Positions 1-64,000 of a stretch of 64,000 nucleotides of DNA are shown piece by piece (position 1 is the first letter of the stretch; the number at the start of each line of letters is the position of its first letter). The stretch covers positions 148,487-212,486 of the forward strand of contig JBAZMW010000002.1 of assembly GCA_041649575.1 (NCBI GenBank). Reading direction: 5' to 3'. This DNA comes from Patescibacteria group bacterium (GTDB lineage Bacteria; Patescibacteriota; Patescibacteriia; 2-01-FULL-39-33). The notes below the pieces were generated by a model. It made no database searches. It saw nothing but the letters and a program-made list of their open reading frames with translations, and was not told where the DNA came from. Made by a program: the position numbers and the translations under genes.

Positions 1-876
1 GGCCTACTCTTTGTGGCCAGTTTGGTTAGTCTTTTCCTTTGGGGCCTAAGACCCGGTTTGGATTTTACCGGCGGCAGTCTCATGGAGCTGTCTTTTGCCA
101 CCAGTCGCCCCGGTTCTCAAGAAGTCTCCGCCGCGCTGGTGCCGTTGAATCTAGGGGATTTGATAGTTCAGCAGGCCGGGGAAAAAGAAATAATGTTGCG
201 TTTTAAGGCCGTTGACGAAGCGACGCATCAGGGTATTTTACAAACTATTAGCGATAAATTTGCCGCTGATTCTCCGGAACAAATCAAAGAATTGCAGTTT
301 GAATCCATTGGTCCGGTTATCGGTAAAGAGTTGCAGCAAAAAGCCTGGTGGCAGATATTTTTGGTTTCTTTGGGCATTATTATTTACATCGCTTTTGCTT
401 TTCGAAAGGTTTCCAAACCGCTGGCCTCCTGGAAATATGGCGTCTCGGCCATTATCGCCTTGCTTCACGACATTGTTATTGTTGCCGGCTTTTTCTCGGT
501 CTTGGGGCATTTCTTTAATGTAGAAATCGACGCCTTGTTTATTACGGCTCTTTTAACCATCATGGGTTTTTCCGTTCATGACACCATTGTGGTTTTTGAC
601 CGTACCAGAGAAAATATCACCCGTCATCATGGCGGCACTTTTGCCGAAGTGGTTAATGATAGCGTCAACCAGACCATTGTTCGCTCCGTCAACACTTCTC
701 TAACGGTGCTATTGGTGTTGTTGTCGCTTTATATTTTGGGAGGCGCGACTATCAAAAACTTTGTTTTGGCTCTGCTTTTTGGCATTGCCATTGGCACTTA
801 TTCCTCTATCTTTGTCGCCAGTCCGGTAATTGTTGACTGGAATAATTTTGGCAAGAAAACAAAATCAGCCAGATAA
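1..876 (+). CDS. secF: Protein translocase subunit SecF (or C-terminal part of SecDF), 5'-truncated by the window edge
   Basis: Open frame from base 1. LDFTGGS motif and multi-TM SecD/SecF core (IIALLHDIVIVAGFFSVLG...VHDTIVVFDR). Confidence 0.85.
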   Translation, partial: GLLFVASLVSLFLWGLRPGLDFTGGSLMELSFATSRPGSQEVSAALVPLNLGDLIVQQAGEKEIMLRFKAVDEATHQGILQTISDKFAADSPEQIKELQFESIGPVIGKELQQKAWWQIFLVSLGIIIYIAFAFRKVSKPLASWKYGVSAIIALLHDIVIVAGFFSVLGHFFNVEIDALFITALLTIMGFSVHDTIVVFDRTRENITRHHGGTFAEVVNDSVNQTIVRSVNTSLTVLLVLLSLYILGGATIKNFVLALLFGIAIGTYSSIFVASPVIVDWNNFGKKTKSAR

Positions 877-929
877 TTATTAATCATTTTAGTCAAGCAA
901 GCTCTAAAAAAATAGAGTTTGTTTTTTTA

Positions 930-958
930 TTGACAAAAATATTTATTTTTGATATAAT
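930..958 (+). promoter_or_regulatory. sigma-70 type promoter (TTGACA-17-TATAAT)
   Basis: TTGACA at 930-935, 17-bp spacer, TATAAT at 953-958, upstream of the 1024 gene. Confidence 0.6.
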
Positions 959-1023
959 AAAGTAAATAATAAAAAGTTTATTATTTTTTAGCTAGATTTA
1001 GCTGAAATATTTATATTTTTAAT

Positions 1024-2181
1024 ATGTCTATTTTAGATCAAGTTAGAAAAAATCAATTTCAGGACAATTTAGCCGGTTTTAATCCCGTGTCCACTCTTAA
1101 TACTTTATTTTCCAGTCTAAGCGACAAAGAAAGAGATGTTGTTAGGCGGCGTTTTGGCTTGGGTACGGATCGCAAATATACCTTGGAAGAAATCGGCAAA
1201 CAATACGGCATTACTCGGGAAAGAGTGCGCCAGATAGAGAGTTTAAGCATCAAAAAATTAAAAGAACTTCAAGAATTGAAAGAAGAAATCGAAAAAGCCG
1301 AAAAAGTTGTGGTTCAGCTGTTGGAGCAGTATGGCGGCGTTATGGAACAAGATTTCTTTTTGGAAAAAGTCCTTAATTATTTAGAGGCCCAAGAAAATAT
1401 CGAGAATGTCTTGTTGTTTTTGGCCGAACACATTTTTTCCGACAATGTCTCCAAGGTCCGCCAGGACAAGGAATTCAATAATTTATGGAGAACCGATAGC
1501 GCCGATGTCACCTCGCTGAAGGATATTGTTAATGAGATGGTCCGAGTGATCAGTCAAAACAATCAGCCCGTTCAGCTGCAGAACTTGCTTAACAGTTTCA
1601 AAGACTCCGAATTCTATCAAAAAAACAAAGATAAAATTCTTTCTCGGGCGGTTTTTTTGGAAGCCACCGAAGAGGACGTGGATAAAATTTTAGAGAGTTA
1701 TCTGCGCGCTAGCCGCAAAATCAAATCCAATTTGTTTGACGAGTGGGGCTTGGTCTCTTGGGGCACTGTTCAACCCAAGAAGATCAATGATAAAATATAT
1801 ATGGCCCTAAAGAAAGCCGGCAAGCCTTTGCATTTCACCGAGATTGCCAATTTAATCAACGAAACCAAGTTCGACGATAAAATCGCTTATCCGCCCACCG
1901 TTCATAATGAATTGATTTTGGATGACAAATATGTTTTGGTCGGCCGCGGTATTTACGCTCTGAAAGAATGGGGCTATAATCCCGGCAATGTGGCCGATGT
2001 TTTAGAGGAAGTGTTAAAGGAAAATGGTCCTTTAACCCGCGACGAAGTTATCGAAAAAGTTTTGGCCAAGCGCCAAGTCAAGAAATCAACCGTCTATTTG
2101 TCGCTGATGAACAACAGCCAGATCAAGAAAAACGAGCAGGGCAAATACTATTTACTGGACGATACTGCCAAAAGTTTATAA
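1024..2181 (+). CDS. Sigma-70 region-4 domain protein with C-terminal HARE-HTH-like domain
   Basis: N-terminus LSDKERDVVRRRFGL...TLEEIGKQYGITRERVRQIE is a sigma-70 region 4 HTH. C-terminus GRGIYALKEWGY resembles the HARE-HTH of the RpoE delta subunit. Confidence 0.6.
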   Translation: MSILDQVRKNQFQDNLAGFNPVSTLNTLFSSLSDKERDVVRRRFGLGTDRKYTLEEIGKQYGITRERVRQIESLSIKKLKELQELKEEIEKAEKVVVQLLEQYGGVMEQDFFLEKVLNYLEAQENIENVLLFLAEHIFSDNVSKVRQDKEFNNLWRTDSADVTSLKDIVNEMVRVISQNNQPVQLQNLLNSFKDSEFYQKNKDKILSRAVFLEATEEDVDKILESYLRASRKIKSNLFDEWGLVSWGTVQPKKINDKIYMALKKAGKPLHFTEIANLINETKFDDKIAYPPTVHNELILDDKYVLVGRGIYALKEWGYNPGNVADVLEEVLKENGPLTRDEVIEKVLAKRQVKKSTVYLSLMNNSQIKKNEQGKYYLLDDTAKSL

Positions 2182-2256
2182 ACTTTAATTGTCAGCTAAA
2201 GTTAGCGTTTCAGACGCTAATCTAAGATAGTCTAAAACTCAGGAAGGTGACAAGGT

Positions 2257-3804
2257 ATGGGAATTGAACTTAATTTTGATTTGGCTTCAGTTTGGGAAAG
2301 TTTCGTAATTTTTGCTTCCCAGGATCCAATTACCATTGGCATTCAACTGTTTCTTAAAGGTGGTTGGGTGATTTTTTTAATTGTAATACTGACTGTTTTT
2401 TACGATGCGTGGCTAGATGCCCGCCAAGGCCAGTATGCCGGCAAGTGGCAGCATGTTCTCTTGGCTATCGATATTCCCAAAAACAATGAACAAACACCTA
2501 AGGCGGTAGAAAATCTTTTTGTCGCTTTGGCCGGTACGCAATCCAGCGGCAATTTGATTGATCGTTATTGGCATGGCAAAATACAAGAAAGTTTTTCCTT
2601 CGAAATCGTCAGTCTCGAAGGCTATATCCAATTTTTGGTGCGCACTCCCGTTCATTTCAGGGATCTGGTGGAGGCCGCTGTTTATGCCCAGTATCCGGAA
2701 GCGGAAATCACCGAAGTCGAGGATTACGCCAAGGATTATGCCGGATTGCGTTTTCCCAATGAGCAATATAATTTGTGGGGCACCGAATTGGTTCTGACCA
2801 AGGATTACCCCTATCCCATCAAAACTTATATTGATTTTGAACACACTTTGACCGGCAATTTTTTGGATCCCATGGCGGGGTTATTGGAGATTTTGAGCCG
2901 CTTCGGTCCCGGCGAGCAGCTCTGGCTGCAGCTGGTGGTGACGCCGTGGAAGCCGGACTGGGGCGAAAAAGCCAAAAAAGCCATCAAGACTCTTAAAGGA
3001 GAAAATTATGCTCCGCCGACCACCATAGCCGACAGGATAGCCAAACCAATCGAGTGGTTGGGCACTCAGGCCTTAAATGTCGCTAATGAATTTGCCGGCG
3101 GCGGGGGAGAGGGAGCCAGCAAAAAAGAGGAAGATCAGTGGAAAATGTTCAAACTTACTCCTGGAGAAAGACTGGTTTTTGAAAAAATTCAGCATAAATT
3201 GTCCAAAATTCCTTTCCGGGTGAAATTTCGCATGATTTATTTGGCCAAAAAAGATGTTTTTGCCAAAGGCCGGGGCGTAGCGGCTGTGATTGGCAATATT
3301 CAGCAGTTTAATGTCTCCGACGCCAATGGCTTCAAACCCGGCCCGAAAACCAAGACGGCGGTCGATTATTTTCGCGTTAAGAAAAGATTGGCGGAAAGGC
3401 AAAAAAGGATTTTGCGTCGTTTTATTGGCCGCAGTAATTTTTATGGCGAACCGGTCAGTAATATGTTTTTGAGTACCGAGGAATTAGCCACCCTTTGGCA
3501 TTTCCCGGTGATGACCGTTAAGGCGCCCAGGCTGGAAATGATTGGCTCCAGGCGAGCCGTTCCGCCCACTCGTTTGCCCTACAAAAGTCGTGGTTTTACC
3601 GTTGAAAAAGAGAGAGTTAGAACTTTGGCGGAAAGAGACGGCAGGATTGAAGAAAAAATTGAAGGTTCACTGGAATCTCATCCCCGGTCGCCAAAGTTAC
3701 CAGCGGTAGCGCCGCTGGTTCGGCCGGCCAATTTAACGGACAAATCGACCGAACCGCCGCCGCGAAGAAATCCCGAACCGCCGGCCAACTTACCCACTGT
3801 TTAA
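2257..3804 (+). CDS. Membrane protein (two N-terminal TM helices, large soluble domain); putative partner of the downstream TraD-like ATPase
   Basis: Hydrophobic N-terminus (VIFLIVILTVFY). 13 bp upstream of, and co-oriented with, the coupling-protein-like ATPase. Pro/Arg-rich C-terminal tail. Confidence 0.5.
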   Translation: MGIELNFDLASVWESFVIFASQDPITIGIQLFLKGGWVIFLIVILTVFYDAWLDARQGQYAGKWQHVLLAIDIPKNNEQTPKAVENLFVALAGTQSSGNLIDRYWHGKIQESFSFEIVSLEGYIQFLVRTPVHFRDLVEAAVYAQYPEAEITEVEDYAKDYAGLRFPNEQYNLWGTELVLTKDYPYPIKTYIDFEHTLTGNFLDPMAGLLEILSRFGPGEQLWLQLVVTPWKPDWGEKAKKAIKTLKGENYAPPTTIADRIAKPIEWLGTQALNVANEFAGGGGEGASKKEEDQWKMFKLTPGERLVFEKIQHKLSKIPFRVKFRMIYLAKKDVFAKGRGVAAVIGNIQQFNVSDANGFKPGPKTKTAVDYFRVKKRLAERQKRILRRFIGRSNFYGEPVSNMFLSTEELATLWHFPVMTVKAPRLEMIGSRRAVPPTRLPYKSRGFTVEKERVRTLAERDGRIEEKIEGSLESHPRSPKLPAVAPLVRPANLTDKSTEPPPRRNPEPPANLPTV

Positions 3805-3816
3805 ATTTTCTAAAAA

Positions 3817-5418
3817 ATGACAGAAGAAAGCGTCGAACAAAAAAAAGAAATAACCATTTTTGCCGAAACCAATTTCCGCAACCAGCGGCGCAGTTTTGGT
3901 ATTAAGCGCGATGATCGCCGGCGCCATATGTATATTATCGGTAAGACCGGCATGGGCAAAACCACGCTTTTGGAAAACATGATTATTTCCGATATCATCA
4001 ACGGCGAAGGTTGTTGCTATATTGATCCTCATGGCGATACCGCCGAAAAAATTCTAAATTATATTCCTTCCCACCGGGTTAACGACGTGGTCTATTTCAA
4101 CCCGTCCGATACGGATTTTCCCATCGCTTTCAATATTCTGGAGGCGGTTGACGAAAAAAGCAAGCACTTGATCGCTTCCGGCTTGGTCGGAGTTTTCAAG
4201 AAGCAATTCGCCGACAGCTGGGGCCCGCGTTTGGAATATATTTTAAGAAATGCTATTTTAGCTCTTTTGGATTATCCCGGTAGTACGCTTTTGGGTATCA
4301 TGAGGATTTTGGTTGACGCCGATTATCGCGACAAGGTGATTGAGAAAGTCACTGATCCGGTGGTCAGGTCTTTTTGGACCAATGAATACACCAAATGGAA
4401 CGACCGGGTTTTGCAAGAGGTCATTTCGCCGATTCAAAACAAAGTGGGCCAATTTTTATCTAATTTTTTAATTCGCAACATCGTCGGTCAGGTCAAATCG
4501 ACCATTGATATGCGCGAGATCATCGACAACAAAAAAATAATGATAATGAACTTGTCCAAGGGCCGTATCGGCGAAGACACCATGCAGCTTTTGGGATCGA
4601 TGATTGTCACTAAATTGTATTTAGCGGCCATGAGCCGCGTTGATGTTCCCGAGCAGCAGCGCCAAGATTTTTATCTTTACGTTGATGAGTTCCAAAATTT
4701 TGCTACCGACAGTTTTGCCGATATTTTGTCAGAAGCCAGAAAATATCGCCTGAACCTGGTTATTGCCCACCAGTACATCGAGCAACTGCCGGAGCTGGTG
4801 ACTGCCGCGGTTTTTGGCAACGTGGGCACGCTGATCAGTTTCCGGGTGGGCGCTTCCGATGCCGAGAGCTTGGTGCGGGAATTCACTCCTACCTTTACTG
4901 AAGAAGACCTGGTTAACCTGCCTTCTTTTAATGTCTATCTGAAATTAATGATTGACGGCATTTCTTCCGATCCGTTCTCCGCCACCACTTTACCACCACT
5001 TTTCGACGAAATGATCACCGACAGCAGTGAAAAGGTCATTAAAGTTTCTCGCGAACGTTATGCCCATGGTCGTAAGGTAATAGAAGACAAAATTAACCGC
5101 TGGAGTGGCATTGATCTAAGTGAAAAGTTGGCCGAAGCCACCGTGGGCAAGGGAGTGCCGGTTGTCATTTCCGCTTCCGGCGACGGCGCGAAGAAGAAGA
5201 AAAAAAAGAAGAAAAAGAGCCAGGCCACCGCTGGCAATAATTTTTCCGTGGCCTGCGCTTCCTGCGGCACGCCGGTCAAGCTGAACTTTCAGCCCGATGG
5301 CAAGCGCCCGATTTTTTGCGAGAATTGCCTTAATCAAATGGCCAAAGAAGAAGTCAAGTCCGACGAGGACGATGGCTACCAGAGTTTGGAAGATTTAAAA
5401 AAGATTCTGGGCCGATAA
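3817..5418 (+). CDS. TrwB/TraD/VirD4-family (type IV coupling protein-like) P-loop ATPase with C-terminal poly-Lys tract and CxxC...CxxC zinc ribbon
   Basis: RRRHMYIIGKTGMGKTT matches the RRH-x-GxTGxGK Walker A context of TrwB/TraD. Walker B LYVDEFQNF. Nine-residue Lys run, then CASCG...CENC. Confidence 0.65.
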   Translation: MTEESVEQKKEITIFAETNFRNQRRSFGIKRDDRRRHMYIIGKTGMGKTTLLENMIISDIINGEGCCYIDPHGDTAEKILNYIPSHRVNDVVYFNPSDTDFPIAFNILEAVDEKSKHLIASGLVGVFKKQFADSWGPRLEYILRNAILALLDYPGSTLLGIMRILVDADYRDKVIEKVTDPVVRSFWTNEYTKWNDRVLQEVISPIQNKVGQFLSNFLIRNIVGQVKSTIDMREIIDNKKIMIMNLSKGRIGEDTMQLLGSMIVTKLYLAAMSRVDVPEQQRQDFYLYVDEFQNFATDSFADILSEARKYRLNLVIAHQYIEQLPELVTAAVFGNVGTLISFRVGASDAESLVREFTPTFTEEDLVNLPSFNVYLKLMIDGISSDPFSATTLPPLFDEMITDSSEKVIKVSRERYAHGRKVIEDKINRWSGIDLSEKLAEATVGKGVPVVISASGDGAKKKKKKKKKSQATAGNNFSVACASCGTPVKLNFQPDGKRPIFCENCLNQMAKEEVKSDEDDGYQSLEDLKKILGR

Positions 5419-5435
5419 AGCTATAAGCTAAGAGA

Positions 5436-5460
5436 GCGGCGCAGGAGCCGCTTTTATTTA
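5436..5460 (+). terminator. rho-independent terminator
   Basis: GCGGCgcaggaGCCGC hairpin followed by TTTTATTTAT. Confidence 0.55.
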
Positions 5461-5486
5461 TCTTTAAAATGTGTTAAATTTTTCAT

Positions 5487-6035
5487 ATGTGGTCTGTTGT
5501 TTGGCAAGCTTTTTATTTGGCCTGGCCGGCTTATTTGGCCAATATGGCGCCGGTTATTTTCAAAAATTTTGGTTGGTTAAAATTTTTGGATCGGCCGATA
5601 GATGGCGGCAAAAAATTCGGCGGTGATTATCTTTTTGGACGGCACAAGACTTGGCGCGGGCTCCTGGCCGCTATCGTCGGCGGAGCTTTGGCCAGCTTTT
5701 TTCAGCTGATTCTTTATCGTTATCAGTTTTTCAGTTCTTTTTCTCTTTTTGACTACAACCAGCAGTGGCTGCTGGTCGGTTTACTTGGTGGTCTGGGCGC
5801 TATCCTGGGTGATTTGGCAAAAAGTTTTTTCAAACGTCGCCTGAAGATCGCCTCGGGCCGGTCTTGGCCGGTTTTTGACCAGTTGGATTTTATTTTTGGT
5901 TTTTTTGTTTTTGTTTATCTAACAGTCAGGCCGCCACTATTAGTGGTTGTCGTTGTTTTTCTAATCACCCTTATTCTTCATCCTTTGACTAATGTTTTTG
6001 CTTATCTTTTGAGATTTAAAAAAGTTTGGTGGTAA
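5487..6035 (+). CDS. CDP-archaeol synthase-like (CarS/DUF46) integral membrane protein
   Basis: GRHKTWRG motif and polytopic membrane profile typical of the CarS/CTP-transferase-like DUF46 family. Confidence 0.55.
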   Translation: MWSVVWQAFYLAWPAYLANMAPVIFKNFGWLKFLDRPIDGGKKFGGDYLFGRHKTWRGLLAAIVGGALASFFQLILYRYQFFSSFSLFDYNQQWLLVGLLGGLGAILGDLAKSFFKRRLKIASGRSWPVFDQLDFIFGFFVFVYLTVRPPLLVVVVVFLITLILHPLTNVFAYLLRFKKVWW

Positions 6036-6040
6036 TCAAG

Positions 6041-6934
6041 ATGAAAAAAGCGTTAATTATTTTTAACCCCACCGCCGGCCTGGTTAGCAGACAGGATGTC
6101 CGCGGGCTGGTGGAAAAAAAATTGAAAGAGCTGGGCTTCGACTGGGAATTGTTTTTGCTTAACTCGGAGTTTGAAAAAAATATCTCCAGCTTTGATTTTT
6201 CCGGGCTCAAGTTGGTGGTGGCGGTGGGCGGTGACGGCACGATCAAGGTGGCGGCCCGCACCATTTTAAAAAACAAACTGACTTGCCCGTTGGCGGTCGT
6301 GCCTTTTGGTTCGGCCAATGTGATAGCTTCCACCCTGGCCATCCCCATTAGTATTAAAGAAGCTTTAAAGCTTTTAGACAAACCTAGTACCAAAAAAATC
6401 GACGTCGGCCTGATTAATGGCAACCGTTATTTTTTGGTCGGTTTTTCCTTGGGCTATATCTCCGACATCGTTATTAATACCGGCAAAGGACTGAAAAATC
6501 GTTTTGGTATGCTGGGCTATTTTTGGCGATTATTTTTTAATAAAATCAGAATCTCCCGGCTTAAATTCAAAATCCAAACCCGCAACAGGACTTTCTGGCT
6601 CAAGGGCAATAGCCTGATAATTTTTAACGCTTTCAATTATTTTGGTTTCCGGCCCAAAAGGCCTATCAGCATCAGCGACGGCATTTTTAATCTCTACGTC
6701 ATTACTAATAAGACTTTTTTTTCTTTGATCCGGGCTGGATTTTATATCCTGCTCTACCACCAGCCGCCGCGTTATGTTTTTACTTTGGATAATAATTTCT
6801 TTAGAATAACTCTGCGCCGTCAACACTTTCTCAAAACCGCTCAAATCGACGGCGATCATCTCAATTTGCCGCGGGAAATAATCATCGAGGTATTGCCCCG
6901 GGCGCTAGAAATGGTGGTAAAAAATAATGGCTAA
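6041..6934 (+). CDS. Diacylglycerol/lipid kinase catalytic-domain protein (YegS/BmrU-like)
   Basis: ALIIFNPTAG...VAVGGDGT matches DAGK_cat signatures. Start taken at the internal ATG (MKKALIIF), which avoids overlap with the upstream gene. Confidence 0.65.
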   Translation: MKKALIIFNPTAGLVSRQDVRGLVEKKLKELGFDWELFLLNSEFEKNISSFDFSGLKLVVAVGGDGTIKVAARTILKNKLTCPLAVVPFGSANVIASTLAIPISIKEALKLLDKPSTKKIDVGLINGNRYFLVGFSLGYISDIVINTGKGLKNRFGMLGYFWRLFFNKIRISRLKFKIQTRNRTFWLKGNSLIIFNAFNYFGFRPKRPISISDGIFNLYVITNKTFFSLIRAGFYILLYHQPPRYVFTLDNNFFRITLRRQHFLKTAQIDGDHLNLPREIIIEVLPRALEMVVKNNG

Positions 6935-8045
6935 AGAAAAAGTGGTAGTAGCGATGAGTGGTGGCGTTGATTCCTCCGTCGCTGCGGCCTTACTCAAAAA
7001 ACAAGACTATGAAGTGGTTGGAGTTTTTATGCAGTTTTGGTTTCCCTTGTCTCGCCAGGGACAAGCGGAGGCGGGCTCGTTTACTAAAAATAAAACCATT
7101 CAGTCAAGTATAAATACCAAGGTTTACGAAGAAAACCGCTGTTGTAGTTTGAGGTCTTGGAACGAAGCGCAACAAGTGGCGCGAATTCTGGATTTTCCTG
7201 TTCGCAAGGTAAATTTCGGACGGCAATTCAAAAAACTGATTGTTGATGAATTTTTGCGTGAGTACAGACTGGGTCGCACTCCCAACCCTTGTGTCGCTTG
7301 CAATAAATTTATCAAATTTGATTTGTTGTTGAAATATGCGAGAACTGTTTTTGGTGCGGATTATTTGGCTACCGGGCACTATGCTAGCTTGGTGTCATTC
7401 AAATTAGGACGGCCCAAAGACAGACAAAAAGACCAGACTTATTTTTTGTATAATTTAAAACAAGCACAATTAAAGCACCTGCTTTTTCCGCTTGGTAATT
7501 ATACTAAAAATGAGGTCAGAAAATTGGCTAAGAAGTTTAAGCTGCCGGTTTTTGATAAGCCGGACAGCCAGGAAATCTGTTTTGTGGGGCAGTCACATTA
7601 TGATTTTTTGAAGAAATATTTGCGCTTACAGCCGGGTAAAATCATTAGCAACCAAGGAAAAATATTGAGAACGCATCAGGGTCTGCCCTTGTATACCCTG
7701 GGCCAAAGGAGCGGCTTGGGGCTTTCGGGCGGACCGTGGTATGTGGCTGAAATGGATTATAAAAAAAATCGGCTGGTTGTCACCAAAAAAGAAAAGCAGT
7801 CAGCAATCTTTCGAAAAGAATTAGTCGCCCAAAAAGTTAATTGGCTTTTTGGCGAACCAAAATTTCCTCTCATATGCCAGGCGCAAATTCGTTATCATGC
7901 CCGGTCGGCCAGTTGTCTGGTGAAAAAGCAGGACCAAAAGATTGTTGTTGAATTCAGGCAAAAGCAGCGGGCGATAATGCCCGGCCAATCTGTGGTTTTT
8001 TATCAAGGTGATGAGCTGTTGGGCGGGGGAGTGATAGTGGGTTAG
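6927..8045 (+). CDS. mnmA: tRNA-specific 2-thiouridylase MnmA (with extra insert after the PP-loop region)
   Basis: VVAMSGGVDSSVAA PP-loop, CCS..., NPCVACN and TGHY motifs. Confidence 0.9.
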   Translation: MAKEKVVVAMSGGVDSSVAAALLKKQDYEVVGVFMQFWFPLSRQGQAEAGSFTKNKTIQSSINTKVYEENRCCSLRSWNEAQQVARILDFPVRKVNFGRQFKKLIVDEFLREYRLGRTPNPCVACNKFIKFDLLLKYARTVFGADYLATGHYASLVSFKLGRPKDRQKDQTYFLYNLKQAQLKHLLFPLGNYTKNEVRKLAKKFKLPVFDKPDSQEICFVGQSHYDFLKKYLRLQPGKIISNQGKILRTHQGLPLYTLGQRSGLGLSGGPWYVAEMDYKKNRLVVTKKEKQSAIFRKELVAQKVNWLFGEPKFPLICQAQIRYHARSASCLVKKQDQKIVVEFRQKQRAIMPGQSVVFYQGDELLGGGVIVG

Positions 8046-8153
8046 TACAGAAGGAGTCAGGTTAATAATAAAAAAAGAAGACAAAGATCGGGCAGAAGAG
8101 GTTTTAGAAATTGGTAATAAGTAAATTATTAATAATAAACAAAGATTTAACGT

Positions 8154-8182
8154 TTGACATAATTTTGAAAGCATAATAAGAT
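8154..8182 (+). promoter_or_regulatory. Promoter TTGACA-17-TAAGATAAT driving a GC-rich cassette
   Basis: TTGACA at 8154-8159, 17-bp spacer, TAAGAT at 8177-8182. The same motif recurs at 9196. Confidence 0.55.
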
Positions 8183-8284
8183 AATATATCTTTCTCCAGA
8201 GAGAATGATTCATAGTCCACTTGTGGTGGAAGATGATTGCACAAAAGACAAGGGAACAGGAACCCAAGAAGGAGGCTGTACGTC

Positions 8285-9106
8285 ATGATTAAAAGAACCG
8301 TCGTGGGGCGACTTTTCCGTGATTCTGGCGCATTCGGCCAGTTGACGCCGCCGCCCGGTCTGGAGGGAACCATTGGTGATCCCGATTGGGATTTCTTCTC
8401 GAAGCTGCCGCCGCGTTTTGATTTTCTGGAACTCTGCGATCGGGTCGGCCACGCTTTTGAGATGTCCGAGTCACCCATCTCGCCCTCCGACTGGGAGGAC
8501 CAGTTCGAAAGTCAGAAGGAGCGGCTGCTCGCTCTGTCCGGCTGCTCTGATGGCCATGGCATCGTGCTTTTGCCCGGCCTATTGCCAGTGGCTCCCGGTG
8601 ATTGTATCAGGAAGAGCCTTTTCAATGTCTACATCCCGGCGGTAGAACGCGGCTACGGGGCGATCTATCCCAAGAGGGCTTTTGAGGATTGGTGTGATGG
8701 TCGGGCGGACAGTGTCGCGGCTTTTCCCGGAGTGGGCCACGAGCATCTAATCCACCTCGCCAGTAAAGGCTTGGTCGCCGTCTTCGTCTACATCGCCCAT
8801 TGTATGCGGGCGTGGCCCGTCTCGACCCAGCGCCGACTGCCACGGAAGTTGTTCAAATCGAATTTCTCCTTGGCCGGCGGCTGTGACACGCTTTCCGTCC
8901 TGTCTCTGCACCCTGATATTCTCGCCGCTGGTTTCTGTAGCCCGACGATCGAGCTCAGTGCCTTGCAGACAGATTCGCCGCGCCTCTCGATCTGCGTGGT
9001 GCCAGAAGACAAACGCCTCAGACTCGACATCTGGGGTAATCCCGACGATTTCGCGCCTGAAGCTTCAGGAGGGCTTTCGTTCTGGAAGGAGCAACCTGTC
9101 TTCTAG
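8285..9106 (+). CDS. Hypothetical protein, G+C-rich (foreign-looking) gene
   Basis: Long ORF in a sharply GC-rich segment. AAGGAGG sits 7 nt upstream of the ATG at 8285. No recognisable motifs. Confidence 0.5.
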   Translation: MIKRTVVGRLFRDSGAFGQLTPPPGLEGTIGDPDWDFFSKLPPRFDFLELCDRVGHAFEMSESPISPSDWEDQFESQKERLLALSGCSDGHGIVLLPGLLPVAPGDCIRKSLFNVYIPAVERGYGAIYPKRAFEDWCDGRADSVAAFPGVGHEHLIHLASKGLVAVFVYIAHCMRAWPVSTQRRLPRKLFKSNFSLAGGCDTLSVLSLHPDILAAGFCSPTIELSALQTDSPRLSICVVPEDKRLRLDIWGNPDDFAPEASGGLSFWKEQPVF

Positions 9107-9195
9107 CTGGCGCGCCTTAGCCGGCTGCCGGAGTTCTCTAATTGGGGCTAGTGATCATACCAATCACCGGCCTCTGTTTTTTGTTTTAAGCGTAG

Positions 9196-9224
9196 TTGAC
9201 ATTGATAATGAAAACCCTTAAGAT
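9196..9224 (+). promoter_or_regulatory. Promoter TTGACA-17-TAAGATAAT (second copy)
   Basis: TTGACA at 9196-9201, 17-bp spacer, TAAGAT at 9219-9224. Same architecture as the promoter at 8154. Confidence 0.55.
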
Positions 9225-9277
9225 AATCTTTCGATCTTTCAAGTTAAACTAGTAAGGCAACCATGGAGGGAGCTGCC

Positions 9278-10015
9278 ATGTTTCTGGTATTATTTTCCAT
9301 TCTGGTCTACCCAGTGGCCTTTGTCACCTTCGTCGTTTGCGCCTCAATCTACCTGGCGTTTGTCTTTGTCTTCAAGTCGCTGGGCTGGGAGCTGCAGTAC
9401 CTGGGGCCGTTGGTTCGGTTTCTGGCTCGCGTGATTCTCTTGAGTTGTGGCCAATGGCTCAAGGTTGGGGGCAACTGGCCCTCTCCGACTATCGGGCCTT
9501 GCATCTTTCTCTTCAACCACAGCTCTATCCTGGATGCTCTGGTGGCTGGCGCGGTGCTAAAAGGACGGTTCACTGGCGTGGCTGCCCAGGAGTATTTCTT
9601 TTGGCCGCTGTGGGGAACCATTATGCGCTGGCACAATATCATTCCCATCAAGCGCAAGTGCCACGACGAGGCCATAGAGAGCATGCGGCGGGCGGAAGAG
9701 GCGATAAAAAACGGCTGGTCAATAGGCGGCTTTCCCGAGGGCACCAGAAGCAAGACAGGAGAGTTGCAGCCGTTCAAAAAGGGCCTTTTCTATGTGGCCA
9801 AGGCCACGGGCGCGCCGATCGTGGTGATAGCCATCAAGGGGGCGTACCGTGCCAAGAGTCGCGTCGGTTGGTGTGTTCGGCCGGGAGTGATAACGGCCAC
9901 TATCGGCAAACCCTGGACCCTGTGGTCTAACGGAAAGCAACGGTATGCGGCCTTGTCGGTGGAAGAGTTAAGGCAACTGGCCGAAGGGCTCATGGCAACC
10001 ATGCTCGAAAGTTGA
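9278..10015 (+). CDS. 1-acyl-sn-glycerol-3-phosphate acyltransferase (PlsC/LPLAT family), G+C-rich
   Basis: NHSSILD (HxxxxD) and FPEGTRS acyltransferase motifs. N-terminal TM. GGAGGGAG RBS before the ATG at 9278. Confidence 0.75.
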   Translation: MFLVLFSILVYPVAFVTFVVCASIYLAFVFVFKSLGWELQYLGPLVRFLARVILLSCGQWLKVGGNWPSPTIGPCIFLFNHSSILDALVAGAVLKGRFTGVAAQEYFFWPLWGTIMRWHNIIPIKRKCHDEAIESMRRAEEAIKNGWSIGGFPEGTRSKTGELQPFKKGLFYVAKATGAPIVVIAIKGAYRAKSRVGWCVRPGVITATIGKPWTLWSNGKQRYAALSVEELRQLAEGLMATMLES

Positions 10016-10045
10016 GCGTCAGGCGGTTCCCGCTAGCGTAAGTAT

Positions 10046-10077
10046 CCGGCAACAGCGATGTTTGCCGGTTTTTCTTT
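10046..10077 (+). terminator. rho-independent terminator
   Basis: CCGGCAACagcgatgTTTGCCGG followed by TTTTTCTTT. Confidence 0.6.
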
Positions 10078-10123
10078 ACTTGATAAAATCTCCTAATTTG
10101 TTATAATTCAGTCAAACATTTTT

Positions 10124-11941
10124 ATGACCGCCAAAGAACTCAAACAAAAATATTTAGAATTTTTTGAGCGCCACGGCCACCAGATTATTCCTGGCGCCTC
10201 ACTGATTCCGGAGAACGACCCGACGGTTTTATTTACCACGGCCGGCATGCATCCGCTCGTGCCTTATCTGCTTGGCGAAAAGCATCCCGCCGGCACACGC
10301 CTGGCCGATGTCCAAAAATGCATCAGGACCGGCGACATCGACAGCGTGGGCGACGACTGGCATCTGACTTTTTTTGAAATGCTGGGCAATTGGTCGCTGG
10401 GCGACCCCAAGGATCCCAAAGGGATCGGGGCAGGTTATTTCAAAAAAGAAGCCATTGAGATGAGTTTTGAATTTTTAACCAAAGAGTTAAATATACCTTT
10501 GGAAAAATTGGCGGTTTCTTGCTTCGCCGGCGATGATGATGCGCCAAAAGACGAAGAATCGGCGAGTGCTTGGCGTTCGCTGGGGATCAGTGACAAACGG
10601 ATTGCTTTTTTGAGTAAGGAAGATAATTGGTGGCCGGCCGGTGGCAAAATGCCCGGTCCTCAAGGCCCGGACACGGAGATGTTTTATTGGAACTCGGATG
10701 AGTCGGCGCCGGAAGATTTCGACCCACAGGACAAGCGCTGGGTGGAAATCTGGAATGATGTTTTTATGCAATATAACAAGGCCGCCGACGGCAGCTACCA
10801 GCCGCTGGTGCAACAAAATGTCGATACCGGCATGGGATTGGAGCGTACCGTTGCTATCTTAAACGGCAAAAAAAGCGTCTACGAAATCGAGCCGCTCTTA
10901 ACCGTTTGTTCGCAAGTAACGGCTTTATTCGAGAGCACCCTGGAAGAACTGGAAGCCGAACAAACCAAAGCCGTCAGAATCATTGCCGATCATTTGCGCG
11001 CCGCCGTCTTTATTTTGGCCGAGAGCGTGGCGCCCTCCAACGTTGAACGTGGCTATGTCCTGCGCCGGCTGATTCGGCGCGCTATTCGCTATGGCAAGCA
11101 ACTGGGCATCAAAGACGCTTTCACTGCCAAAGTGGCCGAAGTGGTCATCGCGCAAATGGGCGGATTTTATAAGGAACTAAGAGAACAGCGAGATTTCATT
11201 ATCGATGAATTAAACAACGAAGAAGAAAAGTTTAGCGCTACTTTAGAAAACGGCTTAAAAAAGTTTGAAAAATTAAAAATTGACGAGCAAAAAAAGATCA
11301 GCGGCCAAGATGCTTTTATTCTTTTTTCCACTTATGGTTTCCCTTTGGAGATTACCAAAGACTTGGCCACCGAGCGCGGTTGGCAAGTTGACGAAGAAAA
11401 TTTTAATCTAGAATTTGCCAAGCATCAGGACATTTCCCGAAAAGGCGCCGAGCAAAAATTCAAGGGCGGTTTGGCCGATAATAGCGAAGTGACGGCCAAG
11501 ATGCATACCGCCACGCATTTGATGTTGGCGGCTTTGCGCCGGGTGTTGGGCGATCACGTTTACCAAAAAGGTGCCAACATCACCAGCGAGCGCATTCGCT
11601 TTGATTTTTCCCATGGCGAAAAAATGACAGCAGAACAAATCAAGCAAGTGGAAGACTTGGTCAATGAACAAATTAATAAAAAGATTCCCGTGGTCTGCGA
11701 AGAAATGACGCTAGAAGAAGCCAAGGAGAGGGGAGCGATGGGAGTTTTTAAAAATAAATACGGCGAGCGGGTTAAGGTTTATACCGTCGGCGATCCCTCG
11801 GCAGGATCGGGACAGGTTTTTTCCAAAGAGATTTGCGGCGGTCCGCATGCCGCCAACACCGGTGATCTGGGCCACTTCAAAATCCAAAAAGAAGAATCCA
11901 GCTCCGCCGGAGTCAGAAGAATTAAGGCGGTTCTGGAGTGA
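10124..11941 (+). CDS. alaS: Alanine--tRNA ligase, short form (catalytic, tRNA-binding and editing HxxxH present; no C-Ala domain)
   Basis: N-terminal AlaRS class II core (FTTAGMHPLVPYLLG, WHLTFFEMLGNWSLGD) and editing motif HTATHLMLAALR. Ends at 605 aa. Confidence 0.85.
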   Translation: MTAKELKQKYLEFFERHGHQIIPGASLIPENDPTVLFTTAGMHPLVPYLLGEKHPAGTRLADVQKCIRTGDIDSVGDDWHLTFFEMLGNWSLGDPKDPKGIGAGYFKKEAIEMSFEFLTKELNIPLEKLAVSCFAGDDDAPKDEESASAWRSLGISDKRIAFLSKEDNWWPAGGKMPGPQGPDTEMFYWNSDESAPEDFDPQDKRWVEIWNDVFMQYNKAADGSYQPLVQQNVDTGMGLERTVAILNGKKSVYEIEPLLTVCSQVTALFESTLEELEAEQTKAVRIIADHLRAAVFILAESVAPSNVERGYVLRRLIRRAIRYGKQLGIKDAFTAKVAEVVIAQMGGFYKELREQRDFIIDELNNEEEKFSATLENGLKKFEKLKIDEQKKISGQDAFILFSTYGFPLEITKDLATERGWQVDEENFNLEFAKHQDISRKGAEQKFKGGLADNSEVTAKMHTATHLMLAALRRVLGDHVYQKGANITSERIRFDFSHGEKMTAEQIKQVEDLVNEQINKKIPVVCEEMTLEEAKERGAMGVFKNKYGERVKVYTVGDPSAGSGQVFSKEICGGPHAANTGDLGHFKIQKEESSSAGVRRIKAVLE

Positions 11942-12009
11942 GTTTTTGGTATAATATAGAGTTCTATAAAATAAAACATTTATTTGGAAAGGCAGTGTTG
12001 CCTTTTTGT

Positions 12010-12235
12010 TTTCATTTCTGCGAGCGCATGAAAATTTAGCAACAAAACAGGCGGAGTTCGAGCGTAAATTTTAATTTGTTTGAGCAAAAGCCACCAGTAA
12101 ACTGGTGGCTTTTGCGAGTTATTAAAATTAGCGAGAACAACCCTGTTTTGTCTAAATTTTCATTTAGCTCGCGCTTTTTTCTTTTGTGTCAGCTTTTCTT
12201 TTTACTAAAAAAAGAAAAGCTGACACAAAAAAAGA
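12010..12235 (-). repeat. Dispersed intergenic repeat, copy A (inverted orientation), with a 19-bp perfect hairpin at 12185-12228
   Basis: Shares cttttctttttttagtaaaaagaaaagctgac(a/g)caaaagaaaaaagcgcga and ...gctcaaac...aaattttcat(g/a)(c/g)gctcgca with the copies at 22162 and 24651. Confidence 0.6.
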
Positions 12236-12252
12236 GTATATTTAATAAACTA

Positions 12253-12281
12253 TTGACAGAATTCTAATTATATGCTATTAT
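12253..12281 (+). promoter_or_regulatory. Promoter TTGACA-17-TATTAT for a GC-rich two-gene cassette
   Basis: TTGACA at 12253-12258, 17-bp spacer, TATTAT at 12276-12281. Confidence 0.55.
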
Positions 12282-12357
12282 AATAAGAAGTACCTTTTAC
12301 CACTGTGAGCTGGCCGACTTAGTCGGAAAACTAAGAACGAAGAAGGAGAAACACATC

Positions 12358-12714
12358 ATGAGTCAAAAGACTGGCATACTATTGCTGCTGTTGCGGCCGA
12401 AAGACGGAGCGGCCGTCTTCTTGGACTGGACCCAGAACGCCCTCTTCATGCTGGAGAGCGCGAGTGCCACAGGCGTTTCGCCGTTGGCCGAGAGGGAAGA
12501 TCTGGCCAAGTGTATGAAGGGTTACGAGCTGTGTCCCGCGCTTGGCTACGGCCTATGCGCCAGGTGCCCTATGTCAGTCACCGGCGGTGCTCTCTGTAAT
12601 TTCTGGGCTTCCCAGGGATTCGCCCGCGTGCTCGACGCGCGCACAGAAGAGGAGGCGACCTTTGCCGATCTCGATGCCATGCGCGCCGCGCTCACCGCTT
12701 CCATTACCGGCTGA
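12358..12714 (+). CDS. Hypothetical small protein (118 aa), G+C-rich
   Basis: GAAGGAGAA RBS. GC-rich ORF between a promoter and a shared terminator. No recognisable domain. Confidence 0.45.
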   Translation: MSQKTGILLLLLRPKDGAAVFLDWTQNALFMLESASATGVSPLAEREDLAKCMKGYELCPALGYGLCARCPMSVTGGALCNFWASQGFARVLDARTEEEATFADLDAMRAALTASITG

Positions 12715-12729
12715 AAGGAGAACACGGAC

Positions 12730-13107
12730 ATGCCAACGGTACAAGTGGCCGCGATAAATCTGCCGGCTGGCGCCTTCCTTTTCTTCTATCCGGAACACGC
12801 CACCCCCCAGTACCTTCTGTACAAGAATATCTGGCTGGGACAGACGATGTTCAGGCAGAAGCTAAACGAAGACGAACTTCAGGCTCTCCTCGCCGCCGGT
12901 CGAAATGGGTGGGAGGAAGTGGGCGAGGTGACTCGACGAGAGTTGCAGGCCGCGGATCTCTCTGGACTGGTTCGCAATCTCAAGACCAGGTGCGTCTGGC
13001 CCGAGAATGCGACCGCGTCAATCGCTGTCAGTCCTGACTGCAGCGGACGATGCTCGGAGTGTCGCGGGTGCTATAGCGACATGGAGCCAGTCACAGTAGA
13101 GCGATAG
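12730..13107 (+). CDS. Hypothetical small protein (125 aa) with Cys-rich C-terminus, G+C-rich
   Basis: AAAGGAG RBS. C-terminus DCSGRCSECRGCY. Confidence 0.45.
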   Translation: MPTVQVAAINLPAGAFLFFYPEHATPQYLLYKNIWLGQTMFRQKLNEDELQALLAAGRNGWEEVGEVTRRELQAADLSGLVRNLKTRCVWPENATASIAVSPDCSGRCSECRGCYSDMEPVTVER

Positions 13108-13126
13108 TCACACTGTGGTTCGTATC

Positions 13127-13170
13127 CGGGGGTTGTTGGTCGAGAAAGACCGGCAACCCTCTTTTTTTTT
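13127..13170 (+). terminator. rho-independent terminator of the GC-rich cassette
   Basis: GGGGGTTGTTGGTCgagaaaGACCGGCAACCCTC followed by T9. Confidence 0.65.
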
Positions 13171-13238
13171 ATTTAAATTTTAGAATCCCATTATTTCCTT
13201 GACATTTTTCGGTTCTTGCTTTAAAATACTTAAAGTTG

Positions 13239-13266
13239 TTGACAAATTAATCAAAATTGCTATAAT
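13239..13266 (+). promoter_or_regulatory. sigma-70 promoter upstream of infA
   Basis: TTGACA at 13239, 16-bp spacer, TATAAT at 13261. Confidence 0.55.
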
Positions 13267-13378
13267 TAGCTTGAGCTTAAAAGTTTCAAAATTTAGCTTA
13301 ATTAGTGTAAAATTCTAGGCCGACTAGAAGCTTATAAGTTGCCAAGAATTTTATTTTTATCTAAAATATTTAAGCTGC

Positions 13379-13618
13379 ATGAATCAAAAACAAGGCAATA
13401 CCCCCGATTCCAAAGATTTTTTGGAAGTCGATGGAGAAGTACTGGAGCTTTTGCCGGCCGCCAGTTTCCGGGTGAAGCTGGAAAGCGGCCCGGAAATTTT
13501 GGCCCACTTGTCAGGCAAAATGAGGATGTTTAACATCCGCATCCTGCCCGGCGATCGCGTCAAGATCCAGATGACTCCTTACGATTTGACTCGGGGCAGG
13601 ATAATCTACCGTTATTAA
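13379..13618 (+). CDS. infA: Translation initiation factor IF-1
   Basis: S1-like fold sequence [61 protein letters not shown]. Confidence 0.9.
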
Positions 13619-13623
13619 AAATT

Positions 13624-13737
13624 ATGAAAGTCAGATCATCGGTAAAAAAAATCTGCAAAGATTGCAAGCTTGTCCGTCGCAAAAAACGGCTGGTTGTCAT
13701 TTGCAAAAACCCTAAACATAAACAAAGACAGGGCTAG
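13624..13737 (+). CDS. rpmJ: 50S ribosomal protein L36
   Basis: [37 protein letters not shown]. Not in the ORF track because it is under 60 aa. Confidence 0.9.
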
Positions 13738-13836
13738 TGGCAGATGGCTTGTGGCATATAGCAAATAGTTAAAACTAAAAAACTATAAGCTATATACTAT
13801 ACGCTATAAGCCATTTGCTATACGCTAATAAATATT

Positions 13837-14229
13837 ATGGCTTTAAGAATTGCCGGTACAACTCTGCCAAACGACAAGCGCATCGAAGTGGGCTTGACTT
13901 ATATTTTCGGCATCGGCCGCAATTTGGCCGTCAAGATTTTGGCCGAAGCCAAAGTCAGTCCCGATATTCGCGTCAAGAACTTGAGCGAAGAGCAAGCCAA
14001 TAAGCTAAGAGTTATTGTCGAAAAGAATTATCGGGTTGAAGGTGAATTAAAAAGAGAAATTTTGGGTAATATCAAAAGATTAAAGGAAATCAAGGCTTAT
14101 CGCGGCACCCGTCATGCCAGAGGCTTGCCGGCTCGCGGCCAACGCACCAAGACCAACAATCGCACCGTGCGGGGCAATGTCAGAAAAACCATGGGTTCGG
14201 GCAAGAAACCGTCCGCTCAGAAGACTTAA
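13837..14229 (+). CDS. rpsM: 30S ribosomal protein S13
   Basis: LTYIFGIGR...[29 protein letters not shown]. Confidence 0.92.
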
Positions 14230-14241
14230 TTTATTATCAAC

Positions 14242-14712
14242 ATGACCGAAGAAACAAATCCAATCGAAGAAGCTGCTAAGAGCGCTCCTGTGGCCGAAAA
14301 AGAAAGCGCGGCTGCTGGCAAAAAAGTTATCAAGCCCAGAGCCAAAAAAACCGTCGCTTATCGCCAGGTGAGCTCCGGCCGTGTTTATGTTAAGGCCAGC
14401 TACAACAATACCATGGTGACTTTTACCGATCAGAACGGCAATGTCTTGTCCTGGTCTTCGGCGGGCCAATGCGGCTTTAAGGGTCCCAAAAAAGCTACGC
14501 CCTATGCCGCCACCATTATCGTCAAAAATTGTTTTGAAAAGGTCAAAAATTACGGTTTGAAAGAAGTGGCAGTCTTTGTTAAAGGCATTGGCGGCGGCCG
14601 GGAAGCGGCCATTCGCGCCTTAAATGCCAACGGTTTGATTGTCACCGGCATTAAGGATGTCACTCCCATTCCTCACAACGGTTGCCGTCCCAAGAAACCG
14701 CGGCGCGTCTAA
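14242..14712 (+). CDS. rpsK: 30S ribosomal protein S11
   Basis: GRVYVKASYNNTMVTFTDQNGNVLSWSSAG...KGPKKATPYAA. Confidence 0.92.
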   Translation: MTEETNPIEEAAKSAPVAEKESAAAGKKVIKPRAKKTVAYRQVSSGRVYVKASYNNTMVTFTDQNGNVLSWSSAGQCGFKGPKKATPYAATIIVKNCFEKVKNYGLKEVAVFVKGIGGGREAAIRALNANGLIVTGIKDVTPIPHNGCRPKKPRRV

Positions 14713-14727
14713 TCCTATAAATTATTT

Positions 14728-15330
14728 ATGAAAAAGAGTACTCACAAAGCCTGCCGTCGTTATGGCGTTAAACTGTGCCAATCGGATAAGTGCCCGGTCA
14801 TCAGACGCAATTATCCGCCGGGCATGCATGGTCCTAAAGGCGCCAGAAAACTCACCGAATACGGCCGGCAACTGGCCGAGAAGCAAAAAGCCAAGATTGT
14901 TTATGGTTTAAGAGAGAAACAGTTTGCCAATTATTTTGACGCCGCTTTTAAGAAAGTCGGCAACACCGCCGAACTGTTGTTTAAGCTTTTGGAAAGCCGT
15001 CTGGACAACGTGGTCTATCGGTTCGGCTTTGCCAAAACCAGGACTCAAGCCAGGCAACTGGTCAGCCACGGCCACGTTGAGGTTAACGGCAAGAAAGTCG
15101 ACATCCCTTCTTTTCAAACCAAAATCGGCGATGCCATTTCCCTTAGAGAAAAAACTTTGAAAACCAACGCTTTTGCCAATTTAGCCGAAGCGCTCAAAGA
15201 CAAAGAAGTCATGTCCTGGCTTAGTTTAGACGCCAAGGAACTAAAGGGTAAAATAGTCGATCTGCCTAAATTAGGCGAAGTGGAAATGAATATCGACTGG
15301 CGCATGATTGTCGAATTTTATTCCAAATAA
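14728..15330 (+). CDS. rpsD: 30S ribosomal protein S4
   Basis: KLCQSDKCPVIRRNYPPGMHG and an S4 RNA-binding domain. Confidence 0.92.
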   Translation: MKKSTHKACRRYGVKLCQSDKCPVIRRNYPPGMHGPKGARKLTEYGRQLAEKQKAKIVYGLREKQFANYFDAAFKKVGNTAELLFKLLESRLDNVVYRFGFAKTRTQARQLVSHGHVEVNGKKVDIPSFQTKIGDAISLREKTLKTNAFANLAEALKDKEVMSWLSLDAKELKGKIVDLPKLGEVEMNIDWRMIVEFYSK

Positions 15331-15388
15331 AAAGTTATTTTAAAAATATTAAAATATAAATTAATTAGCTTAAGGAGGAATAAAAATT

Positions 15389-16261
15389 ATGAAATATATT
15401 TCCTTGCCAAAGAAATTCATTGTTGAGGAAGAGGCCAGAGGCACCAAGGCGAAGATCATCATCGAGCCCTGTTATCCCGGCTACGGCTTGACTTTGGGCA
15501 ATGCCTTAAGACGGGTGATGCTGTCTTCTCTGCCGGGCGGCGCTGTCACCGCTGTTAAAATCAAGGGAGTGGGTCATGAGTTTAGCGCCATAAAAAATGT
15601 TTCCGAAGACGTTGTCGATATTATTTTGAACTTAAAGCAGTTGCGCATCAAGGTTTATGCCGATGAACCGGTGACTTTGCAGCTCAAAGCCAGGGGCGAA
15701 AAAAAGGTTACTGGCGCCGATATCGAGCCTTCTTCCGACGCCGAGGTTATTAACAAAGATTGTTTTATTGCCAGCCTCAATGATAAAGACGGCGAGCTGG
15801 AGATGGAGCTGACTGTTGCCAAGGGAGTCGGCTATGTGCCTACCGAAGAACAAGTAAAAAGCAAGGGCAAAGGCGAGATTGGTTTGATTTTGGTCGATTC
15901 TATTTTTACGCCGGTTCTTAATGTTCGTCTGAACATCGAAGCCACTCGTGTTGGTCAGCGCGTCGATTATGACAAGATTGTTTTGGAAATAGAAACAGAC
16001 GGGACCATTTCCCCAGAAGAAGCGTTGCAGAAAGCCGCCGAAATCCTGGCCAATCAGTTCAGCTGGCTGATGGAAGGCGGCAGGCAGGAATTGGTCGAAG
16101 TTGATCTGGAAGCGCCGGTGGCTTTGCCGGAAAACAAAGAAGCGGAGTTATTAAAGGAAGTCGCTTCGTCAGACGGTTTGGACGAAAGCCAAGTAGCGGC
16201 CGAGACAGAAGTTGTCGAAGACAAACCCAAAAAACGAGGTCGTCCCAAGAAAGTTGAATAA
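15389..16261 (+). CDS. rpoA: DNA-directed RNA polymerase alpha subunit, lacking a canonical alpha-CTD; acidic tail ending in an AT-hook-like KKRGRPKK
   Basis: Alpha-NTD clearly present (IEPCYPGYGLTLGNALRRVMLSSLPGGAVTAVKIKGVGHEF). 290 aa, no HhH alpha-CTD signature. AAGGAGG RBS. Confidence 0.88.
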   Translation: MKYISLPKKFIVEEEARGTKAKIIIEPCYPGYGLTLGNALRRVMLSSLPGGAVTAVKIKGVGHEFSAIKNVSEDVVDIILNLKQLRIKVYADEPVTLQLKARGEKKVTGADIEPSSDAEVINKDCFIASLNDKDGELEMELTVAKGVGYVPTEEQVKSKGKGEIGLILVDSIFTPVLNVRLNIEATRVGQRVDYDKIVLEIETDGTISPEEALQKAAEILANQFSWLMEGGRQELVEVDLEAPVALPENKEAELLKEVASSDGLDESQVAAETEVVEDKPKKRGRPKKVE

Positions 16262-16270
16262 AGCGTTTTT

Positions 16271-16621
16271 ATGAAACATCAGAAAAGAGGAAAAACTTTA
16301 GGCAGAACCAGATCGGTGCGTGAAGCGTTGATGAGAAATCTAACGACCAGTTTTATAATTTATGAAAAAATAAAAACCACCAAAGCCAAAGCCAAACTAT
16401 TGAGGCCTAAAGTGGAAAAGCTGATTACTTTGTCCAAGCATGACACCCTGACCAATCGGCGACAGGCCTTAAGGGTTTTATATTTTGATAAAGCGGTCAA
16501 AAAATTGTTTGAGGTTTTGGGTCCTCGGTATCAAGAAAGAAATAGCGGCTATACCAGGATTGTCAAGTTGCCGCCGCGCAAAGGCGATGCCGCTGAAATG
16601 GCAATTTTGGAATTAGTTTAA
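16271..16621 (+). CDS. rplQ: 50S ribosomal protein L17
   Basis: MKHQKRGKTLGRTRSVREALMRNL...GYTRIVKL. Confidence 0.92.
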   Translation: MKHQKRGKTLGRTRSVREALMRNLTTSFIIYEKIKTTKAKAKLLRPKVEKLITLSKHDTLTNRRQALRVLYFDKAVKKLFEVLGPRYQERNSGYTRIVKLPPRKGDAAEMAILELV

Positions 16622-16628
16622 TTCAAGT

Positions 16629-16985
16629 ATGAAAAAAATAGAAAGAAAAATTCATTCACTAGATGCCAGCGGCCGGCCGCTGGGCCGATTGGCCAGTCAG
16701 GTGGCGATGATTTTGATGGGCAAAAATCGGCCCGATTATCAGCCCCAATTGGATAACGGCGATATAGTAGAAGTTGTTAATTGCGATAAAATCAAGCTGA
16801 CCGGTAAAAAGCTGGAGCAGAAGGAATATATCTGGCATTCTCATCATCCGGGCGGCTTAAAACGCAAGAAAGTCAAATTGGTTTTGGCGGCAGATCCGGG
16901 AGAAGTCTTGCGCCGGGCGGTAGTCGGCATGTTGCCCAAAAACCGGTTGCAACGGCCGCGGCTTAAACGCCTGAAAATAAAATAA
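16629..16985 (+). CDS. rplM: 50S ribosomal protein L13
   Basis: DASGRPLGRLASQVAMILMGKNRPDYQP...VVGMLPKNRL. Confidence 0.9.
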   Translation: MKKIERKIHSLDASGRPLGRLASQVAMILMGKNRPDYQPQLDNGDIVEVVNCDKIKLTGKKLEQKEYIWHSHHPGGLKRKKVKLVLAADPGEVLRRAVVGMLPKNRLQRPRLKRLKIK

Positions 16986-16992
16986 TTTTATT

Positions 16993-17433
16993 ATGGAGAA
17001 AGAAAAAAAAGAGAAAATAGAAAAAGAAAAGAAGGTGGTTAAGAATAAGTATCTTTATGCCAAAGGCGCCAGAAAAACCTCGGTAGCCCAGGTGCGTTTG
17101 TATAGAAAGGGTAGCGGCAATTTTGAAGTTAATGGCAAAAAGTTTAATGAATATTTTAGAACCGAAAATCTGCAGAGAATTTTTTTGGCCGCTTTGACTG
17201 CCGTCAACCATCTGCAAGATATTGACCTTACTATCAAAACCCAGGGCGGCGGAATCACCTCGCAGTCGCAGGCTTGCCGACATGGCATTGCTCGCGCCTT
17301 GGTTGAACTGGATAAGGAATTGCGGCCGCTCTTAAGAGCCGAAGGCTTTTTGACCCGCGATCCGCGCGTCAAAGAAAGAAAGAAACCGGGCCTGAAGCGC
17401 GCCAGAAAAGCGCCGCAATGGAGCAAACGTTAA
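16993..17433 (+). CDS. rpsI: 30S ribosomal protein S9
   Basis: GKRKTSVAQV...GGGITSQSQACRHGIARAL...KKPGLKRARKAPQWSKR. Confidence 0.9.
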   Translation: MEKEKKEKIEKEKKVVKNKYLYAKGARKTSVAQVRLYRKGSGNFEVNGKKFNEYFRTENLQRIFLAALTAVNHLQDIDLTIKTQGGGITSQSQACRHGIARALVELDKELRPLLRAEGFLTRDPRVKERKKPGLKRARKAPQWSKR

Positions 17434-17450
17434 GGGAAAATTTATCAGCT

Positions 17451-17479
17451 GGGGCCAAAATTGGCCCCAGCTTTTTTTA
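17451..17479 (+). terminator. rho-independent terminator after the ribosomal-protein block
   Basis: GGGGCCAAAATTGGCCCC followed by AGCTTTTTTT. Confidence 0.65.
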
Positions 17480-17520
17480 TTATTGTTAATCTGTTAGAAT
17501 TACTTTAGTTTTAAGCAGCT

Positions 17521-20500
17521 ATGCCAGAAAAAGGACTATCTTTAAATGCCGAGCAACAAGCCGCGGTTCTTCATGATCAAGGGCCGCTTTTAATCGTGGC
17601 TGGCGCCGGCACCGGCAAAACCACGGTGATTACCGAAAGAATAGCTTATTTGATAAAAAACAAAAATTGCCGGCCGGAGGAAATTTTGGCCCTAACCTTT
17701 ACCGACAAAGCCGCCGGTGAAATGGAGGAGAGAGTCGATCGTCTTTTGCCTTACGGTTATGTCGATTTATGGATTCACACCTTTCACGCTTTTGCCGAAA
17801 AAGTTTTACACGACCACGGCCTGGAAATTGGTCTGCCCAATGATTTTAAGCTGCTCAGTACCACCGAGCAATGGCTTTTGGTTCGTCAAAATTTGGAAAA
17901 ATTTCCACTGGATTATTACCGGCCGCTGGGCAACCCGGTCAAGTTTATCCATGCCTTGTTAAAACATTTTTCGCGCGCCAAGGACGAGAATATTTCTCCC
18001 GCAGATTATCTAAATTATGTCCAGGAATTAAAGCTTAATGCCGATGGCGCAGAATTTATTAAAACCATCATCGACGAAGAGACCAAAAAACAATTAAGCA
18101 AAAAAGAACTTAAAGAAATTTTGGCCCAGGAAATCGCCAAGCAGACAGAGGTGGCCGAAGCCTATCACAGCTATCAGCAGTTGCTTTTGGCCAACAGCGC
18201 GCTGGATTTTGGCGATCTAATCAATTACGCCCTGAAACTCTTTACCACCAGAAAGAATATTCTTTTGAAATACCGCAACCAGTTCAAATATATTTTGGTT
18301 GATGAATTTCAAGACACCAATTACGCTCAATATGAATTATTGAAGCTTTTGGTCGGGCCTCAAAGCAACCTGACGGTGGTCGGCGATGACGACCAGTCGA
18401 TTTATAAGTTTCGGGGCGCTTCCATTTCCAATATTTTACAGTTCAAAGACGATTATCCGCAGGCCAAAGAAATTTTTCTCAACCAGAATTACCGCAGTTG
18501 TCAGAATATTTTAGATTTGGCTTATCGTTTTATCAAGCAGAACGATCCTTATCGTTTGGAAGTCAAGCTGGCTGGCGCCAGACAGCTTTCCAAAAAGCTC
18601 TCGGCTCAAAAGGACGGCCAAGGGGAAATCATTCATCTCCATGGCCGCCAGTTGGCCGACGAAGTGAAACTGGTGGTGGAAAAAATAATCAAGCTTTATA
18701 ACAACTCTCAAGCCGTCTCCTGGTCGGACTTCGCCGTTCTGGTTCGAGCCAATTCCAGCGCCGATGATTTTTGCTACGCTCTGGAAATGGCTGGCGTTCC
18801 TTTTAATTTTGTCGCTTCCAAGGGCCTCTATTCCAAGGCGGTGGTTTTGGATCTTTTGGCATACCTGAAACTATTGGACAATTATCACGAGGGGCCGGCT
18901 ATGTATCGCTTTTTGACGTTGCCGGTTTGGCAGATAAGTCAGAGCGATATCGTCAACTTGAATTATTGGGCCAAGAGGAAAGGCCAGTCGCTTTATGAGA
19001 CTCTCAAGCAGTCGGCGGCTCTAAACAATTTTACCCCAGATTTCCAGAGGCAGATTGGTCAGCTTTTGGCGGTGCTGGAGAAGCACGCCCAGCTGGTCAG
19101 AGAAAACAAAAAAACCACCGAAATTGTCCAAGCTTTTCTGGGCGACACCGGATATCTGAAGCAGCTTTCGGCCACGGATTCTCTGGCCAGTCGCGAACAG
19201 CTCGGCTATCTCAATCAGTTCTATAAAAAAATCCAAAATTTTGAACAGACTAGCGCCCACAACTCGGTTAAAGATTTTTTGTCTCTGGTGGAGCTGGAGC
19301 TGGAAGCTGGCGAAGAGGGGAGTTTGGAGGTCAACCTGGAGGAAGAAGGCCCCGATACCGTGAAAATCATGACCATTCATGCCGCCAAAGGCTTGGAATT
19401 CAAATATGTTTTTATCTCTAATTTGGTTGACAAGCGTCTGCCGACAATCGAGAGAAAAGACCCGATAGAATTGCCGGACAAGCTGGTCAAAGAAATTATT
19501 CCCGAGGGCGATATTCATTTACAGGAAGAGAGACGGCTGATGTATGTGGCCATGACTCGCGCCAAAGACGGTCTGTACCTGACTTCGGCCGCTGATTATG
19601 GCGGCGTCAGAAAAAAGAAACTCTCTCGTTTTCTGACGGAGCTTGCCGATTTGGGTTTGCCGCTGGCGGCCGAAATCAAAGCCGAGAGAGTCGGCGATTT
19701 GTCGGCCCGCCGACCTGCTCTAAGCGATAAGACCAGAGAAAAGGCCCCCGGCTTTTTACCCAGTAAATTCTCTTTTACCCAACTCAAGGCTTTTGAGAGC
19801 TGCCCTTATCAATATCGCTTCGCCCATGTCTTGAAGATCCCAGTCAAAGGCAAGGCCCAATTTTCTTTTGGCAAAAGCATGCACGGAACTTTGCAGAAAT
19901 TTTTTCTGTTGCTTAAGACCAAGCAAAACAAACGCCAGGGTGATTTGTTCGGCGCTAAAGATGGCAGTTCTGTCGAGGCCAGCGAAGCCGAGCTCTTAAA
20001 GATTTATCAAGAGACTTTTATCGACGATTGGTATGCCAGCAGAAAGGAGCGTGACGAATATTTTGCCAAAGGCCAGAGGGCGCTTAAAGGATTTTTTGCC
20101 CTGCACCAGCTCAACTGGCCAAGGGTGGCGGCGCTGGAACAGTCTTTTAATTTTAAGATTGCCGACGGCGGCGTTTATACTCTTTACGGTTTTATGGATC
20201 GTCTCGACGAGGTCGAGGGCGGCCTAAGAATCGTCGATTATAAAACCGGCCAGGCCAAAACCAAACTCTCCCCGGAAGACAAGGAACAGCTTTTGATTTA
20301 TCAGCTGGCGGCCGAAAAGGTGCTGGCCGAAAAAGTCAAAGAGTTGGTTTTCTATTATCTCGATGAAAACAAAGCGGTTTCTTTTTTGGGCGACGATAAA
20401 GAGCTGGCCGCTCTAAGGAAAAAAATCATGGCCATCATAGATGAGATCAAAAAAGGGGAATTCCCGCCCAAGCCGGGAGAAATCTGCAAGTATTGTGATT

Positions 20501-20532
20501 TTAATGGTATTTGCGAATATCGTTATAAATAA
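17521..20532 (+). CDS. UvrD/PcrA-family SF1 helicase fused to a C-terminal PD-(D/E)xK (Cas4/AddB-like) nuclease domain with Cys cluster
   Basis: GAGTGKTT Walker A and UvrD motifs (VDEFQDTN, GDDDQSIYKFRGA). C-terminus MDRLDEVEGGLRIVDYKTG...CKYCDFNGICEY. Confidence 0.8.
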   Translation: MPEKGLSLNAEQQAAVLHDQGPLLIVAGAGTGKTTVITERIAYLIKNKNCRPEEILALTFTDKAAGEMEERVDRLLPYGYVDLWIHTFHAFAEKVLHDHGLEIGLPNDFKLLSTTEQWLLVRQNLEKFPLDYYRPLGNPVKFIHALLKHFSRAKDENISPADYLNYVQELKLNADGAEFIKTIIDEETKKQLSKKELKEILAQEIAKQTEVAEAYHSYQQLLLANSALDFGDLINYALKLFTTRKNILLKYRNQFKYILVDEFQDTNYAQYELLKLLVGPQSNLTVVGDDDQSIYKFRGASISNILQFKDDYPQAKEIFLNQNYRSCQNILDLAYRFIKQNDPYRLEVKLAGARQLSKKLSAQKDGQGEIIHLHGRQLADEVKLVVEKIIKLYNNSQAVSWSDFAVLVRANSSADDFCYALEMAGVPFNFVASKGLYSKAVVLDLLAYLKLLDNYHEGPAMYRFLTLPVWQISQSDIVNLNYWAKRKGQSLYETLKQSAALNNFTPDFQRQIGQLLAVLEKHAQLVRENKKTTEIVQAFLGDTGYLKQLSATDSLASREQLGYLNQFYKKIQNFEQTSAHNSVKDFLSLVELELEAGEEGSLEVNLEEEGPDTVKIMTIHAAKGLEFKYVFISNLVDKRLPTIERKDPIELPDKLVKEIIPEGDIHLQEERRLMYVAMTRAKDGLYLTSAADYGGVRKKKLSRFLTELADLGLPLAAEIKAERVGDLSARRPALSDKTREKAPGFLPSKFSFTQLKAFESCPYQYRFAHVLKIPVKGKAQFSFGKSMHGTLQKFFLLLKTKQNKRQGDLFGAKDGSSVEASEAELLKIYQETFIDDWYASRKERDEYFAKGQRALKGFFALHQLNWPRVAALEQSFNFKIADGGVYTLYGFMDRLDEVEGGLRIVDYKTGQAKTKLSPEDKEQLLIYQLAAEKVLAEKVKELVFYYLDENKAVSFLGDDKELAALRKKIMAIIDEIKKGEFPPKPGEICKYCDFNGICEYRYK

Positions 20533-20710
20533 CGAGTGTTTTTAGATAATTTTTTTGAATAATATTAAAACTTTTGTTATTGTGGATAATTTTTGGTATT
20601 TTCATTTGACATACAATAAAAAAAATTTTATATTTTAAAATTATAATGATTATTATAATTTTATTTTGTTTAAATTTAGCTAAATTATTGGTATTTTAAA
20701 AAAATTACTA

Positions 20711-20739
20711 TTGACAAATATTTATCTATATGATATAAT
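20711..20739 (+). promoter_or_regulatory. Promoter TTGACA-17-TATAAT upstream of a long GC-rich leader
   Basis: TTGACA at 20711-20716, 17-bp spacer, TATAAT at 20734-20739. Confidence 0.55.
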
Positions 20740-20740
20740 T

Positions 20741-21314
20741 ATAATTGTAAAAAGATAAATAAGATATTTTTCGAATCTCCTTGCTCATGGCGTTACGCCA
20801 GTTATCTGGATGTATCGCCATTGACAAGGGTCTTTGAAAGGCGTTAGAACTATAATTTAGAGGAGGATGGCGCTTTATACGCTGCCAGTCCTGGCTTCAA
20901 GATAACTTCTTGAGGCGAGGCGGCCGGCTAAGCGCCCTGGGAAATCAGGTCACAAAATATAATTTTGCGGGCCGTACGATTCTCCCGCCAATCACCCTCT
21001 AATAATTGTTCTAAAAAATCAGGCGGGGATCTTGTCCCTGCCGCGATGCGAAGGAAGCCAGTGCCCGTAAATCTGCGCCTGTTTGGCGCAGATCAGGGCA
21101 GTCAGAAAAAGTTCGGCAAGTAGCAAAACAAACATCTTTACCGTGGCCGGCAACTTTTTCTCAAGTTTTATTCGTATCGTGGCAGAGGTAAGCGGCCACT
21201 GCCCTCTCCTTGGTGGCAAGCCGGTTTGGTTTGTATGACCGACCGGCTTGCCTCTCTACTTTAGTCAACAAGATTTGTTGACTGGGGCAGGGAAGTCAAC
21301 GAGGAGGGCGAGTC
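20741..21314 (+). ncRNA. Candidate structured RNA/long GC-rich 5' leader (unclassified) with a 12-codon mini-ORF at 20867-20905
   Basis: About 570 nt with markedly elevated G+C and multiple hairpins (e.g. GGCAAGCCGGT...ACCGGCTTGCC at 21218-21255). No B12/T-box/RNase P/tmRNA signature could be confirmed by eye. Confidence 0.3.
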
Positions 21315-21503
21315 ATGATTGTACAATGTTGTAAGTGCCTTCGCGTACGCGAAGGTACACAAGGTAGTGAGTGGAGCCAGGAGCCCGGAGAACGTTTGAC
21401 TGAAACAGACGTCTCCCATGGGTACTGCCCCGCTTGCACCGAGAAGGCGTTGGCAGAAGTACGCCAACACCATGGACAGAAGGAGGATACGCGGACCGAA
21501 TAG
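21315..21503 (+). CDS. Small zinc-ribbon protein (62 aa; CCKC...CPAC), G+C-rich
   Basis: GAGGAGGG RBS. Two CxxC pairs. Followed by a short hairpin and T-run. Confidence 0.5.
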   Translation: MIVQCCKCLRVREGTQGSEWSQEPGERLTETDVSHGYCPACTEKALAEVRQHHGQKEDTRTE

Positions 21504-21584
21504 GACCGCGTTTTAATTTTCTCAAAAATTATCAATAAATTTTTAAAGCACTCTTGACAACATCTTGTTTTTGATTTTTTTTCT

Positions 21585-21715
21585 GTGTTATAATTTTTTT
21601 GCAGGGAAGGATTATCACTCGTCATATTACCAGTTACACTTTAAACTCTCTCCCCTTAGTGTGGCCTGGCAATATCCAGAGTGCCTTCTCTAAATCCCGC
21701 CTTTACGGCGGGATT
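21585..21715 (+). ncRNA. Candidate small structured RNA (about 130 nt) ending in an intrinsic terminator
   Basis: GC-rich segment between AT-rich flanks. Terminator AAATCCCGCCtttacGGCGGGATTT plus a T-run at 21691-21730. Confidence 0.3.
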
Positions 21716-21776
21716 TATATTTTTTATTTTGTTAGTGTTTTATTTTGTGTTATAATAAGCCCATAAAAGGAGCGTT

Positions 21777-22157
21777 ATGACCATTAAGCAATTGCTTTAT
21801 ACCATTATTTTTGCCACTTTGGTTTGCTGGCTGGTGTGGTTTTTTGTTTTGTTTCAGATAGACCCGACCAGTAGCGGCCTCTTTGGTTTTTTTCTGTTTT
21901 ATGCCAGTTTGTTTTTTGGACTAGCAGGCGCTTTTTTTCTGCTTAGCTTTGCCTGGCGCAAGGTTTTCGGCAAGCTGAATTTGGAATATAAGATTGTCGG
22001 CACTTCTTTCCGCCAATCGATTTTTTTGGCGCTACTGATAGTCGGCTTGCTGTTTTTACAAAGCAAGAATTTTTTGAGCTGGTGGAATGTTATTTTACTG
22101 GTGGTGGTGGTTAGTATTTTGGAGTATTTTTTCTTGACTACCAAGAAGACAATTTAG
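21777..22157 (+). CDS. Hypothetical integral membrane protein (126 aa)
   Basis: Four predicted TM segments. AAAGGAG RBS. Confidence 0.55.
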   Translation: MTIKQLLYTIIFATLVCWLVWFFVLFQIDPTSSGLFGFFLFYASLFFGLAGAFFLLSFAWRKVFGKLNLEYKIVGTSFRQSIFLALLIVGLLFLQSKNFLSWWNVILLVVVVSILEYFFLTTKKTI

Positions 22158-22161
22158 GCTG

Positions 22162-22430
22162 TTGTCACCTTTCTTTTTTTAGAAAATTATTTTTAATGCC
22201 GCTTCTTTTCTAAAAAGAAGCGGCAGAAGAAAATCGCAGCTATTGTAAAATCCAGACAAAATTAGGTGAGTTTTCGCTAAGGCCATTAACTCCCCGCTCA
22301 GGCGCTAGCGCGCTGAGCGGGTCAAACATAATGGCCTTTGGCCTGCGGCCACCGCTCAAACTCCCAGCCAATTTTGTTCCTGGATTTTCCAGCGCTGCCT
22401 TTTTTGATCTGCTTTTCATAGGCTCGCCGT
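22162..22430 (+). repeat. Dispersed intergenic repeat, copy C
   Basis: TTGTCACCTTTCTTTTTTTAG... start and ...TTTTCATAGGCTCGC end shared with copy B. Internal near-perfect palindrome CCCGCTCAGGCGCtaGCGCGCTGAGCGGG. Confidence 0.55.
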
Positions 22431-22454
22431 AATGATTTAAATAGGACAATAACG

Positions 22455-22484
22455 TTGACTAAAGCAGCGCAAAAAGGTTATAAT
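22455..22484 (+). promoter_or_regulatory. sigma-70 promoter of pheS
   Basis: TTGACT at 22455, TATAAT at 22479-22484. Confidence 0.5.
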
Positions 22485-22493
22485 ATTTTTATT

Positions 22494-23543
22494 ATGAAAG
22501 AAAAGCTCAAGCAGTTAAAAATCGAATTTTTTGAGGCGATCAAGAAAATAAAAACCGCCTCTGATTTGGAAAATTTAGAAAATAAATTTTTGAGCCGTAA
22601 AAACGGCTTGCTCACCAATCTAATGAAAGGCCTGAAAGAGGTGGCGCGTGAAGAGGTGGCGGAGATCGGCCAATTAGCTAATGAGGTAAAAATCCAAATC
22701 ACCGATGAATTAGAGGGCCTCAAAAGCAAGCTTTCCGACCAGAGAGTCGGTGATTTTGATTTTTCTCTGCCGGGCGAGATGCCGCCCATTGGTCATTTGC
22801 ATTTGGTCACCGAGGCCATTCGCGAAATCGCTTCGATTTTTGAGGGTGTCGGCTTCCAGCGGGTCAGCTATCCGGAGGTAGAGTGGGATTATTATGCTTT
22901 TGAGGCCCTAAACATGCCCTCTGATCATCCAGCCCGCGATGAGTGGGAAACGTTTTTTATCGACCGTGAAGCTGTCAGCAAAAAGTATGGTAAGAGGATT
23001 TTGACGCCCCATACCTCTAACGCCCAGGTGCGGGAAATGGAAAAAGGCAGGTTGCCAATCCGCATGATGAATATCTCCAAAACCTATCGCCGGCAGATAG
23101 ACATTTCTCATACCCCCATGTTTCATCAGTTCGAAGGCTTGGTGATTGATAAGGATATCAATATCACTCATCTCAAAGGCACGATCGATTACTTTGTTAA
23201 GAAATTTTTTGGAGCCGACAGGACAATTCGCCTAAGGCCGCATCATTTTCAATTCACCGAGCCGAGTTTTGAAGTGGATATTTCTTGCGGCTTGTGCCAC
23301 GGTACCGGCAAGTTGGTGGATGGCTCGGCGTGTCGTATGTGCAAAGAGGGTTGGCTGGAGCTGGCTGGCGCTGGCATGGTGCATCCCAATGTCTTGAAAT
23401 TTGGCGGTATCGACTCGGGCAAATACAGCGGTTTTGCTTTTGGCTGGGGCGTGGAGCGGTGTTATACCATGAAAGCAGGATTAAACATCGATGATATTCG
23501 ACTGTTGTATAAGAATGATTTGCGGTTCAATACGCAGTTTTAA
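22494..23543 (+). CDS. pheS: Phenylalanine--tRNA ligase alpha subunit (with CxxC...CxxC zinc-ribbon insertion)
   Basis: Class II motifs (HPARDEWETFFI, FRLRPHHFQFTEPSFEVD, GAGMVHPNV). Start set at the ATG after the promoter. Confidence 0.9.
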   Translation: MKEKLKQLKIEFFEAIKKIKTASDLENLENKFLSRKNGLLTNLMKGLKEVAREEVAEIGQLANEVKIQITDELEGLKSKLSDQRVGDFDFSLPGEMPPIGHLHLVTEAIREIASIFEGVGFQRVSYPEVEWDYYAFEALNMPSDHPARDEWETFFIDREAVSKKYGKRILTPHTSNAQVREMEKGRLPIRMMNISKTYRRQIDISHTPMFHQFEGLVIDKDINITHLKGTIDYFVKKFFGADRTIRLRPHHFQFTEPSFEVDISCGLCHGTGKLVDGSACRMCKEGWLELAGAGMVHPNVLKFGGIDSGKYSGFAFGWGVERCYTMKAGLNIDDIRLLYKNDLRFNTQF

Positions 23544-23569
23544 TAAATTTATAAATAAGGCTGGTTTTC

Positions 23570-24649
23570 ATGAATTATATTAAACAACCAATTGGCTACA
23601 TTAAAGCAGAGGGTTCTGGTCCTGATATAGTGGGTTCGGCTATTCGTATTTTAAAAGAAGTCGAAAAAAAGATGGATGTAAGATTTAAACTAATAGAGTA
23701 TAAAGGCCAAGCGCCAGCACTGAAATATACCACTAAATCATTTACTGAACTAAAAAATTTTTATAAAAGAATTCGAGAAAGAAAGGGATGTATTATTCGT
23801 GGAGGAATTTACGCTAGACAGGTTTATAGATTGCGACACGATTTTAGGCTGACATATAAACCAATCTTAATCAACCCCATACCGGAATTGTTTGAAAATT
23901 CTCCTTTTAAGGCAGCCTTTGCCAAAAAAATAAACTTATTAATAGCCAGAGAAAACGCGCAAGGGCTATTGGTTTCCAAAGAGATATTAAAGAAAACAAA
24001 AACTAACGAGATATTTGAGGGAAAATTTTTTTACGACAAAAATCTTTGCCGAAAGTTTATAGAAATGTGCTATCAGGCCGCTAGTAAAAGGAAGAAAAAA
24101 ATCATGTTTTTAATTAAGGGTGATGTTTGGAGTCGTCAGAGTTTTGGTGGTATGTGGTTTAGTTTATGGAAGGAGGTTGGAAAAAAATATCCAGAAGTGG
24201 AATTTGATTGGGAACACGACGACACTTGGCTTGGCTATTTTATGAATCATCCAGAAAAATATGATATGGTAGTAGCTTTGGGCATTAGTGGCGATTTAAT
24301 TACCGATCCGATTGCCACTTTAGCTTATGGCACCAGAGCAATTACTCCTAGCGCTAACATTGCTCCAGACGGTTTTATGACTGTTCAAACCATTCATGGC
24401 GCCGGAACCGGTATACCAAAAGGTAAGGCCAATCCCATCGCCATGATTAGAGGCATTGGTCTATTGATGGAATATTTTTTTGAAATGCCAGAGATGAAAA
24501 ATCTTATCGATCTATCTATAAGAAAGGTACTGGCCAGAGGATATAGAACAATAGATATTTATCTTAGTAATAATCCCAAACACAAATTGATCGGCTGTAA
24601 AGAAATGACCAGCTTAATAGTAGAAGAGATGCAAAAACTAACCAGTTAA
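23570..24649 (+). CDS. Isocitrate/isopropylmalate dehydrogenase-family (Iso_dh-like) protein, divergent
   Basis: N-terminal IGYIKAEGSGPDIVG and GDLITDPIATLAYGTRAITPSANIAPDG resemble the Iso_dh fold. Assignment is tentative. Confidence 0.4.
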   Translation: MNYIKQPIGYIKAEGSGPDIVGSAIRILKEVEKKMDVRFKLIEYKGQAPALKYTTKSFTELKNFYKRIRERKGCIIRGGIYARQVYRLRHDFRLTYKPILINPIPELFENSPFKAAFAKKINLLIARENAQGLLVSKEILKKTKTNEIFEGKFFYDKNLCRKFIEMCYQAASKRKKKIMFLIKGDVWSRQSFGGMWFSLWKEVGKKYPEVEFDWEHDDTWLGYFMNHPEKYDMVVALGISGDLITDPIATLAYGTRAITPSANIAPDGFMTVQTIHGAGTGIPKGKANPIAMIRGIGLLMEYFFEMPEMKNLIDLSIRKVLARGYRTIDIYLSNNPKHKLIGCKEMTSLIVEEMQKLTS

Positions 24650-24650
24650 G

Positions 24651-24848
24651 TTGTCACTTTTCTTTTTTTAGTAAAAAGAAAAGCTGACGCAAAAGAAAAA
24701 AGCGCGATCTAATGAAAATTTGGCGCTTTAAGTCAAAATCCTAACAAAATTTTTAAACTCGCTTCGCCTACGGCTCGCTCAAACAGTAAAAATTTAGTAA
24801 CGGATTTTGCCTTACGCTTATTCCAAATTTTCATAGGCTCGCATTGTA
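24651..24848 (+). repeat. Dispersed intergenic repeat, copy B
   Basis: About 80 nt nearly identical to the reverse complement of copy A (cttttctttttttagtaaaaagaaaagctgacgcaaaagaaaaaagcgcga) and the ...gctcaaac...aaattttcataggctcgca tail. Confidence 0.6.
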
Positions 24849-24853
24849 AAAAA

Positions 24854-25345
24854 ATGAGAAGAATTAATAAAAATACATTGAAATGGATAATAGGAACGAT
24901 AATCGTACCTATTATTATAGCTGTAATAATGGTTAGTAATCAAGTACAGCAAAGCATAACTAATAGTGACAATTCTATTATGGCTGGTATAAATATTGCT
25001 AAAACCACTGGTGACAATAGTCCAGCCGTGGTTGGTGATAATAATAATTTTGAATACCATGTTAGTACTACAAGCACGCCTCAAAGACATGTTGATCAAA
25101 AGGTTATCGATTATTTAAATAGAGAAATACCCAAAGATGATCAAATAAAAATATTTATTGGGGCTGTTGCTCTTGATTCGGAAGCGTATATTTTTGCACA
25201 AGAAATATTTCATTATTTAACTGGTAAGTATAAAAATGTATATGGCATTGAATCTTTGGTGAATGATAATATGTCCCCAGGAATTCATATACACAAAAAG
25301 TTACAAGAAAAAAATATTTATATTGATATTCAAACTCATGAATAA
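24854..25345 (+). CDS. Hypothetical protein with N-terminal TM anchor
   Basis: AT-rich ORF with hydrophobic N-terminus (WIIGTIIVPIIIAVIMV). No known motifs. Confidence 0.45.
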   Translation: MRRINKNTLKWIIGTIIVPIIIAVIMVSNQVQQSITNSDNSIMAGINIAKTTGDNSPAVVGDNNNFEYHVSTTSTPQRHVDQKVIDYLNREIPKDDQIKIFIGAVALDSEAYIFAQEIFHYLTGKYKNVYGIESLVNDNMSPGIHIHKKLQEKNIYIDIQTHE

Positions 25346-25389
25346 TATAAAATACAGCCCTGTTTTGATAAAAATAGATTAAATAAAAT

Positions 25390-27858
25390 ATGAACCTCAA
25401 TATCTCCTACAACTGGCTCAAAGAATATGTCAAGACAGACTTGATGGCTCATGAGTTTGCCAAAAAATTGTCTCTGTCTGGTCCTTCGGTTGACAGAATC
25501 AAAAAAGTCGGGGCGAATTTTGATAAGGTGGTGGTTGGCAAGATGCTGGAAATTAGCAAACACCCCAACGCCGACAAGTTAAATGTGGCCAAGATAGACA
25601 TCGGTAAAAAAGAACCCATTCAGGTTATTTTTGGACAGATGGCGGTGTTGAAAGTCGGGGATCAGTTACCGGTCGCTGTGGCGCCAACCAAGCTGCCTGG
25701 CGGCATAGAAATATTGGAAAGGGAAATGCGAGGCGTCAAATCACAAGGGATGTGTTGCCTGGACAGTGAGCTGGGTTTGTCCGATCAAGACAAGGTGACG
25801 TTTTTTCCGGCAAAGATAAAACCAGGAACTCCGATCGCCCAGGCACTGGAATTGAAAGAAGATTATATTTTGGATATCGAGGTCACTTCCAACCGGCCCG
25901 ATGCCATGAGTGTTATTGGTATTGCTCGTGAAGCCGCGGCCATACTTGGCGACAAATTTTTATATCAGGAGCCCAAAGGATTGCCACCAGTCTCGCCGAG
26001 CCTAGGCGGACGGTCGCGTCGCTCCCTCGCAATGACATTAAAAGTCACCGTCAAAGAGCCAAAGCTTTGCCCGCGCTACCAGGCGGCAGTGATGACCGGC
26101 GTCAAAGTCGAACCGTCACCACTTTGGATGCAGCAGCGATTATTGGCTTCCGGCTTGCGGCCAATCAATAATTTAGTCGACATTACTAATTATATTTTGT
26201 TGGAATTCGGACAGCCGATGCATGTTTTTGATTATGATAAACTGGCCGCCGCCGAGATTAATGTGCGCCTGGCTAAAAAAGGCGAGACTATCTTGGCGCT
26301 TGATGGCAAGGAATATGAATTGGATGAAAAAGTGTTAATTGTTGCCGATGGCAAGAATCCTTGCGCTGTTGGTGGCATAATGGGTGGCGAATTATCCGGC
26401 GCAACCGGTATAACCAAAAACGTAGTTTTGGAGGTTGGTAATTGGGACCCAGTTAACATCAGAAAGACCGCCAGAGTCCTAAATTTGCATTCAGAAAGCT
26501 CTGATTTATACGAGAAGGGTCTAAGCCCGGAAGGCACCCAATCGGCTCTCTTACGGGCCATGGAGCTGGTCGAGGATTTGGCCAGTGGCCAATTGGCCGG
26601 AGAAATCATTGATATTAATAATTACAAACATAAGGTTAAAGAAATAAAACTGGACACAGCCAATGTCAGTCGCTTTTTGGGCGTGACTATCACAAACTCA
26701 CAAATTAAAGAAAGTCTAGACTCTTTGGGTTTTGAAGTTTACCCTGTTAAATCCCGCTCTAAGCGGGACGGCTCTGCCGTACTTAACGGGGTAAAAGTGC
26801 CCTGGTGGCGTGATCGGGATATGGAAGGCGAACATGACCTGATCGAAGAAGTGGCGCGGCTTTATGGCTATCATAATTTGCCCACCAAGTTAATGGCCGG
26901 CGACCTGCTTTCCGCTGTCATTCCGAGCGAAGTCGAGAAATCCCTTAATTTTTATTGGCAAGACAAGGTAAAGGACATTTTGGCCGGCTTTGGTCTGACC
27001 GAGATTTATACCTACTCCTTCATCTCCGAAAAGCAAATTAATAATTGCCGCTTAAACGCCTCGGCCCATCTGAAAATTTCCAACCCCTTGAGCGCTGATT
27101 TTGAATACCTGCGCACTTCGCTCTTACCCGGCGCTTTGCAGATTATTATCGAAAATGCCGGCTTTTTTTCAGAGGTCAAGTTATTTGATCTATCCAATGT
27201 TTATTTGCCGGTTAAAAAAGATGATTTGCCTCTGGAAAAAACAACGCTTCTTGTCATCGTTTCCGCCAAAAGCGGGAAAGCGGCCCTAAATGAAGCCAAA
27301 GGTATTTTTGAAGGCTTACTAAAACGTCTGAATATTTCCGATTTTAAATATTTAAAAGCTGACAATGCCGAAGGTGTTTATTGTCCGCCGAATTCGCGGA
27401 TTATCGTGGCAGAAAAGGGGATTGGCAGTATTAGTCTGGTTGAGCCGAAAGTCTTAGCGGCTTTTGGCGTCAAAAACGACGTGGCCTTTATCGAGGTGGA
27501 GTTTGAAGCCATTGCTTCTCAAGCCAAATCCGCTCCTGCCTATCACTCGATTCCCAAGTTTCCGGCCATTGAGCTTGATCTGTCAATGGAAGTTGATAAT
27601 GTCATTACTTTTACCGAAGTGGCCAATGTTGCCAGCGATGCCGGCGCGCCTTTGGTTGAAAAAGTCGATTTCCTGTCAGTTTATCAGGGAGATCCGTCCC
27701 AGGCCGAGGCCAAGAAGCTGGCTGTAAATAAAAAAGCTTTGGCTATTAGAATCGTTTACCGCGATTTAAACAAAACCCTGGAGCTGGCCGAAGCGCAGGC
27801 CGCGCATCAAAAAATTGTTGCCGCTCTGAAAAAGGGGTATAATATAAAAGTGAGATAG
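25390..27858 (+). CDS. pheT: Phenylalanine--tRNA ligase beta subunit (carries an in-frame GC-rich repeat insertion)
   Basis: tRNA-binding N-terminus (MNLNISYNWLKEYV), B3/4 and B5 domains, C-terminal FDX-ACB-like region. Confidence 0.9.
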   Translation: MNLNISYNWLKEYVKTDLMAHEFAKKLSLSGPSVDRIKKVGANFDKVVVGKMLEISKHPNADKLNVAKIDIGKKEPIQVIFGQMAVLKVGDQLPVAVAPTKLPGGIEILEREMRGVKSQGMCCLDSELGLSDQDKVTFFPAKIKPGTPIAQALELKEDYILDIEVTSNRPDAMSVIGIAREAAAILGDKFLYQEPKGLPPVSPSLGGRSRRSLAMTLKVTVKEPKLCPRYQAAVMTGVKVEPSPLWMQQRLLASGLRPINNLVDITNYILLEFGQPMHVFDYDKLAAAEINVRLAKKGETILALDGKEYELDEKVLIVADGKNPCAVGGIMGGELSGATGITKNVVLEVGNWDPVNIRKTARVLNLHSESSDLYEKGLSPEGTQSALLRAMELVEDLASGQLAGEIIDINNYKHKVKEIKLDTANVSRFLGVTITNSQIKESLDSLGFEVYPVKSRSKRDGSAVLNGVKVPWWRDRDMEGEHDLIEEVARLYGYHNLPTKLMAGDLLSAVIPSEVEKSLNFYWQDKVKDILAGFGLTEIYTYSFISEKQINNCRLNASAHLKISNPLSADFEYLRTSLLPGALQIIIENAGFFSEVKLFDLSNVYLPVKKDDLPLEKTTLLVIVSAKSGKAALNEAKGIFEGLLKRLNISDFKYLKADNAEGVYCPPNSRIIVAEKGIGSISLVEPKVLAAFGVKNDVAFIEVEFEAIASQAKSAPAYHSIPKFPAIELDLSMEVDNVITFTEVANVASDAGAPLVEKVDFLSVYQGDPSQAEAKKLAVNKKALAIRIVYRDLNKTLELAEAQAAHQKIVAALKKGYNIKVR
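25978..26039 (+). repeat. In-frame GC-rich element 'Y' inside pheT (encodes LPPVSPSLGGRSRRSLAMT)
   Basis: Matches about 55 of 60 positions of the reverse complement of 38896-38957 (ggattgccaccagtctcgccgagcctaggcggacggtcgc...cgctccctcgcaatgacatt). Confidence 0.7.
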
Positions 27859-27964
27859 AAAAAGTTTTTAAAGTTCATAAAGTTAAAAGAAAGATGCTGT
27901 CAGGCTTAATAAAGACTTTATAAACTTTTTACTTTATAAACCTTACTAACTAATTATCATTCCC

Positions 27965-28267
27965 ATGCTTGAAACATCTAAAGACCTTTTTTGGGTCGCT
28001 CTGTCGTTTGCCATCTTCTGGGTCGGCATCGCTGCCGGGTTTGGTTGTTTTTATTTGGCGTTGGTCTTAAGAAATTTTTGGCAAATTAGCTCTAGTGTCA
28101 AGAAAAAAATCGAAGCCGTAGAAAAAATTGTCGCCGCTTTCAAGGGCAAGGTGGAGAGTACTGCCAGTTTTGTCCCGCCGCTGGTGGAAGGCGTGACCAA
28201 AATCGTCGAAGCCATTGGCGAAAGAAAAAAGGCCAAGTCGGCAAAGAGAAAAGAAAAAAAGAAATAG
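27965..28267 (+). CDS. Small membrane protein (100 aa) with Lys-rich tail
   Basis: One or two TM segments. Followed by terminator AAACGGCCTTAAGCGGCCGTTTTTT. Confidence 0.5.
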   Translation: MLETSKDLFWVALSFAIFWVGIAAGFGCFYLALVLRNFWQISSSVKKKIEAVEKIVAAFKGKVESTASFVPPLVEGVTKIVEAIGERKKAKSAKRKEKKK

Positions 28268-28284
28268 CAATATCATTTTTGTTA

Positions 28285-28309
28285 AACGGCCTTAAGCGGC
28301 CGTTTTTTG
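28285..28309 (+). terminator. rho-independent terminator
   Basis: CGGCCttaaGCGGCCG followed by TTTTTT. Confidence 0.65.
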
Positions 28310-28336
28310 TGTTTTTAACATCTTTCTGTTATATTA

Positions 28337-28512
28337 AAGTGGTCGGTTGACGGGAATGACAGCCCCAAAAGGCCAAGAGTCCAGGGAAAGGTACTAGGAG
28401 CACTGACCGCTTTGAAAGCAACCGTCTAGCAAGTAAGCCAGAAGGCCTGGCTGGACGATTCTGTCGACCGATTCCGGGGAGCTCGCGGAGGCAAAAGCGG
28501 CTCCCCTTTATC
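28337..28512 (+). promoter_or_regulatory. GC-rich structured leader with intrinsic terminator upstream of lysS (candidate attenuator/riboswitch, unclassified)
   Basis: About 175 nt GC-rich segment ending in GGGGAGCTCGCGGAGGcaaaaGCGGCTCCCC plus a T-rich run, 60 nt before the lysS ATG. No T-box consensus seen. Confidence 0.35.
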
Positions 28513-28570
28513 GATCTTGATTATTTAATCCTTTTTTTGTAAAATTAAAACATTAAACCATTCCCAATTT

Positions 28571-30067
28571 ATGCCAGAAGACAAAAATAAGACCGATTTA
28601 GACGAACGCAAAATGCGCTTGAAGCGCTTGGAAAATATCAAAAAATCGGGCAGCAATCCGTATCCGGAAAAATTTGACAAACAACAAACACTGGCCGACG
28701 CCAAAACTCTAAAAGAGGGGACCGAGGTCAAAACCGCCGGCCGCATTCTTACCATTCGCGACATGGGCAAAATTATTTTTTGCCATTTGCAAGATTTTAG
28801 CGGTAAGTTACAAGTTGTTTTGAAAGAAGATGAGGTTGGCAAAGAAAAATTAAAATGGTTTTTGGATAATTTTGATCTGGGCGATTTTGTCGGCGTGGCC
28901 GGCGAGATTTTCACCACCAAAAAAGGTGAGATCTCCATTTTGGTTAAAAAATACGATTTTTTGGGCAAAGCGCTGTTGCCTTTGCCGGAGAAATGGCATG
29001 GCCTTAAAGACGCGGAGCTTATCTATCGCCAAAGATACTTGGATTTGGTAGCCAATGAAGAATCGATGGCGCGCTTCAAATTACGTTCAGAAATTGTCAA
29101 GGCGCTGCGCGAGTTTTATTGGGGCAGGGGATTTATCGAGGTAGAAACGCCGATTCTCTGCAATACCGCCTCCGGCGCTATTGCCAAGCCGTTTGTCACT
29201 CATTACAACGCTTTGGATTTGGACGTCTATTTGCGTATTGCTCCGGAAATTTATCTCAAAGAATGCATTATCGGCGGACTGGAAAAGGTTTTTGAAATTG
29301 GCCGCTGTTTCAGAAATGAGGGCATGGATCCGTCGCATCTGCAGGATTTTACCATGGTGGAGCATTACGCGGCTTATTGGAATTATGAGGACAACATGAA
29401 GTTCACCGAAGAATTGATTTGCCATCTCCTGGATAAATTTTTCGGCGGCCGAAAAATAAAAATCAAGGATCGAAAAGGGGAGCTAAAAGAAGTCGATTTT
29501 ATGCCGCCTTGGCCGCGGGTGAGTCTGCGGGAACTGATAAAAAAAGACAGCGGTATCGATATTGACAGAGCCGTCACCGCCGAAGAATTGGCTAAAGAAA
29601 TAAAAAAGAAAAAAATTGAAATCGAAGGCGCCGAAAGGTTGAGCCGCGGCGGCTTGATCGACTCTTTGTACAAGCAGGTTTCTCGGTCCAAGCTGATTCA
29701 GCCGACTTTTTTAATCCAGCATCCGCTCGATTTGTCGCCACTGGCTCGGCGCAGCGACGACAATCCGGCCGTTGTCGATCGTTTTCAGCTGATTGTAAAT
29801 ACCTGGGAGCTTTGCAATGCTTATTCAGAATTAGTCGACCCGCTGGATCAGAAAGAAAGATTCGAAAAACAGTCAGTCGCCAAGGACGCTGGCGATAGCG
29901 AGGCCCATGGCAAAGACGATGAATTTGTGGAGGCCCTGGAGCATGGCGCGCCGCCAATTTCCGGCTGGGGTCTGGGCGTTGATCGTTTGGTGGCCTTGCT
30001 GACTCAACAGGATAATTTGCGGGATGTTGTTTTGTTTCCCCTTATGCGACCCCAAAATAAAGAATAA
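28571..30067 (+). CDS. lysS: Lysine--tRNA ligase (class II)
   Basis: OB-fold N-terminus and class II motifs (FIEVETPIL, GRCFRNEGMD, GWGLGVDRLVALL). Confidence 0.92.
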   Translation: MPEDKNKTDLDERKMRLKRLENIKKSGSNPYPEKFDKQQTLADAKTLKEGTEVKTAGRILTIRDMGKIIFCHLQDFSGKLQVVLKEDEVGKEKLKWFLDNFDLGDFVGVAGEIFTTKKGEISILVKKYDFLGKALLPLPEKWHGLKDAELIYRQRYLDLVANEESMARFKLRSEIVKALREFYWGRGFIEVETPILCNTASGAIAKPFVTHYNALDLDVYLRIAPEIYLKECIIGGLEKVFEIGRCFRNEGMDPSHLQDFTMVEHYAAYWNYEDNMKFTEELICHLLDKFFGGRKIKIKDRKGELKEVDFMPPWPRVSLRELIKKDSGIDIDRAVTAEELAKEIKKKKIEIEGAERLSRGGLIDSLYKQVSRSKLIQPTFLIQHPLDLSPLARRSDDNPAVVDRFQLIVNTWELCNAYSELVDPLDQKERFEKQSVAKDAGDSEAHGKDDEFVEALEHGAPPISGWGLGVDRLVALLTQQDNLRDVVLFPLMRPQNKE

Positions 30068-30083
30068 AAAATAATTTAAGTTT

Positions 30084-30650
30084 ATGAAAAGAAAAAAAAT
30101 TATAGTAGTTATTATCATTGTAATCATCATTGTCGTTATTACTTTGTTTTTTATTTTTTTAAAACCACTTTCTTCTTACTTTAAATCGAAAATCCTGGAT
30201 TATCAAGAGAGCCAATGTGAGAAGCAAAACGGATTATGGTCGTGTAATGAGTCGTTTGGTGGCTGCATGGGTGGTTATGCGTGTATTTTGCCTTTTAAAG
30301 ACGCCAGAAAGCCGTGTCAGAATCCAGGTCAATGCTCAGGCAAACATTGTATTTTGTCAGATGAGCAGTTGAATCAACTAAAAGTAGTACATATAAACGG
30401 ATTTTTTTATTCTTATTTTAGCAGTCAGAAAGTTCCGGTTTTTCATTCAGAATTGTGCCCGTCTTGTACCTTAGAATTTGATCCATTATATGCTACGAAA
30501 TATGAAGAGTGGCCTGAAATTATGGACTTGCCGTCGGGTTTTAGTAATCAAGGGGTTTGTATCTCTTATCCGATGGGAAATTGTGATGGAATTTTGGAAA
30601 TGGATAATAATAAAATTAAAATATTAGCTAATGAATGTCTTTTTTACTAA
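30084..30650 (+). CDS. Membrane-anchored Cys-rich hypothetical protein
   Basis: N-terminal TM (IIVVIIIVIIIVVITLFFIF), then a 14-Cys extracytoplasmic domain. Confidence 0.5.
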   Translation: MKRKKIIVVIIIVIIIVVITLFFIFLKPLSSYFKSKILDYQESQCEKQNGLWSCNESFGGCMGGYACILPFKDARKPCQNPGQCSGKHCILSDEQLNQLKVVHINGFFYSYFSSQKVPVFHSELCPSCTLEFDPLYATKYEEWPEIMDLPSGFSNQGVCISYPMGNCDGILEMDNNKIKILANECLFY

Positions 30651-30651
30651 T

Positions 30652-31110
30652 ATGAAAAAACTTTTTTTTCTCCTCTTGCCGGCTGCGGTTTTAGTTTTAG
30701 CCGGTTGCGGCTCCCAGCAACCCAACGCCAACACTATCGGCGGAGTTTTGGATTTAAGTAAATCGGCCCAGGAAATACAGAAAGACAGTGCCAGCCAGTC
30801 GGCTGTCACCTCCGAGGATAACGTGGACAACATCTATAAATTCTATAATTTGAACAATCAGGTCAAGGATGAAGCGGCTGCCAAAGACGCCATCAGCCAA
30901 GGCCTGGCAGACGGCAAAAATCAGACGGAATTAAATAAAACCCTGGCCAGAGACAAAGATTTTGGTTCGGCCTATCTTTTGGGCTACACCTTTGGCTGTA
31001 AAGCCACCGGCAAAGCCGAAACGGATTGCCAAAACGAGATGGGGCAGAAGCTCTCGGAAATCATGGTGGAGGATCTGCAAAATCAAATTCCCGGCGCCAC
31101 GCAGCAATAA
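30652..31110 (+). CDS. Lipoprotein (hypothetical)
   Basis: Lipobox LVLAGCGS after a hydrophobic signal. Start set at ATG 30652 to avoid overlap with the upstream gene. Confidence 0.55.
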   Translation: MKKLFFLLLPAAVLVLAGCGSQQPNANTIGGVLDLSKSAQEIQKDSASQSAVTSEDNVDNIYKFYNLNNQVKDEAAAKDAISQGLADGKNQTELNKTLARDKDFGSAYLLGYTFGCKATGKAETDCQNEMGQKLSEIMVEDLQNQIPGATQQ

Positions 31111-31125
31111 TTTTATAATAAAAAT

Positions 31126-32379
31126 ATGTTAGACATTAACAAAATTAGAAACGAACTGGAGGAAGTCAAAAAAGCCCTAGCTAAAAGAATGCCACTAGCC
31201 GCTATTGATAGCGCTTTCAAAAAAATAATTACGCTTGACAATGAGCGGCGTGAACTCTTAAAAAAATCAGAAGAACTAAAATCAGAGAGAAATATTGCCA
31301 GTAAAACCAAGCCCACTCCGAAAATTATTGCCAAAATGAAAGCGGTGGGCGAGGAGATTCAGGGATTTGATGAAAAGTTAAAAAAAGTGGAATCAAATTT
31401 TAACGAAGCTATGGCCGAGCTGCCCAATATTCCGGCTGCTGATGTCCTGCCGGGTGGCAAAGAAAATAATCGGGTCATCAAGACCTTTGGCGAAAAGAGG
31501 GAATTCAATTTTACACCCAAAGATCATTACGATTTAGCTGTAGCTTTAGATATTATTGATTATGAACGCGCCGTCAAAATGTCTGGTTCCGGTTTTTGGA
31601 TTTACAAAGGTGCCGGCGCCATTTTGGAATGGGCCATTTTATCGTATTTTATAAAATTCCATCAGGCTAATGGCTATATTTTCATGATCCCGCCCTTTTT
31701 GCTCACCGAGCAGTCAGCTTATACTTCCGGCCACCTGCCTAAATTCAGAGACGATTTATTTTGGACTCAAGACAAGCAGTGTCTCAATGCCACCAGCGAA
31801 ATGATGTTGGGCAATTACCATCGTGACGAAATTATTCCCGAGCAGTCGTTGCCTCTTAAATATTGCGCTTACTCGGCTTGTTTCCGGCGTGAAGCCGGCA
31901 GTTACCGCAAAGAAGAAAGGGGAATGATCCGCGGCCATCAATTTAATAAAATAGAAATGTTCCATTATACTCGGCCAGAGCAATCCTGGGATAGTTTTGC
32001 CGAGCTGGTGGCCAGTGCCGAGAAATTAGTTGAGGGTCTAGGTCTGCATTATCAATCAGTACAATTAGCAGCCGAAGACGCCAGCGCCGCCATGGCCAAA
32101 ACCATTGATGTAGAGGCCTGGATTCCTAGTATGGCTAGTTATAAAGAGGTAAGCAGTGTTTCCAATGCGCTTGATTACCAGGCCAGGCGAGGCAATGTGC
32201 GTTACAAAAATAAGGAAACAGGCAAAAATGAATTTGTTCATACTCTAAATGCCTCTGGTTTGGCCACTAGCCGTTTGATTCCGGCAATTTTGGAACAACT
32301 CCAGAACGCGGACGGCTCGGTGGACGTGCCAGAAGTTTTGCAGCCATTCTGCGGTTTTGATAAAATTTTCAAGTGCTAA
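31126..32379 (+). CDS. serS: Serine--tRNA ligase
   Basis: N-terminal coiled-coil arm and class II core (FRREAGSYRKEERGMIRGHQFNKIEMF, ATSRLIPAILE). Confidence 0.92.
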   Translation: MLDINKIRNELEEVKKALAKRMPLAAIDSAFKKIITLDNERRELLKKSEELKSERNIASKTKPTPKIIAKMKAVGEEIQGFDEKLKKVESNFNEAMAELPNIPAADVLPGGKENNRVIKTFGEKREFNFTPKDHYDLAVALDIIDYERAVKMSGSGFWIYKGAGAILEWAILSYFIKFHQANGYIFMIPPFLLTEQSAYTSGHLPKFRDDLFWTQDKQCLNATSEMMLGNYHRDEIIPEQSLPLKYCAYSACFRREAGSYRKEERGMIRGHQFNKIEMFHYTRPEQSWDSFAELVASAEKLVEGLGLHYQSVQLAAEDASAAMAKTIDVEAWIPSMASYKEVSSVSNALDYQARRGNVRYKNKETGKNEFVHTLNASGLATSRLIPAILEQLQNADGSVDVPEVLQPFCGFDKIFKC

Positions 32380-32389
32380 GTTTTAAATG

Positions 32390-32433
32390 AAAATAAAACG
32401 AGCTGGCCGAATCGTGTTGATTCAGCCAGCTCG
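32390..32433. terminator. Bidirectional rho-independent terminator (serS and the convergent GC-rich gene)
   Basis: GAGCTGGCcgaatcgtgttgattcaGCCAGCTC with U-runs on both strands. Confidence 0.6.
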
Positions 32434-32452
32434 GTTGTAGCGTGGTGGCTTA

Positions 32453-32950
32453 CTATCTGAGGTGTAGAGCTTTCACCTCCGGTCCCTCACCGAAACACTT
32501 GCGTCCCGCCGGTGACCCCGCAAGAAGCCGCAGACTGCAGGTTCGCTTGGCTTTCTCGACTTCCTCCATCAGGATTTGCAGTACGTAGAGGAGTCGGTCG
32601 ACCGAGATCAACCTGGTCTTCAACTGCACACTTTCGGTCTCCACGTCGATACTGCCGACATGTTGCATCCGCCGCGTGACTTGCAGTTTGGGTCTGCGGC
32701 CCTCGACGGCTTTGACCGCCTCCCGTGTCAAGACGATGACGTCAGAGCAGTTGAACTCCGATTCCCTCAGTCGTCGGCCGAATTCCCGGATGTGTTTTCC
32801 GTCCGTGCCGGATTCGCCATCCGGGTCAGGCATTTCGAACAGGAACATACGCTCCAAGGCTCTCCGCAGGTCATCTCGTGGGTCGATCCCGACGCTCCTC
32901 TCTTCTTCCGACAACTCTTGTTCTCCCATTTCTGGCTTACCTTTCAGCAT
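32453..32950 (-). CDS. Hypothetical protein (165 aa), G+C-rich, acidic N-terminal half
   Basis: GAGGAG RBS before the ATG (minus). Own TTGACA-18-TATAAT promoter at 33020-33049 (minus). GC-rich relative to flanks. Confidence 0.5.
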   Translation of the reverse strand: MLKGKPEMGEQELSEEERSVGIDPRDDLRRALERMFLFEMPDPDGESGTDGKHIREFGRRLRESEFNCSDVIVLTREAVKAVEGRRPKLQVTRRMQHVGSIDVETESVQLKTRLISVDRLLYVLQILMEEVEKAKRTCSLRLLAGSPAGRKCFGEGPEVKALHLR

Positions 32951-33019
32951 ATGTTTCCTCGCTCCTCAATGTTTTCCACCATAGTCCTAGCAAGCCACCG
33001 TTGCTAAGGTACTAATTAT

Positions 33020-33049
33020 ATTATACCCCATAAACCCAAAACTTGTCAA
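33020..33049 (-). promoter_or_regulatory. Promoter TTGACA-18-TATAAT (minus strand) overlapping the 5' end of the divergent ftsQ-like gene
   Basis: Reverse complement reads CTTGACAagttttgggtttatggggTATAAT. Confidence 0.5.
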
Positions 33050-33054
33050 GAGAA

Positions 33055-33900
33055 ATGATAGAAGACAAAAACCAATTTAATTACCGGCCGAAAATTCAGG
33101 TCAAAAAGGATTATTACCGCCAGCGCTTTATCAATCCTTATTTTAATAAGGATAAAAAAAATAAATACCAGGGTTTCAACACCAGATTTTATCTAAAAAT
33201 TTTAGTGGCGGTTTTTTTGTTGTACCTGATAGTTTACAGTGATTTATTCAAGATAGGGGAGATAAGCATTTCCGGCACCGATATGATCAGCCAAACCGAA
33301 TTTCGGCAAATGGTGGAAAAGGAAATAAATACCTGGCGTTGGCATTTTTGGCCGCAGAGGAACCAGCTTTTGCTTAGTAAAAAACGATTGGCGCAAAAGA
33401 TCACCAGCCAATACAGTCTTAGTAAGCTGGAAATAAAAAAGGGTTGGCGCCGGCTGCAAATCAATCTGGAAGAAAAAATTTCTTACCTGATGGTTTTTAA
33501 TCGCGGCAAGTTTTACTTTACCGACGCCTGGGGCAATGTCACCCGGGAAATTTCTCCGGAGGAAGCCCAAAAATACTGGACCAGATTTCCCATTTTAAAC
33601 ACCGACCAAGAACGGGTCGATATCGGCAGCCAGATAACTTCCGAAAAAATGGTTAATTTCATTTTGGCTCTCAGTGGAAAGATAAAAGAAATGAAGCTGG
33701 CCATCTCTGGCTACGAGAGTCGGGGACAGGAGGAAGTGTCTCTGGTGGCCAAAGCCGGCTGGCGGGCTTATTTTGATATTGACTCCGATGTTGCCAAGTC
33801 CGTGGAAAACTTGGAATTGGTACTGAAAGAAAAAATCAAAGACCAGAAAAATTTGCAATATATTGATTTACGTTTCGGCGATAAGATTTATTACAAATAG
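33055..33900 (+). CDS. ftsQ: Cell division protein FtsQ/DivIB-like (TM plus POTRA)
   Basis: Single TM (ILVAVFLLYLIVY), then a POTRA-like region (IGEISISGTDMISQTEFRQMV). Confidence 0.65.
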   Translation: MIEDKNQFNYRPKIQVKKDYYRQRFINPYFNKDKKNKYQGFNTRFYLKILVAVFLLYLIVYSDLFKIGEISISGTDMISQTEFRQMVEKEINTWRWHFWPQRNQLLLSKKRLAQKITSQYSLSKLEIKKGWRRLQINLEEKISYLMVFNRGKFYFTDAWGNVTREISPEEAQKYWTRFPILNTDQERVDIGSQITSEKMVNFILALSGKIKEMKLAISGYESRGQEEVSLVAKAGWRAYFDIDSDVAKSVENLELVLKEKIKDQKNLQYIDLRFGDKIYYK

Positions 33901-34002
33901 AGGAGTGGGGATAACTGTAATTGTTTGTTTATCCTTTTTATTTTATAATACCTTTAATGTCGCATAATATAGCTTAAGCGATAATAAAGCAAGTAATTAA
34001 TC

Positions 34003-34968
34003 ATGAAGAAATCAAATCTGCCTATTCTCAGTCAGTTTTCGGACTTTCTGGCCTATTGCGAGGTAGAAAAAGGTCTTAGCCCCATTTCTACCAGAAATTA
34101 CCACAATTTTTTGAGAATGTTCGAAGGTTGGCTAAAAATCAAACATTTAACGCAGCTCAAGCCGCATGAGCTCACTCCAGAGCATGTCTGGGACTACCGG
34201 CTTTATCTTTCCCGTCGGCAAGACCGCTCTGGTCGCTATATCAAAAAAACCACTCAAAATTATTATTTAATCGCCCTTAGGAACCTTTTGAACTACTTCG
34301 CCGATAAAGATATTATCTCTTTGCCTTCAGAAAAAGTTAAATTACCAAAATTAACCGAAAAAGACAAAGCGATAAAGTTTCTAAAGTTTGATCAGATAGA
34401 AAAGTTATTACAGGTGCCGGATGTCACCACTCTTGAAGGCCTAAGGGACAGAACGATTCTCGAAATTCTCTTCTCTACTGGTATGCGGGTTTCGGAGTTA
34501 ACGTCGCTTAATATCAAACAGTTTGATCGCCTAGCTTTACTAAAAAATAATTTTTCTGATCAAGAGTTAAGCATCGCTGGTAAAGGTGGTAGAACAAGAA
34601 CGGTTTATTTTTCTCATCGAGCTTTGGGTTGGCTGGCTAGATACTTAAAAAACAGAAACGACCTCTATCCCCCGCTTTTTATTAACTATCGTCCCCATAA
34701 TGACAGAGATGACGAGCACCGTTTAACGCCTCGTTCGGTTGAAAGATTGGTAAAAAGACACACCGTGATGGCCGGGTTGCCTGTTGATGCCACGCCGCAC
34801 ACCCTGCGTCATAGCTATGCCACGGATTTATTGGATCAGGGAGCAGATTTGCGCAGTGTCCAGGAGCTTTTGGGGCATAAAAATATTGTTACCACTCAAA
34901 TTTATACTCACGTCACCAATCAAAAGCTTCGCTCCATTCATAAAAAATTTCATAGTGGCAATCATTGA
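34003..34968 (+). CDS. Tyrosine recombinase XerC/XerD family
   Basis: SAM-like N-domain. Catalytic R...HTLRHSYAT...LGH...Y (HTLRHSYATDLLDQGADLRSVQELLGHKNIVTTQIYTHV). Confidence 0.85.
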   Translation: MKKSNLPILSQFSDFLAYCEVEKGLSPISTRNYHNFLRMFEGWLKIKHLTQLKPHELTPEHVWDYRLYLSRRQDRSGRYIKKTTQNYYLIALRNLLNYFADKDIISLPSEKVKLPKLTEKDKAIKFLKFDQIEKLLQVPDVTTLEGLRDRTILEILFSTGMRVSELTSLNIKQFDRLALLKNNFSDQELSIAGKGGRTRTVYFSHRALGWLARYLKNRNDLYPPLFINYRPHNDRDDEHRLTPRSVERLVKRHTVMAGLPVDATPHTLRHSYATDLLDQGADLRSVQELLGHKNIVTTQIYTHVTNQKLRSIHKKFHSGNH

Positions 34969-34977
34969 AATAAAAAC

Positions 34978-35006
34978 TACGTCCCGATAACCGGGACGGA
35001 GTTTTT
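34978..35006 (+). terminator. rho-independent terminator
   Basis: GTCCCGataaCCGGGAC followed by GGAGTTTTT. Confidence 0.6.
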
Positions 35007-35049
35007 CAGAGAATAAAATCGTCTTTTGTTTATTCTTTCTCTTTGCAAC

Positions 35050-35178
35050 CGCAGCCGCAACCGGCCCCGCAGGAACAGCAATGAAAACAAACCTCCGGCT
35101 CGCAGGAACAGCGGGTTTCTTCGTCTATGGGCATCTCGCATTTAGCGCATTTATCCATAAAATTTGGTTAATTATTTA
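35050..35178 (-). CDS. Cys-rich 42-aa peptide (12 Cys; ...CSCEPEVCFHCCSCGAGCGCGC...), metallothionein-like or RiPP-precursor-like
   Basis: Complete ATG...TAA frame, 20 nt downstream of the M23 peptidase gene on the same strand. Strongly GC-rich. Not in the ORF track because it is under 60 aa. Confidence 0.4.
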
Positions 35179-35197
35179 ATAATATCTAATTTCTAGT

Positions 35198-36451
35198 TTA
35201 AGGCAAGTAGGTCGAGGGGCTGACTGGGATGCCATTAGAGCGCACCTCGAAATGTAAATGGGGACCGGTAGAAAATCCCGTGTTGCCGCTGTAACCGATA
35301 ATTTGTCCTTTGGTGACATATTGATCACCTTTAACATTAATACTGCTTAAATGGCCATATAGAGTCGAGAGATTGTTGTTATGAATGATCATGACGTAGG
35401 TGCCATACCAGCGGGTGTTGGCGGCTACTTTGGCCACATAGCCGGATTCGGCCGCTTTTACTGGTGTGCCGATTTTGGCCGCTAGGTCGATTCCCGAATG
35501 TTCAAAGAGATTACGAAACGGGTAATCGGGATCATGAAAATAACAAGTAATCCGGGGATTGTTAATGGGCCAGATCAAAGCGGCTTCTCCCAGAGAATTA
35601 AATTTTTCCTGACTCCCCTTTTTTTCCAGCTCTTGTCGAATTTTTCTTTCCAAGGCGGCGATTTGATTATTGGCCGCCGTTTGTTCTTTTTTGAGATCGG
35701 TAATCAGGTTTTGAAATTTGACCTCCGATTTTTTGGTCTCGACAATCAGATACTGTTTGGCGCCCTTTTGTTCGCCCAGCGCCGTCTTTTCCTGTTCCAG
35801 CTTGTTTAGCAAGTCTGAAAGTTGATCGCGTTCGCCGTTTAATTTTTCTTTTTGCTTGTTCAAAGTTTCTACCAGTTCTTGCACGCGGTTCAGGGTTTTT
35901 TGTAAATCACCTTCTATATTTTCCAAAGCTTTTACCTGATCGAAAAATTCCGAAAAAGAATTGTTGCTTAGTAAAACAAAAAGATAATTTTTGTCGTCAT
36001 AATGATCGAGAGCGCGGATAAAAGCGGCCAGCCGTTCCTTGTCTTTATTGATCATCAGCTCATTTTCTTTGATTTTCAGGCCGATTTTTTCTATTTCCAG
36101 TTCGGTTGATTTAATCTCCTCTTCTTTGGCGGTGATGTCTAGTCCCATTTTGGCGATCTGATTATCCAAAATATAAACTTGATTTTTAAAGTTGGCCGCT
36201 TGGCCCTGGGCTTTTTTGATGCTGTCTTTGTGCTTGTTTATCTCCTCGGCTAATTTGTCTATTTTTTCCTGTTGGGCTTCAATTTGCTTGTTTAAATTGG
36301 CTATCAAAGCTTCATTAGAGCCGGAGTCGCCAGCTGTCTCTTGCGCTCGCCCTATTTCTCTGGACATCAAAAAAACACCGCCAAAAATAATTAACGGCAT
36401 CAAAATTGACGCTAAAATATGATATTTTAGCTTTTTCAGTTCGGCAAGCAT
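35198..36451 (-). CDS. M23 family metallopeptidase with N-terminal TM and long coiled coil (EnvC-like)
   Basis: C-terminal HSGIDLAA...GHLS...GNTGFSTGPHLHFEV LytM/M23 motifs. Confidence 0.85.
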   Translation of the reverse strand: MLAELKKLKYHILASILMPLIIFGGVFLMSREIGRAQETAGDSGSNEALIANLNKQIEAQQEKIDKLAEEINKHKDSIKKAQGQAANFKNQVYILDNQIAKMGLDITAKEEEIKSTELEIEKIGLKIKENELMINKDKERLAAFIRALDHYDDKNYLFVLLSNNSFSEFFDQVKALENIEGDLQKTLNRVQELVETLNKQKEKLNGERDQLSDLLNKLEQEKTALGEQKGAKQYLIVETKKSEVKFQNLITDLKKEQTAANNQIAALERKIRQELEKKGSQEKFNSLGEAALIWPINNPRITCYFHDPDYPFRNLFEHSGIDLAAKIGTPVKAAESGYVAKVAANTRWYGTYVMIIHNNNLSTLYGHLSSINVKGDQYVTKGQIIGYSGNTGFSTGPHLHFEVRSNGIPVSPSTYLP

Positions 36452-36500
36452 GGAAAGAAGATTATTTTAATCTTATTCTACAAGAATTATATAACAATTC

Positions 36501-36529
36501 TTGACAAAAATCAATCTCAAAGCTATTAT
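36501..36529 (+). promoter_or_regulatory. Promoter TTGACA-17-TATTAT of a GC-rich cassette
   Basis: TTGACA at 36501-36506, 17-bp spacer, TATTAT at 36524-36529. Confidence 0.55.
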
Positions 36530-36584
36530 TTTTATTAAGTTGTCCTTTGGCTTTTGGTGAAGTTTCAACAACGGAGGGAGAAAC

Positions 36585-36848
36585 ATGGGACTCGTCGCTC
36601 CTGACACTCGCGGCAACGCGTGCTGGCTGATTAAATGCAACAACTGCGGCCATCAGGCGGCTTGGGATGGCTCCAATGCCGAGCAAACCCTTAGCCTGGC
36701 CGAGAATGATGGTTGGACGGTAACTCGAGGCAAGGGCCCAGGTGAGGTGGTCGCTCTGTGCCCCGAATGCAGGAAGAAACAACAGAAAGTCACTCCAGCC
36801 GCCATTGTCAGCCTGATGGATTTCCGCCAAGCATTGCCCAGGCGGTGA
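36585..36848 (+). CDS. Small zinc-ribbon protein (87 aa; CNNCGH...CPEC), G+C-rich
   Basis: GGAGGGAG RBS. Two CxxC pairs. Bidirectional terminator at 36889-36928. Confidence 0.5.
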   Translation: MGLVAPDTRGNACWLIKCNNCGHQAAWDGSNAEQTLSLAENDGWTVTRGKGPGEVVALCPECRKKQQKVTPAAIVSLMDFRQALPRR

Positions 36849-36888
36849 GCCGCGGGAGGTTTCCGAGATTCCCAACGTCAAAGGTTTC

Positions 36889-36928
36889 AAGGCTTGGACC
36901 GAGCGCGGTTCAAGCCTTTTCTGTCTTT
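36889..36928. terminator. Bidirectional terminator (GC-rich cassette and gltX)
   Basis: AAGGCTTGgaccgagcgcggttCAAGCCTT followed by TTCTGTCTTT. Confidence 0.55.
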
Positions 36929-38418
36929 AAGCGCTCCAGCGCTTGCCTGATTCTTAGTAAACTTTTTTCTGGTCCCAAAATTTCCGCCACCTCAAACGGC
37001 GTTGGCGATTTTTCCATTCCCGTCAGCGCCACTCTCATCGGCCACAGCACTTCGCCGTTGGTCAGATTGTTTTTAGTGATAAAAGTTTTTAATTTATTTT
37101 CCAATACTCCCCTTTCCCAGTCGCTGGCAGAATATTTTTCCAACTCCTGCAAAGTTAATTGCAAATTTTTTTTAGCCGCTTCCGCGCTAGATTTTTTCCA
37201 GACCAGCAAGCTCGGGTTATAACTTAGCTCAGCGGTAAAGAAAAAATTTATCCTCCCCCCTACTTCGTTCAAGCGGCTAACCCTTTCTTGTTCTAGTTTT
37301 AGTATTTTTTCCAAATCCAAATCAGTTGGCATTTGACCGACATTCTTTTCCAAATACGGCTTGGCTAGTTGGGCAAATTTAGTATTGGTCAGTTTCTTAA
37401 GGTATTCGCCATTGAGCCAGTCTAGTTTGGCTAGATCAAAAATGGCTCCGGCCTTGTGCACCTTGGCCAGAGAAAAAGCCTGAATAAGTTCTGGCAGGAG
37501 AAAAATTTCTTGTTCAGTGCCCGGATTCCAACCCAAAAGCGCCACAAAATTTAGGAGCGCTTCCGGCAAATAGCCTTTGTCGCGGTAATCCTCCACCGCC
37601 ACGTCGCCTTGTCGTTTGGACAGTTTGCTGCGGTCGGCGTTTAAGATCAGAGGCAAATGGGCAAACAGCGGCGGCGTCCAGCCCAAAAATTTGTACAACA
37701 ATAAATGCTTTGGCGTCGAAGACAGCCACTCTTCGCCGCGAATGACATGGGAGATTTTCATCAGATGGTCGTCAACCACCGAAGCCAAGTGATAAGTCGG
37801 AAAGCCATCGGCTTTCAAGATCACTTGGTCGTCTATTTCCCGGCTACGAAATTTTATTTCGCCGCGAATCAAATCATTAAAAACCACTTCTTGATTTTCC
37901 GGCACCTTCATTCTGATGGTGTATTTTTCGCCGGCCGCCAACTTATTTTGCACTTCATCTGGCAACAGATGGCGGCAATGCCAATCATATCTGGTTGGCT
38001 GTTTGGCGGCCTCTTGCTGTCGGCGTAAATTTTCTAACCTTTCCTCACTGCAGAAGCAATAATAGGCCAAACCCTTATTTACTAGCTCGGAGGCGTATTT
38101 CTGATAGATTTCGAGCCTTTTAGACTGCGTGTAGGGCCCAAAATGGCCTTTTTCAACGGCTTTTCCGGCTTTATCGAGTATTACGCCCTCGTCGGGTTTT
38201 AGGCTCGCCCAAGCCAAATTTTTGAGCAAATTTTCTACCGCCCCCGGCACTTCCCTGGTTTGGTCGGTATCTTCGATTCTCAGCACAAAAGACCCTTTAT
38301 TTTGTTTGGCAAAAATATAGGCATAGAGCGCGGTGCGTAGTCCCCCGACATGCAAATAGCCAGTCGGACTCGGCGCAAAGCGGGTGCGGACCTTTAATTT
38401 GTTTAGAAAAGAAAACAT
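36910..38418 (-). CDS. gltX: Glutamate--tRNA ligase
   Basis: RFAPSPTGYLHVGGLRTALY (HIGH) and KLSKRQG (KMSKS). Confidence 0.92.
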   Translation of the reverse strand: MFSFLNKLKVRTRFAPSPTGYLHVGGLRTALYAYIFAKQNKGSFVLRIEDTDQTREVPGAVENLLKNLAWASLKPDEGVILDKAGKAVEKGHFGPYTQSKRLEIYQKYASELVNKGLAYYCFCSEERLENLRRQQEAAKQPTRYDWHCRHLLPDEVQNKLAAGEKYTIRMKVPENQEVVFNDLIRGEIKFRSREIDDQVILKADGFPTYHLASVVDDHLMKISHVIRGEEWLSSTPKHLLLYKFLGWTPPLFAHLPLILNADRSKLSKRQGDVAVEDYRDKGYLPEALLNFVALLGWNPGTEQEIFLLPELIQAFSLAKVHKAGAIFDLAKLDWLNGEYLKKLTNTKFAQLAKPYLEKNVGQMPTDLDLEKILKLEQERVSRLNEVGGRINFFFTAELSYNPSLLVWKKSSAEAAKKNLQLTLQELEKYSASDWERGVLENKLKTFITKNNLTNGEVLWPMRVALTGMEKSPTPFEVAEILGPEKSLLRIRQALERLKTEKA

Positions 38419-38421
38419 AAA

Positions 38422-39291
38422 TTATTTTTTCTTTACCACCAGCCACCCAAATTTAATGGTGGCATTATAAATCCTACTTAACCGGCGCGGTTCTTGGATT
38501 AGCCGATATAGCCATTCTAACCCCAATCGCCTCAAAAATAAAGGCGCGCGTCTCACCTGTCCCGACAAAAAATCAAAAGTCCCGCCGACGCCAATCGCCA
38601 CTTTAATTTTTGGCACTTTGGCTAAGTTGTCTCTGATCCACTTCTCCTGCCTCACTTGCGGCAAGGCCACCAACAGAATATTGGCTTCGCTGGCATTAAT
38701 TTTTTCCAGCACCTGATTGTTGTTTTCAAATTGCCAACATTTGTTTTCTATGGGATCCCCACGGCCGGCTTCGCCGGCCTCGGGATGACATTGTAGAAGC
38801 GGCCCGCCTTGGTCAAAGCCAGCCACTTTGCCAATATATTTTTCTGCCACTTGTTTTGCCGCTCCTTCTTTTCCGCCCAGTAAATAAATTTTATAAATGT
38901 CATTGCGAGGGAGCGCGAGCGACCGTCCGCCTAGGCTCGGCGAGACTGGTGGCAATCCCGTGGGATCACCGCGTTGCCCGGTCATTTGACCGGGCTCCTC
39001 GGGATGACAACTTAGAAGTGCCTCTATTAGATCCACGCCCGTCACTCTCTCTAATTTTTCTTGTTTTAAAAATTTAGCCGCCCAAACCAGCCCAGCGCCA
39101 TCGCAGGTGGCCAAATCAGCATTATTTAAAATATTTCTGAAAACTTCGTCTTTTTGCGCCGCCACCACAAATTCCGGATTAATCGTCACCACCTGCCTTT
39201 GGCCTTCCGCTGTCAGCCATTTTTTAATTAACTTCAAGGCTTCTGGCAAATTGACCTGATCGATTTTTATTCCCAGTATTTCTATTTTCAT
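38422..39291 (-). CDS. WecG/TagA/CpsF-family glycosyltransferase carrying three in-frame GC-rich repeat insertions
   Basis: VVTINPEFVV...ADLATCDGAGLVWAAKF...GVDLIEALL and C-terminal RVAGPDL-type region are typical TagA. Extra segments CHPEEPGQMTGQRGDPTGLPPVSPSLGGRS and CHPEAGEAGRGDP. Confidence 0.75.
   Translation of the reverse strand: MKIEILGIKIDQVNLPEALKLIKKWLTAEGQRQVVTINPEFVVAAQKDEVFRNILNNADLATCDGAGLVWAAKFLKQEKLERVTGVDLIEALLSCHPEEPGQMTGQRGDPTGLPPVSPSLGGRSLALPRNDIYKIYLLGGKEGAAKQVAEKYIGKVAGFDQGGPLLQCHPEAGEAGRGDPIENKCWQFENNNQVLEKINASEANILLVALPQVRQEKWIRDNLAKVPKIKVAIGVGGTFDFLSGQVRRAPLFLRRLGLEWLYRLIQEPRRLSRIYNATIKFGWLVVKKK
38751..38799 (-). repeat. In-frame GC-rich element 'X', copy 1
   Basis: tgggatcccc-[GGCCGGCttcGCCGGCC hairpin]-ctcgggatgacattgtagaag. 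Same flanks as copy 2 with a different, compensatory hairpin. Confidence 0.6.
38896..39018 (-). repeat. Composite in-frame element X2+Y (about 120 bp) bounded by imperfect inverted termini TGTCATCCCGAGG / CCTCGCAATGACA
   Basis: Y part (38896-38957) is homologous to the pheT insert. X part (38961-39018) is homologous to X1 and has the hairpin GCCCGGTCAaaTGACCGGGC. Confidence 0.6.
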
Positions 39292-39294
39292 AAG

Positions 39295-39984
39295 CTACTT
39301 TTTTAGATAATTCACGATGATTTTGGCCTGGCTCTGGTTTTCTTTGTCGTCCTTAAAAGACATCAGGCCAAAAATGTCGCCTTTCCAAAAGCCCAAATTA
39401 ATTTCATAATCTGCCAGATTTTCCTTAAACTCAAAGCCGCTTTCCTTCAGCTTGTTTTTGTAGTAGCCGGCCACCTCTTCTTTCGGCTGGCTTATCTGTT
39501 TCCAGGACAAAGAGGTTGTTTCCATTTTTTTCAGTTCCGGCGAGCTTAGGGCTTTTTTTAATTCCTCCGGCGTAAAACCGCGCGACAAGTCTATTTTATC
39601 GGCAAAACTTTGGCTTAATTTAGCTTTCAAATCATTGGATAAATAAGCCAAAGTCGGCTTAAGCAGCCAGTTTGGTAAAAGGCCCATGATTTTCAAAAGT
39701 TTTTCCTTGCCTTCTGGCGTCTGCAGTTCAATCTCGGCTTTTTCCGGCAGATAAATGGCCAGTTCTTCCGGGAAATCACCCGGCAACTGGTTGACTTTTT
39801 CCACCACCGGAGAGACCGCCAATCTGACAGCGGCAAAAAGAGTAATGAAGATAATTACCAACGCCAAAATTAAACAACCGAAAAATTTGATAAATTCTCG
39901 GCTTCTATTTTTTTCCGGATTGTTCAGGTTGAGTTCCTGCCAATTTTTCATTATTTCCTGGCTAATTTTATTATATTCTAGCAA
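39295..39984 (-). CDS. Hypothetical membrane-anchored protein (229 aa)
   Basis: N-terminal TM (FFGCLILALVIIFITLFAAV). No known motif. Confidence 0.5.
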   Translation of the reverse strand: MLEYNKISQEIMKNWQELNLNNPEKNRSREFIKFFGCLILALVIIFITLFAAVRLAVSPVVEKVNQLPGDFPEELAIYLPEKAEIELQTPEGKEKLLKIMGLLPNWLLKPTLAYLSNDLKAKLSQSFADKIDLSRGFTPEELKKALSSPELKKMETTSLSWKQISQPKEEVAGYYKNKLKESGFEFKENLADYEINLGFWKGDIFGLMSFKDDKENQSQAKIIVNYLKK

Positions 39985-40031
39985 ATACCAGCCTTTTTTG
40001 CAAAAGTAAATCAGTCTTGTTATAATAAAAG

Positions 40032-40245
40032 TGGTTCATTTCCTCGAGACCCGAACTGGTCATTTGGGTCTCACCGCTCCGGTGGGGAAGCGAAACCAGC
40101 GCCTTCGCTTCCCCTCTGGCTTAACCAAAGCACCTTGGTAGCACTTCCCGGGTCTACTGAAAGCCGCATCCAGGCAAGCATTAGACCCGTTCCCGCTGTG
40201 GCGGCCGATGGCATCAGTCATCAGCCGTCCTTTTTGTTTATCCAC
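40032..40245 (+). ncRNA. Candidate structured RNA R1 (about 210 nt, unclassified)
   Basis: TTGCAA-17-TATAAT promoter at about 40001-40024. GC-rich hairpins GAGACCC...GGGTCTC and GGGGAAGCGAA...TTCGCTTCCCC. T-run at 40230-40245. Confidence 0.3.
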
Positions 40246-40289
40246 AGTTAAATATTTATAACCAAAGAAATCTTTGCTATAATAAAATC

Positions 40290-40625
40290 ACATTGGACAT
40301 GGGGCTTGTCAAATGGCCCTGCAACCAGTCCGAACGGAGAACGAGCCATGAGAACAAAGACAACGAAGCGAGCAGCAGTGGGCGTGATGGTCGATGGCAC
40401 CGGCGGAACAGCGTACTTGGCGACGTCCTGACCTAACGAGAACGGTCGGACTGGGCGTCAAAGAAGTTCTCCGAGACGCTTGACTCAACCCAAGCGTCTC
40501 GCCGCACCTTAACTCTCCTCGGAGAGTTGTGACTATAGGTTTTCACGCTTTGACAAAGCGTGGACATCCCCCTAAGGTGAGCAGTCGGTTGCTGACAGGT
40601 AGCCGACTCTCTTTTTGTTTTTAAA
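40290..40625 (+). ncRNA. Candidate structured RNA R2 (about 330 nt) with SD and a 27-codon Thr-rich mini-ORF (40347-40430), ending in an intrinsic terminator
   Basis: Extended -10 TGCTATAAT at 40275-40283. Long-range pairing CAGTCCG...CGGACTG. Terminator GTCGGTTGCtgacaGGTAGCCGAC plus CTCTTTTTGTTTTT. Confidence 0.3.
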
Positions 40626-40767
40626 AAATTTAGTTATCCACAGGTACTATTTATTTCTTTAAAAAATAGTTATATAATGAAAGTGCGGAAGGTATTTACG
40701 ATAGCGTACAACCGAAGCAGGCCATCGGCCAAACGATCGGCCAAACGAAAGAAAGGTGGGACGGAAG

Positions 40768-41259
40768 ATGAGAAAGTTCGTGTTTTGTACGGTAGTACTG
40801 GCGTTCGCGTTTGTGATGATTCCGGCGACGAATACTCCGGCATACGCGACGCAACTCGATCAAGGCAAGGCAGTGGCGACGGCTCCGACGACGATGGGGA
40901 CGACGCAGCAGGACGTGCAGACGGCGATGAAGAGCAACCTGGTCCTCGACGGCACCGGGCAGAAAGTCGCTGAAGTGATGAAGGCGCCGACTCTTGACTC
41001 CGGACGAGTGATTGCGCAGACGGCGACGACGAAGACGGCACGCGAAGAGCAGACGAAGATCACGGCGAAGAGTGACACGGTTGTAACGGCGAAGATCGAA
41101 GCGCAAGGCATGGGCGAGCAGATGGCAGCGGCTGGCGAAGATGACGCTGGCACGATCATCGTGGCGACGAAGAGTGACACCTATGCGACGAGAATCGAGG
41201 GCCGTATCGCTCACGACGCGGACGCGACCTTCAATGCGAACGTTCTGATCATCGGCTAA
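40768..41259 (+). CDS. Secreted Thr/Ala/Lys/Gln-rich small protein (signal peptide, cleavage after AYA), G+C-rich
   Basis: AAAGGTGGGA RBS. MRKFVFCTVVLAFAFVMIPATNTPAYA signal peptide. Low-complexity mature part. Terminator at 41349-41390. Confidence 0.5.
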   Translation: MRKFVFCTVVLAFAFVMIPATNTPAYATQLDQGKAVATAPTTMGTTQQDVQTAMKSNLVLDGTGQKVAEVMKAPTLDSGRVIAQTATTKTAREEQTKITAKSDTVVTAKIEAQGMGEQMAAAGEDDAGTIIVATKSDTYATRIEGRIAHDADATFNANVLIIG

Positions 41260-41424
41260 CCACGCGGGCAGCGCCGAAAGTCAGAACGAGTAGTACCTTG
41301 GATACACAACCGATACCGGCCAACAGTCGGATCGGCCACCTCCAGAGTTGGGTCAGCTGGCAACGGCGACCCTCTCTTTTTTTGTTTTGAAAAAATTTGC
41401 CAAAATTTTATAAATTTTTTATAC

Positions 41425-41756
41425 TATAAGCAAGCGGTTCCTGCTGTGGGAACCGTGCACATTGGGTCAACGGGTCAACCGGAGGGTACAAGCAATATGA
41501 AAAAGGAAATGAGAGCGCAGGGTTTGGTCGTGGCGAAATGGAAGTAGGCTAGACCGTAGCAAGGCAACTTAGCGTTGTTGGGCGGAGGCCCCAACTAACA
41601 GTGGGCCTCCGCTGAATCTTTCCCTCGCTTGAGCGGGGTGCTGGTATATCCTTCTCTGAAGGGGTTCCCCCGTTGGGAAGTGTTGCCCATTCAACGCCTC
41701 CTGACCGCACAGGCTGCAATTTGTCGCAAGACGAAGGGCAGCCTGAATTATTTTTT
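41425..41756 (+). ncRNA. Candidate structured RNA R3 (about 330 nt) with SD and a 16-codon mini-ORF (41497-41547), ending in an intrinsic terminator just upstream of the radical SAM gene
   Basis: GC-rich. Hairpins GGCGGAGGCCC...GGGCCTCCGCT and CAGGCTGC...GCAGCCTG followed by AATTATTTTTTG. Confidence 0.3.
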
Positions 41757-41781
41757 GCTATACTTAATTTATACTGAATTT

Positions 41782-42657
41782 ATGAGAGCAGCCAAATTTT
41801 ACAAAAAATCAGGGGCTAATGTTAAATGTCAGCTTTGTCGGCATTTTTGTCTGATTGCCCCAGCCAAGTTCGGCCTCTGCGGCATGAGGAAGAATATCGA
41901 CGGCCGGCTTTATTCTCTTAATTACGGTAAAATCATTGCCAGCCAGATTGACCCGATCGAAAAAAAACCGCTCTATCATTTTTTGCCAGGCAGTTTTGCT
42001 TATTCTTTGGCTTGCCCCGGCTGTAATTTTAAATGCCTTAATTGCCAAAATTCCGATCTTTCCCAAATCACCCCGGCTTTACAAAAGGCCGTTGATTCTT
42101 TGCCGGAAACCAGGCCGGAAGAGATTGTCGAGGCGGCCTGGGAAAACAATTGCCCGTCAATCGCTTATACCTATACCGAGCCCACCATTTTTGCCGAGTT
42201 TGCTCTCGACTGCATGGAGCTGGCCAGAGACAGTAATCTAAAAAATATCTGGGTTTCCAATGGCTATCTGTCGCCCGGTTGTCTGGAGGCCATCAGCCCC
42301 TATCTTGACGCCATTAATATTGATTTGAAATTTTTTAGCGATAAAAATTATCAAAAAATTTGCGGCGCTCGCCTAAAACCAGTCTTGGATAATCTGGTTG
42401 CTTTTAAAACAGCCAAAATTCATTTGGAAATCACCACTTTAATCATTCCCTCACTTAATGATAGCGATGAAGAGTTAACCGCTCTGGCAGAGTTTATTTA
42501 TCAAAAATTGGGCGACGACACGCCCTGGCATCTGGGCGCCTTTCACCCCGCTTACAAATTAAAAAATTTACCGGCTACGCCGACAGAAACCATCAAGCGG
42601 GCCCAGGCAATCGGGAAAAATATCGGCCTGAAATATGTTTATCCGGGAAATGTTTGA
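41782..42657 (+). CDS. AmmeMemoRadiSam system radical SAM enzyme
   Basis: AKFYKK...VKCQLCRHFC...GLCG...NYG then CPGCNFKCLNCQN (CxxxCxxC) typical of this family. Start moved to the ATG at 41782, since the upstream extension runs through RNA R3. Confidence 0.75.
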   Translation: MRAAKFYKKSGANVKCQLCRHFCLIAPAKFGLCGMRKNIDGRLYSLNYGKIIASQIDPIEKKPLYHFLPGSFAYSLACPGCNFKCLNCQNSDLSQITPALQKAVDSLPETRPEEIVEAAWENNCPSIAYTYTEPTIFAEFALDCMELARDSNLKNIWVSNGYLSPGCLEAISPYLDAINIDLKFFSDKNYQKICGARLKPVLDNLVAFKTAKIHLEITTLIIPSLNDSDEELTALAEFIYQKLGDDTPWHLGAFHPAYKLKNLPATPTETIKRAQAIGKNIGLKYVYPGNV

Positions 42658-42753
42658 CTCTAATTTAAACCGGATTGTTTTTTTGGCTGTCTTAACGCCT
42701 GAATTTTTGTTATAATGATTTATGGTGCATGAAAGATTAGTAAACAAAATTAA

Positions 42754-44109
42754 ATGAGAAAAAACTACCAATTAGCGGTATTATTTTGTTTTTTGCTTTT
42801 TTTGCTTTTACCCTTTACGGTTGGGGCGGCCGATTTCGATCCCGATTATCTGATTTCTGATACCGAATTGGCCAATCACAATTCTTTGGACCTGTCTGAT
42901 ATTCAAAGATTTTTGGACAAAAGAAATGGCACGCTCAAGGGTTATGTCACCCTTGATAAAGAAGGCAACCTAAAAACCGCCGTCCAGGCTTTTTTCGAGG
43001 TGGCGCAGAAGTGGCTGATCAACCCCAAATATTTGTTGGTGTTGGTACAAAAAGAGCAAAGCTTACTCGAAGATACCAATCCCTCCCAGGGCCAATATGA
43101 CCGCGCTACCGGTTATGGTTGTCCCGATACCGGCGGTTGCGACGACCGCTGGAAGGGCTTCTATCGCCAGGTAAATTCCGCCGCGGCTCAAACCCGCTAT
43201 TATCTGGACAATATTAATGAGTTTACTTATCAGCCGGGAAAGGCCTATAATATTGACGGGCAGTCTGTCACTCCCAAAAACACCGCCACCGCCGGTTTGT
43301 ACAATTATACCCCCCATCTTCACGGCAATCAGAATTTCTGGAACCTTTGGAACCAGTATTTTGGCAAAAAATGGCCTAATGGCGCCCTGTTGCAAGCCGA
43401 AGGCGACGCTAGCAAGGTTTATTTGATTGAAAACGAAGAAAAACGCGAAATTATATCCAAAGCGGTTTTTGCCTCCCGCTTCGACAGTAAAAAAATAATC
43501 ACTGTCGGCCAGGAAGATCTGGATTCTTATGACTCTGGCGTGCCCATAAAATACCTCAATTTTTCCCTGCTTAAAAGCAGCCGCGGCGACATTTACATGA
43601 TCGTTGACGACCAAAAAAGAAAAATTGCCAGTCAGGAAGTTTTCAAAAAAATCGGTTTTATGGAAGATGAGGTGATTCCGGCGGATGACAGCGAGCTGGG
43701 CCTTTATAAAGACGGTCCCGAGATTACCAGCTATACCCTTTATCCCGCCGGGACGCTTTTGCAAGACAGCCAGACTAAACAAATTTTTTATGTCATCAGC
43801 GGCAAGAAGCGGCCAATAATCAATAAAGAAATCCTGGCTTTTAATTTTAACGGCTTGCCGGTCAAAAAAGTTTCTCCCGTCGAACTGGAATCGTACCGCT
43901 CTGGCAATCCCGTCACCTTGCCCGATGGTGAACTGGTCAAAATCAAGGGAGCCAATACGGTTTACGTGATTTCCAATGGCAAACGTCTGCCGATTTTCAA
44001 CGCCAAGATTTTCGAAAAAATGAATTATAAATGGACTAACGTCAAAACCGTTTCCAAAGAGACCCTGGAAGTTCATGAGCTGGGTCAAACCATCACCGGC
44101 GATTGGTAA
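42754..44109 (+). CDS. Secreted protein with four C-terminal tandem repeats of about 55 aa
   Basis: Signal peptide. Repeats of pattern (V/I)Y(L/M/V)I...KR.I......F.............L(D/E)SY..G.P(I/V). Confidence 0.55.
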   Translation: MRKNYQLAVLFCFLLFLLLPFTVGAADFDPDYLISDTELANHNSLDLSDIQRFLDKRNGTLKGYVTLDKEGNLKTAVQAFFEVAQKWLINPKYLLVLVQKEQSLLEDTNPSQGQYDRATGYGCPDTGGCDDRWKGFYRQVNSAAAQTRYYLDNINEFTYQPGKAYNIDGQSVTPKNTATAGLYNYTPHLHGNQNFWNLWNQYFGKKWPNGALLQAEGDASKVYLIENEEKREIISKAVFASRFDSKKIITVGQEDLDSYDSGVPIKYLNFSLLKSSRGDIYMIVDDQKRKIASQEVFKKIGFMEDEVIPADDSELGLYKDGPEITSYTLYPAGTLLQDSQTKQIFYVISGKKRPIINKEILAFNFNGLPVKKVSPVELESYRSGNPVTLPDGELVKIKGANTVYVISNGKRLPIFNAKIFEKMNYKWTNVKTVSKETLEVHELGQTITGDW

Positions 44110-44138
44110 AGATTGCTATCTAAATTAATCAAAAACAT

Positions 44139-44930
44139 ATGTCTCTAGTTTTCGCGGCCATTGTGCCGCATCCGCCAATTCTCATACCCACCATTGGCAA
44201 AGAAAATTTGGAAAAGATACAAAAAACCCAAAAAGCCATGGAGCGTTTGGAGCAAGACCTTTATGCTTCCAAACCAGACATTCTAATCATAATTTCCCCT
44301 CATGGCGAAGTTCAGCATGATTTTTTTACCATCAACTTGTCTAATCAGTACCAAATTAGTTTTAACGACTTCGGCGATTTTGCCACCAAATTAGAAACCG
44401 GTGGCGACACTATCCTTATCTCGGTCAATAAAGAAAAAATCAACAGCCGCTCCCCTATCAATATTATTTCCGAGCCTAACTTGGACCACGGAATTGGCGT
44501 CCCTTTTTATTATTTGGGCCAACACCTCAAGGAAACCAAGCTGATCCCGATTTATTTTTCTTTGCTGGATAATTTGGCTCATTTGGAATTCGGCAAAAAT
44601 CTGAAAGAGGCCATTATGGGCACCGAAAAAAGAGTGGCCGTGGTGGCTTCCGGCGATTTGTCGCACTGCCTGACCGAAAACGCGCCAGCGCCTTTTAGTC
44701 CGGCTGGCAAAGAATTTGATGAAAAATTAATCGCTTTGCTCAAAAATGGCGATACCCAGGGGGTGATTAATCTGGAACCAAAATTCATCGAAAGCGCCGC
44801 CGAATGCGGCCTGCGTTCGATTTTAATTCTTTTGGGAGTTTTGAATAACATTAGCTTTCAATCGGAAATCTTGAGTTATGAGGCGCCTTTCGGCGTCGGC
44901 TACCTGGTGGCGAATTTCAAATTGGAATAA
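44139..44930 (+). CDS. AmmeMemoRadiSam system protein B (MEMO1/class III extradiol dioxygenase-like)
   Basis: AIVPHPPILIP and IIISPHG motifs of the Memo/LigB-like fold. Confidence 0.7.
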   Translation: MSLVFAAIVPHPPILIPTIGKENLEKIQKTQKAMERLEQDLYASKPDILIIISPHGEVQHDFFTINLSNQYQISFNDFGDFATKLETGGDTILISVNKEKINSRSPINIISEPNLDHGIGVPFYYLGQHLKETKLIPIYFSLLDNLAHLEFGKNLKEAIMGTEKRVAVVASGDLSHCLTENAPAPFSPAGKEFDEKLIALLKNGDTQGVINLEPKFIESAAECGLRSILILLGVLNNISFQSEILSYEAPFGVGYLVANFKLE

Positions 44931-44968
44931 AGATTAATTTTTTAAAACCGCCCTCGTTGGCGGTTTTT

Positions 44969-45283
44969 TTATTTGTCTGCCAGTACTTTAAAAAAATATT
45001 TCCACCTCTCTTTTTGCGCCAGTTCCTTGGTCTCGTTTAAGGCTCTCTCTATTATAATCTGGTTATTTTCTTTGCAAACCTTAAAAACAGAATTCCGCTT
45101 AAAAGCCGGCACGCCCAGCTCCTTGATTATTTTTAGAGCCAGTTCTTGCCATTGGTAAGCGGGCGGCTTTTTTGACTGCCGATTGGTAAAAATATCACTT
45201 AATGATTGAAGTCCTTTATTGTCTTTCATACCTAAGGAATTGTAATGGGATTTCTTTAAAAAGTTAAGAGGTGCGAAAATCAA
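44969..45283 (-). CDS. Hypothetical protein (104 aa)
   Basis: ORF only. No motif recognised. Confidence 0.35.
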   Translation of the reverse strand: MIFAPLNFLKKSHYNSLGMKDNKGLQSLSDIFTNRQSKKPPAYQWQELALKIIKELGVPAFKRNSVFKVCKENNQIIIERALNETKELAQKERWKYFFKVLADK

Positions 45284-45368
45284 GTAATATTTTGCACCTC
45301 GTTTTTATTTAAAAAAATTGACAAAACTTAGTATAAATTAATATAATATAAAAAACTTAAATAAATTC

Positions 45369-45827
45369 ATGCTTCAAATACTAACCAATCCCAATCCAAT
45401 TTTGCGCCAAAAATCAGTCTTGGTCGCCGATTTTACTAATGAAGAAGTCCAGAAACTGGTGCCGGAAATGGCCGAGACTATGCTCAAAAAAGACGGGCTC
45501 GGTCTGGCCGCGCCACAAATTGGTAAAAATATCAGATTGATAGTAGTGAGCCATAAGGATGGTGTTTTGGCTCTGTTTAACCCAAAAATTATTAAAAAAT
45601 CTTGGTTTAAAGAATGGGGCGAAGAGGGTTGTTTGTCTCTGCCGGATAAATACGGCGAAGTCAAACGTCATAAGAATATAACTGTAAAATTCGATGATAC
45701 CACAGGCAAATCAGAATGTTTGGAAGCCAAGGGTTTATTGGCCAGAGTAATTCAGCATGAAATCGACCACTTGGACGGAGTTTTGTTTATTGATAAAGCT
45801 AGAAAAATCGTAAATATCGACAAATAA
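45369..45827 (+). CDS. def: Peptide deformylase
   Basis: GLGLAAPQIG, EGCLS and HEIDHLDG motifs. Confidence 0.92.
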   Translation: MLQILTNPNPILRQKSVLVADFTNEEVQKLVPEMAETMLKKDGLGLAAPQIGKNIRLIVVSHKDGVLALFNPKIIKKSWFKEWGEEGCLSLPDKYGEVKRHKNITVKFDDTTGKSECLEAKGLLARVIQHEIDHLDGVLFIDKARKIVNIDK

Positions 45828-45835
45828 AACACGAA

Positions 45836-45861
45836 GAACGGGCACCGGTTGGCACCCGTTC
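45836..45861. terminator. Bidirectional terminator between def and a convergent small gene
   Basis: GAACGGGcaccggttggcaCCCGTTC. Confidence 0.5.
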
Positions 45862-45892
45862 GGTTCCACAGAACAAACTCACGTCGCCTTGA

Positions 45893-46099
45893 TCACGCTG
45901 GCTCCAGCAGTCTGAAGCATATCATCATGCCGATGAAGCAACAGGCCGCCACAACCATTAAGCGCTCGATTCTCCTTTCCCAACCATGCCTCATGTTTTC
46001 ATAGACGAGTGGGATCGCAAAGCCGGAGAATAAGCCAATTAGGCCAAGAACCACCATGACCACTAGCAATGCACCGTGATATGCGGTAAACATGTCCAA
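45893..46099 (-). CDS. Small membrane protein (68 aa, two TM), G+C-rich
   Basis: AGGAGGG RBS before the ATG (minus). GC-rich relative to flanks. Confidence 0.45.
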   Translation of the reverse strand: MDMFTAYHGALLVVMVVLGLIGLFSGFAIPLVYENMRHGWERRIERLMVVAACCFIGMMICFRLLEPA

Positions 46100-46157
46100 G
46101 ACCCTCCTGTGTCTGTTGAAATTGTGCTTGTCAAAAACATACCATTAAAATTTACAA

Positions 46158-47096
46158 ATGTCAAAAACAAAAATCATCTTTGCCGGCACGCCGGAATTCG
46201 CCGTGCCGTTTTTAAAAGCTCTGACCGAAGACTCCGATTTTGAAATTATTGGCGTCATTACTCAACCTGATAAGCCTTCCGGCCGAAAACAAGAATTTGT
46301 CCCCTCACCTATCAAACAACTGGCTCTGAAACTTGGTTTAAAAATTTGGCAACCAGGCAGTGTTAAGAATAATCCCGAGTTAGAAAAAGAATTAAAACAA
46401 GTTAGTCCGGATTTATTAGTAGTAGTCGCCTTCGGTCAAATTATTCCGCAAGAAATTTTGGACTTAGCCAAATTTGGCAATATTAATGTCCACCCCTCTC
46501 TTTTACCCAAATACCGCGGGGCTTCTCCGGTTCAGAGTGCCATTTTGACCGGCGAAACAAAGACGGGTGTCACTATCATGCTGATGGACCAAAAAATGGA
46601 TCACGGGCCAATTTTGAGCCAAAAAACCCTACTCCTTAATAGCGAAGAAACCAATCAATCCCTACACCAGGCCTTGGCAGAGCTGGGGGTGCCGCTTTTA
46701 CTGACCACCATCAAAGGCTTTTTGGGGGGTAAAATTAAGCCCCAGGAACAAAATCACGAGTCAGCCACTTTTTGCCAGACCATAACCAAAGACAGTGCCA
46801 AAATTGATTGGTCCAACGCGGCAATTGAGATCAAAAGAAAAATTTATGCTTTTTATCCCTGGCCAGGCGTTTGGGCTATTTGGGGTGGCAAGAGGATCAA
46901 GTTTTTTCCGCCAGCAGAAATCGTCAATGATTCAAAAAAACCGGGTGAAATTTTTTTGTCTGGAGACGGCTTAGCTGTTGGTTGTGGCCAAGGGTCGTTG
47001 AAAATTTCCAAGTTGCAACTGGAAGGCAAAAAAGAAATGACCGCCCAAGAGTTTTTGCGCGGCTATAACAAAGTTGTTGGTGAAATTCTAAAATAA
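46158..47096 (+). CDS. fmt: Methionyl-tRNA formyltransferase
   Basis: IIFAGTPEFAVP...NVHPSLLPKYRGASPVQSAIL motifs. Confidence 0.92.
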   Translation: MSKTKIIFAGTPEFAVPFLKALTEDSDFEIIGVITQPDKPSGRKQEFVPSPIKQLALKLGLKIWQPGSVKNNPELEKELKQVSPDLLVVVAFGQIIPQEILDLAKFGNINVHPSLLPKYRGASPVQSAILTGETKTGVTIMLMDQKMDHGPILSQKTLLLNSEETNQSLHQALAELGVPLLLTTIKGFLGGKIKPQEQNHESATFCQTITKDSAKIDWSNAAIEIKRKIYAFYPWPGVWAIWGGKRIKFFPPAEIVNDSKKPGEIFLSGDGLAVGCGQGSLKISKLQLEGKKEMTAQEFLRGYNKVVGEILK

Positions 47097-47134
47097 AACT
47101 ACGGCTTCCGATGATTTATAATATACTATCTAAG

Positions 47135-48424
47135 TCAAGCTCGTTTTGTCAATTTATGGCTGATAGGCAGCCCAACCAGCAGGATTAAAATTATATCCAA
47201 ATAAAATTCTTCGCGCATCAAATAATTGGTATAAATGCTCATAACCGTCACGAAGCTGAAATAAGCAAAAAGCATAACCGACAAAACAGTCGGTTTTTTG
47301 GTCACCCAGTTATAAATAACAGCCAAAAGCACTCCCCAAAAAATTGCCGCCACGATTATCCCCAGCCAGCCGAAATCTACCCAATAATTGAACAAAAAAG
47401 TCGCTGTCACCCACCAGGGCAAAAACATTTCTTTCCAAGCAATGGCGCCGTTTAGCTCCGGAGCGCCGAAAATTTTTAAGAACGAATTGAAAGTCGATAA
47501 ACCGTAACCGCCCCAGTGCCAATTAGCATAACTGAAATAATCGGTAGCCCTGAAAAACGCTTGCAGATTAAAGGCGGGAATCAAATAAAGCGGAATCAGG
47601 AAGTCGAGTTGGGCGGGCAGATTAAGTTTTGACAGGTCGGCCAAGTAGGTAAAAGCGTTGTAATCGACATCCGCATAATAATCGCGGTAAGTGATAAAAT
47701 GTCTGAACATCGGTATGGCCACAGAGATCACCAAGACCAAAATAAGCACCACCATCGAAGCCACAGCGATTTTGCGCCAATTGATTTTTTTAATCTTTAT
47801 AATCAGATAACCGAAATAGCTCATCAGTATCGGTAAAATTATCACCAGGCGCGAGGCATAAAGCGACAAGAGCAAAAAGCCCAACAAAATGTTAATAAAA
47901 ATTATTATTTTGACCACCCGGCTTCTGCGGCCGCTCAAGAGGAAGATAAAAGCCAGAGGAATAATAATTCTGGGCAGTAGCGCGGCATATTCCCAAAGTC
48001 CGAAAACTTGTTTGTTGATAATAAAACGCATTTTGTCGGGAACCGACGAGAGTATCGGCAAAGTGCCAAAACGGCTGAAAATATAAGCGTTAGCCGCCAA
48101 ACTCAGAATTGTTAAAATTAGAATCGTTATTAAAAATATTTTACTATTGGTCGTCTCTATTATCTGGCCAGCTTTAATTTTTCGGTTAGCCAACCGGCTG
48201 AAAATCACGTAACTCAAATAAAAAAGTAAAAAAAATAAGGCTAAAATCAGCCAGAATTTGCCGCTCCAGGCCGCTTCATACGGACTAAGCCGCAACTGCG
48301 CTACACCAATCGCCAGGAGCCACAGCGACAAGAGCAATTTGGCCGGGGAAAATTTATTGTTGCCAAAAAAATAGCTCAAACCGACGGCCATGCCCAAGAT
48401 TATAAAAACAAAAAATAGAACCAT
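47135..48424 (-). CDS. Polytopic membrane protein, O-antigen/oligosaccharide polymerase-like
   Basis: About 11 predicted TM helices. Sits in the glycosyltransferase cluster. Confidence 0.5.
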   Translation of the reverse strand: MVLFFVFIILGMAVGLSYFFGNNKFSPAKLLLSLWLLAIGVAQLRLSPYEAAWSGKFWLILALFFLLFYLSYVIFSRLANRKIKAGQIIETTNSKIFLITILILTILSLAANAYIFSRFGTLPILSSVPDKMRFIINKQVFGLWEYAALLPRIIIPLAFIFLLSGRRSRVVKIIIFINILLGFLLLSLYASRLVIILPILMSYFGYLIIKIKKINWRKIAVASMVVLILVLVISVAIPMFRHFITYRDYYADVDYNAFTYLADLSKLNLPAQLDFLIPLYLIPAFNLQAFFRATDYFSYANWHWGGYGLSTFNSFLKIFGAPELNGAIAWKEMFLPWWVTATFLFNYWVDFGWLGIIVAAIFWGVLLAVIYNWVTKKPTVLSVMLFAYFSFVTVMSIYTNYLMREEFYLDIILILLVGLPISHKLTKRA

Positions 48425-48427
48425 AAA

Positions 48428-49201
48428 TCAATTTTTAAAACCATATTTTTTAAAATACAACCAAGCGCTTTTGAAAAACTGCCATTGCTTGTTTATCACG
48501 CCTTGCTGAGAAAAACTCTGGCCGCCATGATGAATTATTTGCGCCTGGGGCGTGTAGAAAACCTGATAGCCTTTTTGTCTGGCCCGGCGGCAAAAATCAA
48601 CTTCCTCAAACCAGATAAAAAATCTTTCATCGAGCGGGCCAATCTCGCCGATAACCCTCTTGGGCAGCAGCATAAAAGCGCCCATTACCTGATCGACCGT
48701 CTGTTCTTTCTGATAATCAAAATCCTTAGCCAGATAGCGGTTGACTGATTTAAAACTAAAAAACTTTGGCAGTTTTAGAAACAGCAGCAGTATCGGCCAA
48801 AGTCGCGGAAATCGCCGTACCGATGGCTGGACGCTTTTGTCGGAATTTAATAACTGGCAGCCCAAAATTCCTATCCGGGGATTATCTTTTATGATTGCCA
48901 AACATTTTTCTAAACTTCCAGACAAAACTTCCGTATCGGGATTTAGCAGTAGAATAAATTCGCCCTGGGCTTCTTTCAGGGCTAGGTTGTTGGCCTTGGC
49001 AAAACCCAAGTTTTGTTTATTGGCTATCAGTTTCACCTCAGGGAATTTTTGCCTGACCGTTTCCACTGTGCCGTCTGAAGAAGCATTGTCTACTAATACG
49101 ATTTCCCAACTCAAGCCAGCGCTGTTTTTGCTGATAGTTGTCAGGCATTTATTTAATAATTCTTTGACATTCCAGGAAACTATGACAATTGATAAATCCA
49201 T
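48428..49201 (-). CDS. Family 2 glycosyltransferase
   Basis: IVIVSWN...VLVDNASSDGT and a DxD-type motif. Confidence 0.8.
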   Translation of the reverse strand: MDLSIVIVSWNVKELLNKCLTTISKNSAGLSWEIVLVDNASSDGTVETVRQKFPEVKLIANKQNLGFAKANNLALKEAQGEFILLLNPDTEVLSGSLEKCLAIIKDNPRIGILGCQLLNSDKSVQPSVRRFPRLWPILLLFLKLPKFFSFKSVNRYLAKDFDYQKEQTVDQVMGAFMLLPKRVIGEIGPLDERFFIWFEEVDFCRRARQKGYQVFYTPQAQIIHHGGQSFSQQGVINKQWQFFKSAWLYFKKYGFKN

Positions 49202-49202
49202 A

Positions 49203-49886
49203 CTAAGTTAGTTGGTGTTTTTTTTGTATTAATTCTTTGGCTTTCAGATATTTTTCTTTATTTTTTGTTTTTACCGGCAACTGATAAATAAAACTGGGCA
49301 GCCAGTGGCTCATGGTGCCGCCGGTTTTAATTGTAAACAAAACCTCATCCAGCCAAATTCCCCGTCCGCCTCGCTCGCTGATGGTTAAAAACAAATCCCA
49401 GTCCTGAAATTTTTTTAAACTCTCGTCCCAACCAGGAAAAAACTTTCTTCTAATCAGCGAGGTGGAATGAATATAAGGAAGCTGTTTTAACTTTTCGGAG
49501 TCAAACGGCCAAAGTCTGAACTTCTTCCAGCCGAATTTAAACGAAGAATAAGCAAAAGCCGCTGACTCATCGTTTTCCAAAGCCGTCAGCATCTTTTCTA
49601 GGGCCGAGAGTTTCAGAATGATATCGGCATCGCAAAAAAACAAATACTGGCCGCCGCTTTCTTTAAAGCCGGCGTTTCTGGCCGCCGCCGCGCCTTTGTT
49701 TTCCTGGCGGATTAATCTGATCCCCTCTTGCCAGGGAGCTACGGCCGTAGCGATAGCCTCTTTTGATCCATCGTCGACAATGATCAGCTCGAAATCCCTA
49801 AAAGTCTGGCTAAAAAGACTAACCAAACACTTCTGGAGCGACTTGGCCTGGTTGTAAACAGGTATAATGATGCTAATTTTTGGCAT
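49203..49886 (-). CDS. Family 2 glycosyltransferase
   Basis: ISIIIPVYN...LIIVDDGS. Confidence 0.8.
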   Translation of the reverse strand: MPKISIIIPVYNQAKSLQKCLVSLFSQTFRDFELIIVDDGSKEAIATAVAPWQEGIRLIRQENKGAAAARNAGFKESGGQYLFFCDADIILKLSALEKMLTALENDESAAFAYSSFKFGWKKFRLWPFDSEKLKQLPYIHSTSLIRRKFFPGWDESLKKFQDWDLFLTISERGGRGIWLDEVLFTIKTGGTMSHWLPSFIYQLPVKTKNKEKYLKAKELIQKKHQLT

Positions 49887-50730
49887 TCTGTTTGTATTTT
49901 AAATAACCCCGGACAGCGCCCATAAAATGATACCAGCCTCCCAGCTTGGCTATCATTTTGACCTTAAGTCTGTCTGATAAAGACGGCTTTTGGAATGGAG
50001 TAAAACTATTTAAACTGTCACCGCTCTTGATTTTTTGATAGTTAAAAATTAAATCGCCAAAGTTTTTTATCTCTTTGATTTTTAAATAAGCTGTTTTTTC
50101 GCCGAATTTCCTTTGTTTGTCAAGATAATTTTTTATACTACTGGCGTAATCATGATAAATTATTACATCGGGATAATACCTTATTTTGTATTCTTTTCGA
50201 CAACGGCCAATAAATTCCCGGCCCTCATGGCCATAATCAAGATTGGCGTCGAACAAGCCTACTTTAGCAAAAACTTCGCGCTTAATGGCGCAATTACCCT
50301 CGAGCAGCACTGGCGATTCAGTCGGCTGGTCTCCCTGATAATAATGAGGCGCAAAGTATTGCCAAAGATTATTATTTAACGGTTTGACTCGGCCGGTAAT
50401 TATCGCTTCGTGGAGCATAATTTCGCTGATGTTTTTTAGCCAGTTTTTGTCGGCCAAGGCGTCGTCGTCAAAAAAAACAATTATTTCTCCGCCAGAATTT
50501 TTAACGCCACTGTTTCTGGCCTGCGACACGCCGCCGTGTTCTTCCTTTAAATATTTCAAACTCAACCTATCTTTAAACTGCTTGGCTGTTTTTTCCGTGT
50601 CATCAATACTGCCGTCATCGACAACTATCACCTCGAATTTCTCCTTGGCAAAATCCTGCTCTACCAAGCTTGCCAGAGCCTTGGATAAATAGTTGGCCCG
50701 ATTATAAGTTGGAATCACTACTGACAGCAT
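49873..50730 (-). CDS. Family 2 glycosyltransferase
   Basis: LSVVIPTYNR...VIVVDDGSIDDT. Confidence 0.8.
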   Translation of the reverse strand: MLSVVIPTYNRANYLSKALASLVEQDFAKEKFEVIVVDDGSIDDTEKTAKQFKDRLSLKYLKEEHGGVSQARNSGVKNSGGEIIVFFDDDALADKNWLKNISEIMLHEAIITGRVKPLNNNLWQYFAPHYYQGDQPTESPVLLEGNCAIKREVFAKVGLFDANLDYGHEGREFIGRCRKEYKIRYYPDVIIYHDYASSIKNYLDKQRKFGEKTAYLKIKEIKNFGDLIFNYQKIKSGDSLNSFTPFQKPSLSDRLKVKMIAKLGGWYHFMGAVRGYLKYKQNAKN

Positions 50731-52168
50731 TTTCTTTTTTGAATAATAATGATTTAGTCTGCATGATATCTTTTTTTGAAAAACCCCCCACCAGTACCAG
50801 CGTAACCAGATAAACCAGTGCTCCTAGCGGCGCAGTTATTACAAAAGACCAATAACCTTTTAGCCACACAACCACCAGACTCATCACCAGACAGCTAAAG
50901 GTTATTTTGGCAAAAGAAATCAATAAATATTTTTTATCATATTTGACGATTTTTTCAATCACCACTATGCCCAGAGCAAACAAAACAACATAACTGATCA
51001 AAGCGGCTACGGCAGCCCCATTATAACCGTAAAGCGGTATTAGAATTAAATTTAAAATTATATTCAAAACGGCGATAATGCCCAGATGAACGGTGTTTCT
51101 GGTTTGTTTGTCGCAGGCGTTGAGCATGGCGCCTATCGGAAAGCACAAAAAAACCAAAACCAAAGAAGAAATCAGGATTTGCAAAGGCAAAATCGCCCCT
51201 TGATATTCTTGGCCGAAAATCGGCGGCAGGAATTTATCCGCCAGAACAATTACCCCGAAAGATATGGGCAAAGAAATCAACATCAGAAAATACATCGATT
51301 TGGCGAAAGTTTTAGACAACAATTCCTTGGAAGCGACAAAATATCTGCAAAAAGCCGGATAAATGCTGGCCGAAAAAGCCACGGCTACAAACTGCAGGGC
51401 AAAAGTGATTTTGTAAGCCACGCTATAGAGGCCAACCGCTTTATCATTAGCCAGCTTGGACAATAACACGATATCCATCGAAGAATAAATTCTGATAAAA
51501 AATCCGGCGATGGCAAAAGGCAGAGCCAGCCGAAAGAGTTCTTTGATTATTTTTTTATCAAATCGGAAAATGGTTAGAATTTTTAATTTTATTTTCAAAA
51601 ATAGCGCGGCATAAAAAAAGTTGAACAGACTGCCCAGTAGATAAGCGCCCATCAAAATTACCAAGCCCAACTGCAATTTTATAATTACCAGTCCCGCCCC
51701 CAAAACGATCAGTTGGTTTAAAATCACACCGTAGCTCTCGAATCTCAAGTTTTGGTGGCCGCGTAAAATGCCGTAAAAACTCAAGGCGAATGAATCCAAA
51801 AGCATCACAAAACCGGAAACATAAACTAATTGTTTGGTGATTTCCGGATAACCCATCAGATTGATAACCACTATTACCAAAGCATAAATTATTACCGACC
51901 CAAGAAGCTTGAGGCCCAGGACATTGGCCAGGTATTTTTGAGAATTTTTTATATCCCGGGCGCTTTCTCGAATAAGTATTTGCGTCAGACCAAAATCGAG
52001 AAACATGGCAAAAATAGTGGTAAAACTCAAAGCGAAAGAATATTTGCCGGTGTTTTCCACGCCGATGCTTCGCGCTACCAGAATAAAATATACAAAAGAA
52101 AGAATCTTTTGTATGGTTAGGGCGGCAGTAAAAAAAGTAGTATTTTTGACGAGGTTGCTGCTAGACAT
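50702..52168 (-). CDS. Polysaccharide flippase (Wzx/MOP superfamily)
   Basis: Fourteen-TM PST-family profile. N-terminal KNTTFFTAALTIQKILSFVYFILVAR. Confidence 0.75.
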   Translation of the reverse strand: MSSSNLVKNTTFFTAALTIQKILSFVYFILVARSIGVENTGKYSFALSFTTIFAMFLDFGLTQILIRESARDIKNSQKYLANVLGLKLLGSVIIYALVIVVINLMGYPEITKQLVYVSGFVMLLDSFALSFYGILRGHQNLRFESYGVILNQLIVLGAGLVIIKLQLGLVILMGAYLLGSLFNFFYAALFLKIKLKILTIFRFDKKIIKELFRLALPFAIAGFFIRIYSSMDIVLLSKLANDKAVGLYSVAYKITFALQFVAVAFSASIYPAFCRYFVASKELLSKTFAKSMYFLMLISLPISFGVIVLADKFLPPIFGQEYQGAILPLQILISSLVLVFLCFPIGAMLNACDKQTRNTVHLGIIAVLNIILNLILIPLYGYNGAAVAALISYVVLFALGIVVIEKIVKYDKKYLLISFAKITFSCLVMSLVVVWLKGYWSFVITAPLGALVYLVTLVLVGGFSKKDIMQTKSLLFKKENAVSSDSNL

Positions 52169-52196
52169 GCGGTTGATTATAATAAGCTAACTTTCC

Positions 52197-52895
52197 TTAA
52201 CCAAAATAGATATTTTTCAACTCTTTATTATTTAAGATGTCTTTATTTCCCTCAAGCGCCACTTGACCATTTTCTAAAACATAAGTCCGATTGGCCAGCT
52301 CTACGGCCTGTCTGGCATTTTGTTCAACAATCATAATCGAAACACCGGTGCTACTTATTTGTTTTATAGTAACAAAAATTTCTTTCATGGCTCTTGGAGA
52401 TAAACCTAGCGACGGTTCGTCTAAAAGCAATAATTGCGGGCTCTGTATTAACGCTCGGCTAATGGCCAAAAGTTGCTGTTGACCTCCCGATAGATTAGCG
52501 GTTCTTTGTTTTTGTTTTTCTTTTAAAATTGGGAATTGATTAAAAATCTTTTTTATTTTCTCAGCCACGCTTTTTCTGTCTTTAAAAATAAATGCCCCCA
52601 TTTCTAAATTCTCTTTTACGGTCATATTGCCAAAAACTTGCCGACCCTGTGGAACATAGCTTATACCTAATTCAATTAGTTTGTAGGTGGGAATCTTGGT
52701 GATTTCCCGATCATTCCAGATTATTTGGCCAGCATAAATATCGCACTGGTTGAAAATGCTTTTTAGAACCGTGGATTTACCAGCCCCATTGGGTCCGATT
52801 ATGGCCACTATCTCCCCTTCTTTGACTGTAATATCAACACCAAAGAGAATTTGCAGTTTTTCGTAGCCGGATTCGATTTTTTTTAGCTCCAACAT
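52197..52895 (-). CDS. livF: ABC transporter ATP-binding protein, LivF-like
   Basis: GPNGAGKST Walker A, LSGGQQQ signature, LLLDEP. Confidence 0.85.
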   Translation of the reverse strand: MLELKKIESGYEKLQILFGVDITVKEGEIVAIIGPNGAGKSTVLKSIFNQCDIYAGQIIWNDREITKIPTYKLIELGISYVPQGRQVFGNMTVKENLEMGAFIFKDRKSVAEKIKKIFNQFPILKEKQKQRTANLSGGQQQLLAISRALIQSPQLLLLDEPSLGLSPRAMKEIFVTIKQISSTGVSIMIVEQNARQAVELANRTYVLENGQVALEGNKDILNNKELKNIYFG

Positions 52896-52964
52896 GCTTT
52901 TATCTTAGCAAAATTTCTATAATTTTAAAACCCCGCCACGGGGGCGGGGCTTAGGACTAACTTA

Positions 52965-54116
52965 TTAGTTTTGATAAGGCACGAATTGGCCGTTTTTGAT
53001 TTGTTGCATCATAGAAGTCATGTGGGAGTCGCCATTACTGTCGATAGTGATGGGTCCACTGACGCCATCATAATTTTTTACCCCATACAGGTAGTTTTTT
53101 ACGCCATCAGGATTATAGCCGCTACTCTTTATGGCGTTTAGTAACAGATTAGTGCCATCATAGGAATTGGCCACGGCGCTCATAATCGGCGGATCTTGAT
53201 TGTAGGCGGAGATGTATTTTGTTTTGAGGTCTTTGACTTTTTGATTTTGATCATCTAGGGCGGAGGTGATAAAAATTGCTCCTTCGGCGGCGCTGTCGCC
53301 GGCTGTCACCACTTCTTTGACACCAAAATTGTCAGAGCCAATAATTTGAGCATTAATTCCCAGCTCTCTGGCTTGTTTGGCGATCAATCCCCCTTCGCTG
53401 CCATAACTTATAATCACTAATGATGTCGGATTTTTTTCTTTTATTTTTGTCAGGGCGGTTCGGAAGTCAGTCGCTTCCGGCAAGTAGGTTTCGGCATCTA
53501 AAATTTTTCCGCCGCTAGCTTCATAGGTGCTTTTAAAATTATCGAAAAAACCGACGCCGTAGTCATTGCTGGCATAAATGACGGCCACCTCTGGAGTGTT
53601 TAACTGGTGGTAAAGAAAATCGGCCAGATTAGCGCCTTGCACCGCGTCAGAAATGCAAGTCCGAAAAATATAATTGCCAGCTTGGGAGATTTTGGCAGCT
53701 GAAGCCAGCGTGGTCAGTAGGATAACCTTACTTTGTTCAGCAATGGGAGCTGTGGCCAAGACCGACCCGGAACAGCCAACCATGGTGGCTTTGACTTTAT
53801 CAACACTGATTAATTTATTAAAAGCAGTGACGGCCTCGGTTTTGTCGCAAGTCTTATTATCCTCAAAAATCAATTGGATTTGTTGGCCATTTATTCCGCC
53901 GCGATCGTTCCATTCTTTGACGGCGATTTCTATACCACCCTTCATTGATCCACCCCAATTAACTAAGTCACCAGTCAGCGGCGCAATCACCCCGATTTTT
54001 ATAGGCTCGGTATCTTGCGAATTAGCTTTGTTGGTGAGTGCCAAGGCATAGCCAATGATGGCGATAATCACCACCAGAGCAATTATCAGCCAGATAATTT
54101 TTGTTTTCTTTGACAT
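52965..54116 (-). CDS. ABC substrate-binding protein (Leu/Ile/Val-binding, LivJ/K-like)
   Basis: Type I periplasmic binding fold. N-terminal TM/signal anchor. Confidence 0.75.
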   Translation of the reverse strand: MSKKTKIIWLIIALVVIIAIIGYALALTNKANSQDTEPIKIGVIAPLTGDLVNWGGSMKGGIEIAVKEWNDRGGINGQQIQLIFEDNKTCDKTEAVTAFNKLISVDKVKATMVGCSGSVLATAPIAEQSKVILLTTLASAAKISQAGNYIFRTCISDAVQGANLADFLYHQLNTPEVAVIYASNDYGVGFFDNFKSTYEASGGKILDAETYLPEATDFRTALTKIKEKNPTSLVIISYGSEGGLIAKQARELGINAQIIGSDNFGVKEVVTAGDSAAEGAIFITSALDDQNQKVKDLKTKYISAYNQDPPIMSAVANSYDGTNLLLNAIKSSGYNPDGVKNYLYGVKNYDGVSGPITIDSNGDSHMTSMMQQIKNGQFVPYQN

Positions 54117-54269
54117 GGTTCTTGGGATATTTTATTTGTCTTGAATTCAAGAATAATGAAATATGGGACTTATCGTCAATTTATATTACAGAAATTTAGT
54201 GATATTTTAGCTAATTTGACAAATATTTAGCTATATTATATAATATCTGTAAATATTTTTTACAACAAT

Positions 54270-55001
54270 ATGCTGGACAAAATTATTGATTATTTCAATT
54301 TAGAAGAAAAAGAAGCCAAAGTCTATCTGGCTGCTCTGGAATTGGGCAATTCTAAGGTCAGTGAAATAGCCAAAAAAGCCGGTTTAAATCGCATTACGGC
54401 TTATGAAATTTTGAAACGATTAAGACAAAAGGGGTTGGCCGTGAGCTTAACTAGAAATAACGTTTTGACTTTTCGGGTGATTGATCCTGAAAAAGTTATT
54501 AAGAAAATGGAAAGCAAGTTATCCTTGTCTCGGGAGCTTTTGCCGGCGCTGGTGCTACTAAAAAATAACAGCGGCAAAAAGCCGAAGATCGAGTACTTTG
54601 ACGGTCGTGAAGGATTAAGGGCTTTGTGCAACGATTCCTTAAACTGTCAAGAAAAAATAATTTATGATTTGGCGGAACCCACCAATCTGTTGAAAACTAT
54701 CGGCGAGGATTTTTTTAATTCTTTTGTCAGACAAAGAGTCAAAAAAGGAATAAAGGTCAAGTTGTTGCTGCCTAAAAACAAAGAGAACAAAAAATATCTC
54801 GGGGTAGTAAAAAGAGATTTAAGAGAATTAAGATTTATTGATGATGATTTGTATCCCAATGAGTTTTATATTTATGACAATAAAGTCGCCATACTCTCCT
54901 TCTCCGGCAAGATGGGAGTATTAATTGAAGACGAGGAAATCGCCAAATCAATGAAGTCCATCTGGAGATTCTTATGGAATCACTCTGACAAAAATTTTTA
55001 A
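54270..55001 (+). CDS. TrmB-family transcriptional regulator
   Basis: N-terminal HTH_TrmB (EEKEAKVYLAALELGNSKVSEIAKKAGLNRITAYEILKRL). Confidence 0.7.
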   Translation: MLDKIIDYFNLEEKEAKVYLAALELGNSKVSEIAKKAGLNRITAYEILKRLRQKGLAVSLTRNNVLTFRVIDPEKVIKKMESKLSLSRELLPALVLLKNNSGKKPKIEYFDGREGLRALCNDSLNCQEKIIYDLAEPTNLLKTIGEDFFNSFVRQRVKKGIKVKLLLPKNKENKKYLGVVKRDLRELRFIDDDLYPNEFYIYDNKVAILSFSGKMGVLIEDEEIAKSMKSIWRFLWNHSDKNF

Positions 55002-55052
55002 CTTAAAACACCCGCCAATGAGGCGGGTGTTTTAAGAATATGTGGTTTTTAA

Positions 55053-56102
55053 CTAATTTACCTTCTCCAGATACATCGGAATAACAATATCATTATTTGT
55101 AATATCTTTGGCTACTCCAGTCACGCCACTGACTTCTTTTTTGTTGGTCAGACAGCTTTCAATACTATCTTTGGGACAAGTGGCCAAAAGGTTGACAATA
55201 TCAAAACCAAAGGCGGCCACGAAGTTGGGTTCTTTGCCATATTTGGCTTTGTATCTGGTTTTGAACTGCTCGCTATTACCGGGAATAGAAAAAGCAAATT
55301 GATTGGTGTAGAAAGTCATTTTGGGAGCTTTGGCTTGCGTTTCCGGATCGGATTGGACATTAGAGACTTCAACTATCGGGATATTAAACTTTAATTCTTC
55401 TATTTTTTTCAAAATGCCCAGTGATTCGCTTGGTGGTGTTGGGACGAATAACAGAGCTTCCGGTCCAGCGTCTTTGGCCTTACTAACGATGGTGGAAAAG
55501 TCAGTCGTGTTGGGAACATATGATTCCATGAAGACTATCTTTTTGCCGGATTCATCACAGAGTTGTTTGATTTTGTCAGCCACCGATTGGGCATACTCGT
55601 CTTTTCTGTAGATGACTGCTATTTTCTTGACGTTTTTGAGCGGTGAAATGTCTGATTCAAATGATGGCGTGGCAAAATGACTGGCGTCGGTATAATATCT
55701 GAAAGCATAATCATTAGTAATATTGTTAGCCGCGCTTTGAGTGATAACCATGGGAATTTTGTCCTCTTTGGCGAGTGAGGCCAGCGGCACGCTGACAATA
55801 CTAAGAGCTGTCACAAAAACATCCGGCTTTTGGAGTTTTAGTTTTTGATAGGCGGTCAAACCATCGGCGGCAGCGCCTTTGCTATCCTCATAGGTGACGG
55901 CAAGATTGGGGTGGTCTTCCAGCGCTAGATCCATGCCGTTCTTGACACTTTCGCCCCAGATGGCCGATGGGCCGCTTAGAGCCAAAATGGCTCCGATTTG
56001 GGTTTTATCATCACTGGTAGCAGCTTTATTGCCCAAGCCACAGCCGGCTAACACTACGCTTGCCATTAAGGCAACGACAATAATCAAAAATTTTGTTTTC
56101 AT
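55053..56102 (-). CDS. ABC substrate-binding lipoprotein (LivJ-like)
   Basis: Lipobox LAGCG. Periplasmic binding protein fold. Confidence 0.7.
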   Translation of the reverse strand: MKTKFLIIVVALMASVVLAGCGLGNKAATSDDKTQIGAILALSGPSAIWGESVKNGMDLALEDHPNLAVTYEDSKGAAADGLTAYQKLKLQKPDVFVTALSIVSVPLASLAKEDKIPMVITQSAANNITNDYAFRYYTDASHFATPSFESDISPLKNVKKIAVIYRKDEYAQSVADKIKQLCDESGKKIVFMESYVPNTTDFSTIVSKAKDAGPEALLFVPTPPSESLGILKKIEELKFNIPIVEVSNVQSDPETQAKAPKMTFYTNQFAFSIPGNSEQFKTRYKAKYGKEPNFVAAFGFDIVNLLATCPKDSIESCLTNKKEVSGVTGVAKDITNNDIVIPMYLEKVN

Positions 56103-56126
56103 ACGACGTTTTATTATTGTTTAGTT

Positions 56127-57254
56127 TTAATAAGGTATTATTTCACTATTTTTAATCTGATAAAGAATAAAATGTGCATTTTTTCTGTCATTGTTCTTAT
56201 CGAAGCTAATTTCGCCGCCAGCTCCAGAGTAATTAATATTTTTTAGAGACTCTACTGCCTGACTCATGTCCATATTATTTTTTCCAGCTGCTTCGGCCAA
56301 GATATAGATGTCATCGTACATGCCGATACAGGCGTTTTGCTGGGGACAATCGGCGCCGTATTTTTCTTTGTAAGTGTCTAATAAATTTTTTACTGAAACG
56401 ATATTTTCTATGGCAAAATCAGTACTAATAGCCCCATCTAAATAATTTTTATATTTTGAATTTAAATCGGCCGAATGCATAATTGCCTCATTTACTAACA
56501 AAGTTTTAGGTCGAAAATTAATTTCTTTTGCCTCCTTCAAAACTTTATCACCAGAAGTTGGGCTTTGAACGCTCATTAATAAAACATCGGGGTTAGCGTT
56601 TTTGAGTTTTAAAAGTGGGGTGCGGACATCGGTGGCATCCGTTGTAAAGCCCTCGCTTACAATTTTTACTTCCTTATTTTCAAGATTTTTTTCCAGCATC
56701 AATTTCATGCCTTTAGCGTAATCCGTTTCTTCATAGATAATCGCAATTTTTCTTAAATTATTATTAACAATATATTCTCCAAATAAGCGAGCCCCGTCAG
56801 CATCAGAAGCATAATTTCTAAAAACCGAGGGAGAAACCCCGGTCACCTTAACCGAGCTCACAACTGTGGCAATTAAGATCTGATCTGACTTTAATAAAGG
56901 CGCGATTCCTAATACTGTTCCACTACAGGCCACGGAAGAAAAAAGCTTTAGGCCGTTTACATTTGAAAGTTGTTGAAAGGCTGAAATGGCCGCTTGAGGG
57001 GCGCATTGATGGTCTTGATAATTAATTTCTATTTTGTGTCCATTTATTCCGCCTTTGGCATTTATTTCCTCTACAGCGATTTCAGCCGCTTTTTGCGCTG
57101 AGTCGCCATAAATAGCTGCTCCTCCGGTCAAAGGTAATAAAGCCCCGATTTTGATAGTTTCTTTATTGTTTTTGCTAATATTGCTCAGGCTGCAACCGGC
57201 CGTGGCCACGACAATTAACGCCAAAATGATGATGAATAGGGATTTTCTTTTCAT
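56127..57254 (-). CDS. ABC substrate-binding lipoprotein (LivJ-like)
   Basis: Lipobox TAGCS. Periplasmic binding protein fold. Confidence 0.7.
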   Translation of the reverse strand: MKRKSLFIIILALIVVATAGCSLSNISKNNKETIKIGALLPLTGGAAIYGDSAQKAAEIAVEEINAKGGINGHKIEINYQDHQCAPQAAISAFQQLSNVNGLKLFSSVACSGTVLGIAPLLKSDQILIATVVSSVKVTGVSPSVFRNYASDADGARLFGEYIVNNNLRKIAIIYEETDYAKGMKLMLEKNLENKEVKIVSEGFTTDATDVRTPLLKLKNANPDVLLMSVQSPTSGDKVLKEAKEINFRPKTLLVNEAIMHSADLNSKYKNYLDGAISTDFAIENIVSVKNLLDTYKEKYGADCPQQNACIGMYDDIYILAEAAGKNNMDMSQAVESLKNINYSGAGGEISFDKNNDRKNAHFILYQIKNSEIIPY

Positions 57255-57277
57255 GATTTTACTATATTATTATTATA

Positions 57278-58015
57278 TTAACTCCCCAGATACGCCTCTA
57301 ATACCAGCTTATTCTCCCTTATATCTTTGGGCTTGCCTTCGGCAATAACTTTTCCTGCGTCCATAACAATTATATAATCTGCCACCGTAAAAGTAAAATT
57401 CATATCATGTTCAATCAGTAGGACAGTCTCGCCCTGTTTTTTTAAGTCCTTTAGGATGCTTTTAATACGGTCGCGCAACACCGGATTTACTCCGGCTACC
57501 GGTTCGTCCAGGATGAGCAGCTGATGCGGATTGAGGATCGCTCGCGCTAGCTCCACCAGCCGTTTCTGTCCGTAGCTTAATTCTCCGCAAAGATGCTTGG
57601 GCGATTTATCCAAGCCAATCAGATCCAGGACATCTTGGATTTTTTTCTTTTTTTTCGAGCCGTAATAATTCAGGCCCAAAAGATTTTTGGCAAACTTCAT
57701 GTCTTCATTGTCAAGAGCAATGGATAAGTTTTCTTCTATGCTTAAGTTATTAAATAAATGCGCTTGCTGGAAAACACGGGATAGGCCCAGATTGGAAATT
57801 TTGTCAGGTGATAGGTTGGTGATATTTTTTCCAGCTAAAACTATCTCGCCGCTTTCGGCTTTTAAAATGCCGGAAATTAAGTTAAAGATGGTGGTTTTAC
57901 CGCTACCGTTGGGACCAATGAGCGCCGTGATTTGATTTTGGCCAATCTCAAAACTGCAGTCGTCGACCGCATGCACCCCGCCAAAATATTTTTTTAAGTG
58001 TTGAATTTTGAGCAT
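57278..58015 (-). CDS. livG: ABC transporter ATP-binding protein, LivG-like
   Basis: GPNGSGKTT, LSYGQKR, ILDEP. Confidence 0.85.
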   Translation of the reverse strand: MLKIQHLKKYFGGVHAVDDCSFEIGQNQITALIGPNGSGKTTIFNLISGILKAESGEIVLAGKNITNLSPDKISNLGLSRVFQQAHLFNNLSIEENLSIALDNEDMKFAKNLLGLNYYGSKKKKKIQDVLDLIGLDKSPKHLCGELSYGQKRLVELARAILNPHQLLILDEPVAGVNPVLRDRIKSILKDLKKQGETVLLIEHDMNFTFTVADYIIVMDAGKVIAEGKPKDIRENKLVLEAYLGS

Positions 58016-58020
58016 TATTA

Positions 58021-59127
58021 TTAATACAGCACGAATTGGCCGTCTTTTATTATTTTAATGACTATCGGCTTGATGGCATCGCCATTGCTGTCGAAAGTGG
58101 TGGAACCGGACACGCCAGAATAATCTTTTATTTTATACAAGCCGTCTTTAATGCAGGTTGAGTCCACTGTTGGGCAGCTTTCTTTAATAATTTTGGCCAA
58201 AATTATTAAAGAATCGTAGCCCTGCGCGGCAAAAATATTGGGGTCTTTACCGAATCTATTCTTATACAGATCCCAAAATTCTTGATTTGTTTCTCGTTTA
58301 AAATCAGAAGCAGCGAAGATGATGCCTTCGGCCAAGGGCCCGACCGCAGAAAGAAATTTGCTATCGGTCACTGTATTGTCAGAAATTATCTGGGCATTAA
58401 TTCCCATTTCTTTTATTTGCTTAATAATAAGAGCGACCTCCGGCATTAGGGCCCCGACATAAACTACTTGAGGATTTTTTTCTTTGATTTTTATGAGCTG
58501 GGATCGAAAATCGGTGGAGTTTTTTTGATATGATTGGCGTTCGACAATGACGCCCCCGTCTTTTTGAAAGGAATCAGTGAAGGTCTTCTCACCGATTACA
58601 TAAGCATCGCTTGACTGGTCGAAGATGGTAGCCGCTGTTTTATATTTTTGGGCCACAAATTCAGCCATTTTCTTTTGTTCGGTGCTTTCTAGGATGTGAT
58701 TTCTAAAAATATAATCCCCTGCTTGGCTAATTGAATCGGCCGCTGAAGCCGGGGTCAAGATAATCATCTTGGCTTTTTCGGCCAGTGGGGCGATAGCCAA
58801 AGTGCTTTGAGAGCAGACCGGACCAATGATTATTTTGGCGCCCTTAATGGCGGTAGAGTTATAAGCGTTTATAGCTTCCTTGGGGTCGCATTTTTCGTCT
58901 TCAAGCAATAAGTCTATTTTAAGACCAGAGAGAGCTGTTTTTTCGTTAGCTAATACAATGCCATCTTTTATGTCATCACCCAGGGAAGCCATGTTTCCGC
59001 TAAGCGGCAGAATTACGCCGATTTTTATTGTTTGATTTTGGTGAAGTTTTTTGCTGGAGACAAAAATTGCAACTGCAATAATCGCCAGCACAATGATAAT
59101 TACTATGAGCCAAAATTTTGTCTTCAT
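58021..59127 (-). CDS. ABC substrate-binding protein (LivJ-like), membrane-anchored
   Basis: N-terminal TM. Periplasmic binding protein fold. Confidence 0.7.
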   Translation of the reverse strand: MKTKFWLIVIIIVLAIIAVAIFVSSKKLHQNQTIKIGVILPLSGNMASLGDDIKDGIVLANEKTALSGLKIDLLLEDEKCDPKEAINAYNSTAIKGAKIIIGPVCSQSTLAIAPLAEKAKMIILTPASAADSISQAGDYIFRNHILESTEQKKMAEFVAQKYKTAATIFDQSSDAYVIGEKTFTDSFQKDGGVIVERQSYQKNSTDFRSQLIKIKEKNPQVVYVGALMPEVALIIKQIKEMGINAQIISDNTVTDSKFLSAVGPLAEGIIFAASDFKRETNQEFWDLYKNRFGKDPNIFAAQGYDSLIILAKIIKESCPTVDSTCIKDGLYKIKDYSGVSGSTTFDSNGDAIKPIVIKIIKDGQFVLY

Positions 59128-59144
59128 AAAATTTTGTATTTTAG

Positions 59145-60017
59145 TTATTCCAATTTAACTTTGCCAAAAAAACCCGTTGGTTTGAAGATCAAGATTAGTA
59201 TAAGGATTAGGGCATAAATTATCTGTCGGGCCGGGCCGACAATCGACGAAGGAAAACCGATGAACCTCAGTGGTTCCGGCAATAAGATCAAAATAATCGC
59301 GGCAATAATTGTGCCCCTCAGCGAAGCCAGGCCGGCAATAATTACAATAGCCAAAACAGGAATCAACTGCATGATAGTAAATGAGGAGGGATCGATAAAA
59401 GTAACATAATGCGCGTACAAACTACCGGCAATACCGGCAAAAAAAGCCGAGGTCGCCAAAGAATAACTTTTTAGCTTGAAAGTATTTTTGCCCAGCACTT
59501 GCGCGGCCAACTCATCATCTCGGACAGCTTGAAGCGCTTTGCCAAATGGCGATCGGGTAATTTGTTTGATTATTAGGTAAGTAATGAGCGCAATAGCTAT
59601 GGTCAAAAATAAAAAATTAAAATTACTACTGAAGTCCAGGCCGAATAAATTCGGTTTGGGTATGCCGGGTAGTCCCAGCGGTCCGCGAGTCAAATCAGTC
59701 CAATTGAGAGCCACGGCATAAACTACAAAAGTAAAGCCCATGGTAGCCAGAGCCAGATAGTCCCCTTTCAGCTTGTGGGTGGGTATGGCCAGTAGATGGC
59801 CGAAAGCCATAGCCAACAAGCAGGCGCATAAAATACAAAGCCAAAAGGGGCAGCCAGCTAGAGCCAGCAAGGCCGAAGTATAAGCGCCGATGGCATAGAA
59901 AGCGATATGGCCGAGATTAAGCAAACCGGAAAAACCCATGGCCAATTGCAAAGACATGGCCAGAATGAGATAGATGCCGATTAAAATTAGGAGATGAATA
60001 ATATAAGCAGAAAGCAT
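59145..60017 (-). CDS. livM: Branched-chain amino acid ABC permease LivM-like
   Basis: Polytopic membrane protein with the LivM-type conserved loop (ALQAVRDDELAA). Confidence 0.8.
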   Translation of the reverse strand: MLSAYIIHLLILIGIYLILAMSLQLAMGFSGLLNLGHIAFYAIGAYTSALLALAGCPFWLCILCACLLAMAFGHLLAIPTHKLKGDYLALATMGFTFVVYAVALNWTDLTRGPLGLPGIPKPNLFGLDFSSNFNFLFLTIAIALITYLIIKQITRSPFGKALQAVRDDELAAQVLGKNTFKLKSYSLATSAFFAGIAGSLYAHYVTFIDPSSFTIMQLIPVLAIVIIAGLASLRGTIIAAIILILLPEPLRFIGFPSSIVGPARQIIYALILILILIFKPTGFFGKVKLE

Positions 60018-60020
60018 AGA

Positions 60021-60887
60021 TTATTTTCTTTTAAGACCTAGGATGCCATGAGGCATGAAAAGCAAAAAAATAAATAAGATTACAAAAGCGATGGCGTCCT
60101 TGTAGCCCGAAGGTAAATACCAGATGCCAAAATTTTCAGCCAAGCCCAACAAAAAAGAGCCCAAAACGGCTCCAGGTACGCTGCCGATACCGCCGATAAT
60201 GGCGGCGGTAAAACCCTTGATCACCAGATTGGTACCCATGGTCGGCTCCAGATTTTGCTCCAGCCCGATCAGTATGCCGCCAATGCCGGCAATGGCCGAG
60301 CCGATAATAAAACTCCAAGAATAAATTTTTTCAGCCGGTATGCCCACCACTTCGGCTACTTCTTTGTTGTCTGAGACGGCTCTCATAGCCTTGCCTAGGC
60401 GGGTGGTTTTCATCAGTAGGAATAATAGGACAAATAAGACCAGGGCGACGGCGATAATAACTATTTGCAAGGGAGTGATGACGGCGCCAAAAAATTGCCA
60501 GCCTTCGGCTATCTCAATGAAGTCAATGGTTTTGACGTCAGCGCCGAAGAACATCAAGATCAGCGATTCCAATAGAATCAAAACAGCAAAGCCGGTGACC
60601 AGCAGGATCACCGGACTGGTTTTTCTATTTCTAAGCGGCTTATAGACTATTAGATTAATCAACCAGCCCAAAAAGGCGGCGAAGGCCACGGCCAAAATAA
60701 TCGCCAGCCAGAAATTAACGCCAAGATTAGAAAATAGCAGATAGGCAATATAGACAGAAAAAGTGACAACAGCGCCGTGGGCAAAATGAATGAATTTGCA
60801 GGTGGAATAAATCAGTGAAAAGCCGGAAGCGACCAGCGCGTAGATGGCGCCGGCAATTAAGCCGTTAATTAACAATTGTAAAAACAT
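60021..60887 (-). CDS. livH: Branched-chain amino acid ABC permease LivH-like
   Basis: LivH-type membrane protein (AMRAVSDNKEVAEVVGI). Confidence 0.8.
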   Translation of the reverse strand: MFLQLLINGLIAGAIYALVASGFSLIYSTCKFIHFAHGAVVTFSVYIAYLLFSNLGVNFWLAIILAVAFAAFLGWLINLIVYKPLRNRKTSPVILLVTGFAVLILLESLILMFFGADVKTIDFIEIAEGWQFFGAVITPLQIVIIAVALVLFVLLFLLMKTTRLGKAMRAVSDNKEVAEVVGIPAEKIYSWSFIIGSAIAGIGGILIGLEQNLEPTMGTNLVIKGFTAAIIGGIGSVPGAVLGSFLLGLAENFGIWYLPSGYKDAIAFVILFIFLLFMPHGILGLKRK

Positions 60888-61001
60888 TTACGACTAGTTG
60901 TTTATTAATTCAATCTTCTTATTTATACCATAATTTGGCTTTTAAAACAACAAAATCGGCGCATTTAAGCCGATTTTGATAATTACGCTTGATGATTTTA
61001 A

Positions 61002-62417
61002 CTAATCTTTTTTGGCCAGAACCTCTTCCCAATAGGGATCGGTGATTGATTTTAATTCCGCGTCAAATTCATAGATTTCTTCATGATATTTTTCGTCGTT
61101 AAGAGCGGCGGCCGCAGCCTCGTCTTCGGGCAAAACATGGCAGGCTCGGGCAATATCCATAAACTCCCGATGATGGTCTCTGATCAGGCAGGGCCGCAAT
61201 AAATTTGCGCCCGGCTTGTCTTTTTTAAGATATTTTTCTTGCCAGTCGCGTCCTTTGACGAAGAAGTCAGAAAACAGCGCATCAGCGATCTTTTTGCCCT
61301 CGCCATAAACCTTTCTGACATTGTCTTTGTAGTAGGGAATGAAAACGCAAGGCATGATATTAGCATTCCAGTCGATATAAAAATAACTTTTACCGCAAGA
61401 AATACAACCCTCGCTCATCTCCGCGCTATTCCAGAAATCGGCCACAAACCAATTTTTTTCTCTGATGAGCTGGCGCCATTTTTTATACAATTCAAATCGG
61501 GCACCAGGACTAAGCATTAACTTGGTGTTAAATTCACGACCAATGGGCATATATTGGAACATCCACATGTAACTGGCTCCCTGCTGGTCAAAATAATAGG
61601 TATAAAAATCGTCATTTAAAAGCAATTTGGCGTTTTTGCTGGTAGCCGTAACCGAAACCCCAAAAGGCGCCTGGGCCTGACGTAAATTTGCCAAAGACTT
61701 AAGAACGACCTGGTGAATTCCCGCTCCCCGGCGTTCGTCTGTTTCCTTTTCTAGCCCCTCAACGGAAACCGCTGGCGTAATATTGCCTAATTCTGCCATC
61801 TGTTTGGCAACGTCTTCGGTAATCAGCGTGCCATTAGTGTACATCAAGAAAAAGCTGTCCGGCCAAGCTTTAGGCAAATCCAAAATATTTTTACCCTCGC
61901 TCTGATACATCAGCGGCTCGCCGCCGGAAATGACAAAAAATCTCATGCCCATCTCGTCATGGAACTCATGCATCATTTTGTCAATCAGGCTCCATTCCAA
62001 GGTTTCGCTGTTGTCGGCGCCGGAAGAGGCATAACAGCCAATGCATTTCAAATTGCATTTCTTGGTCGGACTGATTACCACCAACGGCGGTGGCGTGGTG
62101 CCGTATTTTTCTTTGTAAACTTTAACGATTTTTAATCTTTCATCGTTATCGATCATTGCTCCTTTGACCAGGGTTTCGACGGCGCGAGTGGCAAATCGTT
62201 TGGAAATAACTCCGCGATTAATGTTTTTCACGGCAGTCACCAGTAATGATTTAACGCCGTAATAACGATCCAACCGCACTTCCCTAGAAAATTTCTTCTC
62301 ATCGGTGACCATGGCTTTGTAAAGCTGCTTGTCGATTTGTTTGGTGACAAGATACCGGGTTAACCGGTTGCTCATCGCCAATTGGCCCAGCTTGATGATC
62401 AGATCCTCTTTTTTCAT
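61002..62417 (-). CDS. Radical SAM protein with C-terminal Cys-rich (SPASM-like) region
   Basis: CNLKCIGC (Cx3Cx2C), GGEPLM, and C-terminal CISCG...C. Confidence 0.7.
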   Translation of the reverse strand: MKKEDLIIKLGQLAMSNRLTRYLVTKQIDKQLYKAMVTDEKKFSREVRLDRYYGVKSLLVTAVKNINRGVISKRFATRAVETLVKGAMIDNDERLKIVKVYKEKYGTTPPPLVVISPTKKCNLKCIGCYASSGADNSETLEWSLIDKMMHEFHDEMGMRFFVISGGEPLMYQSEGKNILDLPKAWPDSFFLMYTNGTLITEDVAKQMAELGNITPAVSVEGLEKETDERRGAGIHQVVLKSLANLRQAQAPFGVSVTATSKNAKLLLNDDFYTYYFDQQGASYMWMFQYMPIGREFNTKLMLSPGARFELYKKWRQLIREKNWFVADFWNSAEMSEGCISCGKSYFYIDWNANIMPCVFIPYYKDNVRKVYGEGKKIADALFSDFFVKGRDWQEKYLKKDKPGANLLRPCLIRDHHREFMDIARACHVLPEDEAAAAALNDEKYHEEIYEFDAELKSITDPYWEEVLAKKD

Positions 62418-62619
62418 AGGTTTTACTCTTTTATAATGGCGGCGGCCAAGCTGATATTACTCGACTTAAGCTGCCGTTTTTATTTATTAGGTTATCTCTT
62501 ATTATATTACAAATTATTTTATAAATAAACAGCCTGAAAGTCAAATTAAAAAACAAAAGAATAGCTGGTAAACTGCCATTCTTTTGTTTCTGATTAAATT
62601 ATGGCTTTTCCGCCCAAAA

Positions 62620-62690
62620 CTGGGAGACTAGGAATCGAACCTAGATTAAAGGCTTCAAAGGCCTCTGTCCTACCATTAGACGATCTCCCA
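62620..62690 (-). tRNA. tRNA-Gln (anticodon UUG)
   Basis: Reverse complement folds as a cloverleaf: 7-bp acceptor TGGGAGA/TCTCCCA, D-arm GTCT-AATGGTA-GGAC, anticodon stem GAGGC/GCCTT with loop CTTTGAA, T-arm CTAGG-TTCGATT-CCTAG. No encoded CCA. Confidence 0.8.
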
Positions 62691-62755
62691 ATTCTGGGCG
62701 GAATTAGCGACGGCCACCGCCTTTGATTTATAAACCAACCCGAAGGCTTTGGTAA

Positions 62756-62875
62756 TTAATGGCCGTGCTTATACTTCCCTACTCTTTCGTTTTTCACCAC
62801 CCGCTTCATCTTTTTGGTTTTCCACTTCAATTTGGGAACCTTGACTCTCGGGTCGCGTTTTTTCTTTTTTGGCAT
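62756..62875 (-). CDS. Small very basic protein (39 aa, MPKKKKRDPRVKVPKLKWKTKKMKRVVKNERVGKYKHGH), possibly ribosomal or nucleic-acid-binding
   Basis: Complete ATG...TAA frame between the tRNA and ftsX. Unassigned. Confidence 0.3.
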   Translation of the reverse strand: MPKKKKRDPRVKVPKLKWKTKKMKRVVKNERVGKYKHGH

Positions 62876-62951
62876 AAAATTTAAATTTAAAAATCCTCTC
62901 TTTTTGAGACGAAAATATATTATAACAAATATTTTTTATTTAAGCAAATCC

Positions 62952-63869
62952 TTAAGATCTTAGATATCTGCCCAAAGCCAGCGAACTGCTGATGATGTTT
63001 AAAATCGTGATGCCCACCAGTTGCAGACCGAAAATTATCAAGAAATGTTCATTGAAATATTTCGTCACATCAAAATCAACGCCTTCAAAAAAACTGGCCA
63101 AATGCGGCTGCAGGAGCGCCAGAAAAGAATAAGTGACTATTATCGCCAGCAGACAAGCCAGGATGCCTGAAAAAATGTTTTCTAGGATAAACGGCGATCG
63201 CACAAACCAATTACTGGCTCCAACCAGTTTCATAATGCCGACTTCGTTACGATGGGTAAAGATAGCGATGCGCACCGTATTAAAGACGATTAACGCGGCA
63301 ATAATCACAAAAATAATACTGATAACCAGTCCGCCCCGCCTGATATTATTGGCAATGGTATTAATTCGATTGATCACCAATTGATGGTCGTTGTAGTTTT
63401 TTTCCTCGACTAGTTCGCTGTAAGCGGGATTATCAATGGCTTTCAAAACCTCCGGATAGCTTTCCAGGTCTTTGGCTTTTATGATCAGTGTCGCCCCTAG
63501 TGGATTGCCGGCCAGTTCGTCCAAGGTCTCTTTGATAACGGGGTCGTTTTCGTGCTTTGCTTTAAATTCTTTCAAATTGTCTTCTGGCGAATGATAAATA
63601 ATTTCCTTGACTTGCGGCAGTGTCTCTAGATGATTTTTAACTTCGTTGATTTTGTCTTCCTTTACGTCGCGCTTGAAATAAACCGAAACATCGACTCTAT
63701 CTTTGACCGCCACAATCGCCGAATCGGAAATGGCGTTGATAATCACCAAAAAATTAATCGATAAAAAAGTCAAAGAAATAATAAAAATCGTGGCCAAGGA
63801 GAGCCAAATATTGCGCCAGAAAGACTGCAGGGCAAAAATAACGCTTCTTTTAATGGCTACTAAAAACAT
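62952..63869 (-). CDS. ftsX: Cell division ABC transporter permease FtsX
   Basis: Four-TM FtsX topology. Conserved C-terminal region MKLVGASNWFVRSPFILE. Confidence 0.88.
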   Translation of the reverse strand: MFLVAIKRSVIFALQSFWRNIWLSLATIFIISLTFLSINFLVIINAISDSAIVAVKDRVDVSVYFKRDVKEDKINEVKNHLETLPQVKEIIYHSPEDNLKEFKAKHENDPVIKETLDELAGNPLGATLIIKAKDLESYPEVLKAIDNPAYSELVEEKNYNDHQLVINRINTIANNIRRGGLVISIIFVIIAALIVFNTVRIAIFTHRNEVGIMKLVGASNWFVRSPFILENIFSGILACLLAIIVTYSFLALLQPHLASFFEGVDFDVTKYFNEHFLIIFGLQLVGITILNIISSSLALGRYLRS

Positions 63870-63875
63870 ATTTTA

Positions 63876-64000
63876 TTAAATTATGTATTTGCCGACTTTT
63901 TGATCTTGAATTATCGACCCCTCCTCCAAAGTAATCACTCTTCTTTTCAGGGAGTTGACTATTTCTTTGTTGTGAGTGACCAAAACTATCGTGGTGCCGA
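63876..64000 (-). CDS. ftsE: Cell division ATP-binding protein FtsE, C-terminal fragment (window edge)
   Basis: Reverse complement reads ...GTTIVLVTHNKEIVNSLKRRVITLEEGSIIQDQKVGKYII*, the ABC H-loop region. Lies immediately upstream of ftsX. Confidence 0.65.
   Translation of the reverse strand, partial: GTTIVLVTHNKEIVNSLKRRVITLEEGSIIQDQKVGKYII

What the first reader, a model, noticed from the sequence alone, without database searches (positions are those of the whole stretch)
2257..5418. Type IV coupling-protein-like ATPase (TrwB/TraD/VirD4 family) with a detached membrane partner, embedded in a housekeeping region
The 533-aa protein has the TrwB-type P-loop context RRRHMYIIGKTGMGKTT and a DEFQNF Walker B, but lacks the N-terminal TM helices of canonical coupling proteins. 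The immediately upstream 515-aa protein supplies two N-terminal TM helices and a large soluble domain, which may be a split arrangement. The ATPase ends with a KKKKKKKKK tract and a CxxC...CxxC zinc ribbon. No relaxase or other T4SS genes are seen nearby, so this may be a DNA-translocation/uptake machine repurposed in a reduced genome rather than a conjugation module.
Basis: partly seen in the sequence, partly recalled or inferred. Interest (0 to 1): 0.55.

Follow-up and report, generated by a model that had tools for sequence, protein, structure and literature searches.

The report
Split membrane-tethered T4SS coupling-type ATPase
Two adjacent genes in this ultra-small (Patescibacteria) bacterium encode the two halves of a protein that related bacteria make as one chain: a membrane-anchored domain plus a motor ATPase of the kind that feeds cargo into type IV secretion systems. 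This is a real, conserved variant of a known machine part whose cargo is still unknown.

Summary
ORF A (2257-3804, 515 aa) and ORF B (3817-5418, 533 aa) exist, and B is a TrwB/VirD4-type (T4CP) P-loop ATPase. This is shown by Pfam (above cutoff), by profile alignment to TrwB (95.8%) and by fold search (TrwB first, E 4e-13).

B has no TM helix. A has one clear N-terminal TM helix, not two, and a DUF8128 cytoplasmic domain.

The "split" idea is strongly supported:
- B follows A in 71 of 80 species-level genomes, with a gap of about 3 nt.
- In 89 of 92 single-chain Patescibacteria proteins, the A profile and the B profile match collinearly.
- A's conserved last residues (EPPANLPTV) followed by B's first residues reproduce the uninterrupted junction of those proteins.

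The poly-K run is not conserved; the zinc ribbon is (117 of 120 homologs).

B's lineage includes single-chain forms encoded inside origin-proximal T4SS loci (4 of 4 examined). The pair is therefore most simply a relocated, split coupling protein of the non-conjugative Patescibacteria T4SS. A T4SS-independent role is not excluded.

A's fold resembles VirB4 (Foldseek only; no sequence support). Orphan T4CP homologues in this phylum were already published in 2025; the split, the DUF8128 partnership and the Bacillus-phage relatives appear undescribed.

Verdict: new variant of a known kind, moderate interest.

The parts
2257..3804 (+). Gene A: bitopic membrane protein with a DUF8128 (PF26449) cytoplasmic domain. 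It is the N-terminal 'half' of the split protein.
   Evidence: ORF. The identical NCBI protein carries a precomputed PF26449 label. There are 3,175 clusters at 50% identity. AF2 model: pLDDT 74 overall, core 80-95.
2335..2415 (+). A's N-terminal TM helix (about residues 27-53). The predicted orientation is N-out, C-in.
   Evidence: Kyte-Doolittle peak of 2.22 and an AF2 helix at 24-62. Single-chain homologs have one N-terminal TM followed by K/R-rich sequence. The topology is inferred from the positive-inside rule.
2446..3516 (+). A's DUF8128 soluble core (about residues 64-420), an alpha/beta fold that includes a ferredoxin-like beta-alpha-beta-beta-alpha-beta unit.
   Evidence: AF2 model. 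Foldseek gives TrwK/VirB4 chains as the top 13 PDB hits (E 6.7e-4, prob 1.00, TM 0.28). In BFVD it matches phage G gp156 at 1e-17 and the VirB4-like gp155 at 2e-5.
3562..3582 (+). First PPxRLP motif (PPTRLPY, residues 436-442) at the end of the DUF8128 domain.
   Evidence: P437, L440 and P441 are invariant in 34 homologs. The motif is present in 89 of 120 homologs.
3583..3774 (+). Disordered spacer of A (about residues 443-506).
   Evidence: pLDDT below 50. Absent from single-chain homologs.
3775..3801 (+). A's C-terminal EPPANLPTV motif, which corresponds to the junction motif of single-chain homologs.
   Evidence: 112 of 120 A homologs end in PxNLP plus at most 4 residues. It aligns with 'EPPANLPI' immediately before the ATPase in P0417, P0421 and P0483.
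3802..3816 (+). Fission point: TAA stop plus a 12-nt spacer. A and B are in the same reading frame here.
   Evidence: Sequence. In 62 related loci the gap has a median of about 3.5 nt and occurs in all three frames.
3817..5418 (+). Gene B: soluble TrwB/VirD4-type (T4CP family) P-loop ATPase with a C-terminal linker and zinc ribbon.
3940..3963 (+). Walker A motif (GKTGMGKT, residues 42-49).
   Evidence: Invariant in 36 homologs.
4153..4527 (+). All-alpha insertion (residues 113-237) at the position of the T4CP all-alpha domain.
   Evidence: AF2 helices H113-237. The hhalign alignment to TrwB runs through this region. Foldseek aligns 414 of 420 TrwB residues, TMt 0.60.
4672..4689 (+). Walker B motif (YLYVDE, residues 286-291).
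   Evidence: D290 and E291 are invariant.
5110..5235 (+). Disordered basic linker (residues 432-473) that contains the K9 run (nt 5191-5217).
   Evidence: pLDDT below 50. In homologs the linker is 32-141 aa with K+R about 22%, and the K-run is not conserved.
5242..5340 (+). CxxC-x17-CxxC treble-clef zinc ribbon (residues 476-508).
   Evidence: Pfam zf_Tbcl_2, 36.8 bits against a cutoff of 27. TIGR04272 scores 35.1 against a cutoff of 36. The motif is present in 117 of 120 homologs.

Best explanation
A and B are the two halves of one machine part: a membrane-tethered ATPase of the type IV coupling protein (T4CP) family.

Shown:
- In many Patescibacteria the same protein is a single chain with the order TM helix, DUF8128 domain, T4CP-type ATPase.
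- In this lineage (ABY1-type Patescibacteria) the gene was cut in the linker just after a conserved PPxNLP motif. This produced a tightly coupled two-gene operon.
- B keeps intact Walker A and Walker B motifs and the all-alpha domain typical of TrwB/VirD4.

Inferred:
- A sits in the cytoplasmic membrane, N-out and C-in, and holds its DUF8128 domain in the cytoplasm.
- B assembles as a hexameric motor and is recruited to the membrane by A. The contacts would be the DUF8128 domain and possibly A's flexible tail ending in PPANLPTV.
- B's C-terminal disordered basic linker and zinc ribbon occupy the position where TraD, DotL and Cagbeta carry their substrate- or adaptor-recruiting extensions. They probably bind the cargo or an adaptor (nucleic acid or protein).
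- The pair most likely acts as the substrate receptor and energising ATPase of the chromosomal, relaxase-less Patescibacteria T4SS, which is encoded elsewhere in the genome. B's lineage includes single-chain forms encoded inside T4SS loci.
For: Family assignment of B:
- Pfam TrwB_AAD_bind 44.6 bits (cutoff 20.5) and TraG-D_C 24.2 (cutoff 22).
- hhalign to R388 TrwB gives 95.8% probability over 263 columns, but only the P-loop aligns to TrwK/VirB4.
- Foldseek ranks TrwB first (E 4e-13, TMt 0.60), then DotL and Cagbeta, with the VirB4 C-terminal domain at 2e-8.

A-B partnership:
- B lies directly downstream of A on the same strand in 71 of 80 species-level genomes. The median gap is about 3.5 nt and occurs in all frames.
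- PHROG 5156 matches A with its N-terminal part and B with its C-terminal part.
- Phage G gp156 aligns to A over residues 15-270 and to B over residues 381-756.
- In 89 of 92 Patescibacteria single-chain proteins both profiles match collinearly.
- The junction alignment is uninterrupted across A's C-terminus and B's N-terminus.

Topology: one N-terminal TM followed by K/R-rich sequence in the single-chain forms.

T4SS link:
- P0483, P0488, P0442 and P0462 are 52-53% identical to B and fall in the same NJ lineage.
- All four lie beside PrgI-like, TraC-like, VirB4-like, M23 peptidase and T4SS_pilin genes next to dnaA-dnaN.
- ABY1 genomes carry TrsD-VirB4 and VirB2 arrays plus distant T4CP genes (PMC12102498 Table S3).

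Precedent for a two-partner T4CP: pIP501 TraI anchors the TM-less TraJ.
Against: - No T4SS gene lies within the window, or within the flanks fetched (up to 8 kb on each side) of the pair in any of 80 related loci.
- Published counts give T4CP homologues in 2,918 of 3,035 genomes but VirB4 in only 2,417. Some genomes therefore have the ATPase without a detected T4SS, although MAG incompleteness blurs this.
- The T4CP homologue of S. epibionticum is reported as non-essential while the T4SS is essential. That homologue is probably the other paralog.
- The T4SS-locus forms lack both the TM helix and the zinc ribbon, so B has acquired features that suggest a modified role.
- B is unusually conserved (55-85% identity across orders) and sits in a fixed secF...mnmA-alaS housekeeping block, as expected for a core cellular function.
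- The physical A-B interaction, hexamer formation, ATPase activity and the substrate are all untested.
- The tree is NJ without support values.
Confidence: 0.55

Rival explanations
1. The pair is a T4SS-independent housekeeping motor. It would be a membrane-tethered nucleic-acid translocase derived from a coupling protein and working on its own, for example in chromosome or plasmid segregation at division, or in DNA export or import. This is essentially the first reader's 'repurposed' idea.
For: - The gene order secF-(sigma r4/HARE-HTH)-A-B...mnmA-alaS is fixed in dozens of species.
- There is never a T4SS neighbour.
- B is very strongly conserved.
- T4CP homologues are more widespread than VirB4: 96% against 80% of genomes.
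- B gained a basic linker and a zinc ribbon that the T4SS-locus forms lack.
- Single-chain paralogs sit next to dnaX or gyrBA.
- Bacillus-phage relatives sit in ParM/ParA partition modules and not in T4SS modules.
- The authors of PMC12102498 raise exaptation themselves.
Against: - B's lineage contains forms encoded inside T4SS loci.
- T4CP genes are commonly unlinked from virB4 even in true conjugative systems.
- Proximity to housekeeping genes is weak functional evidence in tiny genomes.
- No specific alternative pathway is indicated by any conserved neighbour.
Confidence: 0.27
2. A plus B is better described as a split VirB4-like ATPase (N-terminal domain plus ATPase) than as a coupling protein. 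It would be a second assembly or energising ATPase of the T4SS, or an evolutionary intermediate between VirB4 and VirD4.
For: - The top 13 PDB matches of A's model are all TrwK/VirB4 chains (E 6.7e-4, prob up to 1.00).
- A's model also matches phage G gp155, a VirB4-like protein with the P-loop_TraG domain (E 2.2e-5).
- The domain order, N-terminal domain then ATPase at about 800 aa in total, is that of VirB4.
- The annotators of phage 0105phi7-2 report an HHpred match of the fused homolog's C-terminal domain to TrwK.
Against: - B's sequence profile aligns to TrwB over 263 columns but to TrwK only at the P-loop, and to the Patescibacteria VirB4 only around Walker B (27.6%).
- Foldseek prefers T4CPs (4e-13) over the VirB4 C-terminal domain (2e-8).
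- No profile-level similarity links A to TrwK, TrsD, gp155, the Patescibacteria TraC-like protein or the VirB4 N-terminus.
- The TM-scores of the A-TrwK match are low (0.16-0.31), and the aligned region of TrwK could not be inspected.
Confidence: 0.1
3. The pair is an anti-phage defence or mobile-element module, with B as a HerA- or mad8-like ATPase and A as a membrane sensor.
For: - B's best PADLOC hit is mad8 (61 bits), with weaker HerA and DndH hits.
- Foldseek finds HerA and DndH with E of 1e-11 to 6e-9.
- Distant relatives occur in phages.
Against: - MADS is an eight-gene operon, and none of the other genes is here.
- The locus is a fixed, vertically inherited housekeeping block in at least 71 species, unlike defence islands.
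- Pfam DUF87 is below its cutoff (22.9 against 23.2).
- There is no nuclease, SIR2 or methyltransferase partner.
Confidence: 0.03
4. A and B are unrelated neighbours, or the split is an assembly or frameshift artefact or a pseudogene.
For: In this window the two ORFs are in the same frame and separated only by TAA plus 12 nt.
Against: - The split recurs in 71 of 80 independent genomes, with gaps in all three frames and different stop codons.
- Both products are highly conserved full-length proteins.
- A's terminal motif is conserved in 112 of 120 homologs.
Confidence: 0.02

Closest known systems
TrwB / VirD4 / TraD type IV coupling proteins (Pfam TrwB_AAD_bind; PDB 1E9R, 1GL6)
   Same: B has the same FtsK/HerA-superfamily P-loop core with an inserted all-alpha domain. 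It passes the Pfam cutoff, aligns to TrwB by profile at 95.8%, and matches TrwB best by fold. It also has a C-terminal extension where T4CPs carry their substrate- or adaptor-binding tails.
   Different: - B has no TM domain of its own.
- It is only 19-20% identical to TrwB and TrsK.
- It is far below all NCBIfam TraD/VirD4 equivalog cutoffs.
- It is paired with a DUF8128 protein that canonical T4CPs lack.
- No relaxase or T4SS genes are nearby.
- It carries a zinc ribbon.
Single-chain DUF8128-T4CP proteins of Patescibacteria, including those in origin-proximal T4SS loci (for example P0483, P0462, P0421)
   Same: They are direct homologs of A plus B in one polypeptide. They match collinearly to both profiles, share the PPANLP junction, and are 52-59% identical to B in the ATPase.
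   Different: - They are a single chain.
- The T4SS-locus forms have no TM helix and a shorter DUF8128 match.
- None of the seven single-chain forms inspected has the zinc ribbon.
- The window's version is split, relocated to a housekeeping block, and has a 65-aa disordered spacer in A.
pIP501 TraI-TraJ two-partner coupling protein
   Same: It has a TM-less VirD4-like ATPase (TraJ) and a separately encoded membrane protein (TraI) proposed as its anchor (PMC12857230, PMC13037476). This is the same logic as A anchoring B.
   Different: TraI is a small two-TM protein without a large soluble domain. It belongs to a plasmid conjugation operon with a relaxase. Homology between TraI and A was not tested.
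VirB3-VirB4 (TrwM-TrwK of R388; PDB 7O42, 8RTD)
   Same: Both have a small TM element, an N-terminal domain and a C-terminal FtsK/HerA-type ATPase. A's predicted fold hits TrwK first.
   Different: There is no sequence-level similarity of A to any VirB4 N-terminus, TrsD or TraC-like protein. B is closer to T4CPs than to the VirB4 C-terminal domain.
PHROG 5156 proteins of Bacillus phages (phage G gp156, D6E ORF23, CampHawk_129, 0105phi7-2 gp033)
   Same: They have the same two-domain architecture in one chain. The PHROG profile hits both A and B, and gp156 is the best viral structural match of A (1e-17).
   Different: They are only 20-28% identical in the ATPase. gp156, the only phage form checked for TM segments, has no N-terminal TM helix. 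They are embedded in plasmid-like partition or replication modules, or sit next to a VirB4-like gene. Their function is unknown.

Membership tests
Type IV coupling protein (VirD4/TrwB/TraD) | FtsK/HerA-superfamily P-loop domain with intact Walker A and Walker B motifs | tested here: met
   GKTGMGKT at 42-49 and YLYVDE at 286-291, invariant in 36 homologs.
Type IV coupling protein (VirD4/TrwB/TraD) | Match to the family model (Pfam TrwB_AAD_bind) above the curated cutoff | tested here: met
   44.6 bits against a cutoff of 20.5, covering residues 32-344. TraG-D_C scores 24.2 against 22.
Type IV coupling protein (VirD4/TrwB/TraD) | All-alpha domain inserted in the nucleotide-binding domain, with overall fold similarity to TrwB | tested here: met
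   AF2 helices at 113-237. hhalign to TrwB gives 95.8% over 263 columns. Foldseek puts TrwB first at E 4e-13, TMt 0.60.
Type IV coupling protein (VirD4/TrwB/TraD) | N-terminal transmembrane anchor in the same polypeptide | tested here: not met
   B has no TM segment. The TM helix is on the separately encoded protein A.
Type IV coupling protein (VirD4/TrwB/TraD) | Genetic linkage to relaxase or mating-pair-formation (virB4) genes | tested here: not met
   None in the window or in 1.15 Mb around 80 related loci. Met only for related single-chain forms.
Type IV coupling protein (VirD4/TrwB/TraD) | Equivalog-level match to named TraD/VirD4 families (NCBIfam) | tested here: not met
   Best scores are 49.7 bits for SXT_TraD (cutoff 366) and 47.5 for conju_CD1115 (cutoff 250).
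Type IV coupling protein (VirD4/TrwB/TraD) | Hexamer with a central channel, DNA-dependent ATPase activity, and substrate recruitment to a T4SS | not testable with these tools
   Requires biochemistry, cryo-EM or multimer prediction.
DUF8128 (Pfam PF26449) | Match to the family model | tested here: met
   The collection's precomputed Pfam hits label the identical protein P0001 and nearly all homologs with PF26449.1. UniRef names a homolog 'DUF8128 domain-containing protein'. The session's own Pfam-A scan returned no family for A at E ≤ 0.1, so the assignment rests on that precomputed label.
VirB4 (N-terminal domain plus ATPase) | N-terminal domain homologous to the VirB4 N-terminal domain (CagE_TrbE_VirB, TrsD, TraC-like) | tested here: inconclusive
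   Foldseek of A hits TrwK chains (E 6.7e-4, prob up to 1.00, TM 0.16-0.31) and gp155 (2e-5). There is no Pfam hit and no hhalign signal to TrwK, TrsD, gp155, TraC-like or the Patescibacteria VirB4.
VirB4 (N-terminal domain plus ATPase) | ATPase domain of VirB4 type (AAA_10 / P-loop_TraG) | tested here: not met
   No AAA_10 or P-loop_TraG hit. hhalign to TrwK matches the P-loop only, and to the Patescibacteria VirB4 gives 27.6% over 90 columns.
HerA / DUF87 | Match to DUF87 above cutoff, with HerA as the best structural relative | tested here: not met
   DUF87 scores 22.9 against a cutoff of 23.2. HerA structures rank below the TrwB chains, which hold ranks 1-29, and are interleaved with DotL and Cagbeta (1e-11 against 4e-13 for TrwB).
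FtsK/SpoIIIE | Match to FtsK_SpoIIIE above cutoff | tested here: not met
   15.8 bits against a cutoff of 24, P-loop only.
MADS anti-phage system (mad8) | Part of an eight-gene mad1-mad8 operon | tested here: not met
   B scores 61 bits to the mad8 model, but MADS is an eight-gene operon and the neighbours here are secF, a sigma-like gene, a CarS-like gene and a lipid kinase.
Two-partner T4CP (pIP501 TraI/TraJ type) | TM-less VirD4-like ATPase with an adjacent, separately encoded membrane anchor | tested here: met
   The arrangement is shown. Anchoring itself is inferred. Homology of A to TraI was not tested.

The most novel reading that the evidence does not exclude
DUF8128 would be a true homolog of the VirB4 N-terminal domain. 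The DUF8128-T4CP family would then preserve an ancestral architecture, VirB4-like N-domain plus VirD4-like ATPase, that links the two T4SS ATPase families. In this lineage the split, zinc-ribbon-bearing version would have left the T4SS to become a near-universal, T4SS-independent nucleic-acid motor of Patescibacteria, with cousins that Bacillus phages use in plasmid-like maintenance modules.
Probability: 0.18. Interest if true: 0.72.

Novelty: new variant of a known kind. Interest (0 to 1): 0.46.

Why it matters
The Patescibacteria T4SS is the first T4SS shown to be essential for its bearer's epibiotic growth. Its cluster in S. epibionticum was described as lacking a recognisable coupling protein and relaxase (PMC10633639). 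The abundant orphan T4CP homologues of the phylum were left as 'possibly exapted' (PMC12102498).

This analysis shows that those homologues belong to one DUF8128-T4CP family. The family occurs inside T4SS loci in some classes and as a conserved split operon in others. That gives a concrete candidate for the missing receptor ATPase. It also gives defined handles for finding the cargo: the zinc ribbon, the basic linker and the PPxNLP tether.

If DUF8128 is confirmed as a VirB4-type N-domain, this would also inform how VirB4 and VirD4 diverged. The Bacillus-phage relatives offer a cultivable system in which to test function.

Tried and rejected
- **Sequence-level link of A to VirB4-type N-domains.** hhalign of the A profile found nothing against R388 TrwK, pSK41 TrsD, phage G gp155, a Patescibacteria TraC-like alignment or a Patescibacteria VirB4 alignment (probability 1.5% or less). 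The VirB4 resemblance therefore rests on Foldseek alone.
- **PDB sequence search with A.** No hit.
- **tblastn of A against phage records.** No hit at E ≤ 0.01, although the pairwise BLAST and the structure match to gp156 are significant.
- **Literature search for DUF8128.** No paper found.
- **Defence-system reading (PADLOC mad8/HerA).** Rejected on context.
- **Poly-K as a functional element or slippery site.** Rejected because it is not conserved.
- **Test of whether A's terminal PxNLP motif tracks the presence of an adjacent B.** Not discriminating: 6 of 8 loci without B keep the motif.
- **Apparent re-fused A-B ORFs in L053 and L060.** These turned out to be a separate lineage-2 paralog upstream.
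- **Small ORFs upstream of single-chain forms as possible TM anchors.** They have no TM segment.
- **Complex prediction of A with B.** Not possible with the tools available.
- **R388 accession BR000038.** Absent from the collection; NC_028464 was used instead.

Full report
**1. What is there**

The window carries two co-directional ORFs: A (2257..3804, 515 aa) and B (3817..5418, 533 aa). They are separated by TAA plus 12 nt and happen to be in the same frame. Identical proteins exist in NCBI for a 235-kb contig of a 'Patescibacteria group bacterium' MAG. A is annotated as hypothetical and B as 'type IV secretion system DNA-binding domain-containing protein'.

- B has Walker A GKTGMGKT (residues 42-49) and Walker B YLYVDE (286-291). 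It has no TM segment. It carries a K9 run (459-467) and a CxxC-x17-CxxC ribbon (C480, C483, C501, C504).
- A has one strong hydrophobic helix (about residues 27-53) preceded by a weakly hydrophobic helix. It then has a folded region of about 360 residues and a disordered Pro-rich tail.

A has one clear TM helix, not two. The poly-K run is not conserved: the median longest K-run in 93 homologs is 2. The basic disordered linker and the zinc ribbon are conserved, the ribbon in 117 of 120 homologs.

**2. What B is**

- Pfam puts B in TrwB_AAD_bind (44.6 bits, cutoff 20.5), with TraG-D_C (24.2, cutoff 22) and zf_Tbcl_2 (36.8, cutoff 27). DUF87 and FtsK_SpoIIIE fall below their cutoffs.
- NCBIfam gives only sub-threshold TraD/VirD4 hits.
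- A 36-sequence profile of B aligns to R388 TrwB with 95.8% probability over 263 columns that include the all-alpha domain. It aligns to R388 TrwK/VirB4 only at the P-loop.
- The AF2 model (pLDDT 74.7) shows a RecA-like core with a helical insertion at residues 113-237.
- Foldseek ranks TrwB first (E 4e-13, TMt 0.60), followed by HerA, DotL and Cagbeta. The VirB4 C-terminal domain scores only 2e-8.

B is thus a coupling-protein-type ATPase, but a very divergent one. It is 19-20% identical to TrwB and TrsK.

**3. What A is**

A carries Pfam DUF8128 (PF26449) according to precomputed annotation. The session's own Pfam-A scan returned no family for A. The family is large:
- more than 2,100 close homologs;
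- 3,175 clusters at 50% identity, 1,042 of them with E ≤ 1e-30;
- at least 590 species-level GTDB genomes.

The AF2 model (core pLDDT 80-95) gives TrwK/VirB4 chains of the R388 T4SS as its 13 best PDB matches (E 6.7e-4, probability up to 1.00, but TM only 0.16-0.31). Among viral models it matches phage G gp156 (1e-17) and also gp155 (2e-5). Pfam shows gp155 to be a VirB4-like ATPase.

I could not confirm this at the sequence level. Profile comparisons of A with TrwK, TrsD, gp155, a Patescibacteria TraC-like family and the Patescibacteria VirB4 all failed. The resemblance to a VirB4 N-terminal domain is therefore a lead, not a result.

**4. A and B are one protein cut in two**

Three independent lines support this.

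(i) *Synteny.* B lies directly downstream of A, on the same strand, in 71 of 80 species-level genomes. One of the nine exceptions is a contig end. The stop-to-start gap has a median of about 3.5 nt and occurs in all three frames. This excludes an assembly artefact and suggests translational coupling.

(ii) *Fusions.* PHROG 5156 (824 positions) matches A at positions 75-290 and B at positions 405-804. Phage G gp156 (825 aa) aligns to A over residues 15-270 and to B over residues 381-756. Within Patescibacteria, proteins of 725-1,140 aa carry DUF8128 plus TrwB_AAD_bind. In 89 of 92 of them the A profile matches about residues 10-390 and the B profile about residues 390-820.

(iii) *The junction.* 112 of 120 A homologs end in PxNLP plus at most 4 residues. 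A's '...EPPANLPTV' followed by B's 'MTEES..ITIFAETNFRN..FGIK..DRRRHMYIIGKTG' aligns without interruption to 'EPPANLPI-EENVP..LTVFAKTDYRH..FGIK..DRRYHMYAIGKTG' of the single-chain proteins.

The fission therefore fell in the inter-domain linker. A additionally gained a disordered spacer of about 65 aa, and it has a second PPxRLP copy at the end of the domain.

Most single-chain forms start with one TM helix followed by K/R-rich sequence. By the positive-inside rule this puts DUF8128 in the cytoplasm, next to the ATPase.

**5. Relatives and contexts**

A rough NJ tree of ATPase domains (no support values) groups the sequences as follows.

| Group | Members | Identity to B |
|---|---|---|
| Lineage 1 | Split B proteins; Berkelbacteria single-chain forms; TM-less ~727-aa subfamily | 57-59% (Berkelbacteria); 52-53% (~727-aa forms) |
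| Lineage 2 | Falkowbacteria, Saccharibacteria and Berkelbacteria single-chain paralogs | 41-46% |
| Phage/Bacillales | gp156, D6E ORF23, CampHawk_129 and relatives | 20-28% |
| Outgroups | TrwB, TrsK | 19-20% |

- All four ~727-aa forms I looked up lie inside an origin-proximal T4SS locus. The order is dnaA-dnaN, M23 peptidase, VirB4-like (P-loop_TraG/AAA_10), TraC-like, PrgI-like, then divergently the DUF8128-T4CP gene, with T4SS_pilin genes about 8 kb away.
- Lineage-2 forms sit next to dnaX or gyrBA.
- In Berkelbacteria the two paralogs are in tandem next to secDF.
- In 3 of 80 split-pair loci the lineage-2 paralog lies 6-8 kb upstream.
- The split pair itself is never near T4SS genes. No VirB4, TraC-like, PrgI-like or pilin homologs occur in the window or in 1.15 Mb of flanks. 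It lies in a conserved block secF-(sigma-70 r4/HARE-HTH protein)-A-B...mnmA-alaS.
- The rest of the window is housekeeping.
- In Bacillus phages the fused gene sits in plasmid-like modules with ParM or ParA, a 'replication-relaxation' protein, or an integrase, or it follows the VirB4-like gp155.

**6. What was already known**

- Quiñonero-Coronel et al. 2025 (PMC12102498) found 5,713 VirD4-type T4CP homologues in 2,918 of 3,035 Patescibacteria genomes. Only 148 were near virB4. VirB4 was present in 2,417 genomes, and relaxases were almost absent. They noted that the T4CP homologue of S. epibionticum is non-essential and that exaptation 'cannot be ruled out'.
- Their Table S3 shows ABY1 genomes with TrsD-VirB4 pairs, VirB2 arrays and one or two distant T4CPs.
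- Wang et al. 2023 (PMC10633639) described the essential S. epibionticum T4SS as lacking recognisable coupling and relaxase proteins.
- A two-partner T4CP is known from pIP501, where TraI is proposed to anchor the TM-less TraJ (PMC12857230, PMC13037476).
- No paper in the library mentions DUF8128.

Orphan T4CP-like ATPases in this phylum are therefore known. The following appear undescribed:
- the obligatory DUF8128 partner or domain;
- the conserved gene fission and its junction motif;
- the two paralogous lineages;
- the presence of the same family inside T4SS loci;
- the Bacillus-phage relatives.

**7. How it most likely works**

*Shown:* two-gene operon; single-chain equivalents; intact catalytic motifs; T4CP fold.

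*Inferred:*
- A anchors a hexameric B motor to the cytoplasmic face of the membrane through DUF8128 and perhaps the tethering PPANLP tail.
- B's flexible basic linker and zinc ribbon occupy the place of the substrate- or adaptor-binding C-terminal extensions of TraD, DotL and Cagbeta, and likely bind cargo or an adaptor.
- The assembly serves the chromosomal, relaxase-less T4SS encoded elsewhere, as its lineage-1 relatives in T4SS loci suggest.

I give about 0.85 to the split-complex architecture and about 0.5 to the T4SS link, for 0.55 overall.

The main rival (0.27) is a T4SS-independent housekeeping nucleic-acid motor. It is favoured by the fixed housekeeping synteny, the very high conservation of B (55-85% identity), the wider distribution of T4CP than of VirB4, and the acquired zinc ribbon.

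A 'split VirB4-like ATPase' reading (0.10) depends on the unconfirmed fold match of A. Defence-system and artefact readings are essentially excluded.

**8. Verdict**

This is a real, conserved feature. The 'repurposed DNA-uptake machine' claim remains open. I rate it a new variant of a known kind, of moderate interest (0.46). The upside is that DUF8128 may prove to be a VirB4-type N-domain, or that the pair may prove to be the missing coupling component, or an independent motor, of Patescibacteria.

Noticed in passing
window 1024-2181 (+): A 385-aa protein with sigma-70 region 4 (60 bits) and a HARE-HTH domain, with no other sigma regions. It lies directly upstream of gene A in 52 of 80 related genomes. 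In the remaining genomes secF is usually the upstream neighbour instead.
   Followed up: partly
window 5487-6035 (+), 6026-6934 (+), 9263-10015 (+): A CarS-like protein passes the NCBIfam equivalog cutoff for archaeal CDP-archaeol synthase (156 bits against a cutoff of 148). It is followed by a DAGK-type lipid kinase and, further on, a PlsC-type acyltransferase. This is an archaeal-type lipid enzyme homolog in a bacterial genome.
   Followed up: no
window 8001-10000; ORF 8237-9106 (+): This stretch has GC 0.535 against 0.40-0.48 around it. The 289-aa TTG-start ORF inside it has no Pfam match, and several overlapping ORFs occur on both strands. It could be foreign DNA, or the ORF may not be a real gene.
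   Followed up: no
window ~33000-35000; ORF 34003-34968 (+): Cumulative GC skew peaks near 33-34 kb, and the genes switch from the + strand to mostly the - strand there. A Xer-type tyrosine recombinase is encoded at the switch. This looks like the replication terminus.
   Followed up: partly
window 52965-60887 (-): Four paralogous Peripla_BP_6 substrate-binding proteins (52965-54116, 55053-56102, 56127-57254, 58021-59127) lie with two Liv-type permease genes. This is an expanded amino-acid uptake cluster.
   Followed up: no
window 17521-20532 (+): A 1,003-aa AddA-type protein with a UvrD helicase domain and a C-terminal PD-(D/E)XK nuclease domain.
   Followed up: no
L001:1196-5338 (Bacillus phage G gp155-gp156): The jumbo phage encodes a VirB4-like ATPase (P-loop_TraG) immediately followed by the fused DUF8128-T4CP-like protein. 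This amounts to a pair of T4SS-type ATPases in a phage.
   Followed up: partly
L085:1759-7284 (phage CampHawk); L086:3657-7558 (phage 0105phi7-2); L002:918-6839 (phage D6E): In Bacillus and Geobacillus phages the fused homolog sits with ParM or ParA partition genes, a 'plasmid replication-relaxation protein', or an integrase. This suggests a plasmid-like maintenance or DNA-handling module.
   Followed up: partly
L092:2432-8348 (Berkelbacteria contig): Two single-chain DUF8128-T4CP paralogs (829 aa and 937 aa) lie in tandem, separated by a 173-aa ORF and adjacent to secDF. The lineage-2 paralog also lies 6-8 kb upstream of the split pair in L023, L053 and L060.
   Followed up: partly
L041, L065, L067, L072, L075, L077 (A at about 7965-9450 in most): In a subclade, gene A is followed by a glycosyltransferase-like gene and two large unannotated ORFs instead of B. 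These A proteins still end in PPxNLP, so B or another partner may be encoded elsewhere.
   Followed up: partly
L096:6808-7464 (-), L097:6881-7522 (-): In Patescibacteria T4SS loci, a 213-218-aa 'TraC-like' (PF26593) protein sits directly upstream of the VirB4-like ATPase. It probably corresponds to the TrsD homologues reported in PMC12102498.
   Followed up: partly

Follow-up and report, generated by a model that had tools for sequence, protein, structure and literature searches.

Compositionally distinct, mutually unrelated small transcription units between core genes of a Patescibacteria genome

Transcription units in the window

The window analyzed here, a 64,000-nt stretch of DNA from a tiny-genome bacterium of the Patescibacteria (CPR) taken as a whole, has a GC content of 43.7% and harbors about 13-14 small transcription units among its core genes. 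Eight of these units carry nine SD-led ORFs and five or six are RNA-like; the segment 40001-41756, flagged as one piece, consists of four separate units. The units are listed below with their promoters, Shine-Dalgarno (SD) sites and terminators; some of the terminators were returned by a scan and others were read by eye from the sequence.

c1a, 8154..9183, plus strand: promoter TTGACA-17-TAAGAT at 8154-8182, 5' UTR of ~100 nt, SD AGGAGG; ORF 8285-9106 (273 aa, 58% GC, GC3 0.67); terminator-like hairpin and T run at 9147-9183
c1b, 9196..10074, plus strand: promoter TTGACA-17-TAAGAT at 9196-9224; ORF 9263-10015 (250-aa PlsC-like acyltransferase, 57% GC, GC3 0.70); terminator 10046-10074
c2, 12253..13170, plus strand: promoter 12253-12281; two-gene operon with ORFs 12358-12714 (118 aa) and 12730-13107 (125 aa), each Cys-rich with SD AGGAG, 58-61% GC; terminator 13128-13161, then a T run
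c3, 20711..21520, plus strand: consensus promoter 20711-20739; non-coding, highly structured leader of ~570 nt at 20745-21314; ORF 21315-21503 (62 aa, CxxC...CPxC, SD AGGAGG); terminator 21491-21520
c4, 21554..21725, plus strand: extended -10 box TGTGTTATAAT at 21584-21594, RNA-like body of ~125 nt, terminator 21691-21717
c5, 28327..28513, plus strand: extended -10 box TGTTATATT at 28327-28335, RNA-like body of ~170 nt (57% GC), terminator-like hairpin 28476-28513
c6, 32399..33049, minus strand: consensus promoter 33049-33020, SD AGGAG, ORF 32950-32453 (165 aa, 57% GC, GC3 0.68), terminator 32433-32399
c8, 36501..36925, plus strand: promoter TTGACA-17-TATTAT at 36501-36529, SD GGAGG, ORF 36585-36848 (87 aa, CxxC...CxxC), terminator 36889-36918
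c9a, 39998..40245, plus strand: promoter 39998-40026, RNA-like body of ~210 nt (57% GC), terminator 40200-40239
c9b, 40238..40620, plus strand: TTATCCACA box at 40238-40246, -10 box ending at 40283, RNA-like body of 330 nt (55% GC) that may include an SD-led 27-aa ORF at 40349-40431, terminator 40583-40608
c9c, 40634..41384, plus strand: TTATCCACA box at 40634-40642, -10 box TATATAAT at 40671-40678, ORF 40768-41259 (163 aa, 59% GC, GC3 0.74, Thr/Ala-rich), terminator 41350-41384
c9d, 41397..41756, plus strand: promoter 41397-41425, RNA-like body of 325 nt (55% GC) that may include an SD-led 16-aa ORF, terminator-like hairpin 41710-41756
c10, 45836..46164, minus strand: promoter 46164-46136 overlapping the fmt start codon, SD AGGAGG, ORF 46093-45895 (66-aa peptide, 50% GC), terminator 45861-45836

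Composition

The original prediction described ten segments as richer in GC than their neighbors. Pooled, they contained 52.7% GC compared to 42.6% for the remainder of the window, and 800-nt windows outside the flagged segments had a mean GC of 0.429 (sd 0.038, maximum 0.524). The description held for the pool but not for two of its members: 35050-35178 is a core gene of 49% GC, and 21555-21730, whose GC is 36% over the listed span and 44% over the transcribed part, was ruled out as a GC-rich segment. From the presumed transcription start to the terminator, 10 of 14 units had 55-58% GC, a level common to coding and non-coding units, with c3 at 50% and c10 at 52%. The GC3 of the unit ORFs was 0.62-0.74, except for the 62-aa ORF (0.54), against ~0.45-0.55 for most core genes, and the dinucleotide-signature distance of the protein-coding units to the backbone was mostly 160-320, against mostly 60-130 for backbone genes among themselves. 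Elevated GC was limited to the CDS or RNA body and the terminator; promoters and 5' UTRs were native in composition. A GC-rich 5' UTR, claimed earlier as part of the architecture, is not borne out by the measured ~44-51%, which equals the genome average.

Abrupt composition changes in a MEGAHIT metagenome contig could reflect chimeric joins or contaminating high-GC reads. We regard such an assembly artefact as highly improbable here, given that the borders fall on promoters, start codons and terminators and that a dozen short inserts between syntenic genes are very unlikely as chimeras. Records in NCBI, ENA, JGI and Logan also contain the same proteins, among them a separate Logan contig of 1.5 kb, and the same kind of units was seen in relatives from other samples.

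Coding and RNA-like units

The products named in the original prediction were found, among them the CxxC...CxxC small proteins, a 42-aa peptide with 12 Cys and the PlsC-like protein of c1b, which matched PF01553 (2e-28) and carries the motifs NHSSILD and FPEGTR. On reading the sequences we agreed that the Thr/Ala-rich c9c protein has a hydrophobic, signal-peptide-like N-terminus (MRKFVFCTVVLAFAFVMIPATNTPAYA) and that the c10 peptide appears to have two hydrophobic stretches. The 273-aa protein of c1a belongs to a family of 136 clusters and was modeled with a pLDDT of 90, with no Pfam match; a search of 5.8 billion proteins (5.8e9) with the 165-aa protein of c6 returned only itself.

The proposal that some segments are RNA-like was supported, as non-coding, structured sequence makes up several units, whose fold z scores range from -2.6 to -9.8. 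The c3 leader had z = -9.8 (0 of 100 shuffles folding equally well), without codon periodicity or an Rfam match; the other values were -6.1 for c4 (top Rfam match under threshold), -5.4 for c9a, -3.6 each for c9b and c9d and -2.6 for c5. No Rfam family matched any of the five or six structured non-coding units, no homologues of the RNA-like units were found, and the closest relatives do not have them. GC-rich intergenic stretches mark structured ncRNAs in AT-rich genomes, as used in GC/IGR-based discovery approaches, and these units resemble such RNAs in their GC enrichment, significantly stable folds and own terminators; they differ in having no Rfam family, homologues or covariation support and in not being conserved in relatives.

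We considered whether all GC-rich stretches might be structured RNAs, with the ORFs as chance open frames in GC-rich DNA. Several units are genuinely non-coding, the GC-rich stretches are open on several frames and strands, and the probability of remaining open is just 0.03-0.06 for the short ORFs. However, the tested unit CDSs showed strong 3-nt periodicity of ~0.6/0.47/0.7 (0.61/0.47/0.67; 0.64/0.40/0.68; 0.57/0.47/0.74), which the RNA-like units did not, and in the two CDS pieces tested, folding did not surpass that of shuffles (z = 0.1 and -1.7). The correctly spaced SD before the ATG and the homologues and confident fold of the 273-aa and PlsC proteins also count against chance frames, making this reading improbable.

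Promoters, terminators and Shine-Dalgarno sites

Promoters were scored as matches out of 12 to TTGACA-17/18-TATAAT. Matches of 10-12/12 were found at 8154, 9196, 12253, 20711, 33049 (minus) and 36501, and further ones at 39998, 40255, 41397 and 46164 (minus); sites of the same quality lie ahead of core genes at 10080, 13239, 22455 and 45318. The scan for a hairpin plus T run returned the terminators at 13128-13161, 21691-21717, 32433-32399 (minus), 36889-36918, 40583-40608 and 45861-45836 (minus), with no clear excess of terminator-like structures overall compared to shuffles (31 vs 27.6; 37 vs 25.9). The shared promoter/terminator architecture was thus present on re-examination but generic, since core operons use the same pattern, which is the ordinary transcription-unit design of this organism.

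This bears on the suggestion of a recurring, mobile cassette type, that is, one family of integron-like cassettes, MITEs or a transposon-borne module spread through the genome. The layout of promoter, SD and terminator is alike across units, and a separate MITE-like repeat of ~210 nt adjoins c2. Against this, the units share no similarity beyond the promoter consensus and have no terminal or flanking repeats, shared ends, attC-like sites or target duplications; there were no PHROGs or PADLOC matches, and no integrase or transposase was seen among the window proteins, part of which were scanned against Pfam. The suggestion was therefore not borne out, and we consider a single mobile family very unlikely.

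The units also differ from core genes in translation signals, and this contrast is new here. A strong SD preceded 7 of the 9 unit ORFs but only 2 of 54 core genes (Fisher p = 2e-6), the core genes having A/T-rich leaders from which the SD is almost absent; rpoA is the SD-bearing gene besides the accessory units. The split between an SD-rich accessory set and an SD-poor core recurs in four relatives. An SD may simply be needed by GC-rich, structured mRNAs, so it is not independent evidence for a foreign origin. SD-poor systems are known from Bacteroidota and from one Parcubacteria subgroup that lacks the anti-SD motif (PMC9297842); the core genes of the window resemble them, but the window differs by its minority of strong SDs (accessory units and rpoA), the 3' end of the 16S rRNA lying outside the window.

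Unit junctions in related genomes

Gene order is shared with six relatives (L002, L003, L004, L082, L083 and L162) at 60-70% protein identity, and the unit junctions in relatives hold short AT-rich spacers or different small genes. One junction measures 2079 bp compared to ~370 bp in relatives, the AlaRS-to-IF1 gap (c2) 1438 bp compared to ~200-700 bp in L004 and L012, and the c5 junction 303 bp compared to 69 bp (L082) and 112 bp (L162). Likewise, the c8 junction spans 458 bp compared to 240 bp, 106 bp and ~0 bp, the whole c9 junction ~1800 bp compared to 161 bp in L162, and the def-to-fmt junction (c10) 330 bp compared to 11 bp (L082) and 30 bp (L162). The c1b gene is missing from L002. The same junctions are occupied in L082, L162, L004 and L002 by small, unrelated ORFs, each led by an SD and equipped with a promoter and terminator of its own; the c6 junction holds different small SD-led ORFs in L082 and L162. 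Because gene order is the same and the junctions hold spacers or other genes, the units are lineage-specific indels between conserved neighbors, in line with the original suggestion of a synteny comparison. With the nearest relatives at just 60-70% protein identity, gain is inseparable from loss and the events are undatable.

At the site in L082 syntenic to c9b, the same box, spacing and -10/initial sequence were found in front of a different transcribed body. The promoter common to the window and L082 (TTATCCACAG, ~30 nt, then TATAATAAAATCAC) counts against transfer and points to a resident site whose payload changes fast or was replaced.

Two further differences in gene content were seen: a low-GC idh-like gene and a 163-aa gene sit between pheS and pheT, and the genes at 30084-31110 are missing in relatives.

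The 273-aa family

Members of the 273-aa family are mutually 25-41% identical, and the best relative of the window copy (41%) is in another CPR-like genome. In 7/7 contexts read, all in low-GC, CPR-like genomes, the gene is single, SD-led and GC-richer than its neighbors, by 6 to 17 points over the host, and, wherever enough upstream sequence was read, comes with a promoter, UTR, SD and terminator of its own. The junction differs in each longer contig (dnaN|X|PBP, X|secG, nusA|X|tsaD, ychF|X). A simple recent import hardly explains this consistent GC excess at such low identity; an intrinsic or selected GC level could account for it, as could a shared mobile pool in which turnover is rapid. 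Acquisition from a high-GC host, as previously offered, finds no support in these low-GC contexts, in relatives of at most 41% identity or in the 165-aa protein without relatives.

Origin of the units

The units are compositionally distinct, mutually unrelated and SD-bearing, unlike core genes. We give about an even chance to their being heterogeneous moron-like accessory units, gained horizontally one by one and quickly lost again. Each has a sigma-70-type promoter and an intrinsic terminator and occupies a junction whose flanking core genes lie next to, or almost next to, each other in relatives. They probably entered through DNA uptake, with recombination into intergenic junctions; the units come without integrase, repeats or phage genes. 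Their proteins may be translated by SD/anti-SD pairing, while core genes would start translation on SD-less A/T-rich leaders. The predicted products (zinc-ribbon-like, membrane, secreted, lectin-fold and acyltransferase proteins, and small RNAs) may serve accessory functions, perhaps at the envelope or in host interaction. The occurrence of both high-GC and low-GC genes among the insertions counts for transfer. Counting against it, no donor was identified, and neither integration machinery nor target-site duplications turned up.

A possible, though doubtful, alternative is a resident, vertically inherited, fast-evolving class, made up of sRNAs and small genes that depend on an SD, kept at fixed intergenic sites and diverged beyond recognition, whose higher GC and SD are intrinsic and not marks of transfer, being selected for mRNA/RNA structure or stability or reflecting a separate translation-initiation mode. 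The promoter kept at the c9b site, the occupation of the same junctions in several relatives and the 273-aa family in its seven hosts agree with residence, as do the restriction of high GC to the transcribed body and its equal level in coding and non-coding units. L003 carries, at the matching junction, a homologue of the PlsC-like gene (39% identity), and the L170 homologue of that gene retains the SD and a similar terminator. On the other hand, the 273-aa junction is never the same twice, several junctions are near-empty in relatives (11-30 bp or overlapping genes), and occupants of one junction (165, 91 and 103 aa) have no detectable similarity. The dinucleotide signature is unlike the core, and GC3 is far from it, which long residence should erase unless synonymous sites are under selection.

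The accessory-unit reading has two precedents. Phage morons (Hendrix/Juhala; PMC3594210) are defined by the same three features as the window units: a promoter and terminator of their own, insertion between genes adjacent in relatives, and a differing composition. They are likewise independent units of heterogeneous cargo without common sequence. The window units differ by lying in a cellular chromosome among aminoacyl-tRNA synthetase, ribosomal-protein and def/fmt genes, without phage genes or PHROGs matches, and several of them are RNA and not protein. In Patescibacteria, many genes are also reported to have been transferred individually, alongside small genomic islands, with exchange mostly among members of the phylum itself (PMC12455944). 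These are alike in phylum, single-gene acquisition and many hypothetical proteins, but were detected by similarity between community members and by island predictors, whereas the window units have no close relatives and are defined by synteny gaps, composition and SD usage.

The 42-aa Cys peptide

One flagged segment, 35050-35178, corresponds to the following gene:

35030..35158, minus strand: conserved core gene for the 42-aa peptide with 12 Cys

We ruled it out as a class member because relatives conserve it (L082 and L162, same position, 65-70% identity across 23 aa), and because it has no SD and is not distinct in composition. In L162 the conserved peptide gene adjoins a 3.4-kb insertion, located between an M23-peptidase gene and the homologue of window gene 34003-34968, that holds integrase-like genes (Phage_integrase/Phage_int_SAM domain).

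Composition and transcription-unit layout

The window, which has a GC content of 43.7%, comes from a metagenome contig of 235 kb (ENA ERZ27247363, k141_2894300; labelled at NCBI as a Patescibacteria group MAG). The ten segments listed in the original prediction as GC-rich (7.3 kb in total) were computed at 52.7% GC, compared to 42.6% in the remainder of the window, and 800-nt windows outside them peaked at 52.4%, confirming that the GC-rich segments are real. One exception was 21555-21730, which measured 36–44% GC. Cassette ORFs, i.e., those of the small stand-alone units located between core genes (c1a to c10), have 57–61% GC and a GC3 of 0.67–0.74 (per-gene values), whereas most core genes have 40–49% GC and a GC3 near 0.5. 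When GC is calculated between the presumed transcription start and the terminator, 10 of 14 units cluster tightly at 55–58%, whether protein-coding or not, and their dinucleotide signature is distinct from that of their neighbours. The 5’ UTRs had also been described as GC-rich, but they sit at the genome average, and the rise in GC coincides with the RNA body or, in coding units, with the start codon. A drift of the whole lineage to high GC was ruled out because the spacers are still at 15–30% GC.

We predicted the promoters and terminators of the units by scanning for consensus motifs and by inspecting the sequence directly. The best promoter matches of the region fall at unit starts, in agreement with the original prediction; however, AlaRS, the IF1/ribosomal-protein operon, pheS and def are preceded by promoters of equal quality. 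This makes the layout the ordinary transcription-unit design of the organism and not a signature of the cassettes.

Ribosome-binding sites

The 54 core genes have A/T-rich upstream regions that essentially lack a Shine-Dalgarno (SD) motif, with rpoA and one membrane protein as exceptions. A strong SD, canonically spaced and reading AGGAGG, GGAGG or AGGAG, precedes 7/9 cassette ORFs, compared to 2/54 core genes (Fisher p = 2e-6); the chance expectation of such a motif at 44% GC is ~1% per gene. The same split between SD-led and SD-less genes was recovered in three loci of relatives with matching gene order (L082, L162 and L004) and in a further locus (L163), and it is the most useful new element of the finding. 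According to a survey (PMC9297842), about half of Parcubacteria have no anti-SD motif, and the 3’ end of 16S rRNA that would reveal it is absent from the window and from all related loci retrieved. The rpoA SD (AAGGAGG; 15364-15388 in the window, ~14285-14308 in L004) is not present in more distant Parcubacteria and may mark a place where initiation is regulated or coupled. Because rpoA has kept its SD in both the window and L004, and because it is kept in members of the family of the 273-aa ORF (c1a) that are only 25–41% identical to one another, we infer, short of proof, that SD pairing may still be functional in this organism.

Several SD-led units use the -10 hexamer TA(A/G)GAT (TTGACA-17-TAAGAT), compared to TATAAT in core operons. 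The sites are:

8154-8182, window, TA(A/G)GAT -10 site
9196-9224, window, TA(A/G)GAT -10 site
~6150-6180, L002 (syntenic relative), TA(A/G)GAT -10 site
L164, L167 and L170 (further loci), TA(A/G)GAT -10 sites upstream of cassette genes

The use of this hexamer could point to a separate promoter subclass or sigma preference.

Insertion between syntenic genes

The closest genomes found (L002, L003, L004, L082, L083 and L162) share only 60–71% protein identity with the window in AlaRS or GltX; despite this, gene order is well kept among them. The synteny comparison bore out the proposal that the units are indels between conserved neighbours; they are insertions with respect to every available relative.

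Lengths of unit-bearing junctions in the window and in relatives
MnmA-AlaRS: window 2079 bp; L002 ~370 bp; L003 carries a 39%-identical PlsC-like gene there
AlaRS-IF1: window 1438 bp; relatives ~200-700 bp
c5 (RNA-like unit): window 303 bp; relatives 69 and 112 bp
c8 (87-aa ORF): window 458 bp; relatives 240, 106 and ~0 bp
c9 (163-aa ORF and RNA-like units): window ~1800 bp; relative 161 bp
def-fmt (c10, 66-aa peptide): window 330 bp; relatives 11 and 30 bp

The relatives carry different small units of their own, at some of the shared junctions and at others. The junction of the 165-aa ORF (c6) is occupied by a 91-aa Cys-rich ORF in L082 and by a 103-aa ORF in L162; each follows an SD and a promoter of the TTGACA...TATAAT type and is closed by a terminator. 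In L004, AlaRS is flanked by two SD-led ORFs, one on each side (173 and 103 aa). A zinc-ribbon ORF of 55 aa, an ORF of 109 aa and a membrane peptide of 58 aa are present in L002, along with RNA-like stretches. Chimeric assembly, in which the units would be misjoined foreign DNA, is unlikely, since the unit borders are functionally neat, several repositories contain the unit proteins, and units of this kind are present in relatives from other samples.

One candidate was removed from the set. A 42-aa peptide with 12 Cys, originally counted as a cassette, has 46–49% GC, lacks an SD and is found at the equivalent position in L082 and L162:

35030-35158, minus strand, 42-aa peptide with CxC and CGCGC motifs, conserved beside an M23 peptidase gene in L082 and L162

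The peptide resembles metallothionein. Its junction in L162 also contains a 3.4-kb insertion with genes bearing Phage_integrase/Phage_int_SAM domains.

The window also harbors low-GC insertions, the mirror image of the GC-rich units, and no SD precedes any of their genes:

23570-25345, idh-like gene (isocitrate/isopropylmalate-dehydrogenase-like, 36% GC) and 163-aa ORF (29% GC), separating pheS from pheT
30084-31110, two genes, the first at 33% GC, absent from L082, L162 and L083

Proteins encoded by the units

The 250-aa ORF (c1b, 9263-10015) had been predicted to be a PlsC-like acyltransferase, and this was confirmed by a PF01553 domain (2e-28, 99 bits against a cut-off of 23) and by HX4D and EGTR motifs (NHSSILD, FPEGTR). 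It scores under the TIGR00530 cut-off, and was thus assigned to the PlsC/lysophospholipid acyltransferases without a specific substrate. Its relatives are few (best, 49% identity); the one in L170 has retained the SD, and its terminator is similar. The smaller products also resembled their earlier descriptions: three Cys-rich, zinc-ribbon-like proteins (62, 87 and 125 aa), a Thr/Ala-rich protein with a signal-peptide-like N-terminus and a putative two-TM peptide with two hydrophobic stretches, together with a Cys-containing 118-aa protein. The 165-aa ORF has no relative except itself among 5.8 billion indexed proteins.

The 273-aa ORF had no match in Pfam; 136 related clusters were recovered when 1.84 billion representatives were scanned in full with HMMER. 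An AlphaFold model from a 50-sequence alignment reached a pLDDT of 90.3 and a pTM of 0.90, and Foldseek found nothing significant for it in the PDB. Sequence searches of the PDB gave a single match at E = 0.23 with the family profile and none with two Zn-ribbon ORFs. The lectin-like fold of the 273-aa protein led us to consider a DGR variable protein, which has a C-type-lectin-fold C-terminus with a variable repeat, and a template repeat and reverse transcriptase nearby; this combination was not found and the candidate was rejected. All seven genomic contexts read for the family were low-GC, CPR-like genomes, and the junction occupied differs in every longer contig (dnaN|X|PBP, X|secG, nusA|X|tsaD, ychF|X). 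The gene is SD-led and 6–17 GC points above its neighbours in 7/7 contexts, with a promoter of its own, followed by a long 5’ UTR, wherever sufficient upstream sequence was read.

The constant GC offset of this family across hosts favours the main rival to acquisition, namely that the units are a resident, fast-evolving gene class, intrinsically high in GC and SD-dependent. The confinement of high GC to the transcribed body, the single GC band for coding and non-coding units, and a promoter common to the window and L082 while the payload differs point the same way; we regard this rival as possible but doubtful. The suggested acquisition from a high-GC host gained no support: no close homologues were found, and a recent donor from the same community should have shown up.

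Non-coding units

Codon periodicity is missing in the RNA-like units c4, c5, c9a, c9b and c9d, and in the 570-nt leader of c3 (62-aa ORF), leaving the possibility that they are decayed protein cassettes unsupported. Their fold z-scores against shuffled sequences were -6.1, -2.6, -5.4, -3.6, -3.6 and -9.8, respectively, compared to -1.7 to +1.4 for CDS controls. Only tRNA-Gln passed the gathering threshold of Rfam 15, and the units gave only sub-threshold matches in E-value mode. No homologues of the RNA-like units, from which covariation might be read, were found; their structure is predicted from folding.

Perfect TTATCCACA sites, the DnaA-box consensus, occur three times in the window compared to 0.38 expected:

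20581-20589, minus strand, in the AT-rich spacer upstream of c3
40238-40246, plus strand, ~30 nt upstream of a mini-unit -10 box
40634-40642, plus strand, ~30 nt upstream of a mini-unit -10 box
8205-8213 of L082, minus strand, syntenic site with the same TTATCCACA box, spacing and ‘TATAATAAAATCAC’

These sites may be bound by a regulator rather than mark a replication origin.

Kinship and mobile elements

The idea of one recurring cassette family was not upheld, as the units lack mutual similarity, common ends and repeats. A repeat search, all-against-all blastn and multiple alignment of the units gave nothing in common beyond the promoter consensus, and the RNA-like units showed no homology to one another or to the L082 units. 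The sole blastn match of the units to ~160 related loci was a 72-nt PlsC stretch. We found no terminal repeats or target duplications at the units, and no integrase or transposase among the subset of window proteins scanned. PADLOC, PHROGs and NCBIfam returned nothing on the units except PlsC, with no defence or phage families. There were likewise no matches in a phage tblastn with a chimeric query of 8/9 cassette proteins or in IMG/VR scans with four.

Known element types were compared. An integron gene cassette ends in attC, has an integrase and attI nearby and is usually promoterless; the units bring their own promoters and have no common imperfect inverted repeats at their ends. MITE- or IS-borne modules, which need similar copies, terminal inverted repeats and target-site duplications, were rejected for lack of unit-to-unit similarity. 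A classical genomic island is a multi-gene block with an integrase or tRNA flank and direct repeats; the units are scattered, with one or two genes each, and the sole tRNA is far off at 62619.

The closest likeness is to phage morons, which are defined by deviant composition, by having their own promoter and terminator, and by lying between genes that are neighbours in relatives (PMC3594210). The units have all three properties, with independent transcription being predicted. However, a moron resides in a phage or prophage, whereas the units sit among housekeeping genes, with no PHROGs, phage or viral-contig matches. We thus describe them as working like morons and do not class them as such. 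Single-gene horizontal transfer has been documented in Patescibacteria (PMC12455944), and the pattern, which is real and fairly striking, is best classed as HGT islets and accessory units resembling morons within a CPR genome. Heterogeneous accessory units, horizontally gained and quickly lost, are the best explanation, one we hold at about an even balance of belief and doubt. A broader proposal is only tentative: the clade might run two gene classes, a core that initiates without SD and a fast-turnover pool of SD-led, GC-rich mini-genes and sRNAs at fixed junction hot spots. Such mini-genes would be what morons are to phages, but in cells; they would come from mobile genes shared across the CPR, with a distinct composition and possibly a separate translational regime.

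CPR/Patescibacteria have small genomes with many genes of no known function, and the finding bears on how they gain genes and start translation. If confirmed, gene gain in this clade would largely consist of single self-sufficient units dropped into intergenic junctions, and the ribosome-binding signal would tell accessory from core genes, a practical criterion for such MAGs. The units would also provide candidates for new sRNAs and host-interaction factors, and would allow SD-dependent and SD-independent initiation to be compared within one cell.

Other sequence elements

Separate from the units, a MITE-like repeat of ~210 nt is present in two copies, 76% identical overall with near-identical ends, and terminates in a perfect 25-bp AT-rich hairpin:

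12018-12233, plus strand, adjoining the promoter of c2 (118- and 125-aa ORFs)
24650-24850, minus strand, between the low-GC genes that split pheS and pheT

The spacer upstream of pheS (22158-22454) contains a GC-rich imperfect hairpin region (~22265-22345) that is neither a T-box nor another Rfam family. A GC-rich palindromic element of ~70 nt also occurs twice in the window, with no further copies there or in related loci; the 63-nt core is 95% identical:

25960-26045, plus strand, in pheT
38896-38967, minus strand, in a WecG-like gene

The element lies in frame inside these two unrelated housekeeping genes and contributes ‘...P(K/T)GLPPVSPSLGGRS...’ to the products; the WecG-like protein is ~35 aa longer than its L082 orthologue. 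It recalls the Rickettsia palindromic elements, which are likewise inserted in coding sequences.

Follow-up and report, generated by a model that had tools for sequence, protein, structure and literature searches.

The phenylalanyl-tRNA synthetase beta-subunit gene (pheT) and a WecG/TagA-family glycosyltransferase gene (tagA) of one Patescibacteria contig carry, in frame, near-identical copies of an element that we call Y. In the reading that we prefer, with a probability of about 0.78, Y is a small palindromic repeat of the REP type, non-autonomous, copied in trans, tolerated in loops and translated, and it belongs to the CGTC/TGTC-tagged REP superfamily together with RPE-4 and RPE-6 of Rickettsia (Di Nocera et al. 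2013). What is new here is the host phylum and the variant; the phenomenon is already known, and this is no new kind of system. In-frame "selfish" palindromic repeats of the REP/RPE type would now extend to Patescibacteria, whose genomes are small and usually called streamlined. Part of the extra length of housekeeping proteins there would be repeat-derived disordered linker, which is relevant to annotation, to domain-boundary calls and to the reading of "lineage-specific inserts".

Two copies of Y in unrelated genes

Positions 25978-26037 of the window (the whole 64,000-nt stretch analysed), on the plus strand in pheT, correspond to the reverse complement of 38898-38958 in tagA. Pairwise alignment gives identity at 40/40 bases of the 5' end and at 58/60 overall, with one 1-nt indel. 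The full copies measure 60 nt in pheT (REP sense minus) and 61 nt in tagA (REP sense plus), and their sole difference, GGTCGC-GT-CGC versus GGTCGC-TCG-CGC, amounts to two substitutions and the 1-nt indel. The window contains two exact copies of the segment GGATTGCCACCAGTCTCGCCGAGCCTAGGCGGACGGTCGC and no more, one at 25978-26017 (plus) and one at 38919-38958 (minus); it was repeated in none of 100 dinucleotide-preserving shuffles, and the chance expectation is 0. The repeat is real. The near-identity to the reverse complement, as the sequence-only reading had it, is borne out by this alignment; its start at 25978 stands, while two of its boundaries move by 2 nt (26039 to 26037, and 38896 to 38898). 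Each copy encloses the same nested 24-nt hairpin module, CAGTCTCGCCGAGCCTAGGCGGAC, at 25988-26011 (plus) and 38925-38948 (minus), delimited by DNA comparison of the window with L007, L008 and L009.

Both copies lie within intact ORFs, and the claim of in-frame placement in two unrelated genes holds. Read on the plus strand, Y encodes PheT residues 197-216, GLPPVSPSLGGRSRRSLAMT; the tagA copy is read on the minus strand as GLPPVSPSLGGRSLALPRNDI, and the insert-spanning peptide region lies around GLPPVSPSLGGR. Translation in the same element frame, also claimed earlier, is correct for the first 13 codons (GLPPVSPSLGGRS) but not afterwards, as the indel shifts the frame to give RRSLAMT in pheT and LALPRNDI in tagA. 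The alternative frames are closed, by a TAG that lies in the module or by a TGA at the tag; in that orientation the frame used is the sole stop-free one for the tagA copy and one of two for the pheT copy. The common 13-codon frame is therefore forced by stop codons.

The pheT ORF (25390-27858, plus strand) carries all five PheT Pfam domains (tRNA_bind, B3_4, B5, tRNA_synthFbeta and FDX-ACB), and Pfam reports PheT domains only, with no intein domain. Its product matches solved PheRS beta chains over the full length (2rhs_B, E 3e-128) and is identical to protein P0001 (NCBI/JGI/ENA; Patescibacteria MAG). The protein has 822 aa compared with about 786 aa in orthologs, most of which are without Y. 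Y sits in the linker between B2 and B3/4. In the ortholog alignment its 20 residues stand in for all 11 residues of the native linker and lengthen the protein by only about 9 aa net. Two further palindromic inserts are present. A short, degenerate TGTC-tagged REP, TGTCATTCCGAGCGAAGTCGAGAAATCC, at 26916-26943 (plus strand; residues 509-518, AVIPSEVEKS) is missing from the aligned PheT orthologs. A third, unrelated palindrome of 54 nt at 26740-26793 (B5-domain loop, residues 451-468, YPVKSRSKRDGSAVLNGV) folds as DNA at -16.9 kcal/mol (z -6.5) and adds about 6 aa relative to PheT orthologs; a homologous element sits at a different PheT site in P0012/L012. The AF2 model of PheT has a mean pLDDT of 85 and falls below 50 only at residues 202-212 and 501-516, stretches that overlap both TGTC-tagged inserts (197-216 and 509-518); the 451-460 block of the third palindrome scores 64. 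By this model Y is predicted to form the entire flexible linker between B2 and B3/4, as a floppy surface loop.

The tagA gene (38422-39291, minus strand) encodes 289 aa versus about 240-250 aa in orthologs. Here Y is paired with X1 (38961-39009, minus strand; 49 nt, peptide CHPEEPGQMTGQRGDP), which has a TGTC tag, an ATCCC...GGTGAT stem and a CCCA tail. The two form an inverted dimer of 112 nt (38898-39009; TagA residues 95-132) with tags outward and tails facing. X1 alone folds with z -3.0, and the X1+Y dimer at -59.5 kcal/mol with z -5.6. A further unit, X2 (38751-38790, minus strand; 40 nt, TGTCATCCCGAGGCCGGCGAAGCCGGCCGTGGGGATCCCA), encodes TagA residues 168-181, CHPEAGEAGRGDPI, and folds with z -3.7 as RNA and -3.2 as DNA. 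The dimer, Y included, is missing from 22 of the 22 TagA orthologs examined, and X2 is missing from TagA orthologs as well. Ortholog alignments place Y, X1 and X2 as extra or replacement segments in variable loops. The tagA copies are thus lineage-specific, which implies insertion of the family after the split from the sampled relatives. The family is probably dispersed and not a local duplication, as the sequence-only reading had proposed.

Probable membership in the CGTC/TGTC-tagged REP superfamily

The published CGTC REPs have an unpaired CGTC tag that is often TGTC and has CCTC as a further variant, a stem of 8-9 bp starting with AT, a loop of 4-5 nt and a short unpaired CCA tail; inverted dimers predominate, many of them heterodimers whose units are 1-2 bp apart, and no transposase is linked to them (PMC3733652). 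Units and dimers occur in frame inside genes, among them the aminoacyl-tRNA synthetase genes for GlyS-beta and IleS, and encode 8-30 aa there; the same paper assigns RPE-4 and RPE-6 to CGTC-4/-1, and intragenic REP/RPE units of Rickettsia are cited as being expressed as protein (PMC3733652). The units of the window share the tag, the AT stem, the CCA-like tail, the inverted dimers, the in-frame genic location and, over the 104 kb annotated, the lack of a linked transposase. All five start with TGTC; CGTC is found at the start of X units from L007 and L008, and also of units from L001 and L004. Their stems begin with an A-T pair: ATTGC/GCAAT in Y, ATCCC/GGGAT in X2, ATCCC/GGTGAT in X1 and ATTCC/GAAAT in the unit at 26916. 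The tails are CCCA in X1 and X2, CC followed by T or C in Y, and CCA or CCAG in units of L003, L004, L008 and L013. Inverted dimers are seen as X1+Y in tagA and as X+Y0 (see below) in relatives, in an arrangement like that in Additional file 3 of PMC3733652. The peptides also have published parallels: CHPE..RGDP with CHSRESGNP/RHPREGGDP, ..LAMT with ..AGMT, and ..PRND with ..RFRGND.

Y itself departs from the published 8-9-bp stem and 4-5-nt loop, having a 5-bp outer stem around a 46-nt interior. Its fold z-scores range from -0.6 to +0.5, and neither Y nor its core Y0 folds better than shuffled sequence; Y is thus a poor hairpin and falls outside the published dimensions. The hairpins of X1 and X2 are longer and interrupted. 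Related loci (L008 at 14869, L013, L004 at 5317 and L001 at 46) do have canonical units, whose stem is 8 bp and loop 4-5 nt, so that Y and the X units are best called derived variants. The L008 unit, GTCATTCCCGCGAAAGCGGGAATC, encodes VIPAKAGI, a peptide also listed for CGTC-1 units of R. conorii and S. wittichii (PMC3733652); that of L013 is TGTCATCCCAGACTTGATCTGGGATCC. Differences from the CGTC REPs as published lie in the much larger or interrupted interiors of X and Y, in the hairpin nested within Y, in a host phylum (Patescibacteria/CPR) absent from the five phyla listed, and in the repeated occupation of one housekeeping-gene junction, for which the sole published counterpart is recB of two Xanthomonas species, with different REPs at about the same site (PMC3733652).

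The search for further copies shows a sparse family, with five TGTC-tagged units counted over 84 kb of the source contig. Each of them lies in pheT or tagA and none is intergenic, which fits relics better than an active population. In L008, about 8 units lie within 22 kb, mostly intergenic. Extension of the contig by 10 kb on each side (L010, L011) brought no further TGTC-tagged unit, only a diverged copy of the module. An exact 20-mer scan gave 1 match in 596 Gb of GTDB species genomes (source genome not included) and 4 matches in JGI metagenome contigs; in viral contigs, scanned once with the module and once with Y0, there were 0 matches each. Rfam returned zero matches for Y, both at the gathering threshold and with the cutoff relaxed to E<=10, and zero for window positions 39950-41700 or the L005 block. 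A relaxed hairpin finder (one stem mismatch, GTCAY) gave 14 hits versus 4 in shuffles, mostly noise; only exact-stem, GC-rich hairpin hits were used. A peptide search with a 45-aa concatenate of both Y peptides came back empty and missed the parent proteins too, and is uninformative. Searches of the literature found no paper linking REPs with Patescibacteria, and DNA-motif strings gave chance primer matches only.

Rickettsia palindromic elements are translated, lie in surface-exposed segments and are apparently tolerated; RPE-1, with a consensus of 106-150 bp, is specific to Rickettsia. Under the title "Selfish DNA in protein-coding genes of Rickettsia", Ogata et al. reportedly described in 2000 such repeats in frame in essential genes. 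The units of the window are likewise palindromic, in frame in essential genes, translated, surface-exposed and apparently tolerated. Unlike RPE-1, they measure 28-61 nt, and their host, a Patescibacteria MAG, belongs to a free-living or episymbiotic CPR lineage; what they have in common with the RPEs in sequence is limited to the architecture of tag, AT-stem and tail. The likeness is one of behavior, together with the superfamily architecture of RPE-4/-6. In REPIN-RAYT systems, REPs with a GTAG tag flank a single-copy RAYT gene (Bertels and Rainey 2011; PMC3116915, PMC3337134). As in a REPIN, the inverted X1+Y pair forms a larger hairpin that may be the mobile unit, and the pheT copy of Y, judged against L007 and L008, resembles a single unit left from a dimer. 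Unlike REPINs, the window units are tagged TGTC/CGTC and GTAG was not seen; Pfam annotations of the window plus 2 x 10 kb (104 kb annotated) contain no RAYT, Y1_Tnp/HUH or other transposase. Bacterial MITEs such as Correia/NEMIS (review PMC10969869) are also small, non-autonomous, dispersed and able to give in-frame fusions, and the ends of the X1+Y dimer, TGTCAT...ATGACA, resemble MITE terminal inverted repeats. MITEs derive from an IS and combine terminal inverted repeats with a target-site duplication; the units differ in that they have no parent IS and no such duplication, single units have one such end, and 28-61 nt is shorter than typical. Their flanks are A/T-rich, mostly with T ahead of GTCAT, and show no target-site duplication or strict target motif.

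The Y0 core and the origin of the Y copies

A 36-nt core of Y, termed Y0 (GGATTGCCRCGGTCGCTGCGCTCCCTCGCAATGACR, peptide GLPRSLRSLAMT), occupies the same PheT junction, preceding LKVxVKExKLCPRY, in other Patescibacteria: P0013/L007, P0033/L008, P0038 and P0020/L009. Y of the window is Y0 plus the inner 24-nt module, and at the PheT site only the module is specific to this genome. The proposal that pheT suffered a mobile-element insertion agrees with the absence of Y from most orthologs but has to be modified: the core probably predates the module, and this was not a simple new insertion. That such an insert in a housekeeping aminoacyl-tRNA synthetase is unusual was overstated, because intragenic repeats, those in GlyS-beta and IleS included, were already published (PMC3733652). 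About 10 of 120 PheT orthologs of the lineage bear REP-type inserts in this one linker, from at least three subfamilies; L013 bears another REP subfamily at the identical junction, ATGACA|TTRAARGT. X+Y0 dimers occur in PheT of L007, L008 and P0038, each lineage with a different X partner. We considered whether the original linker survives as the spacer that separates X from Y0 in L007, and dropped the idea, since the spacer DNA has no similarity to the empty sister site of L012. Y0 is 89-94% identical between genomes, compared with 69-78% for adjacent, highly conserved coding DNA and 38-53% for third codon positions; synonymous sites are saturated between the genomes that carry it.

In the mechanism that we favor, a trans-acting factor would copy the units, as short DNA able to form hairpins, to other places in the genome; we know of no dedicated transposase for the superfamily. 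Genic copies would survive only where the frame is kept, stop codons are avoided and the surface loop is tolerant, and would then be transcribed and translated. The host frame is kept, and stop codons are absent, in each of the five TGTC-tagged units and in the third palindrome. Y0, usually with an X partner, would have colonized the PheT linker in an ancestor or repeatedly. The lineage of the window would then have lost both its X unit and the codons of the native linker, and the 24-nt mini-hairpin would have nested into Y0. Finally, the module-bearing Y would have reached tagA, or both genes, by transposition or gene conversion; in tagA it forms an inverted dimer with X1 in a variable loop. 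The recurrently colonized PheT linker, partly at one identical junction, and the rare nested hairpin offer sites at which to study the movement of CGTC-type REPs.

The last of these steps has a rival that we regard as possible, though clearly the less likely: the Y copies may be alike through ectopic gene conversion between two pre-existing REPs, with the module carried across, rather than through recent transposition. L007, L008, L009 and P0038 all have Y0 at this pheT junction, so the pheT copy probably predates the module. In both copies the module lies at exactly the same internal position, and where the Y0 consensus has TG, each copy shows a single small change of its own, to GT or to TCG, that arose independently, as conversion would allow. 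Against it, the absence of the tagA dimer from all 22 orthologs examined means that some REP must first have inserted there; conversion tracts of 60 nt between inverted copies across 12.9 kb are possible but unproven, and the module in two different REPs of L003/L004 is equally compatible with independent insertion. It is less probable still that the PheT-linker REP has been selected and functional since an ancestor, either through a useful linker peptide or as an RNA or DNA hairpin (an inter-domain translational pause, an mRNA processing or stability site, or a site of recombination). The conservation of Y0 far above neutral sites, its retention in the REP-poor genomes L007 and window, where all units found are intragenic, and the fact that Y0 of L008 is nearer to the copies in pheT from other genomes than to intergenic REPs of L008 itself would fit such a role; the first and the third of these are not predicted by pure selfish drift. 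Yet about 110 of 120 PheT orthologs do without Y0, and its carriers are scattered on the PheT tree, adjoining orthologs with some other element or with no element. The same linker houses different, unrelated elements, the X partner varies, the fold of Y0 and Y is no better than that of shuffles, and the peptide is predicted to be disordered, its last seven residues differing between pheT and tagA. We take the insert to be probably neutral.

We consider it very improbable that Y is untranslated, removed from the mRNA or bypassed by the ribosome, in the manner of a mini-intron or of the GC-rich "byp" inserts known from mitochondria of some yeasts. A GC-rich, structured element in a 44%-GC genome and a very stable X1+Y dimer might suggest as much, but the conserved frame and lack of stop codons in all the inserts speak for translation, as does a 1-nt length difference between the Y copies with both genes in frame, which matters only if Y is read. 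There is no Rfam intron or other family match, and the genic REP/RPE units of Rickettsia are expressed as protein (cited in PMC3733652). Least credible is an assembly artefact, by a repeat-induced chimera or a collapsed repeat. The sequence does come from a 235-kb metagenome contig of MEGAHIT style (k141_2894300), but each gene is colinear with its orthologs to either side of the repeat, the gene order around pheT...gltX-wecG agrees with the independent contig L007, and independent assemblies from other samples have Y0 at the same pheT position.

The nested 24-nt module

We suggest tentatively, and hold it to be rather doubtful, that the module could itself be an independent insertion unit of ultra-small size, nesting in other structured DNA. 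If true, it would rank among the smallest mobile or targeted sequences known and, together with the recurrent hits at the PheT junction, would point to hairpin-directed, site-selective insertion for a superfamily without a known transposase. Its fold is CC-A-GTC-T-CGCC[GAGCCTA]GGCG-GAC-GG. Outside the window, its 22-24 nt recur in different contexts in L001, L003-L006 and L011. Within TGTC/CGTC REPs the module is found in either orientation (twice in Y of the window, and in L001, L003 and L004); it is also found in a 5' fragment of tRNA-Lys in the source genome (L011) and in a conserved non-coding block of L005 and L006, for which a tmRNA or tRNA-like identity was ruled out by ARAGORN. Its core of 22-24 nt is identical across several unrelated metagenomic organisms.

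The two Y copies and their companion units

Both genes that carry Y, a TGTC-tagged, REP-like repeat, are intact: pheT (25390–27858, + strand; 822 aa), whose product has five of the five PheT Pfam domains and matches solved PheRS beta chains over its full length, and a WecG/TagA glycosyltransferase gene (tagA; 38422–39291, − strand; 289 aa). They come from a 235-kb contig of a Buchananbacteria-like Patescibacteria MAG, and the best relative of this PheT among 5.8 billion clusters has a mere 63% identity. The window has exactly two occurrences of the 40-mer GGATTGCCACCAGTCTCGCCGAGCCTAGGCGGACGGTCGC, 25978–26017 (+) and 38919–38958 (−); 100 dinucleotide-preserving shuffles gave none. The full copies (25978–26037 in pheT, 60 nt; 38898–38958 in tagA, 61 nt) differ solely by GT versus TCG directly 3′ of GGTCGC, and as an inverted repeat pair they rank second in length in the window. 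Y is present as near-identical copies at unlinked loci and in opposite orientation; the sequence-only reading had seen this pair correctly, and its claim of a dispersed repeat translated in two genes, pheT included, is right in substance.

It had also held that both copies are read in the same frame. This is so for 13 codons, after which a 1-nt indel shifts the frame. In the same orientation, TAG closes both copies in frame 2 and TGA closes the tagA copy in frame 3, so the shared frame is forced by stops and is the expectation of survivorship. The copies differ by 1 nt and yet both genes stay in frame, which argues at the level of sequence that Y is translated rather than removed.

On the opposite strand Y reads TGTC-ATTGC-...-GCAAT-CC. 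Two further tagA units end as Y does: X1 (38961–39009; TGTC-ATCCC...GGTGAT-CCCA) and X2 (38751–38790; TGTCATCCCGAGGCCGGCGAAGCCGGCCGTGGGGATCCCA). In pheT, positions 26916–26943 form a further TGTC-tagged REP, short, degenerate and in frame (TGTCATTCCGAGCGAAGTCGAGAAATCC, peptide AVIPSEVEKS). The pattern GTCATNNNGAG has five matches in the window, every one a unit of this set, and no other in an additional 20 kb of the source contig. X1 and Y adjoin tail to tail and fold jointly as a single large hairpin (−59.5 kcal/mol, z −5.6). Folded singly, X1 (z −3.0) and X2 (z −3.7) are both good; Y alone folds poorly (z −0.2 to −0.6 as RNA, +0.5 as DNA).

A third palindromic insert in pheT, unrelated to Y, occupies 54 nt in frame within a B5-domain loop (26740–26793; YPVKSRSKRDGSAVLNGV) and gives a three-way fold (−16.9 kcal/mol, z −6.5). 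A homologue with approximately 75% DNA identity (peptide HPVKSAKADGKVVFNGVK) is found in the B2–B3/4 linker of another PheT, P0012 (locus L012). As the homologue occupies a different PheT site, we take this insert to represent a second mobile palindromic family.

Inserts in the host proteins and the PheT linker of relatives

Alignment of 41 PheT orthologs gives the native B2–B3/4 linker as PK-PNLxxxGxKKx-LxVxVKExKLCPRY, where the window protein reads PK-GLPPVSPSLGGRSRRSLAMT-LKVTVKEPKLCPRY; 20 Y-encoded residues stand where the native linker has 11, for a net lengthening of about 9 aa. In the TagA protein, 6 residues give way to the 38 aa of the X1+Y dimer, and X2 contributes approximately 16 extra; both inserts are absent in 22 of 22 TagA orthologs, and by this comparison the tagA copies are lineage-specific. 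The AlphaFold2 model of PheT has a mean pLDDT of 85.4, with values below 50 solely at residues 202–212, within Y, and 501–516, which overlaps the insert of the 26916–26943 unit (residues 509–518), itself missing in orthologs. Block 451–460, within the third insert, has a pLDDT of 64. All intragenic units are in frame, free of stops and located in variable low-confidence loops.

In three related PheT proteins (P0013, locus L007; P0033, locus L008; P0038) the linker reads HPE...(R/T)(G/R)D..., followed by GLPRS..SLAMT directly before LKV. Judged by sequence, this insert consists of an X-type unit with a Y-type unit after it, arranged like the TagA dimer of the window. The interiors of the X partners differ from one another in all three, and a fourth protein (P0020, locus L009) has GLPRSLHSLAMT alone. 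The DNA of L007, L008 and L009 shares a 36-nt core, Y0 (GGATTGCCRCGGTCGCTGCGCTCCCTCGCAATGACR); the Y of the window is Y0 plus 24 nt, CAGTCTCGCCGAGCCTAGGCGGAC, placed between GGATTGCCAC and GGTCGC.

REP-type inserts occupy this linker in approximately 10 of 120 PheT orthologs and belong to at least three subfamilies: the Y0 type, a VIPAKAGI...GMT type (P0002, P0011 and P0068) and a ATCCCAGA-stem unit (P0050, locus L013), whose junction, ATGACA|TTGAAGGT, is identical to that of the Y site. Two readings of this history present themselves. A single old insertion may have been followed by many losses, with the core evolving slowly; this, or some constraint, is favored by the conservation of Y0, which is 89–94% identical between genomes against 69–78% for the neighboring, very conserved 180 nt (38–53% at third codon positions). 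Alternatively, a permissive, perhaps preferred, site may have been colonized repeatedly, a reading that the diversity of the occupants favors. In a neighbor-joining tree of PheT, carriers of linker inserts are dispersed among non-carriers, and in P0012, the sister of P0013, the Y site is empty and a different palindrome lies a few codons upstream. The claimed pheT insertion stands insofar as an extra element is present; REPs have occupied the site since long ago or on repeated occasions, and it is not a fresh hit.

Other short lineage-specific inserts occur in the PheT of relatives P0054, P0115, P0080, P0106 and P0012 (among them PLSNSPLRKGREDNV, ENNPLTPFAKGEQKKRGTT, a QGRPFGKT tandem and GLSRQSFEGAAAEG), and their scatter suggests more translated repeat families in the lineage.

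Class assignment and proposed spread

Our literature search found neither a bacterial repeat bearing the Y/X motif strings nor a paper connecting REPs with Patescibacteria. The REP superfamily of Di Nocera et al. 2013 (PMC3733652) spans five phyla, has tails that fit CCA and comes without any associated transposase; inverted dimers predominate, often heterodimers with 1–2-bp spacers, and nesting inside other palindromes is recorded. These CGTC REPs resemble the window units in tag, AT stem start, tail and dimer arrangement. Their peptides (VIPAKAGI, ..PAFAGMT, CHSRESGNP, RHPREGGDP and DSRFRGND; Additional file 3 therein) resemble CHPE..RGDP, ..LAMT and ..PRND of the window. Canonical units (8-bp stem, 4–5-nt loop) are present in related Patescibacteria loci, one of which (L008, 14869) encodes VIPAKAGI. 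Since the interiors of Y and X are enlarged and interrupted, exceeding the published dimensions, we file both as derived members of this superfamily, in a phylum new to its listing. An insert in a housekeeping aminoacyl-tRNA synthetase, earlier regarded as unusual, has precedent: the same paper reports REPs within genes (RPE-4 and RPE-6 of R. conorii are such units), with dimers in GlyS-beta and IleS of Erythrobacter litoralis. The interest rests on the CPR host, a PheT linker hot spot conserved at the nucleotide level and the nested mini-hairpin.

We propose that a trans-acting activity would disperse the units as hairpin-forming DNA, with gene-breaking copies removed by selection. The usual suspect for moving REPs is an IS200/IS605-like Y1 enzyme; we know of none for CGTC REPs, and none is seen in the annotated 104 kb. 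The Y of pheT resembles what would be left of an X+Y0 dimer after loss of X and of the native linker codons. A copying event, or else gene conversion between REPs, would have brought the module-bearing Y to its second location. A single small change separates each window copy from the Y0 consensus (TG to GT, TG to TCG), which means that neither copy descended directly from the other.

TGTC/CGTC REPs are frequent in L008 (approximately 8 in 22 kb, mostly intergenic and directly downstream of genes; 3521, 4089, 7844, 8233, 14869 and 16889), and REP load is thus strongly unequal among related Patescibacteria genomes. The unit at 7844–7898 has a second hairpin nested within its loop.

The nested module and other repeats

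The 24-nt module within Y folds as a bulged hairpin, CC-A-GTC-T-CGCC[GAGCCTA]GGCG-GAC-GG, and its 5′ end, (A/T)GTC, resembles the REP tag. It is rare: exact matches to its 20-mer number one across the species-representative genomes (596 Gb) and four among JGI metagenome contigs, and the viral contigs have none. In L003 and L004, canonical REPs with an 8-bp stem carry the module in their apical loop, and the empty form GTCATTCCAGCGCAGGCTGGAATC is nearby; in L001 it is enclosed by a GTCATTGCGA...GGCAATC unit and points the opposite way from the module in Y. A diverged copy (CCTGTCTCGCCGAGCCAAGGCGGAA), on the source contig approximately 6.7 kb past window position 64000 (L011, 3140–3222), splits a 23-nt 5′ fragment of tRNA-Lys(UUU) about 20 nt from an intact tRNA-Lys gene (3057–3129, − strand), and could be a remnant of integration at the tRNA. 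In L005 (380–460) and L006 (1560–1640, − strand) the module is inside a block of approximately 85 nt, nearly identical between both contigs. Given these varied contexts, the module seems to act as an insertion unit in its own right. The L005/L006 block, unrecognized by ARAGORN and Rfam as a tRNA, tmRNA or Rfam family, may be an undescribed small RNA. Both contigs are from metagenome Ga0210057, with a T-arm-like GGTTCGAGTCC approximately 150 nt downstream of the block; L005 also has a LOOT RNA (8110–8232).

Elsewhere in the window, a GC-richer region (40000–41620; 51%) comprises four units, all of which have a TTG...TATAAT-like promoter at the start and a hairpin and T-run at the end; ORFs overlap on both strands, and it has no match in Pfam or Rfam. 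One unit has a possible small secreted protein (40769–41259, MRKFVFCTVVLAFAFVMIPA...). A 65-nt A/T-rich repeat forms an inverted pair (12155–12219 and 24657–24721, 91% complementary). It is itself palindromic (12179–12233) and lies directly downstream of genes, and therefore looks like a repeated bidirectional terminator.
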